Source: the human T2T-CHM13v2.0 reference genome, Homo sapiens
Reading direction: 5' to 3' (one strand)
Assembly (NCBI RefSeq): GCF_009914755.1
Contig: NC_060925.1
Length of the DNA stretch: 64,000 nt
The translations under genes were made by a program, and so were the position numbers. The notes below the pieces were generated by a model. That model worked only from the letters and a program-made list of their open reading frames with translations. It was not told where the DNA came from and did not search any database. Each line of letters starts with the position of its first letter. The first letter of the stretch is position 1. Of the stretch, positions 1 to 64,000 are shown one piece after another.

Positions 1-13488: not shown

Positions 13489-16400
13489 CTAACTATACAT
13501 GCATAGAGTAAACAGAGGTAGGCCTACTTTCCACATTGAATTGTGCTTTCTAAAGAGGTGATGATGAGTTACCTTTTTGTAAAGGTAATACATTTCAAAT
13601 GTGCTAAGGATGCTTTCTCTTTTTCTTATCCATAAAACATGCAGACAATAGTCACTCTCTCCTTAGTTCATAAGAATTTTGAGAGGAACAAAGGAGATAA
13701 TATATGTCAAAGGCATCTGCAAAGCATTTCTCACTAAGCAAATGTAAGACATTATTACTTTTATAGAAATTTAAGTAAAATACAGGGTTTTGTGCAATTT
13801 AAATAATCACCTAGTTTTTATCAACTTTGGAAGTTTAGCTAATCACATATCTGATTCTTCTACATACTCAGGTATTCATACACAGGTATAAAATTGCTGT
13901 CCAATAAACATAGACTTTCTTCAGTACTAAATTAAAGCAGTGCTTGTTAATAAAAAAATCAATAATACATTTTAGCACAATGTTGACATGTAACACGTAT
14001 ATTTTAACTCAAATATGTAAAGCACAACTGGTATTAGTTAATTCAATCAAGCATGCAACTCTTGAAGGAGGTGGGAGGATGCAGAAAACAGCTAGCTTGA
14101 AATGGAAACCACCCCTGTGCTGTCATTCTGCCTCATCTTGGTTCATGATGTTCTCATCTTTATGCACACTGTGCATAAAGGAGAGAGATAAAGGGGTGTT
14201 AAAATACTTTATTCTGTAGCACAGAATAAAGTGTTATGTAAGTACAGAAGTAGACACGTGCATTGTTTCTTGTTAGGAAACCTGAGACTGTGGAAAACTT
14301 GCTGAACTTCAGGTTACTGAACTCAAATATAATGTGATGTTTTATGCTTTTAATGATAGTTCTTCCCTCTCAGAAACTTAGCATGTATAGTCTTTGAAAG
14401 GTCTTTTCCTATATTTACTATCAAAAAGAAAGCTAAAAGCATATAAACACATGAGCACACGTGCATACAAAAAATTATCCCTTGGTAGCACTGGCAGTGT
14501 CTGCTCTTAACTCTAACCTTTCATTTAAACGGACAGTACACAGTGAATTGTCCAGTATCTCGGCTATCATGTCACGCAGTCATCTCTGCATCAGCTCCCC
14601 CTATCAATGCCTCTTTGGAGTCGGGCTCCAATCTGCAGAGCAGATAGAATTCCGAAAATCCTGAGCCCCTGTCGCTGTGAGCTTGTTTGCCAAGCACATC
14701 ACAAGATGAGTGGTGAGATGCTGTTCACATATTGGCCCATTATCCCTTCAATATATGGAGCTTCAAGGATTTTCAGGGCCATATAACTGAAGAGAGTTTA
14801 CCACCTACCAGAAGAAGGACCAAACTCTGACTGGAGAAATCTTGAAGGTGTAATTAACGTTTGTTTCCATCCCCCTTCAGCCAACACCTTTACTGCACTC
14901 ACACCTGAGATTCAGGGAAAGTGCTAAAAAACAAAAACTTTTAGTAGAAGCTTCGAAAACATGGGCAAGACAAGACCCAGAATTCATTCTTATTTAGCAT
15001 GTTGGACTGACTAAGTACATAAAAAGCAGCAGAAGTATTGAGAGCTTACCAGGTATCCTCAAAACAACCCTAAAACTAGATTATCCTCCTCATCCTACAA
15101 ATGAGGAAACCAAGGAATAGGGAAATTGAGGAGCCCACTCAAGGTCACATGTCTGTCATTTATTGAAAGGAAAGAAACATCCAGCTCCTTGGACTTCAAA
15201 CCTGAGCCATGTGCCTGGCCACTGAATTATACTGGGTTCTGGGTGAGGATGAGGGCAATAATGACAGCTGTCATTTATTGAAAGACAGCATAAGAGAGGA
15301 GAATCTGAGAAATTTAAGATAGGCAGAGCTCCAGTCTCAATTTCCAAATACCTCCATGACCCCAGGCAGGTTACTGAACATAGCTGAGTGTCAAGTTTTC
15401 ATTTTAAGATGGGAATAATTACAACACTCACTTGTGGGGTTGGTGTGAGTTTTAATAATCTGTCAAGTGGCTGGCATTTAATAAGCACAAGAGATTAATT
15501 ATTAGTAGTTACTATGTGCCAGGCACCATTCATGTATTCATGTTTCATTTAACCTAACTATAAACATAAAAGGAAAATATTATACCCATTTTACAGATAC
15601 ATAAACTGAGGCCTAGGATTGCCTAGAATCACATAGTTAAGTCAGGATTTGATCCCAGGCCTAAGATTCCAAAACCTGTGTTAGTTACACACCGTTATTT
15701 GGCCTCTCTCAATACACTAGCTTATGTCAACCTGTGCCACAAATGACTTTTTCAATAATCAGTTAACATGTGTCAGCTACTAATGTGGTGAGGCTGTATT
15801 GTTGAGTTAACCTATTGCTTTTCAAATTCTATTTTATGCTCTAATGCTCAGGAGAAAAAGACATTTAACTTATATGTAACTTATCTCTCTTGGGAAAATT
15901 ATTGAATTTATAAATGGTAGCACTTTAAGAAAATATCAAAGATAGCTTAATTTCGAGAAAATGAGTCTGGACTAAGAATCAGGACACTTGGCTTTTGTTT
16001 TCCTTTGCTTTTCACAATTCTCCACTGACTAGCTATGTGCACTTAGACATGTCCCTTAACCTACAAATACCTCTACTTCGTTTCCATGAAGAGAGACATG
16101 AGCTTGAAGGGTATCTTCTGATTCTAAGTTGTTACTATTTAGTGCCTGCGACACATATGCACATATGCACACGCAGAATTCAAGAGCCTCTAGAGCAGTA
16201 GTTTTTCTCACTATCCAACAACATCGTTGTTGCTTAAAGAGCTGTTTCAAAGCTCAGATTTTGGGAACCTTCAGAATCTGACTTGGTTAATCAGGTTGAA
16301 GCTGGAGGATCTATATTTTGTGAACACTTCCCAGCTTCTTCAGGAGAGAAGTTAGGCCTGGTAATCACTGCTTCAGACCACTTTGCGGGTTTGGCAAAAT

Positions 16401-16586
16401 AACCATGCCCTGAAACCACGAGGATGACCGAAGCCTGCCTCACGACCTCTGTTCCATGGAGGAAGTTCATTGATAAGGCAGAGCTGTAACGCACCAAGTT
16501 TGCATTTCTTGGCCATATATTATTACACGGTGTGTAGGTGGAAAAAAAAATTTACAGATTATTTTCCTGTAGAAAAGGGAATGCTG

Positions 16587-16981
<395 letters not shown>

Positions 16982-19161
16982 TTAACCTACTTATTAGTGG
17001 CATTCCTAGTATGGATAATTACATTCAACTTGAGAATCACCCAAAGTCGAGAAAAAGCATGATCAATAAGACCCAAATACATGATCAGTACATGAACACC
17101 AAACTTGTATTCTAGTAGATAGATTTAGTGAGCTGGGATCATGACATGATACCTAAACAGGTAATAAAATTGAACATGAGGGGCAAAATGTATTGAAGAG
17201 AGTCCAAAGACAAAAACAGTAATATATCTATATGAAGAAATGAGTTATAGCTATTTACCACTGTCAAACCCACCTGAAGTCAGTGTAGAAGGGATGCCAC
17301 CAGTCAGAAAGGAATGGGTCATATTTTAAAGCATTAAAGCATGAATATCACCCAGACCATCATAGTAAACATGTATGTATCAAAGGACCAATGATACCAT
17401 GTGTAAAGGGCTGAAGGTTATGTAGGCACAGTCCAGTGTCAACATTTCTAAAACTTAAGGATTATGCAAGCCAGCAAGTAAATGCACAAAAATCATTTGC
17501 CAATTTAAAGAGAAATTCTGTGTGTGAACCTCAGTAATTATTTTTCAGGTGCTATTTTCAAAATGGAGCTAACAACTCTGTCTACAGAATGTTTGACAAT
17601 TATTAAATTATAATCTACAACCACACTCAACTCCTTGGCAGAAAAAGACATGTGAGGAAAGGGGTGAAATGGATGAGAGCAATATAGTCCTTAAAAACAC
17701 CTGGACACCCTCCCATATAAGCTTCAGAAATCACAAGGATCAGGCATTCTTCGAGATCTAATCTCAAAACTTCATCAGGTGTTTATTATGTACTGTTAAG
17801 AAAAAAGCTTAATGACAAACTGAATCCTACATAGATGACTAGCTGCCTGATTGCTCTGCCCAGAGGGTCATAGGAAACATAGGGATCAAAGGGTGTATCC
17901 ATGTTCATGGAAGCTGAACTCCAGTTTCACTGTCTTCTGCTTCCCTTAGGTACATTTTATTAAGTCTTCTGGGCTGAATTTGGAAATCCTTGATGTTGGA
18001 AGAAAAGCTGACCTATTTCCTTATGCTGGAGCTTTTCTGAGCTGATGTTCCTCCAAAATTACATTTTTAGACTAAAAGATAACTAACCAGCATCTTGATT
18101 TCAATCAGGAAACAATAAAATATGATGCTGTTTGGGTTATTTTCTTATCTTATTATTTGTTGGCTGGGTATTCACTTAAACCAGCCTGCCCTATATGTTA
18201 AATATCAACCTAAGTCTAAAATATTTTACCAGATGGCTTCTTAGTAAAACTCAATAAAAGTGAACAGAAGGAAAATCCAGAGCACAGGACCAGCCAAATA
18301 ACCCAAATAGACTCAACCTAAGTCCTCTTCTTAGACTCATTATCACATTACAGTATCTCTTCACCAACACCAAACCCCTTCTGAGGTGACAGAGGGAGGC
18401 AAGAAAAGTTTGTGTTTTGTGTTATATTTATTTCCTTTGAAGTCATAAGCCACATATCATCTCCTTTTCAAAATCAAATACTCCTGACTTCCTCCATCAT
18501 TCCTTTCTCTAATGTTCAGAGGGCTCTTCGTCTATCCCCATCTTCCCTAAGCCCAGATAAACTTAAGCTTGTTCACTGTCTCAACTGTCGCTCATAAAAT
18601 ATATAATACAGTAGAAAGAGTACTGTTTGGGCAGGAGATCTGAGTTCTAGGTCTAATCCTGCCACTTGCTAGTTTTGGGACCTACAACAAGTCTTAAACT
18701 ATTCAAGGCTTCAGTGGCTTTATTACTGTAATAATGCATTTGGAAGGGTTGCTATTGAGGATCTAAAATTTTCTAGCTACATTTTCTATAATTGTAGCAC
18801 TATTGGCTAGCTCCTGAAATTAAGCAAAGATCTCAGGGTTGTCCTATGGCAAATACCTGAAAATGAAATTATTTTTTATGAGCACAGATAATTTTTAAAA
18901 AAGCTGATATATGCTAATTTTATTATTTAACAAAGTAAGAAGTCAAGAGATTGTTTCATTCTTGGCACGATTCGAGAAATGTGGGATTATGTATGTTAAT
19001 TAAAATTTTATGTAAATACAAACACTCCAATCATCATAAGAGGAAAAAGAACAAAGAAAGCCTAGTTCATATATCAAAAGAAAGAAAAAAGGCAGCCACA
19101 AAGAAGCAGAGACAGAGAGACAGAGAAAGCATAAAAAAAGATTAAAAAGGATGATATGAGT

Positions 19162-20340
19162 TAAAAAGCTTCTGCACAGCAAAGGATACAATCAACACAG
19201 TGAAGAGACAACTCATAGAATGGGAGTAAATATTTGCAAACTACCTCCTCTAACAAGGGATTAATCACCAGAATATATAAGGATCTCAAACAACTCCATA
19301 GGAAAAAATCCGATAATCCAATCAAAAATGGGCAAAAGATTTTAATAGACATTTCTCAAAAGAAGACATACAAATAAATGGCAAACAGGCATATGAAAGG
19401 TGCTCAACGTCATTGGTGATCAGAGATGCAAATCAAAACTGCAATGAGATATCAACCCACCTCAGTTAAAATGGCTTATATCCAAAAGACAGGCAATAAC
19501 AAACGCTGGCAATGATGTGGAGAAAAGGGAATCATCATACACTGTTGGTGGGAACGTAAATTAATACAACCACTATGTAGAACAGTTTGGAGGTTCCTCA
19601 AAAAACTAAAAATTGAGCTATCATACAATCCAGCAATTCCACTGTTGGTTACATAACCAAAAGAAAGGAAATCAGTACATTGAAGAGATATCTGCATTCC
19701 TGTTTGTTATAGCACTGTTTACAATAGCTAGAATTTGGAAGCCACCTAAGTGTCCATCAGCAGATGAACGGGTGAAGAAAATGTGGTACTTATACAAAAT
19801 GGAGTACTATTCAGCCATAAAAAAGAATGAGATCCAGTCATTTCCAACAACATGGGTGGAACTTGAAGTCATTATGCTAAGTGAAATAAGCCAGGCACAG
19901 AAAGACAAACAGTGCATGTTCTCACTTTTTTGTGGGATCTAAAAATCAAATCAGTTGAGGTCATGGACATAGAAAGTAGAAGAATGCTTACTAGAGGTTG
20001 GGAAATATAGTTGGGGGTTGGGAGGCTGGTGGAGATGTGTAATGGGTACAAAAAAATATAGAAAGAATAAATATGACCTATTATTTGATAGTACAATAGG
20101 GTAACTGTAGTCAATAATAATTTAGTTGTATATTTTTTAATAACTTAAAGAATGTAATTGGATTGCTTGAAACCCAAAGGATCAGTGCCTGAGGCGATGG
20201 ATACCCCATTCCCCTTGATGTGCATATTTCACATTGCATGCTGTATCAAAACACCTCATGTACCCCATAAATATATATACCTACTATGTACCCACAAAAA
20301 TTTGTTTTAATAATTTAAAAAACTCTTTTAAGATTAAAAA
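19162..20340 (+). mobile_element. L1MA-type LINE 3' end (ORF2 C-terminus plus 3' UTR)
   Basis: aaaagcttctgcacagcaaagga..., ORF 19613..19942 (ALFTIARIWKPPKCPS...MEYYSAIKKNE), 3' UTR ending tactatgtacccacaaaaa. Confidence 0.9.
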
Positions 20341-20349
20341 ATAAAAGCA

Positions 20350-24260
<3,911 letters not shown>

Positions 24261-24757
24261 ATTATAATGATATTCAATAACTACAATAAAATATTATTTA
24301 AAAAATAACAGACATATTCAACTATAGAAAACAACATCAGGTAGAGTTTACAAGTCAAGCTACAATTGGTGCAAAAAAGTTTGTGTGTTATTTATGATGT
24401 AGAATAGATGAAGGGCGATAGACTGAAGTGGCTAGGAACATGGGAGCAAATCCCAGCTCCCTTACTTGCGAGGGGCTTTCATCATGCCTCAGTTCCATCA
24501 TCTGTAAAATGATAACAATAATACTATGACCTCACAGGGTTGTTGGGGGAATTATATGAGAAAATGCAGCTTGACCCAGAATAAATACTAAATAAATGTT
24601 AGCAATAGTAACATTAGTTGAGGTATAGGGCTATAACTATTAATCGTTACATTTTTTTTCTCTTGACTCACCTTCTCCCCTCATCTAAATTAGGAGCAAG
24701 TTGAGAAACAACTGCAGGAATCCAGCTGATGAACATCTATCTATAATCCTAAAGGTT

Positions 24758-25065
24758 GGCCGGGCGTGGTGGCTCACGCCTGTGATCCTAGCACTTTGGG
24801 AGGCCTAGGCGGGTGGATCACCTGAGGTCCAGAGTTCGAGACCAGCCTGGCCAACATGGAGAAACCCCGCCTCTACTAAAAATACAAAATTAGCTGGGCG
24901 TGGTGGCGCATGCCTGTAATCCCAGCTGCTCCGGAGGCTGAGGCAGGAGAATGGCTTGAGCCTGGGAGTTAGAGGTTGCGGTGAGCCGAGATAGCGCCAT
25001 TGCACTCCACCCTGGGCAACAAGAGTAAGACTCCGTCTCAAAAAAAAAAAAAAAGAAAAAAAATA
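24758..25065 (+). mobile_element. AluSp-like with TSD aatcctaaaggtt
   Basis: catggagaaaccc diagnostic; TSD on both sides. Confidence 0.9.
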
Positions 25066-25580
25066 AATCCTAAAGGTTGACTAAACTGCATTAGAGAAGC
25101 AGCTCAACCTGTGGCTACAAGCCTACCACTTTTCCTTCAGAATTAAACACTTCCATCCCCAACTGCATGTCTGCCCTCTGCAGGAGCAAGAACATGCCAG
25201 AATAAGTGAGTCTTGTCAGACAGAGAAGCTGACCACATAGTGGGGCCCAACCAGCCATTCCAAGGAGATGAAACACAAAGCCTCAGGGCGTCGCAGAATT
25301 GCTGTGGAGAGTGACTGAACTGACACCTCTTCCATCTCAGCAGCCAGAGGAGTCACTCTGCCTTTGGAAAGAAGGAGGGAGGGGATTGAGAGAGGTGACA
25401 AACGAGGGTTCCATTTACATGTCTCCTTCTTGGTCATTGAAGAAGAGCCCCTCCCTCACAAGGAAAACATGAGGTGAGAGGGCTGAATATTCCCTCTCAT
25501 TATCTGGAAAAAGTTTAATATGAAGCATTTATAAAGGAATATTTTACAGCCATTCAAAATTATGTTTTTTTGAAAGAATG

Positions 25581-25775
25581 TTTTTTTTTGCCTCAGGCTC
25601 CCAAGAAGCTGGGATTACAGGTGCGTGCCACCATTCACAACTAATTTTTGCATTTTTAATAGATACGAAGTTTCTCCATGTTTGCCAGGTTGGTCTCAAA
25701 CACCTCACCTGAAGTGATCCTCCTGCCTTGGCCTCCCAAAGTGCTGGGATTATAGGCATGAACCATTGTGTCCAA
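25581..25775 (-). mobile_element. Partial Alu
   Basis: Left arm plus part of right arm; 3' part deleted. Confidence 0.8.
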
Positions 25776-26624
25776 TGAAAAATGTCTCTTAACATTAGAC
25801 AATTGTTACAATATAATATGGAGCAATTGAAGGGACTATTGTACCATCTCTACCATATTGGCAGAGAAAAATTTTGAAAGAAGTACACTAAAATGTTAAA
25901 ACTTGATTACCTTTTGGCAGTAGACTTATGGGTGATTATAATTTTGTATAGTTTTCTGTATTTTTGAAATCTTTCACAGTTTTTGTTACTTTGATATTTA
26001 GAATTAAAGAAATATGACGAGCTAGTAGCTTCTTAAGACACTTTCGATCCCTCAAACTAACAAGGCATTAATTTAAAAGGACTTAAAGTGCATGATTTAC
26101 TTCTTGGCAACAGGTTTTTAGAAATGTGTCTGGAAGAAGAGGTTTTTTCTCCTCTTTGTTTCTATATCCATATCAGTATATTTTTATAAGCATGCATTAC
26201 TTTTGAAAATAAAATATAAGCTTTTAAAATTTGCATTTTAAAAAGTATTTAAAATATAAACTTTTATATCAAGAAATAAGAGAAACAAAGCAAAGTCAAA
26301 TATACATATACATAAAAACTTCAAAATTTATGGCTGAGTTTAGATATACCACAATCCACCTAGAAGATAGGTATTTATACCAGGGCTCTATTTCTGTGTG
26401 ACTCAAAGGCACCAAAAGGGCATTATAAATATTAATAAAAACCTCGAAAGCTAAACCACATTTTTATGGAGTTAGAAGCACAAACTGAAAGAATTAATTT
26501 GAGAAGGAGACGGTGGTATTTTTCTATGGTTGTTTTGTTTTGCTTTTACTGAGAAATCCAGTAGTTCCAATTCTGTCACAAAAAGGAAAATTGTATAGCT
26601 TGTTGTTTTGAAAATGGGTGATGT

Positions 26625-27275
<651 letters not shown>

Positions 27276-30214
27276 TCAGGCCACACACAAACATGCAGAG
27301 GATCAAGAATATTGTTTTCAGCACAGAATTTATATCTAAATGTCTAGTTGCTGATCTAGTCCTTAGGCCCTCCAGGAGTTAGGTCATCAATTAGGTGGCA
27401 ATGTATGTTTGTACATACGTGTTTTCTAAAACCTGACCCCCATAGCTGAAGAATATAAAGGGAAAAACGTAACTGTGTAACTGGTCTCTTGAAAATAAAA
27501 ACCAAATTGAATGAATGGAAAGGATGGGCATTTCTAAGATGAGGCTGCTGGATGGTGAATCCACAGGGACAATGATTAGAGGGGACAACTCAGCAATCCT
27601 ACCTTCCAGCCAGACTGCATTCCCTGTATAGGCCTGAGAGCTGCTGCATTAAACTTCAATCATAACGGGGCTGTGTTCCATTTACATAGCACATTTCATC
27701 CCGAGAATTTGGAGGACTTTGTAGACGTTATCACATTTATCTTCACATCACCCGCTGAAAAGCATGTTGGAGCAAGTGTTATCTTCCTTTCACAGGCTGG
27801 GAAACAAAGGCACGTAAACAGTTCCTCCATGTTCCCTGATGAGCCAGAGAGGTAAAGAAGAGACAGTTGCATGTTTTTGTCACTGCGAAGGAGCCAGGCC
27901 AGCACACATTCAGGGTTGAACTTTGCCTTCCATTTCAAGAGGAATCCCATTGATGATTAGATAAAGCATCAGTATCAGCAGGTAGAGTTAGCAAATGGAA
28001 AGATGTGTAAGGGGCTCAGGAAAAGTCCATTGAACAGCATGGAGAGGGGGTTTCCTTGACTACTTAGATGCCTGAAATTCTACTAACAGAGTTCTTCCTT
28101 TAAATTAAGGCACTGCAATTGGAAAAGTCTAGTGTAAAGTATGAATAGCGCTAGAGGCATACTACCTTTCATCACTTTCAGCTATAGCATTGCAATATTG
28201 ATTAATTTTTTATATTTTGTATCTAATTATATTGCTGGTTAAATCCTGAGTCTCAATGGAATGTGACACAGGACAAATAGATTTGATAGAAGAAGGAAGT
28301 ATTAGGATATGTTCTAAAGGCTTAAATCATTTTCAAAAAAGCTACACATTAATTAATTTGATTAACTAACTAGAAAAATATGCCCACACTGATTCTGATG
28401 GAAACATAAGTGATGGTGCTGATTCATGTCCTGCTGGCCACTCACCAGCTACACGTCCTCATGCATGTCAGCCTCCCAAAGCTCTCTTTCTCTCCTGTTC
28501 TGGGAGGACAATCGTGCAGTATGTTGGTGGAGATTCCTTCAAGGACAAATCATGACACAAGGATTGAGAACACGCTTGGGCAGAAATCCCAGAGAGCAAT
28601 GAGAGGGAATGGTAAGTGAGACAGGAGGGAGAGGAGACAAACCAATAAAGTGGCTGCCATGAGGTTACCACTAGGCCACTGCTGTCAATCTTTTTGAAGA
28701 CCCTCTGGGAGACCTGGGAACCTACCCCAGAATTGTCCCACCATGGGGAATAGGAAGTCAAGAAATTTTCCCAGAAATTCCTACCCCTCAAAGATTGAGG
28801 ATCACTCCTGGACTGAGCACCTCTAGCTTAGCCCTCAATTTACCATCTTCTCAGGAGGCGAGGGCACCCTCTCAGGCAAAGGGACACAGCTGTCATGCCA
28901 TCTGGCCTGCATGAGACCTCCTGGAGTAGGCAAGGAGACAGAGAGGGCACCAAAGGTATTTGCTGCATGTATAGCCACTTCTTATAGCTGTTGAGCTCAC
29001 ACAGTGATGGAGAAAAATATGAATACAATGTGCAACATAATGTTAGGCACACAATGAAGGGCCAATAAATGGTAATTGTGGTGGTGAATGTTGCTATCTT
29101 TTTTAAAATCAAGGCAGGCCTAGGTTTAGTGTCATAGCGAAGGAGCCAGGCACCATAGCCAGAAGCCCCTGGGTAGGTCTGGGAAGTCCTAGGAATTGGG
29201 AAAGGTGAAAATAGTACAGGTATGGGGCTGTAAAAGGCAAACTTCATGTCCTGCAGTGTTCTGCCTGTGGCTGGTCCTGAGGAGCACTGGTGGGTCAGTT
29301 TGGCCAGACCTCCAAAGAGAGCCACAGGAAAAAAAGAAGGCTAGAGGTCCTCATGACCCACCTCCCAAGATACAAGCAGACACTTGAAGTGGAAAATCCC
29401 TGCCACTCTGTAGGACAAGAACTACGTGGCCAAAAAGGGAAGCTGCAATAAATAGTTCTGGTTTAACCTGGGATGCATCACAGCTTCTCCAAAGTTTTGC
29501 TTTGACTTTAGGCCCAATTCAACCAACATGAAACACCCACAAATTAACTCCCAGGAAAAACATGGCTCTTTGAGAAAAGAACTGACACTTAGTAAGCAGC
29601 TGAGCCTGTCAGTCCAGGTTGCAGGATGGAGCGAGTGAGCTCTCGGCGGGTACAGTGGCTTGCACTAGCTGAATTCATTACTATTCCCTTTGTGCAGCCT
29701 TGTGCTTTGACCACTCGCATATATGGAATAGGACTTACAAAAGAAAACTGTTTTGTTTGGCAGGTGGGAAATCATTTCAATTGAGATATTTTTTCTGTTT
29801 ACTCAAGTAAATATAAAGATGCTTTGATTTTCCACAAAGAAAGAGTTGTTATCCCTATTTGAATTTATGTTGCTTCAAAAACAAACATCTTACTTTTAGT
29901 ATCAGAAGCAGACCATTCTGTTCCTTAGGGAAGTGATATTCTTTAGTAGACTGGTGGGAGACTTGTAGAATATTAAAAGGATAAGACAAATTCCAGAATA
30001 AATAACAGGGAAAATTTATTTTCTGAACTCTAATAACTATGATCTGTTCCTACAGTAGAATGGGCATTCAATAACTGGAACATGAAGGATTGGCCTACAG
30101 GGAAAGCCCAGGGTGGTCTGGGACCTCCCTGAACCTCCAGCAGATCTCATGAGACTGTCTTTAATTATCCTTTTCTCTCTCTCTCTCCCTCTCTCAGGCC
30201 TACAATGAACACTG

Positions 30215-31215
30215 TGTGGGGAAAAGAAAGAGAGATCAGACTGTTACTGTGTCTATGTAGAAAGAAGTAGACATAAGAGACTCCATTTTGTTCTGTACTA
30301 AGAAAAATTCTTCTGCCTTGAGATGCTGTTAATCTGTAACCCTGGCCCCAACCCTGTGCTCGCAGAGACATGTGCTGTGTTGACTCAAGGTTTAATGGAT
30401 TTAGGGCTATGCAGGATGTGCTTTGTTAAAAAAGTGTTGAAGGCAGTATGCTTGTTAAAAGTCATCACTATTCTCTAATCTCAAGTACCCAGGGACACAA
30501 TACACTGCAGAAGGCTGCAGGGATCTCTGCCTAGGAAAGCCAGGTATTGTCCAAGGTTTCTCCCCATGTGATAGCCTGAGATATGGCCTCGTGGGAAGGG
30601 AAAGACCTGGGAAGGGAAAGACCTGACCGTCACCCAGCCTGACACCCGTAAAGGGTCTGTGCTGAGGAGGATTAGTGAAAGAGGAAGGCCTCTTTGCAGT
30701 TGAGATAAGAGGAAGGCATCTGTCTCCTGCTCGTCCCTGGGCAATGATGTCTCGGTGTAAAACCGACTGTATGTTCTATTTACTGAGATAGGAGAAAACT
30801 GCCTTAGGGCTGGAGGTGAGCCGTGCTAGCAGCAATATTGCTCTTTAATGCACCAAGGTGTTTCTATACATGCACATCAAGGCACAGCACCTTTCCTTAA
30901 ACTTATTTATGACACAGAGATCTTTGTTCACATGTTTCCTGCTGACCCTCTCCCCACTATTGCCCTATTGTCCTGCCACATCCTCCTCTCCGAGATGGTA
31001 GAGATAATGATCAATAAATACTGAGGGAACTCAGAGACCAGTGCCTGCCGGTCCTCCGTAAACTGTAAGCTGAGTGCCTCCATAAGCTGAGCGCCAGTCC
31101 CCTAGGCCCACTTTTCTTTCTCTATTCTTTGTCTCTGTGTCTCTTTCTCTTCTCAGTCTCTCATCCTACCTGATGAGAAACACCCACAGGTGTGGAGGGG
31201 CAGGCCATCCCTTCA
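30215..31215 (+). mobile_element. HERV-K (HML-2) solo LTR, LTR5B-like
   Basis: Starts tgtggggaaaagaaagagagatcagactgttactgtg, has aataaa at ~31013, ends ggggcaggccatcccttca; ~1.0 kb. Confidence 0.92.
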
Positions 31216-31421
31216 CTGGACAGAACCAATGTACTTCTTACATATATTGATTGATTGATGTCACATGTCTCCCTAAAATGCAGAAAACCAAGCTGTGCCC
31301 CAACCACCTCGCGTACATGTCATCAGGACTTCCTGAGGCTGTGTCACAGGTGCACATCCTCAATCTTGGCAAAATAAACTTTCTAAATTAACTGAGACTT
31401 GTCTCAAATTTGGGGGGTTCA
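31216..31421 (+). mobile_element. 3' half of a MER4A-like ERV1 LTR
   Basis: gaaccaatgtacttcttacatatattgattgatg...ggcaaaataaactttctaaattaactgagac...ggggttca. Confidence 0.8.
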
Positions 31422-32493
31422 TAGTCCTAAAGTCATTATCTTATTTAATGGAAAAGCATTAGGGATGTTTCTACTAACATCAGAAGCAAGACATAAATAT
31501 CTATTATCTCTGCTGCTGTTAGAGATATTAGCCAGTGCAATTAGATAAGAGAAATCAGTGAAAGGCATAAGAGTGACTAAATGAGTGGTAAAACTATATT
31601 TGCAGATGATATAATAATGTATGTGGAAAATCCCAGAGAATCAATAATAAAACTAACTCAAACAATAAAATAATTTACTGAAGAACACGGATATAAAATT
31701 AACATAAAAATCAATAGCCTTCATACAAACAAACAGGGGACATAATGGTAGAGAAAACACCATTTAAATAGCATCAAAATATATGTATTTATGAATAAAT
31801 ATAAGTATTTATGAATAAATTTAATGAGGTATGAAAACCTATGCATGGAAAATGTCAAAACACTCCTAACAGACAGTAATAAAAACTTGAATAAAAGGAA
31901 AGACATTCCCAGGTTCTTGGATAGAATTATAGCTTTATGAAAATACCACTTCCCCCTAAGTTAATTTATAAATGTAATACAATTCCATCAAAATATGAAC
32001 AGGCTATTTTCTGGAGTTAGAGATTTTGATACTAAAGTTCATATAAAAAAAAAGATGGGTAGGAATGAGGTGGAAAACACTGAAAAAGAAAAGCTGTAGT
32101 GATTAGGCTTACCAGAAATTAAAACATTTGATAAAGCCTGGATAATTAAAACAGAGTGGTACTGGAGCACAGAGAAATAAAGAAGCCAGTGGAAGAGAAT
32201 AGTCCAGAATTAGACCAAAATACATATGGAAATTTAGTATATGACGAAAGTGGCATCTCAAATCACTAGGGTAAAACATACCATATAGCAGTATAAACTC
32301 CAAGTGGATTAGTGATGTAAATATAAAAACTAAAACCACATAGTATAGAAAATAAATGGCTACATTATTATTTAGCCTTGGTAAGAAAAAGCCTTTCTAA
32401 CTATGATTTAAAATCCAGCGGCAATTTTTTAAAAGATTAATAAATTTGACTGCATTTTTTTGTGTGATGAAAACCACCATAAACAAAATCAAA
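31422..32493 (+). mobile_element. Old L1M ORF2 (RT to C-terminal region) fragment
   Basis: tttgcagatgatata...gaaaatccc (FADD motif region) through aaaccaccataaacaaaatcaaa. Confidence 0.75.
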
Positions 32494-32560
32494 GAACTAT
32501 GATCATACCACTGCACTCCAGCCTGGAAGACGCAGTGAGACCCCATCTCTAAAAAAGTTT
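32494..32560 (+). mobile_element. Decapitated Alu 3' end (~65 bp)
   Basis: gaactatgatcataccactgcactccagcctgg...gtgagaccccatctctaaaaaa with no upstream Alu body. Confidence 0.8.
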
Positions 32561-32569
32561 TTTAAAAAA

Positions 32570-38510
<5,941 letters not shown>

Positions 38511-38770
38511 AGGATAACTAGACATTGAAACCAACACAAATGACCAGCCTGAAGAAGGAAGTCAGCTGGAGCTGGAGTGAGGGGAACTCGTCAGGTGGGC
38601 TGAAGGTGGAAAAACAGAAGAGATTTGATAGAATCTGGACAGTGAGAGTTTGGAGTGATAACCAGATAAAAAGACTCCAAAGAAAGTTCCTCTCCCTGCC
38701 AGTTCACAATTCTATAATTCCAGCCATGCACTCCTAACCACTGTCAAAGTTTTCTTGTGCTCCTTCCTGA

Positions 38771-39150
<380 letters not shown>

Positions 39151-39452
39151 ACTCTATACTACTTTTATAATTAAGAAAAAACAAGAAAAATAGTTTTAGC
39201 TGGAACAAAGAAAACAAACAAATCACAGAGACAAGGTTCATAAGAGAGAATTCCAAACGATGTGCCCAAGCTCCTATGAGGACTTTAGCAACAAGAAAAG
39301 GAACATGAGGGTGATTGTCCCGTCCTCTGCCTTCCTGACCACTGTCAGGGCTGGCCCACCCTCTGGGGATGCAGAGTGTGGATCCAGAGATCTCATGGGT
39401 GGAAGCCACTCTCACAGCTCTCAGGGAGCCCCCGACAGCCAAGGGGACGTAC

Positions 39453-39683
39453 CTCGGAGTTGGCAGGCACCACAAACTGGGAGGGCAGGGCGATGTCGGG
39501 CATCTGGCATTCTGTGGAGAAGGTCACCGAGTAGGGCAGAGGGTTCTCCAACTTGATGGAGGCTGACGCAACTTGCCGGACTGGGGTCACCATCTCGATG
39601 GTTTTGATGATGCCTGAAGGGATGACCCTGAAACTCACATTGTAGTACAAGAACTCATTTGTCACCTCGTTTCGGAAGATCAC
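39453..39683 (-). CDS. HYDIN2: Last HYDIN-like exon present (231 nt): VIFRNEVTNEFLYYNVSFRVIPSGIIKTIEMVTPVRQVASASIKLENPLPYSVTFSTECQMPDIALPSQFVVPANSE
   Basis: Acceptor tgcag|GTG, donor GAG|gtacgt; within ORF 39393..39689. Confidence 0.93.
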
Positions 39684-40024
39684 CTGCATTCACGGGGAGA
39701 GAGGGAGGAAGGAGGGAAGAGTAGGGGTGAGCCGAGGGTCCTCTGCACATTTTCAGAGCCTCCTTCTCTTTTTTAGCATTGTTTGGCACATGAAGCACAG
39801 GTACCAGGCTGACAGGACGCTCGCAGCCTATCCGGATCCCTGCCAGCCAGACTTTCTAGTTAGGGATTCCGGCTCCTCCCAGATGAGAGATTATTAAATA
39901 GCCTGGGCTTGCTTTAGAAGAGGCTAGATAGAGCAGGACTGTCCAACGCCAGCACTTCCCTGGTGGGGACAGCTGGCCGGCTCTGGAAAACAAGCGAGAC
40001 CTCTGAGGTAACTTTCAACGGTCT

Positions 40025-40091
40025 TTCTTTTCCTTCCTTCCTTCCTTCCTTCCTTCCTTCCTTCCCTCCCTCCCTCCCTCCCTCCTCCTCT

Positions 40092-40143
<52 letters not shown>

Positions 40144-40468
40144 TTTCTTTCTTTCTTTCTTTTTCTTTCTTTCTTTCTTTCTTTCTTGAGAAGGAGTCTC
40201 ACTCTGTTACCCAGGCTGGAGTGCAATGGCATGACTCGGCTCACTGCAACTCCCACCTTCCGGGTTCAAGTGATTCTCCTGCATCAGCCTCACAAGTAGC
40301 TGGGATTACAGGCGCCTGCCACCATGCCTGGCTAATTTTTGCAGTTTTAGTAGAGACGGGGTTTCATCATGTTGGCCAGGCTGGTCCTGAACTCCTGACC
40401 TCGAGTGATCTGTCCGTGTTGGCCTCCCAAAGTGCTAGGATTATAGGTGTGAGCCACAGTGCCTGGCC
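40025..40468 (-). mobile_element. AluS whose tail has expanded into a compound (GAAA)n/(GGGA)n/(GGAA)n microsatellite (40025-40186)
   Basis: Alu 40185-40468; degenerate TSD caacggtctttc / caatgggctttc. Confidence 0.88.
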
Positions 40469-41022
40469 ACAATGGGCTTTCTTCCTATTCCTGTTGCTGC
40501 TGGGATAGTTTAAAAACAACAATAGCATCTGACACTTAATTAATGATTACTGTATGCCAGGCAATAAATAGAAATGCTTAATTAGTTAATTCACACAATT
40601 CGTAGGCACTGTTATTATGCCACTTAACCTTTTAAAATTCAATTTAATTTAATTTAATTTAATTTAATTTTTATTTTGTAAAGATGAGGGAACTGAGGCT
40701 TCGCAAACTCAAGTATCTTGCCCAAGGTCACACATAAAGAAGAGTCAGGACCAAGATTTGAACCCAGGTTAGACTGACTCCAGAGCTCACACTTGTAACG
40801 ACACTATACTGTCCCTTCACCCCTGCAACGGACTTCTTGTGCTGCTCACCTCTTTAAGTTCTTTTCCCTGGTGACTGATAATGTTCAGCATCTTCTCGTG
40901 TTTTTATTGGTCATTCACATAGCTGCTTTTATGCAATAGGGTCTATTCAAGTGGTTTGTCCTTTGTAACACATTGGGTTGTTTTATCTTATTATTATTAG
41001 GTGTTAATAGTTCTTTATATAG

Positions 41023-42299
<1,277 letters not shown>

Positions 42300-43254
42300 T
42301 GACAATGGATGCTTCCTGGTCCCTACCTCACACTTAATAATAACCTTGCCTTAGCATCACTTCATTTGCCTGTCCACCCCATCTTTTGTGCTTTTGTTAT
42401 CATATCTTTTATTTCTATATACATAAGAACATCCACCTTAGAATGTTATTATATTTGTTATAAACTGTCAGTAATCTTTTAAGAAATCCAAAAAAAAACC
42501 CTCCAAATATATATTTTGCATTTCCCTAGGTATTGACCATTTCTAGAGCCCCTCTTTTCTTCTTGCAGACTGGAGTTCCCATCTGGTATCATTTCCCTTC
42601 AGACTGAAGAAGATCTATTAACATGTTTTGCAGTAATGTAAATCTGCTGACAATGAATGTTCTCAGATTCTTTTATATGAAAATGTCTATTTCACTCTCA
42701 GTTTTAAAGGACATTTTTAGTGGATAAAGAATTTTTAGATGGACTGTTTCCTTTCCTTTCATCGCTTTACAGATAGCTTCCATTATTTCCTAGGTGAAGC
42801 CAGAACTCTAGGATAGCCATTGTTATCGCTGTCCCTCTTGCTGTAATATGTATTTTTTCCCCCTGGCTGCTTTAAGCTTTTCTCTTTATCTTTGTTTTTT
42901 GGCAGTTTGAAAATGAAACGATGCCTGATGTGTACAGGCATAGTTTTCTTTGTATTTCTCCTGCTTGAAGTTTGCCAAGTTTCTTGGATCTATAGTTTTT
43001 TTTAAAAAACTAATTTTTTAAAAAATATCCAATTAGGAAAATTTCAGTAATTATTTTTTCAAATACAGCTACACCTCCATTGATTGCACTTCACTTTATT
43101 GTACATTGCGGATATTGCATTTTTAAAAATAAATTGAAGGTTTGTGACAACCCTCTGTTGAACAAGTCTATTAGTACCATTTTTCCAACAGCATGTGCTC
43201 ACTTTGTATCTCCATGTCACATTTAGGTAATTCATATTTGAACATTTTCCATTA

Positions 43255-43385
43255 TTTTTATTTTTCATAAATATGGGGTCTGACTGTGTTTCCCAGGCTG
43301 GTCTTGAACTCCTGACTTCAAGCAATTCTCCTGCCTTGGTCTCTCAAAGTGTTGGGATTATGGGCATGAGCCACCATGCCTTGTT
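43255..43385 (-). mobile_element. FLAM-type Alu monomer nested in Tigger1
   Basis: Single left-arm monomer. Confidence 0.75.
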
Positions 43386-43439
43386 GTTTCATTTTTTTGG
43401 TATCTGTTATGATGATATGTGATCAGTGATTTTGGATAT

Positions 43440-43799
43440 TGATATAGCTTGGCTTTGTGTCCCCACCCAAATCTCATCTTGAATTGTAATCCCCACATGT
43501 CAAGGGAGAGACCTGGTGGGAGGTGATTGGATCATGGGGGTGATTTCCCCCATGCTGTTCTCATGACAGTGAGTGAGTTCTCAGGACATCTGATGGTTTT
43601 ATAAGGGGCTCTTTCTGTTTGCTCACCACTCTCTCTTGCCTGCCACCATGTGAGATGTGCCTCTTCCCCTTTTGTCATGATTGTAAGTCTCCTGAGGCCT
43701 CCCCAGCCCTGTGGAACTGTGAGTTAATTAAACCTCTTTTCTTTAGAAATTACCCAGTCTTTGGTATGCTTTATAGCACTGTGAAAATGGACTAATACA
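43440..43799 (+). mobile_element. THE1/MST (MaLR) solo LTR nested in Tigger1
   Basis: tgatatagcttggctttgtgtccccacccaaatctcatc...attaaacctc...gaaaatggactaataca; degenerate 5-bp TSD gatat/aatgt. Confidence 0.9.
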
Positions 43800-46700
43800 A
43801 ATGTTACTATTGTAATTGTTTTGGGGTGCTATAAACTGTGCCATACAAGATGGTGAACTTAATCAGTAAATGTTGTGTGTGTTTGGACTGCTCCACTGCC
43901 TGCCTATTCCCTCATCTCTATCCCTTCCTCGGGCCTCCCTATTCCTTGAGACATAACAACATTGAAATTAGGCAAATTAATAACCCTATAATGGCATCTA
44001 AGTTAAAGTGAAAGGAAGTGTCACGTGGCTCTCACATTAAGTCAAAAGCTAGAAATGATTAAGCTTAGTGAGGAAGACATGTCAAAACCCGAGGTAGGCA
44101 GAAATCTAGGCCTCGTGCACCAAACACTTAGCCAAATGAAGAATGCAAAGGAAAAGTTCTTAAAGGAAATTAAAAGAGCTACTCCAGTGAACTCACCAAT
44201 AATAATTATATAATAAGAATTATTGCTGATATGGATAAAGCATTAGTGGTCTGGATAGAAAATCAAACGAGTTATAGCATTCCCTTAAGCCAAAGCCTAA
44301 TCCAGAACAAGGATCTAACTCTCTTGAATTCTATGAAGGCTGAAGAAGTAAGGAAACTGAAGAAAAAAGTTTGAAGCCAGCAGATGTTGGTTCATAAGGT
44401 TTACGTAAAGAAGCTGTTGCCATAACATAAAAATATAAGGTGAAGCAGCAGGTGCTGACGTAGATGCTGCAGCAAGTTATCCAAAAGATCTAGCTAAGAT
44501 AATTGTTAAAGGTAGCTACACTGAACGACAGATTTTCAATGCAGATAAGCCAGCTTTCTATTGGAAGATGTCATTTAGGACTTTCATAGCTAGAGAAGAG
44601 AAATCAATGCCTGGCTTCAAAGTTTCAAAGGACAGGCTGACTCTTGTTCAGGGCAAATGCACCTGGTGACTTTCAGTTGAAGCCAATGCTCACTGACTAT
44701 TCTGAAAATCTTAAGGCCTTTAAGAATTATGTTAAATCTACTCTGCCTATGCTCTAGAAATGGAACAACAAATCCTGGATGACAGCCCATCTGATTTCTA
44801 ATTACAGGGTGGCTTACTGAATATTTTAAGCCCACTGTTGAGACCTACTGCTCAGAAAATAGATTCCTTTCAAAATATTACTTCTCTTTAATAATGCACC
44901 TGGACACCCAGGAGCTCTGATGGAACTGTACAGGAGATGAATGTTGTTTTCATGCCTGCTAACACAACATCTATTCTGCAGCCCACAGATGAAGGAGTCA
45001 TTTTGACTTTCAAGTCTTGTTATTTAAGAAATACATTTCATAGGGCAATAGTTGCCATAGATAATGATTCTTCTGATGGGTCTGGGCAAGGTAAACTGAA
45101 AACCTTCTGGAAAGGATTTGCCATTCTAGATGCCATTAAGAACATCTGTGATTCACTGGAGAAGGTCAAACCCTCATGTATGCCTTTGAGGAGTTCAAGA
45201 CTTCAGTAACTTGAAAAGTAGAGGAAGTAACTGTAGATGTAGCAGAAATAGCAAGAGAACTAGAATTAGAGGTGGAGCTTGAAGATATGACTGAATTGCT
45301 ACAATCTCATTATAAAACTTGAATGAATGTTGAGTTGCTTCTTATGGATGAGCAAAGGAAGTGGTTTCTCAAGATGGGATTTATTCATGGTGAAGATGCC
45401 ATGAACATTGTTGAAATGACAACAAAGGATTTAGAATATTCACAAACTTAATTGATAAAGCAGCAGCAGGATTTGAGAGGACTGACTCCGATTTTGAAAG
45501 AAGTTATATTGTGGGTAAAATGCTTTCAAACAGCATCACATGTTACAGAGTAATTTTTCTTGAAAGGAAGAGTTAATTTATATGGCAAATTTCATTGTTG
45601 TCTAATTTTAGGAAATTGCCACAGTCACCCCCACCTTCAGTAACCACCACCCTGATCAGTCAGCAGCCATCAACATCGAGGCAAGACCCTCCACCAGCAT
45701 AAAGATTATGACTCGCTGAAGGCTCAGATGATCATTAGGATTTTTAAGCAAATAAGTAATTTATAATTCAGGTATGCACGTTACTTTTAAAGACCTAATG
45801 TTATTGTACACTTAATAGACTACAGTACAATGTAAACATAACCTTTATATGTACCAGGAAACAAAAAATATTGTGACTCACTTTATTGCATTATTAGCTT
45901 TGTCATGGTGGCCTGGAACCAAACCCACAGTACTTCTGAGGTATGTCTGTAATTTAATTTTCTGCCTCATTCACATTCTCTCTCATTCTCTTCTTCCCAG
46001 AGAATGTTATGTTATGTTTAGAACAGTTGCTGTGAAGTCTGCCTGCTAAATCCAACATCTGGCCCGTCTTGGAGTCAGTTTCCATTGACTGCTTTTTTTT
46101 CTTGACTATGGATCCCATTTTTCTGCTTCTCCACAGGTCTAGTAATTTTTATTTGTCTACTGGACAATGCTGATGATCATTGTAGAGATTCTGGATTCTG
46201 TTGTCTTCCTTTTAACAGTGTTGATTTTGTTGTAGGAGGTAGTTGAATCACTGACTTAAATTTGTGTGGGTTTGGTTTTATGCTTTGTTAGAGCACATCC
46301 GTGTAAAGCTCAAGGTATTTATCAGGACCTTCTGACTTGCTGGGATTCAATCTCCAGATTTTGTCCTCCCTGTAGAACTTGCAGGTGCTTAGTTGTAGGC
46401 TTTTTTAAAGGGCTGATAAAGAGAAGGCCTTATACTAAGGGAATGGCCCTTTCTCCTAAGTCTTTCTTCTGGCTTTTCTAGTATTTTAGCTGGGTTCTCA
46501 GGATTTTAATGAGGTATTAATGCAATCTCTTTCCTTTGGCTGGGCCAGACCTCTAATGTTCCCCAGCACTGATTAACACATAGTATTGCTATTCCTTTAT
46601 CAACCACATAGCAGCTGCTCCCTGGTAAATCTCATGTTGTCTCACCCTGCACATGTGCAACTCTTAGCCAAGGATAGTGAAGGGAACGCTCATGCTGTCT

Positions 46701-47475
46701 TCTGACCTGTCCTCTTTACTCATGCACTGGTCCCTTCTCTCTGGTGTCCTACCCTGTAGAGACTAGCCTTTTTGACTGTCCCAAACTCTGATTTCTGCCT
46801 CCTCAGCTCCTTGGCGGCTGCTGTGCTTTGCTTGGACTCTAGCTCACTGAATTGTAGTCAGGAAATTGTCCTTAGGCAGAGAACCAGGATAATCATGGGG
46901 ATTCGTCATGAGTTTTCCTTCCTTTTCGAGGATTGCAGTATTGTGCTGCCTGTTGTCCAATGCCTGAGAAAAGTTGCCTCAGAGATTTTGTTGAGTTTTA
47001 TATGTTTTTTTTTTTAGTGGGAGGAGTATAAAATGGAGTATTATAATCATTATAACCAGAAGCAGAAATGCTTTTTATTCTTTGAAAAATGTTTGTTATT
47101 ATTTTTAATTTCAATATGTATTACTGTAAGGAGACTGGTGATTTGGGTTCACTCTGTCATTTTTACTCCAAAGTCTTTTCACTTATATTTTTACATATCT
47201 TTATTTTGTTTACATGTACAGTTTATGAATATCTCTATTCTCTTCCTACTCTTCTCTCTGAATGAGAAACCTTCTCTTATTTCCCCCATTCAATTCCTCC
47301 AGAACGAGGAAATGCTTCTCATTGCCTTATTTTATTCTTCCCCTTGCTATTTTCTATGTTCAGGTCATATGAAATATTTATCTTAGATTGTCTTTCAACA
47401 GTTGTTTAAAATTACCTATCAATTTAATTTTGATTATTTGCTTATTATATCCTTGTACTTTCCTCTTTGATTCAC

Positions 47476-48003
47476 TTTTTTTTTTTTTTGAGACAGGATC
47501 TTGCTCTGTTGCCCAGGCTGGAGTGCAGTGGTGTGATCTCGGCTCACTGCAACCTCTGCCTCCTGGGTTCAAGCAATTCTCTTGCCTCAATATGGGGTTT
47601 CACCATGTTGGCTAGGCTGGTCTTGAACTCCTAACCTCAAGTGATCCACCCACCTCAGCCTCCCAAAGTGCTGGAATTACAGGCATGAGCCACTGCACAT
47701 GGCTCACTTACTTATTTTTTAAGCTTTGCTAATTCAGAAAGTTTTAATTTTGTATTTATTTTCAGATAGAATTTGTGCGTATGGGTGGGTTACTTTTTTT
47801 TTTCTTTTTTTGGAGACACAGTTTTGTTCTGTTGCCCAGGTGGAGTGCAGTGGTGTCACCTCAGCTCACTGCAACCTCAATCTCCTGGGCTCAATCAGTC
47901 CTCCTACCTCAGCCTCCTGAGTAGCTGAGACTATAGGCACGTGCCAGCCCACCTTGGCCTCCCAAAGTGTTGGGATTACAGACGTGAGCCACTGTGCCTG
48001 GCC
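47476..48003 (-). mobile_element. Two internally deleted antisense Alus (47476-47705, 47795-48003)
   Basis: Alu ends present, central segments missing. Confidence 0.8.
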
Positions 48004-48469
48004 CTGGGTCAGTTACTTTGAGTCCTTGCATGTCCAAGTTTTGCTGTCATAAGAGTTTTGTCTGGAAAAAGAGTTCTAGACTGACAATCATTCTCACTCT
48101 GAAATTTGGATAGCTTATTCCATTATCTTCTGGTATTTGGTGTTGCCACAAGAAGTCTTATGTTACCATGATTATTAGTTCCTTTTATTTCCTCTAGAAT
48201 CATTTAGGACTTTCTCTTTCATCCCGGTTTTCTGAAACGTTGCTCTAATGTATTTAGATGTGAGTATTTTTTTCATTCACCCTGTTTGGCAACTTGATGG
48301 ACCCATTCGATTAGAAGACTTGATCTTCTTAAAAAGCCCTGGAAATATTTCTTCAGTTATTTTGTTGAATACTTTCTTCCTTCCAGTATCTTGTTTCTCT
48401 TTCAGGAGCTCCTATTACATATATATTAGAACTTCTTGATTTATACATTGTCTCATATTTCCTTTCATT

Positions 48470-49185
48470 CTGTTTTTGAAACAGCTTTATTGAGATATAA
48501 CTCACATACCATACAATCCCTCATTTAAAGTGTTCTATTTAGTGGTTTGTAGTATATTCACAAGGCAGCGTAGCCATCACCACAATAAACTTTAGAACAT
48601 TTTCATAATCCCTAAAACCCTATAACCATTAAGTCACTCCCCTTTTCCCCAACCCATCCTCTCCAGCCCTTGGTACCATGAATCAACTTTCTGTTTCTGT
48701 AGATTGGCTTATTCTTCAAATTTCATACACCCGGAGTCATACAATATGTGAATGGCTTCTTTCACCTATATTTCAAAGCATACATTCACTTTCATTTCAA
48801 ATCATACATTTGTTACTGGCTTCATTCACTTAGCATAATGTTTTATAGCAGGTATCAATATTTTATTTCCATTTCTTTTTATTGTCAAATTCCATTCTAT
48901 TTATACACTTACCAGTTCATCGAAATTTGGGTTGTCTCTACGTTTTGGCTCTTATAAATAATGCTGCTATGAATATTTGTGTATAGATTTTTGTGTGCAC
49001 ATATGTTTTCATTTCTCTAGGGTATTACCTAGGAGTTAAATTGGTGAATCATATGGTAACTCTACGTTTAACCATTTGAGGAACTGCCAGACTGTTTTCC
49101 AGGGCAGCTGCACCATGTTATACTCCCACCTGCAGTGTATGAGGGTCCCAATTTCTCCACATCCTTGCTGATGCTTGTTATTATT
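48470..49185 (-). mobile_element. L1MB-type 3' end
   Basis: acagctttattgagatataactcacataccataca...; gaggaactgccagactgttttcc. Confidence 0.85.
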
Positions 49186-49649
49186 TCATTTCATTCCATT
49201 TCTTTGTCCTCAAGGGCTAAGGTCTGGTGATATTACTCAGCTCCATCTTGTAACTTATTAGTAATCTCCATTATAAAGTCCATCCCTCCTGCATGGTTTT
49301 CTAAATATTTTATTTTTCATTTCTAGAGTCTCTAATTGGTTCTTTTTCACAATAGCTTATCCTTATTTCATGAGTATGATTTTCTCCCTTTGGGGATATA
49401 AATAATATTCACTTAAAGTTTTCTGTTTGCTTTAATAACTCTTTCTTTTCAGAGGTGATTTACTCATTTATTGAGTAGGTATTTCTATTTTATGGTAACT
49501 TTTTTTAGATGTTTCATGATGTCTTGTTTTGAGGTTCTCTTAAAATCTTGTCTGTCTGTGAATGCTGATCTGATGAGATGTGATTGGAGCATCCTACTCA
49601 GTTATTGTAGAAAAGGAGATCTCACACTGCTGGATGCGTCTTGCCAGCA

Positions 49650-49690
<41 letters not shown>
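49650..49690. repeat. (CT)n(GT)n compound microsatellite
   Basis: Direct observation. Confidence 0.9.
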
Positions 49691-50194
49691 TCCTAGATAC
49701 TTTCTTTTTTTCTTTTTCTTTTTACTTTAAAATGTTTCCCCAAGTGATTCTATCCCACATCTTAGCTCCAAATGCTATCTATAAATGAAAAATTCCCAAA
49801 TGTTATCTTTAGTCCCGACCTCTCCCATGAGCTACAGATCCACACATGCTCCTTTTCTTCAAAGCACTTATCTCATTTTGTAATTATACATCCATAGTGC
49901 AATTATTTGAGCAATGCCCATCTCTCTCCACTAGACTGTGTGTTCTGTGAGAACAGAGATTGTGCCTATTCAGGTCGCTGATGTGTTACCAGCAATCAGT
50001 ATAGTACATGGCATATGTGCTCAATAGATACTTGTTAAACCACTGAATGAATGAGGTGAAACAACTCATGTGTGAGAGACCCTGTGATGTCTTGGAGCAG
50101 TGACTATGGGGGCCATCTTTACTTGCTAACACCAGGATCAAACTCAGGGTCAAATGTCCTGAGTTCCAGGGTGGTGCCTTTGCTATGTAGATAC

Positions 50195-50345
50195 CTTTGC
50201 AGCGTACGTTCCCTCCTTGTGGGAAAAGAAGTTCAGCTTGTAGTCTTTCTTAGAGCCAGACAGTACATCAATGTAATCAAGGCCCTTCATAGTGATGCTT
50301 AGGTCCGGCTTCTCTGGTTTCAGTATTTCCACGATGACCCGGAAT
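50195..50345 (-). CDS. HYDIN2: HYDIN-like exon (151 nt): (R)FRVIVEILKPEKPDLSITMKGLDYIDVLSGSKKDYKLNFFSHKEGTYAAK
   Basis: Acceptor ccccag|A, donor AAG|gtatct; manual translation; phase 2/0 fits both neighbours. Confidence 0.92.
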
Positions 50346-51199
50346 CTGGGGCAGCATAGGAGAACACAAGAGGGGAGAGGAAATGAGACCGTTAACCCAT
50401 AGGAAAAAAGGAGAAGTGCCAGCTGTACTCTTGATTTTATGGGAAGTGCATGGCTCCAGGGTTCTAGTCTTCACCCTGTCACTAACAATAATGGGAACTG
50501 CCATTTACTGGCCACCTATTATGTGCCAGGGACTGAGTGAGTGGCCTGTGTGTTACAGGCATTAATCCTTGCAGTATCTGTAGGAGGTATTAATACATAT
50601 CACTATCATGTCCACATCACTAAATACAGGCCAAGAGAAGGAAGATAAGATGCTCCAAGAGAAGGAAGGTAAGATGACTGGTTACTGGCAGAACCAGGAT
50701 TCAAATTTAGGTCAGGCCTTTACCCACTATGCTAAGCAGGAAGCCTTCAGTACATTGTGCCTGGTCTCCCAGTCTAGAGTTCCTTCTCTGTAAAAGAAGG
50801 GGACCATGCTTGTTGGCCTTGAGCTTTCCTGGTGCCCGATTTCCACTCTGCTCCTACTGCAAGGACAAGATCCAAGGACTTGCTTCTCTGGCCAGTGGCT
50901 TAGGTGATAAGACAGAACACTCAGCAATAACAGTGGTAATTATCATTATGATAATAACGGCTAACATTTATCGAATGGTTATTTTGTGCCAGGAAACTTA
51001 CAAGTAACTAAGCACAGAAAAGAGAATCTCGCTAGAGGCTTAGTGTTCAGGAAATGCCTGGTCACATCAGGGAACTTTGTCTCTAACTCCTCGAGCCCCT
51101 CAACATCCTCTAGAGGTCCTAAGTAGGGGAAGGACCAGGCTAGATGGTGAAAGTCCTCCTTTCATCTCCCCACCCAGCCCCCTAGCCCCACCCCCTTAC

Positions 51200-51363
51200 C
51201 TCTGGGGCTTGTTCAGCCAGTTGGTGATTGGCAGAAGCTCAGTGTAGGGGGTCTTACATGGCACTTCACGATAGATATTGGCTACAGCTTTGGGGAGCTC
51301 AGAAGTCCCATGCAGAGCATACAGCCAGCCGGTCCCATCTGGGAGGGGGAAGAAGAGGGTGCC
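51200..51363 (-). CDS. HYDIN2: HYDIN-like exon (164 nt): GTLFFPLPDGTGWLYALHGTSELPKAVANIYREVPCKTPYTELLPITNWLNKPQ+AG
   Basis: Acceptor tccttag|GGC, donor AG|gtaagg; manual translation. Confidence 0.92.
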
Positions 51364-52168
51364 CTAAGGAGAAGAAGGATGTGATCAGAATGACACACAG
51401 CATTCTTTACTAGGTACTTATTGGACATGTAGAGACCCAGGATTAATGGAGGATAATGGAGGCTCTGGAAAGAAACATAATACTTTTGAAGACATCTTGG
51501 TGATATAGTTCAGGAGATAGAAAAATGTTCATATGTATCCGAGCCAGGAATCCTATCCCAGAGAGCCTATTGAAGAAAAATCCCTCCAAAGAAAAAAGTT
51601 ATGCATATATATAAGAACCAGTTATAATGTTGATGAAAATTTGTAGATAAACATTCAACAAATGGGACTGTAAAACAAATTGTGGAATTCTCATTCAGTG
51701 AAATATTGGGCAGTTATTAAAAAATAATTATCATAAAGACCGCATAGTTAAATAGAAAAATGCTACTGCTATACCGTAAAGTGAAAACAAACTGAATGTA
51801 AAATTGGGTATGTTATGATGATAGTTATGGCTGTATCTGAATAAGGATTGGTAGTGAAGATAGAAAAGAAAAGTTCATTTTTTAATAGGGTGGAATATTG
51901 TGGCCACTTTTTTTTTGTTTTGTTACAGTCACCATTATGTTATTTATGCAATTAAGTGAAACATTAATTACTTGATGCTTGGTCTGGACTCCATTTCAGA
52001 ACTGAGCCCCTGGCTCTACGAGAATCCCTGTACATTAAAATAAAAAATGAAAAAAGGAAGCCAAAGCTTGATAATCTGCACAATTCCCAAATCCTCACTA
52101 TTCCAACATGATCTGGGTGTTCCCCATCTAACATTCTCTGAGCTCTCAGCTTCCAAAGTGTTTTTTAA

Positions 52169-52481
<313 letters not shown>

Positions 52482-52552
52482 TAACCTCATTCACATAGTG
52501 CCACCTTCAACTATGCCAGGAAACCAATGGGGGTGGGGGGACCTCAGCCTAC

Positions 52553-52765
52553 CTGGTGCTTGCGGTTCTCCAAGTTCATGGTGCGGGGCCTGTAGGTGAT
52601 CTCATAGGGCTTGTTTTGCTGGTGGGCCTCCAGGGTGATGAACTCAGGCCCCTCCCAGTGCTCGCCCTCAAAGATGGGGTGCAGATTCCAGGTCTGGTTG
52701 GTGCGGTTTGACAGCAGGATGGTCTGCGTGTGCTTGGAGCGCACCTGGCACATGAAATTCACTAC
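52553..52765 (-). CDS. HYDIN2: HYDIN-like exon (213 nt): VVNFMCQVRSKHTQTILLSNRTNQTWNLHPIFEGEHWEGPEFITLEAHQQNKPYEITYRPRTMNLENRKHQ
   Basis: Acceptor ttccag|GTA, donor CAG|gtaggc; within ORF 52544..52912. Confidence 0.93.
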
Positions 52766-52904
52766 CTGGAAGAAAGCAGGCACCTCATCTTCCATGGCAC
52801 TTCCCCCTGGTCCGTCTCCAGGGCCAGAAGTACAGAACGTGCGCTGGGGAAGACTGACTTTGTCAGTGCTTCCCATCATGAGTTTCAGTGGGTCCATTTC
52901 TTTT

Positions 52905-54660
52905 TCTTTCATTCACTCAACACATACTTACGGGTACCTTCTATGTGCTAGGCACTGTTCTTGGTGGTAGAGATGTAGCAATGAACGAAATAACAAAAAT
53001 CTCTGCCCTTGAGCTGAGATTCTAGTAGAGGGAGACAGACACACAAGTGGAATGTAGAGCGTGCAGGATAGAAATAAGTGCCAAGGGGAAAGACAAAGTA
53101 GAAGGGGTGCCAGATTGGGAGTGGGTTTGAGTTTTTACACAGTGTGATCAGGAAGGGCCTAACTGAGCATATGTATTTGATTAAAGACCAAGAAGGATGA
53201 AGTAGGGGAGACCTGGGGAAGAGCCTGAGTGAGCCTGAGTGTAACTGGCAGAGGAAATGCCAGTTACAAAGCTCCTGGTTTTGACAAAAGGCAGGCAGGC
53301 CAGTGTGGCAAATGTGAAGTGAGTGAGGGGGAGATAAAGTGACAGGGGACAGCACGCAGGGTCTTGGAGTCATGGTAGACACTTTTTTTTTTTTTTTTTT
53401 AGTTGAAAAAGGAGGACTTACGAGTATTTTGAGTAGAGTGACCTGATCGGATCTATGCTCTAACAGAACTGCTCTAGATGCTTAGAGGTGACAGAGGAAG
53501 AGAGATTAACTAGAAGACACTTGCAATAGGCCAGGTGGGGGATGACGGTGGCTTAGGTGGCACTGGTAGCACTGGGGATGGTGGAAAGTGGGTATATTCC
53601 AGTTGTACTTGGAAGAGCCAATAGCATTTACTTCTGTATGGTATGTTGGGTATAGGTGGAAGAAGGCTCAAGAATGACACCCAAGTTTTTAGTCTGAGCA
53701 ATGAGCAGAATGGAGATGCCCTTTACTGATGTGGGATTGACTGTGGGAGGAGCAGGTTTCAGTGAGAGATCGGGAGCTCAGGTTTCATACATGTTAAATT
53801 TGAGATGCCTATTCGTCAAGCAGGAAGTAGAATTTACAAATCTGGGGTTCAAGGGAAGAGTCCAGGCTGCAGATAAAGATTTGGGAGTTGTCAGTATAGC
53901 AATTTCATTGTTGTTATTACTGTTGTTGTTTTGTAGAGATAGGGTCTCACTATGTTGCCCACGCTGGTCTTGAACTCCTGAGCTCAAGCGATCCTCCTGC
54001 TTCAGCCTCCCAAAGTGCTGGGATTACAGGCACGAGCTACTGTGTCCAGCCTAACAGTGTTTTTTTTTTTTAGGCCAAGAAACTGGCTGAAATCAACAAG
54101 AAATGATGGTATGTAGAAGAAAGAAGGAATCTAAGGACTAGTTCTTGACTGACAAACTCCAATGTTAAGAAGAATCAGAAGGCCAGGCTTGGTGGCTCAT
54201 GCCTGAAATCCCAGCACTTTGGGAGGCCAAGTTGAGTGGATTACCTGAGGTCAGGAGTTTGAGACCAACCCGGCCAACATGGCAAAACCCTGTCTCTACT
54301 AAAAATATAAAAATTAGCTAGGCATGATGGTGGGGGCCTGTAATTCCAGCTACTTAAGAGCTGAGTTAGGAGAATTGCTTGAATCTGGGAGGCAGAGGTT
54401 GCAGTGAGCCGAGATCATGCCACTGCACTCCAGCCTGGGGAACACAGTGAGACTCTGTCTCAGAAAAAAAACAAAAAAACAAAAAAAAAAAAAAAACAAG
54501 AAACAAACAGAAGATGAGAAGGAGAAGCCGGTGAGTAGGAAGAAACCCAGGAGAGAGTGGTGTGCTGGAGCCAAGTGAAGGAAGTGTTTGCAGGAGGAGG
54601 AACGGGTTTATGGTGTCAAATGCTCCCTATAGTTAAAGAAAGAACTGGCTATTGGATTGG
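52905..54660 (-). mobile_element. L2 LINE interrupted by a FLAM (53905-54052 -) and an AluS (54181-54510 +)
   Basis: ttcattcactcaac...gtgctaggcactgttc L2 tail in reverse; internal L2 motifs. Confidence 0.75.
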
Positions 54661-54669
54661 TATTGGCAT

Positions 54670-55390
54670 AAAGATGGTCGAATAGATCAATAGATGAGAA
54701 CAGAACCCACATATATATGATCAATTGATTGTCATTTACAATCAATGACAAAGGTGCCAAGGCAATTCAGTAGAGAAAAGAGTCTTTTCAACAAGTGGTA
54801 CTAGAACAATTGGATATCCATGTACAAAAAATTTTTGATCCATATCTCACACTATATACAGAAATTAACTCCGAATAGACTGAAGACCTAAACACAAAAC
54901 TTATGTTCGGAGTATATAAAGAGCTCTAGAAACTTTAATAAGAAGACCAACGACCTAATTAAAAATAAACAGAAGACTTGAACAGACACTTTAACTAAGA
55001 CAATACAGGGCTGGCAAATAAGTACTCGAAAAGTTGCTTAACATCATTAGTCATTAGGAAAATAAAGCCTCCATGAGATACCTCTACATACTGATTAGAA
55101 TGGCTGAAATTTAAAACAACTGACTATCAACTGTTGATGAGGATGTGAAGTAAGTGGAGATGTCAGACATTGCTGGTGGCATTGTAAAAGGACACAACCA
55201 CTTTGGAAAATAGTTTGGCAGTTTCTTACAAAGGTAAACATACGCCTACCACATGACCCAGCCATTCCACAACTAGGTATTTATCCAAGAGAAATGAAAG
55301 CATATGTTCCTGCTGAGACTTATAAATACAAGTTCATAGCATACTGTATGATTCCATTCATATAACATTCTTTAACAAAATTATAGACAG
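54670..55390 (+). mobile_element. Old L1M 3' fragment
   Basis: gacaaaggtgccaaggcaattca, ggaaaatagtttggcagtttctt, ctaggtatttatccaagagaaatgaaa. Confidence 0.8.
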
Positions 55391-55800
55391 GGAGATTGGG
55401 TGTCATTTCTACCACAAGCAGTGTTGCTAGGTAACACAGCTGATGGTTCAGTTAGGTTCCCAGGAACAAGGCTAGCAGAGGGATATACCAAGGCCATTTT
55501 TTTTTAAACCATAGAAAAGGAGAAAGGTGTTAATGCTTTAATCATAGATCTTAGAATGTGATCTAGCCAGGGATGTCAAAGCAGGCTTCCTTGAGAATGT
55601 AATGTTTCAGATGAGAGCTGAAGAATGGAAAGGAATAAACCAAATGAAGAGGGGAGAATGAATATTCCAGCAGTGGAAACGGTGTATTCACAGGCCTCGT
55701 GGAGGGAGGGGGCAGGCCTGCATGTTTGAAGGAGGCCTGGCTGAGTTCACTTGCTGGGGTCACTCCTGCCACTGGGCCACCCCGGGCAGCAGCTACTAAC

Positions 55801-56020
55801 CTCTTTTACTGCAGGTGGTCCCACGCAGACTCCAGACAGGGTTAGACTCAGAGGACTGCCTCCCTGGATGTAGCAGAGAATTTTTTTACAAAGGCTCTCC
55901 TTTCCCACCTCGGTGGGATGGTAGGTCACTTCAAAAGAAACCTCCATGCCTGAGGTAATATAGCCTTCTTCTGGGCTAATGGAGAAATGAGGCTCAAATT
56001 TTTTGATGTCCCATTTAAAC
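55801..56020 (-). CDS. HYDIN2: HYDIN-like exon (220 nt): (R)FKWDIKKFEPHFSISPEEGYITSGMEVSFEVTYHPTEVGKESLCKKILCYIQGGSPLSLTLSGVCVGPPAVKE
   Basis: Acceptor ...cttggaaaag|G (AAG-type), donor GAG|gttagt; within ORF 55747..56034. Confidence 0.92.
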
Positions 56021-56840
56021 CTTTTCCAAGACAAAAGAAGACAAGAAAGAGAGTTTATGGATGTTGTAAGGGTGTCCTCAATGCTACTGAGAACAAGAGA
56101 CTGCCTGGGCTGAGGTTCACCTCCCTTGAGTCTATCCTAGCACCTAGGAGGAGAAAGATCTCTGCCAGACAGAGCAGAAGCACTGGGGAATGTGGGCCAA
56201 GGTCACTTCCTGGGTAGGTGGACTTGGCTCCTTTGCAGAGCTGAGCCAAGGGCAGGAAGTGGCTGCATCTTATTATCCACGAGTGACACATCAGGGAACA
56301 TATGTATGAACACACATACACATGTGTCGTGTACTTAAGGTCACACAGCTAGGAAGTGGCTGGGCTAGGACAGAAATCCTTCTGGGACTGTGGTCTTAAC
56401 TGTTCCCTGCACTGCTTCTTGGTTCAGATCCTGGGGGATGGCGACAATCCCTTCCTGTGAGAGTTGCCTCTGTTCTGGGTGGCACTGGTATCCCATGGCC
56501 CTGTGTGGTCCTCCCTCTGTGGTTGGGCACTCGCTTATCTGTGAAATGGGTTGGTAGCAGTCTTGGTCTCATAGAACTGTAGTTGGATTAAATGATGTGT
56601 GCCATGTCAAGGCAGGAAACAGGCATGGACTAAATATCTTCTGTTATCTCAACTGTAGTAATCATAGTAGCAGCAATCACCCCAGTGAGGCCACTGCTGT
56701 CACATCTTGAGGGAAGCAGGGGGATGTAGAAGGGAGAGGACAGAAGTAAAAAGTGATTGCACTTGCAGAACAAGTCCAGGGCAGATACAGGGACAGCAGC
56801 CTCTGGGGCAGCCTCAGGGTGGGAGACACTGCTCCCTTAC

Positions 56841-57118
56841 CTTGCACCCACATCGCCTGTGTTCAACATGAGGATGCGACGCGTGGCTTGCGTCTGATAC
56901 ACCACGGGTCCAAAGGGAATATGTTCCTGGTCCAGTGAGATCTCCAGGGCCTGGCAGCAGCCGCTAAGGAGGAAGAGGGGGCGCAGGAGCCCCATGCATT
57001 CCATGAACACTTCCTCAGAGAAGGGAGGGACACGCTTCTTCGGGGCAAAGATGACTTCCAGTTTACAGACTTCTTTGGGCTTCAGTGTGATGTTGTGGAA
57101 GGGCGCCAGGGTGAGGAC
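56841..57118 (-). CDS. HYDIN2: HYDIN-like exon (278 nt): VLTLAPFHNITLKPKEVCKLEVIFAPKKRVPPFSEEVFMEC...RILMLNTGDVGA+AG
   Basis: Acceptor ttcag|GTC, donor AG|gtaagg; ASH-domain-like 'NTGDVGA' motif; within ORF 56837..57223. Confidence 0.94.
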
Positions 57119-57521
57119 CTGAATGAAATAGCACCCAGAGTCAGCAGCTGAGGGTGGGAGGCCCCTAAGGCCTCGGTTCCCGGAGTTCTTGCTGCTGCGA
57201 TTGGAACAGGGGTCAGATCTCACTCCTGCTCTCCCATCAGCTGTGTATGCTTTGGTAAATTACTTCAACTTTCTGTGACTTACTCTATGTTGAAGATTAA
57301 GATCATCTCTATAAAATTTGTAGCACATAATAGATATTTAATAAGTATCATTTCCCTTTCCTGACCCTTTCCTAACTTATTTTGTGTACTTCCTTCTTTC
57401 TTCCTCCTCCCTGATACAGGAAATAGTAACGGGAAATAACAAACACTTAGAGCTCTGGCATTTCTCAAGGAGTGTTCCCTGCCTCAGTTTCCCTGTGTGG
57501 TTTTTAAAATGCAGATTCCAG

Positions 57522-58163
<642 letters not shown>

Positions 58164-58542
58164 AGGAATGTATCTTAAGCACAGAGTCATGCATGCACAA
58201 AGGCTTAAGGAGAAACACCTGAAATGAACGAAAATAGAGAACTGGGCTGTCTACACAACGGAGATGTAAATAAACAAATGACAATGAATGACATGGAAAA
58301 TGAAATGAAAATGCAAAATGAAAATATTGTTCGTTTTCACAAAAACAGTATGGGACTAGTGCACCCTGTAAAGCCCTATACTGTTTTTGTGAAAATGAAC
58401 AGAGGGAGCACAGGGAAGGCTCTTAGAATGGTCTGGCACATTACAGATGCACAAGAAATGTGAGCTGCTAGTGTTGCCAGCATGGCCATCCTCATCATCA
58501 GGGAGCATGAAGGGGCCGCTAGGAGCCCCTCTGAGCACCAAC

Positions 58543-58701
58543 CTTGGGTTCCTGGAGTTCTGGAATTGTGAACAGAATGGACTGATTAAATGTGAGCTGG
58601 GCCAGGCTGTTGTTCATGATGGAAACTGTTCTTTTCACAACCTGCCCTGGTAGGACAGCTCCCAACTTCACAATCCTGTTGGCTGGATCTAGGACTAAAA
58701 T
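58543..58701 (-). CDS. HYDIN2: HYDIN-like exon (159 nt): ILVLDPANRIVKLGAVLPGQVVKRTVSIMNNSLAQLTFNQSILFTIPELQEPK
   Basis: Acceptor cacag|ATT, donor AAG|gttggt; manual translation (not in the ORF track). Confidence 0.92.
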
Positions 58702-60557
58702 CTGTGGGACAAGAAAGAGTAGGAAGAAGAGTTCATTAGTTAAAGGGAAAAATAAACATTATATGTCTACTCTGGTGAGGCAAGGGTGGTTCCTTCTCTT
58801 TCTGTGCCCTCACTTCTTCATATTGGGTGGACATCTGCCTACTCAATAAGCATTTAAGTGCCTCAAGTGCCCACTGAACTCCTCATCACACAATTATACA
58901 AGTACAACTGGGTCAAAATATATGTAGGAAAATCTCAGGGCACCTTGAGAGCATATTACATGGGGCTGAAACTAGGCTAGGGGGCTCAGGGGGCCTTTCC
59001 AAAGATGGCATGTATACATCAAGAGCTAAAGAAAGGTATGGGCTAGTCAGTTTCAGCCAGAGTGAGTGTGGAATTGGGGAACAACCTAAGGCAGGGAGAC
59101 AACCTGTGGCCAGGCCCTGAGCCAGAGGGAGTGGCCCAGTGAAGGCCTGAGGCTGGGAGCTAGGACTTGAGAAGATGACTTCAGAGAGGTGGCCAGGTCT
59201 TGCAAGGCCTTTTAGGCCATTGCTGAGTGAGAAGTGGGAGAACTGGGCTTCATTCTGGGAGCAATGGGAAGTCAGTGAAGTATGGAGTGTTTGTGAGAGA
59301 GCTCTGGCTTCTTTACGGAGAATGGGCTTGAAGAGGGCAAGAAAGAAGGCAGGAGGGAGAGATGATGGTGGTTGGATTAGAACAGTGGCAGTAGAGGCAG
59401 AGAAAAGTAGTTATGCTTCCAAGTCCTCAGGTAAGACACTGATTAAAATGGTGCCTGGGTCAGGCCAAGGCCAGGCTGAGCCTGCTCTCCAAAATGGCAC
59501 TGACCCACAATGAGCAGCACCCACTGGTCACTGTCATGGTCAGTCACTAAATTGCACCCCTCCACCCAACTATCTTTAAACCCAGCCCACATGTTTCCAT
59601 TTTGTCTAAAAAGGCAAGAGAGTCTGTCCCACCAGTCATGAGCTCTTGGATGTCTGAGAACATGTGTAAGTCACTTCTGCATCTTCCCAAAATATCCAAT
59701 ACATAATGGGTGCTAAATGAACAAGTGAAAGACCAATAGGAAAATGAATGAATCAATGGCATCAGAAGCGACCTTGTCTCTAGCTTGGGTCCAGACACAT
59801 TAGCTGGTAATGTCCTGTTGCTCCTATGGCTTGATGGGAAGGCTGCCAGGAATACACCCCTCCCCTGGTTGCTGAAATATGCTATGCATTCCTGAAAGTC
59901 TTGGAAGGATTTTAATCTTCCAAAACCTTCTATTAAAATACAGATAATCCCACCAGACAAGCACCTTACACATTTACTAGACACAAGAAGGAAATGAATG
60001 AGCAGCAGAATATGACCATTCCCTTTCTATCCAGAGTGCCTCGGTAAAAGAAATGCCTTGAACCAAATATCATCCAGGGATCTGTGGCTGGCTGGAGAAT
60101 GCTAATCAATGGGGTGTTAAGGAAAGATGTTCCATCACTGAAACACGTGTCTGTGTACATTGCTTAAAAATGTTAAAAAAAAATGTTATCTATTAAACCT
60201 GAAAACAAACATGCCCTGATGCAGGAGGAAAAGGATATACTTGGGGTGCTGAGTCTGAAAGTCTCAAATTTCTCCAAGAAAAAGAATATTTCTCTAGTGT
60301 CTGTGATTACCTGTATCCTTTGATACAGTAAAGTTTGGTATTGAATAAGATCTATGATTCAGTGAGTCTGATCTGGTGATTTGCCCCTTTCTGTTATTAG
60401 GAACATCATCTCAGTGGGACTCGCTGACCTACAACAGAGCAGCCTGGGGCAGAGAAGCAGAGGGGCTGGAAGGGTGAAGGGGTTCTGGGGGGCAAAGAAG
60501 GATGAGAAGGGTAGAAAGGAGGGTGCCATGCCTGAAGGCCTCCCGACTGTCTGTTAC

Positions 60558-60756
60558 CTTCATTTCGGTACCCTTCCCTTTGATTTCGACTGTTTGTTGT
60601 GAGAGCCCATTGATTTCAAAGGGAATGAGTTCTTGATAGTTGATACTTTCTCGAGGATAAAAAGTTATTGGAATCTCCAATGTGTTTCCTGGCTTTACCA
60701 CATCAACACGGCAGTTCACCTCGAGGTGAGTGGTGTTGGTGTACAGACAATCTATG
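60558..60756 (-). CDS. HYDIN2: HYDIN-like exon (199 nt): (S)IDCLYTNTTHLEVNCRVDVVKPGNTLEIPITFYPRESINYQELIPFEINGLSQQTVEIKGKGTEMK
   Basis: Acceptor tctgcag|C, donor AAG|gtaaca; core of ORF 60429..60770. Confidence 0.93.
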
Positions 60757-60918
60757 CTGCAGAAAATCAAGAGGAAGAGGCGTAAGCTCCAAGAAGTCTG
60801 ACCCAGAGGGGCAGATGCTGTCTCCTTGTCTCTTTGGGCTGGACACTGATGGGTTTCCTGCCCTGCTGTCCTAGAGTCACAGAAGTCATTTAAGAGCTAG
60901 AAGGGAGCTCAGCAATGA

Positions 60919-61352
<434 letters not shown>

Positions 61353-62212
61353 TGATTTTCGATTTCTTGATAATGCAACTCATGGTTTTCTACACGAGGG
61401 TTTTGTACCCTCTCATAAGAAGGAAATGCTTCCAGAAGTAATTAGGTAACAAAGCACAGTAGGGAGGAGTATATGTTCTAGAGTCAGGCAGAGAGGAGTC
61501 TGGATCTAGGCTCCATCACTAATTACCCAAATGATCTCTGAAGAGTTATGTGGCCCACTTGGGTCTCTGTTTTCTTATCTGTAAAATGGGGGTAATGATA
61601 ACTATTTCTTAGGGCTGTTGTGAGGATTAAATGAGATTAAGTGACTGAAACAGTCATTAAATAGGGCACAGAGGAAATATTCCATAAAGTGAGCTATTAT
61701 TATTATGACTAATTGTTCAACCAGAAGGGATCTTAAAAGATCATGTCCACCCTACTCCACATGTGGGTAGGAAGGCACCTAGGCCTTTTCATTACAACCT
61801 CTCCTTCTCTGCCTTACAGTCTGTAGAGAAGGAGTCTAGCTAGGCCAACATATAGAGCTCAATGCCTTAAGCAAAGTAAGACTGAGATTACATTAAATCA
61901 TGCAAGAAGTATAGATAGATAAGATTTAAAATTAGTATTTAAAATTACATGACACACTTATAATTTAATATTCAGGGTACTAATAATAATCATAACAGCA
62001 GCAGCAGCAGCTAACAATAACTGGGCATTTCTTATGTTCCAGGCAGTGTTCTAAGCACTGTTCCTAGGTGAACTAATGTAATCATCCTAATAGTCTTATA
62101 TAGATGGTATTATTATGACTACCATTTCAGGCAAGGAGACAGAGGCATAGAGAGTTTTAAAAATTTGCCCAAGGTCACACAACTAGGGAAGAGTTGAAAT
62201 TTGAACTTAGAT

Positions 62213-62408
62213 CTGTGCTAGCTAATATGGTGGCCACTAGACACATGTGGTTATTAAAATTAAAATTAACATTAATTAAAATAAAATAAAAAATCAGTTC
62301 TTTAGTTTCGCTAGCCACATTTTAAGTGCTCTGAAGCCACATTCAGCTATAGGCCACCATATTGGACAATGCAAAAATACAACATTTTCATCATGATGGA
62401 AAGTTCTC
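62213..62408. mobile_element. MER3-like hAT DNA transposon
   Basis: ctgtgctagctaatatggtggccactag...ccatattggacaatgca...atggaaagttct. Confidence 0.75.
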
Positions 62409-62928
62409 TAAAGTACTGATAGATAGCTTTGAGTAAACACAGGTCTTTGGGCCAGCCCTTGGAGATTCTATCTCATTAGGTCTTGAATGGGGCTCAGAAC
62501 CTTGGACTAGAACATCCCACAGAGGGATGGTGCCAAGAGGCTGGATTTGAATCAGAAAGCTTAGGCTCAGTACAGGTCTGCTATTTACTGCAAAGCCACT
62601 GGCCTGAGAAATTTACCTTTTAACTCTTCAAACCTCAGTTTCCAAGTCTATTGCACGACAAGATAAATGGAAGTCATAAAACCTCTCATTAGGTCCTTTG
62701 GCATTGCTCTACATACTTCACAAAGAGGATTTTTAGCAGGGTAGCTCGTGGCTATCCAAGTATTAGTGTTAGTTATGGGGACAGGGACCTAGGATTCATA
62801 CCCACTTTTGTTTGACTCTTTCCCATAATCATTTTTTTTTTTTGTCTTGGCAGGGCTTCACCTGTGTGGAATCTGTAGGACCCACAAGCAGCTAGAGAAT
62901 CATTTGGAGGCTCTGGAAGCCTGCTTAC

Positions 62929-63098
62929 CTCATAGGTGTTTCTTCCTTGTTGGTAATTACCAGGGTTTGTTTGTATGGGGGCATCCCAGCTTGATAGATA
63001 AAGCAGGTCCCAAAGTTGTAGCTGGTGAAGGAGAAATGGATAGCCGGGCTCACAGCACAGCCTGAGATGTTGCACATAAATGTTGGACCATGGCTGAT
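62929..63098 (-). CDS. HYDIN2: HYDIN-like exon (170 nt): ISHGPTFMCNISGCAVSPAIHFSFTSYNFGTCFIYQAGMPPYKQTLVITNKEETPM+AG
   Basis: Acceptor cacag|ATC, donor AG|gtaagc; manual translation; phase matches the next exon. Confidence 0.92.
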
Positions 63099-63339
63099 CT
63101 GTGAGGAGGAAATGGCAGGGGGACCATGATTAGGAGAAGTAGGAGGAGAGGGCTCTTAAGTCCTCAGGTGAAGTAGGAAAGCAGTTGGTGCTTTAACAAG
63201 TACAGGTCTCAGGGTGCCATTTCCAGAGATTCCAATTCAGTAGGTTAGAAGTTTGTGTATTGAAGAAAAGTTCCTCTGTAATCAGGCCCTACATTGCCTC
63301 CCACTTTGCTCTTGCAGCAATGATTCAGCTTGAAGGCTC

Positions 63340-63740
63340 AGGGGTATACCAGGCACTGCTAGTTACTACCCAATATCCGCTCCCTATGGCTTCCTTCCTA
63401 GCAGGACTCTGATTGGATGCCCATGTGCCTAGGCGCAAATGCTTCATTTTACACCTTCCTTTGAAGCTCAGGATGGCCATCAGACATAGTTCCAGTCATT
63501 GAGATGTAAACAGAAGAGGACAAGAGGGTGTTCTATCTTGAATAAAGAGGCTAAGCCTTTCTGGGGAAGTTCTTTGCCTTCACACTCTTCCCCTTTCTTT
63601 TCACTCTGGAATGCAGACATAGGATGTCAGGTAGAATGGTCATCTTGTGACCAGGAGATGACAAGAAGGAGAACAAGGCTAATATGCCAAGGATGAAAGA
63701 GTGGAAAGATGGAAAGAGCACAGGTCATCATCTGGACTCT
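63340..63740. mobile_element. Old MLT1 (K/L-like) LTR
   Basis: tacccaatatcc...ggccatcagacatagttccagtcattgagatgtaaacagaag. Confidence 0.55.
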
Positions 63741-63865
63741 CAATCACAAGGTAATATGTGACTCATTGGTACATGAAGTTAATTTGCTCTTCACAAACTC
63801 CTCATAATGTGAATTTTCACAAATTGGTAATTGATTTCAAATAAATTATCTATTATTCATTCTAA

Positions 63866-63936
63866 GCATCATTAGAATAAACATTATTAGAATAAACAGT
63901 AGAATAAACATTCATTTTAAACATTATTAGAATAAG
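63866..63936. repeat. Short degenerate tandem repeat (~15-bp unit attagaataaacatt)
   Basis: Unit seen ~4 times. Confidence 0.7.
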
Positions 63937-64000
63937 TCAGCAGTCATTGGTACAAGCTATCATAAACAACTTTATACATTTAAAAACATTTTCTTATTCA

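What the first reader, a model, noticed from the sequence alone, without database searches (positions are those of the whole stretch)
30200..31230. HERV-K LTR5 with mismatched flanks: a recombinant LTR marking a second rearrangement junction
Seen: the left flank is acactg and the right flank is ctggac, so the expected 5-6-bp TSD is absent. The right flank starts in the middle of a MER4A-like LTR, whose 5' half is missing on the left (unique, pyrimidine-rich sequence). Established: HML-2 integrations make TSDs, and LTR-LTR ectopic recombination yields chimeric LTRs with non-matching flanks. Inference: two different LTR5 insertions recombined, or a deletion ended at the LTR edge. This leaves only ~1.3 kb between two junctions, suggesting breakpoint clustering at the HYDIN2 acceptor site. 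It is also the alternative candidate for the HYDIN boundary.
Basis: partly seen in the sequence, partly recalled or inferred. Interest (0 to 1): 0.75.

Follow-up and report, generated by a model that had tools for sequence, protein, structure and literature searches.

The report
Viral LTR replaces lost 16.5-kb segment
A lone 1-kb retroviral end-repeat near NBPF12 sits where 16.5 kb of the ancestral DNA is missing, likely because two neighbouring viral insertions recombined long ago; it is an ordinary old scar and not the HYDIN2 boundary, which lies 1.3 kb further on.

Summary
Observation confirmed; interpretation partly supported. The LTR (30215-31215, TG...CA, 1001 bp) has flanks ACACTG / CTGGAC and no 4-6-bp target-site duplication, whereas 16 of 20 control solo LTRs have one with at most 1 mismatch. 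The two flanks map 16,479 bp apart at the ancestral 1p22.3 locus, which has no LTR5 and an intact MER4-like element. So the LTR marks a derived deletion, not a mutated duplication. The second 1q21 copy carries both junctions (7 differences in 1001), so the event predates the HYDIN insertion and falls about 21 to 3.2 Mya. The true HYDIN boundary is at 32494-32497 and is already published, so this LTR is not a candidate for it. Breakpoint clustering is unsupported. Mechanism: recombination between two direct LTR5 insertions is most likely (0.55). A crossover could not be located: half-trees are unresolved, and the skew in rare sites is matched by two controls that have duplications. Microhomology at the right break keeps a single-provirus deletion (0.25) and a one-ended integration (0.15) alive. 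I did not find this deletion in print. It is a new instance of a known kind of event.

The parts
30215..31215 (+). Solo LTR5 (HERV-K HML-2) LTR, complete from TG to CA, no target-site duplication
   Evidence: 84-90% full-length matches to other copies; closest 5' match abuts a primer-binding site
30209..30214 (+). Left flank ACACTG; left deletion break, matching 1p22.3 C1:87,316,954
31216..31421 (+). 3' remnant of a MER4-like LTR (name recalled); right deletion break, matching 1p22.3 C1:87,300,474
19951..30214 (+). 1p22.3-derived duplicated DNA left of the LTR (traced this far; shared with the second 1q21 copy)
   Evidence: 92-94% to 1p22.3 from 20820; 99.0-99.6% to the paralogue from 19951
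31216..32497 (+). 1p22.3-derived DNA between the LTR and the HYDIN insertion
32494..32497 (.). True HYDIN duplication boundary: chr16 homology (C16:76,622,553 onward, 99.5%) begins, 1p22.3 and paralogue homology ends
   Evidence: PMC5345166 passages
30592..30623 (+). Private 16-bp tandem duplication inside the LTR
31046..31067 (+). Private 22-bp insertion inside the LTR
   Evidence: absent from the 23 other rows

Best explanation
The LTR sits at a 16.5-kb deletion in the 1q21 copy of the 1p22.3 duplication, likely made when two same-orientation LTR5 insertions about 16.5 kb apart recombined and left one, probably hybrid, LTR with the left flank of the first and the right flank of the second. 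Shown: the deletion, its two breaks, its direction (1q21 is the derived state), exact LTR ends, and its presence in both 1q21 copies. Inferred: the two parent insertions, the crossover, and the timing (after the ~21-Mya duplication from 1p22.3, before the ~3.2-Mya duplication and HYDIN insertion; dates from PMC5345166).
For: Flanks map to C1:87,316,954 and 87,300,474, with 16,479 bp between and no LTR5 match in C1:87,296,001-87,326,000. The two tested parts of the missing interval (952 and 8,901 bases of 16,479) occur only at 1p22.3 apart from Alu-sized hits, so no reciprocal product was seen. Both LTR ends are exact, with no leader or internal residue, as two normal integrations plus homologous recombination predict with no extra event. 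Rare sites are uneven along the LTR: 5 in 1-600, 16 in 601-1001 (KS p 0.008; 0.02 without CpG columns). Direct LTR5 neighbours are not rare: 4 same-strand pairs 9-25 kb apart among the 98 chr1 entries of the published list (my count). Precedent: mismatched duplications from inter-provirus crossover (PMC11379458 passages); solo LTRs from recombination between proviruses (PMC3228705 passages).
Against: No crossover could be placed: trees of 1-600 and 601-1001 leave the LTR unresolved or weakly placed. Two of 27 other copies, L061 and L063, both with target-site duplications, are as skewed. No intermediate with two LTRs is seen in this genome. The ancestral right break resembles the LTR end plus proviral leader within 2 edits, a match found at 6 sites in 30,953 bases downstream and 16 in 125,940 background bases, so this model must treat it as coincidence. 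That statistic was chosen after seeing the junction, and the 1p22.3 letters differ there from most MER4-like copies.
Confidence: 0.55

Rival explanations
1. One provirus inserted at the left site; a later microhomology-guided deletion ran from the end of its 5' LTR (or a solo LTR's right duplication) through 16.5 kb of host DNA into the MER4-like element.
For: All 40 proviral LTR/primer-site junctions found read CA + 2-3 bases + TGG, 35 of 40 CA-TC-TGG; the ancestral right break is within 2 edits of that. A 6-base common stretch occurs at 1.3% and the 3-bp CTG repeat at 1.7% of 17,900 positions, both together at 4. Needs only one insertion.
Against: The observed junction has one base between CA and TGG, a spacing seen in 0 of 40 proviral junctions, so an extra small loss is needed. 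A deletion break must land on the exact LTR terminus. The microhomology may be specific to the 1p22.3 lineage.
Confidence: 0.25
2. One aberrant integration: integrase joined the left end, host repair joined the right end 16.5 kb away through short homology and deleted the interval at once; the provirus later collapsed to a solo LTR.
For: For HIV and ASLV, one-ended integration gives deletions or duplications, usually with short homology at the aberrant end (PMC5041404 passages). Same microhomology as above. HERV-K insertions with target-site deletions of 6-10,207 bp are reported (PMC3625200 passages).
Against: Aberrant ends are often truncated and the reported HERV-K cases are truncated at both ends; here both ends are whole. 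It does not predict the uneven rare sites.
Confidence: 0.15
3. The deletion happened first at the 3-bp CTG repeat, and an LTR later inserted exactly at the scar with a since-damaged duplication.
For: CTG lies on both sides, and CACTG can be read across the LTR's terminal CA.
Against: It requires an insertion to hit a few bases in a duplicated block of tens of kb, plus a 2-bp loss. The ancestral paralogue does not have the flanks contiguous.
Confidence: 0.03
4. The LTR is the HYDIN duplication boundary, or was formed in that event.
For: It lies 1.28 kb from the boundary; the paper places the insertion at an LTR/LINE border.
Against: chr16 homology starts at 32494. The paralogue without HYDIN has both LTR junctions. 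In that paralogue a different TG-started element begins about 843 bp past the junction, fitting the paper's 841-bp loss (element not classified).
Confidence: 0.01

Closest known systems
HML-2 inter-element recombination with mismatched target-site duplications (gibbon case in PMC11379458, passages read; Hughes and Coffin 2001/2005 seen only as citations there)
   Same: Whole LTR ends, non-matching flanks that map to separate ancestral sites.
   Different: Here a solo LTR, both flanks from one locus in the same orientation (a deletion); no reciprocal product found in the parts tested.
Catalogued solo LTRs HML2.LTR53, 54 and 61 (PMC3228705 supplement, part 1 of 8 read)
   Same: Span 1001, hg19 chr1:146.1-147.7 Mb, typed LTR5_Hs, dated about 20-21 My (16-25).
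   Different: Matched to this element by length and band only; their comment cells are empty, with nothing on flanks or a deletion.
HYDIN2 acceptor locus (PMC5345166; parts 1-2 of 8 of the main section, passages and a supplement search read)
   Same: Same layered duplications: 1p22.3 donor ~21 Mya, inverted 1q21 copy, HYDIN insertion ~3.2 Mya.
   Different: The text read gives 89 kb at 1p22.3 and 65 kb at 1q21 but does not mention this LTR5 or this deletion; its 'LTR' is the one at the other side of the 841-bp LINE loss.
Non-classical HERV-K insertions with target-site deletion (PMC3625200, passages read)
   Same: No duplication, host DNA lost, microhomology considered.
   Different: Those are truncated at both ends and human-specific; this LTR is complete and older.

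Membership tests
HML-2 LTR5 solo LTR | Full-length LTR with TG...CA ends, similar to other HML-2 LTRs | tested here: met
   relatives that abut a primer-binding site at C1:32.92 Mb and C11:62.37 Mb
HML-2 LTR5 solo LTR | No internal viral sequence adjacent | tested here: met
   both flanks align to 1p22.3 host DNA up to the LTR ends
HML-2 LTR5 solo LTR | Subgroup (LTR5_Hs, 5A or 5B) by diagnostic insertions | not tested
   no repeat library; the published list types the three 1001-span 1q21 entries as LTR5_Hs
Simple solo LTR from one provirus | 4-6-bp target-site duplication and contiguous empty site | tested here: not met
Inter-element recombinant LTR | Flanks from two separate ancestral sites, both LTR ends exact | tested here: met
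Inter-element recombinant LTR | 5' and 3' parts with different ancestry | tested here: inconclusive
Inter-element recombinant LTR | Two-LTR precursor or reciprocal product | not testable with these tools
   no ape genomes held; no second copy of the two tested parts of the interval in this genome
HYDIN duplication breakpoint | chr16 homology begins at the site; absent from the paralogue without HYDIN | tested here: not met

The most novel reading that the evidence does not exclude
The junction is a germ-line fossil of a single one-ended HML-2 integration, in which host repair joined the second viral end 16.5 kb away and deleted the interval in one step, a process so far shown mainly with drug-blocked or mutant integrases in cultured cells. 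It also trimmed the block that later supplied HYDIN2's 3' fusion exons.
Probability: 0.15. Interest if true: 0.55.

Novelty: new member of a known kind. Interest (0 to 1): 0.27.

Why it matters
It adds one bracketed step to the history of the HYDIN2/NBPF12 locus. The 15.5-kb net loss would account for about two thirds of the gap between the 89-kb donor at 1p22.3 and the 65-kb copy at 1q21 given in PMC5345166 (inference). It is also a clean marker for ordering ape 1q21 haplotypes. No functional effect was shown or tested.

Tried and rejected
Mutated duplication at a simple insertion: rejected, flanks are 16.5 kb apart in the donor locus. Insertion at 1p22.3 rather than loss at 1q21: rejected, the MER4-like element is whole at 1p22.3 and cut at 1q21. 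Inversion or translocation: no second copy of the two tested parts of the interval. HYDIN boundary: rejected. The 98% match of the first 241 bases to a chrX copy is not a donor signal: that part is close to many copies (95-97% over 346 bases) and the chrX copy is split by an insertion. Lower BLAST identity of the 3' part is partly due to the private 22-bp insertion. Half-LTR trees of 24 and 30 rows gave no supported switch; the set was limited to top-scoring copies out of 2,011 candidates, and six duplicate copies, including the paralogue, were left out. Literature: HYDIN2+breakpoint+LTR gave 1 paper; HYDIN2+LTR5 gave 0; 1q21.1+1p22.3+segmental duplication+HERV-K gave 0; LTR and HERV had 0 hits in the two supplement files of PMC5345166 held as text (figures not seen). 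Hughes and Coffin 2005 is not held. Earlier scan findings were not available.

Full report
Observation. The LTR spans 30215-31215, 1001 bp, starting TGTGGGG and ending CCCTTCA, with ACACTG on the left and CTGGAC on the right. No 4-6-bp duplication exists; only CTG is shared. Among 20 independent control solo LTRs (from 28 loci; 5 duplicate copies, 2 proviral 3' LTRs and 1 with an unclear end dropped), 13 have a perfect duplication, 3 have one mismatch, 3 have two and 1 has none. The missing duplication is therefore real and uncommon. Close relatives of the LTR do abut proviral primer-binding sites.

What the flanks are. The left flank has three copies in the genome: here, an inverted 1q21 copy at C1:146.62 Mb, and 1p22.3 at 92%. 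The right flank has the same three. PMC5345166 (passages and parts 1-2 of its main section) names 1p22.3 as the ancestral locus, duplicated about 21 Mya. There the left flank ends at C1:87,316,954 and the right flank begins at 87,300,474, leaving 16,479 bp that are absent here; 30 kb around them hold no LTR5 match. One Alu in that interval is 94.6% like a window Alu and looks young, so the lost length may have been about 0.3 kb shorter. The MER4-like element is whole at 1p22.3 and cut here, which makes 1q21 the derived state. Two tested parts of the interval have no second copy, which points to a deletion.

Timing and HYDIN. The paralogue carries both junctions letter for letter and differs at 7 of 1001 LTR sites. 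It has no HYDIN insert and continues colinear with 1p22.3. In the window, chr16 homology starts at 32494 and 1p22.3 homology ends at 32497. In the paralogue another TG-started element begins about 843 bp past that point, matching the paper's LTR/LINE border with 841 bp lost. So the LTR5 is not the HYDIN boundary and is older than it: between about 21 and 3.2 Mya by the paper's dates. The paper also reports likely gene conversion between the two 1q21 copies, so the lower bound rests on shared presence, not on the 7 differences. Three 1001-span LTR5_Hs entries at hg19 1q21 are dated about 20-21 My in the supplement of PMC3228705; I matched them by length and band only. Two events of different age lying 1.3 kb apart, noticed after the fact in a repeat-rich duplication, do not show clustering.

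Mechanism. Two direct LTR5 insertions followed by recombination give exact ends and unmatched flanks with no further step. Such neighbours exist: 4 same-strand pairs 9-25 kb apart among 98 chr1 entries (my count). A hybrid LTR is hinted at but not shown. Rare sites number 5 in positions 1-600 and 16 in 601-1001 (KS p 0.008; 0.02 without CpG columns; p 0.003 in the smaller set). Terminal branches are 0.019 and 0.073. But L061 and L063, which have duplications, are as skewed, and neither half-tree gives a well-supported relative.

Against it stands microhomology. Proviral LTRs are followed by 2-3 bases and then TGG in 40 of 40 cases, TC in 35. The ancestral right break is within 2 edits of that LTR-end-plus-leader motif, a match found 6 times in 30,953 downstream bases and 16 times in 125,940 background bases. 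This fits a deletion from the edge of one provirus, or a one-ended integration repaired by the host as described for HIV and ASLV (PMC5041404 passages). Both need a further small loss, since the observed one-base spacing occurs in 0 of 40 proviral junctions. The statistic was chosen after seeing the junction, and the 1p22.3 letters differ from most of the 17 other MER4-like copies inspected. My weights of 0.55, 0.25 and 0.15 are judgement, not computed.

Known and new. Mismatched duplications from HML-2 recombination are described (PMC11379458 passages; PMC3228705 passages and section 9), as are HERV-K insertions with target-site deletions (PMC3625200 passages). The HYDIN boundary is published. 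I found no mention of this deletion; figures, most subscription papers and preprint supplements were not seen. Verdict: a real, apparently undescribed instance of a known kind of rearrangement, with no demonstrated function; interest 0.27.

Noticed in passing
window 32450-32540; C16:76,622,553: The HYDIN junction joins chr1 A-rich LINE-like DNA to an Alu fragment on chr16 with at most a few bases of imperfect homology.
   Followed up: yes
L042 (C19:39,007,064-39,008,016): Another full LTR5 without any target-site duplication, with a CT-rich simple repeat on the left; a possible second rearrangement scar.
   Followed up: no
L061 (C22:23.07 Mb) and L063 (C9:145.50 Mb): Solo LTR5 copies with duplications but strongly uneven rare sites along their length; possible gene conversion or recombinant viruses.
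   Followed up: partly
L025:5000-5300 (C1:87,301,003-87,301,296): A young-looking Alu with a long A tail inside the interval at 1p22.3, probably inserted after the duplication (subfamily not tested).
   Followed up: no
C1:147,859,127-147,859,538 (about 11 kb before the window) and C1:147,701,368-147,702,332: Two further LTR5 copies near this locus.
   Followed up: no
C7:143,067,923 (+) and C7:143,071,918 (-): Two LTR/primer-site junctions 4 kb apart in opposite, converging orientation.
   Followed up: no
window 26611-27260: Two Alu copies head to tail, 322 bp apart, preceded by similar short sequences; they split the alignment to 1p22.3 near 26930.
   Followed up: no

What the first reader, a model, noticed from the sequence alone, without database searches (positions are those of the whole stretch)
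31216..63098. HYDIN exon series stops two exons short: 3' end of the incomplete duplicate HYDIN2
Seen: nine exons splice into an open 595-codon frame ending at an intact donor (GAG|gtacgt, 39452), but no continuation (GTFSFEFQPLK...; TDCTDFHAEK...stop) was found in the 39 kb downstream. Alu density doubles across the window (10 Alus left of 32.5 kb, 20 right of it). Established: HYDIN2 at 1q21.1 is a human-specific partial duplicate of chr16 HYDIN that lacks the first and last exons. Inference: this window spans the 3' duplication boundary.
Basis: partly seen in the sequence, partly recalled or inferred. Interest (0 to 1): 0.7.

Follow-up and report, generated by a model that had tools for sequence, protein, structure and literature searches.

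The report
HYDIN2 duplication's 3′ junction (known)
This window holds the published end-point of HYDIN2, a human-specific partial copy of the cilia gene HYDIN: nine copied exons stop two exons short of the gene's end, they lie behind an earlier premature stop and are likely not translated, so the finding is real but already known.

Summary
Observation confirmed, interpretation right, already published. Nine minus-strand exons (63098→39453) splice to 1,785 nt, 595 codons, no stop, all AG/GT, 10 substitutions from chr16 HYDIN. They cover mouse Hydin 4325–4919 of 5154. The last two exons (75+160 aa) are on chr16 and not in the window. The junction is at window 32494–32497, not 31216: chr16 sequence to the right; 1q21-paralog and 1p22.3 sequence to the left. 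It cuts a donor Alu with 1 bp exact microhomology, 1.37 kb short of exon 85. The far junction gives a 364.4-kb insert and 840–841 bp lost from the acceptor, as Dougherty 2017 (PMC5345166) reports. A 1-bp deletion 22 kb upstream makes an early stop, and an open frame here is expected neutrally (P≈0.74–0.86). The Alu doubling (10 vs 20) is real, but P=0.067. A minor extra not found in my searches: HYDIN2 keeps 1,675 bp of intron 83 that the chr16 copy lacks.

The parts
62929..63098 (-). HYDIN2 exon 76 (numbered back from the published last duplicated exon, 84); mouse Hydin 4325-4380
   Evidence: 0 differences from chr16
60558..60756 (-). exon 77; mouse 4382-4447; weak Ig-like/ASH Pfam matches below curated cut-offs
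   Evidence: 2 substitutions
58543..58701 (-). exon 78
   Evidence: 0 differences
56841..57118 (-). exon 79; mouse 4501-4592
   Evidence: 3 substitutions
55801..56020 (-). exon 80; mouse 4594-4666; PF24507 Ig-like domain above cut-off
   Evidence: 2 substitutions
52553..52765 (-). exon 81; mouse 4667-4737
   Evidence: 1 substitution
51200..51363 (-). exon 82
   Evidence: 0 differences
50195..50345 (-). exon 83
   Evidence: 0 differences
43030..44704 (.). 1,675 bp of intron 83 present here and absent from the chr16 copy in this assembly; an old dispersed repeat runs unbroken across its right edge, so the chr16 state is likely the derived deletion
39453..39683 (-). exon 84, the last duplicated exon; mouse 4843-4919; intact donor
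   Evidence: 2 substitutions
32497..39452 (-). copied part of intron 84 (6,956 of 8,334 bp)
32494..32497 (.). 3' duplication junction: exact chr16 match starts at 32497, exact acceptor match ends at 32497 (1 bp exact, 3 of 4 imperfect microhomology)
32497..32560 (+). truncated Alu tail left by the donor-side break (the Alu continues on chr16); end coordinate approximate
5975..32497 (.). acceptor block (the paper's '3' exon block'): 99.0-99.4% to the paralog at C1:146.62-146.64 Mb, 91-94% to 1p22.3 at C1:87.30-87.34 Mb
30212..31216 (+). solo LTR with many dispersed copies at 83-98% identity (family name LTR5/HERV-K recalled, from no call); shared with the 1q21 paralog, absent from 1p22.3

Best explanation
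The window spans the 3' junction of HYDIN2: bases 32497-64000 are a 99%-identical copy of chr16 HYDIN exons 76-84 that ends inside intron 84 and is joined to an older chr1 duplication block, likely by a microhomology-guided, non-homologous copy-and-paste event, and these exons are likely untranslated passengers. Shown here: both junction positions, the 364.4-kb insert, the 840-841 bp acceptor loss, 1 bp and 3 bp of junction overlap with no long flanking homology at the 3' end, the missing exons 85-86, and an upstream 1-bp deletion that stops the frame four codons later. Inferred: the repair route (end-joining or microhomology-mediated template switching rather than unequal crossing-over). Taken from the paper, not tested: the ~3.2 Mya age, and transcripts that splice from the duplicated exons into the flanking block and on into NBPF12 without extending the ORF.
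For: Exon series and absence of exons 85-86; contiguous mouse Hydin numbering 4843-4919 then 4920-4994 and 4995-5153 for the chr16-only exons; switch of homology at 32494-32497; far junction at C1:148,266,941-943 against chr16:76,979,800; 179 mismatches in about 29,700 aligned columns, 0.6%; 1-bp deletion at C1:147,954,992 with the frame ending IRSSK-stop; PMC5345166 gives 364 kbp, exons 6-84 of 86, 841-bp loss, 99.4% identity and an exon-69 1-bp deletion; PMC11369241 repeats 'exons 6-84'.
Against: The paper puts NBPF 36 kbp from the insertion site and the 3' block at 24 kbp; here NBPF12's annotated start is 32.4 kb away and the 1p22.3-derived block is 26.5 kb. The paper places the paralog 1.1 Mb telomeric; here it is 1.28 Mb away at lower coordinates, which I read as an assembly-orientation difference without testing it. 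The chr16 span (357,248 bp) is 7.2 kb shorter than the chr1 insert and only 1.7 kb of that is located. The 330 kb between the window and the far junction was sampled only at 3 kb. No transcript or ape data could be examined.
Confidence: 0.97

Rival explanations
1. The downstream exons are kept open by selection and are translated as a separate C-terminal Ig-like/ASH-domain fragment from an internal start, possibly in transcripts that run on into NBPF12.
For: 0 stops in 595 codons and 18 of 18 splice dinucleotides intact; the last donor has T at +6 where chr16 has G (T is the consensus base, recalled); 3' fusion transcripts are reported; a 2026 preprint could not recover complete isoforms, so the transcript picture is unfinished.
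Against: An open frame is expected under neutrality: P(no stop) = 0.86 for 5 and 0.74 for 10 substitutions; 6 nonsynonymous of 10 does not differ from the neutral 0.71, P = 0.49. A premature stop lies upstream. The paper found no internal start site and says fusion exons do not extend ORFs, though its RACE was not exhaustive.
Confidence: 0.03
2. The exons belong to a second, unannotated HYDIN fragment separate from HYDIN2, since RefSeq's HYDIN2 ends 53 kb upstream.
For: The hub's gene table has no row over these exons.
Against: The same acceptor block flanks both ends of one 364.4-kb insert with a single 840-bp gap; collinearity with chr16 holds 20 kb beyond the window; the own-genome search of the junction gave one chr16 match for the donor side.
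Confidence: 0.01
3. The insertion arose by Alu-Alu or other homologous recombination, because the donor break lies in an Alu.
For: The chr16 side of the junction is inside an Alu.
Against: The acceptor side is not Alu-like and shares only 1 exact base with the donor at the join; no Alu hit on the acceptor side within 5 kb of the junction; the far junction overlaps by 3 bp only.
Confidence: 0.02

Closest known systems
HYDIN2 (1q21.1), Dougherty et al. 2017, PMC5345166
   Same: The same locus: 364-kb insert, last exon 84 of 86, 841-bp acceptor loss, about 99.4% identity, flanks shared with a 1q21 paralog and 1p22.3, 1-bp upstream frameshift, NBPF12 downstream on the same strand.
   Different: Nothing essential. 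Details whose terms I did not find in the paper's main text: the Alu at the donor break, the microhomology, the 1,675-bp chr16-side deletion. Its Fig. 1b alignment, which I could not see, likely shows the junction bases.
HYDIN (16q22.2), axonemal central-pair protein; mouse chain 9IJJ_4G
   Same: Exons 76-84 differ at 10 of 1,785 nt and 6 of 595 aa; same splice sites.
   Different: HYDIN has exons 85-86 (235 aa) and no frameshift at the upstream site; in this assembly it lacks 1,675 bp of intron 83.
Other truncated human-specific duplicates (SRGAP2C, ARHGAP11B; as cited in PMC5345166)
   Same: Incomplete segmental duplication of a parent gene.
   Different: There the truncated product is functional; here the 3' exons lie behind a premature stop and the paper's candidate proteins end at or before exon 39.

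Membership tests
HYDIN2 duplication (1q21.1) | Last duplicated exon is 84; exons 85-86 absent | tested here: met
   the absolute numbers 84-86 come from the paper, while 'two exons missing' was tested
HYDIN2 duplication (1q21.1) | Insert about 364 kb | tested here: met
   364,447 bp between junctions
HYDIN2 duplication (1q21.1) | 841 bp lost from the acceptor at an LTR/LINE boundary | tested here: met
   840 bp between the last and first retained bases, 841 with the shared base; a dispersed repeat begins 2-3 bp from the far junction; repeat classes recalled, not called
HYDIN2 duplication (1q21.1) | About 99.4% identity to chr16 | tested here: met
   0.6% substitutions over about 29.7 kb; exons 99.44%
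HYDIN2 duplication (1q21.1) | Flanks shared with a second 1q21 copy and with 1p22.3 | tested here: met
HYDIN2 duplication (1q21.1) | 1-bp exonic deletion upstream (exon 69) giving a premature stop | tested here: met
   exon number from the paper
HYDIN2 duplication (1q21.1) | 2,095-bp exon 42 deletion and 15-bp exon 46 deletion | not tested
   outside the stretches fetched
HYDIN2 duplication (1q21.1) | Human-specific, about 3.2 Mya | not testable with these tools
   no ape genomes held; PMC5345166 only
HYDIN2 duplication (1q21.1) | Fusion transcripts into the 3' block and NBPF12 | not testable with these tools
   no RNA data; the paper's isoform FASTA supplement was not readable
Intact HYDIN gene | Terminal coding exons with the stop codon | tested here: not met

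The most novel reading that the evidence does not exclude
The 3' exons of HYDIN2 are not dead: an internal start behind the upstream frameshift makes a human-specific, C-terminally truncated string of Ig-like/ASH domains, carried on transcripts that splice from the exon-84 donor into the NBPF12 side.
Probability: 0.03. Interest if true: 0.65.

Novelty: already known. Interest (0 to 1): 0.1.

Why it matters
HYDIN2 matters as a model of gene birth by incomplete duplication and as the reason HYDIN-related primary ciliary dyskinesia is under-diagnosed (PMC11369241, passages), but the boundary described here is published. If that difference is fixed in people it could anchor paralog-specific PCR near exons 83-84.

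Tried and rejected
31216 as the breakpoint: rejected; it is the right end of an LTR shared with the 1q21 paralog, 1.28 kb left of the true join. Alu density as evidence of the boundary: direction right, P = 0.067 for all 30 elements and P = 0.20 for the 22 hits of 200 bp or more. Selection on the open frame: no signal. Polarising the 6 amino-acid differences with mouse: 2 look chr1-derived, 1 chr16-derived, 3 uninformative. tRNA scan: 0 genes. Rfam: 2 SRP hits, both inside Alus. Pfam on single exons: 4 of 11 queries had any match, and 1 passed a curated cut-off. Locating the 3' fusion exons: the paper's text supplement holds legends only and no primer terms; its FASTA and table images could not be read. 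Literature searches for HYDIN2 + 'exon 84', HYDIN + 'intron 83' and HYDIN2 + 'microhomology' each gave 0 papers; these are narrow phrase searches of open-licence papers only. Earlier scan findings were not available.

Full report
Observation. Six-frame translation showed HYDIN-like frames on the minus strand. I set nine exon boundaries at AG/GT sites: 63098-62929, 60756-60558, 58701-58543, 57118-56841, 56020-55801, 52765-52553, 51363-51200, 50345-50195 and 39683-39453. Spliced, they give 1,785 nt, 595 codons and no stop. Six of the nine were searched against PDB sequences, and all six matched mouse Hydin (9IJJ_4G, 5,154 aa) in order from residue 4325 to 4919.

The missing exons. On chr16 the two following exons lie at 76,621,179-76,620,955 (75 aa) and 76,619,234-76,618,755 (160 aa, then stop). 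They match mouse 4920-4994 and 4995-5153. Neither has a hit in the window: best tblastn E 2.1 and 2.6, against 7e-49 and 6e-106 on the chr16 control. The longest other matches of chr16 sequence beyond the break to the window (15 rows shown) are all Alu-sized repeats.

The junction. A search of the own genome with window 30000-33300 split the query at 32494-32497. The right side is identical to chr16 from 76,622,553. The left side is 99% identical to C1:146,616,322 onward (inverted) and 91% to C1:87,299,206 onward. Base by base, the acceptor matches exactly through 32497 and chr16 matches exactly from 32497, so there is 1 shared base, or 3 of 4 counted loosely. The donor break falls in an Alu whose tail is all that remains in the window. 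It copies 6,956 of the 8,334 bp of the intron and stops 1.37 kb short of the next exon. Right of the join the window is collinear with chr16 in four blocks, with 179 mismatches in about 29,700 columns. Left of it, 1-32497 maps to the 1q21 paralog and 5975-32497 to 1p22.3.

The other end. Following the uninterrupted paralog across the empty site, homology resumes at C1:148,266,941, and chr16 homology ends at 148,266,943 against chr16:76,979,800. That is a 3-bp overlap, judged from BLAST end points; I did not print chr16 there base by base. The insert is 364,447 bp and 840 acceptor bases are missing, 841 with the shared base.

Is the open frame meaningful? Probably not. Ten substitutions separate the paralogs (6 nonsynonymous, 4 synonymous). 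With a 4:1 transition weight, 3% of changes would make a stop, so no stop is expected with P = 0.86 for five changes and 0.74 for ten. The 6:4 ratio fits neutrality (P = 0.49). About 22 kb upstream of the first exon, a 3-kb comparison found 16 substitutions and one gap, a 1-bp exonic deletion at C1:147,954,992 that ends the frame four codons later. The 595 codons therefore lie behind a premature stop. Exons 71-75 were not examined.

Alu density. With one window Alu as query there were 10 hits left and 23 right; I merged three split pairs to get 10 and 20 elements. Binomial P = 0.067. The contrast fits two source regions but is weak evidence alone.

Mechanism. Shown: a 364-kb piece of chr16 sits between two halves of an older block, with a small acceptor deletion and 1-3 bp of overlap at the joins. 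Inferred: duplicative transposition finished by end-joining or microhomology-mediated template switching. Unequal crossing-over needs long homology, which is absent at the 3' join. The donor of exon 84 has lost its normal partner, so it would be free to splice to acceptors in the flank. The paper reports such fusion transcripts running into NBPF12 without extending the ORF. I could not locate those exons.

Comparison with print. For PMC5345166 I read the abstract, parts 1, 2, 3 and 5 of 8 of the main text, found passages, and the text of supplement 1; figures, table images and the isoform FASTA were not visible and may hold the junction bases and fusion exons. It gives 364 kbp, exons 6-84 of 86, 99.4% identity, 841 bp lost at an LTR/LINE boundary, flanks from 1p22.3 with a second 1q21 copy, the exon-69 deletion and an age of about 3.17 Mya. 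Its promoter 55 kbp upstream agrees with the hub's HYDIN2 5' end (window 452048) lying 55.1 kb from my far junction. PMC11369241 (passages) repeats exons 6-84. PMC13639854 (passages) could not recover complete isoforms. PMC13322076 (passages) concerns regulatory elements. Against a perfect fit: the paper's 36-kbp distance to NBPF and 24-kbp block are 32.4 and 26.5 kb here, and the paralog lies on the other side in this assembly.

Small additions. Window 43030-44704 (1,675 bp) has no counterpart on chr16, where the flanks join over a 3-base overlap. More than 30 of the 40 scored dispersed copies of an old repeat align at 77-82% straight through the right edge (Tigger1-like by recall). The chr1 state is therefore likely ancestral, and the parent gene lost DNA that its copy kept. 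The paper's padded GRCh38 donor interval implies 357,287 bp if the padding is 200 kb a side (my inference), close to 357,248 bp here, so the deletion is probably not private to this assembly. Searches for it found nothing, but they were narrow.

Verdict. A real feature, correctly read, already known. Interest 0.1.

Noticed in passing
window 43030-44704; chr16 76,632,938: 1,675 bp of intron 83 kept in HYDIN2 and missing from chr16 HYDIN; repeat continuity says the parent lost it. Not found.
   Followed up: partly
window 30212-31216 vs C1:87,300,475-87,316,952: A solo LTR stands where 1p22.3 has 16.5 kb of other sequence, with no target-site duplication visible, which suggests an LTR-associated deletion in the 1q21 copies.
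   Followed up: partly
window 5960-5974 vs C1:146,639,953-146,649,221: The 1q21 paralog has 9.27 kb here, 4.6 kb of it 1p22.3-derived, where the window has 15 unrelated bases: a deletion with filler on the HYDIN2 side, between the junction and NBPF12.
   Followed up: partly
window 25178-28059: 2.88 kb present in the window and at 1p22.3 but absent from the 1q21 paralog, so deleted in the paralog.
   Followed up: partly
C1:147,902,494-148,266,943 vs C16:76,622,553-76,979,800: The chr1 insert is 7.2 kb longer than the chr16 source; only 1.7 kb is accounted for.
   Followed up: no
window 39447: Exon-84 donor has T at +6 in HYDIN2 and G on chr16; direction of change unknown.
   Followed up: no
window 60566: At one exon-77 site HYDIN2 matches mouse (E) and this assembly's chr16 copy differs (K), so that change or polymorphism is on the parent.
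   Followed up: partly
window 39453-63098: RefSeq's HYDIN2 model ends at window 116385, leaving these published exons without an annotation row.
   Followed up: yes
window 33322-33438 and 52351-52467: Two Rfam SRP hits just over threshold; both are Alu arms.
   Followed up: yes
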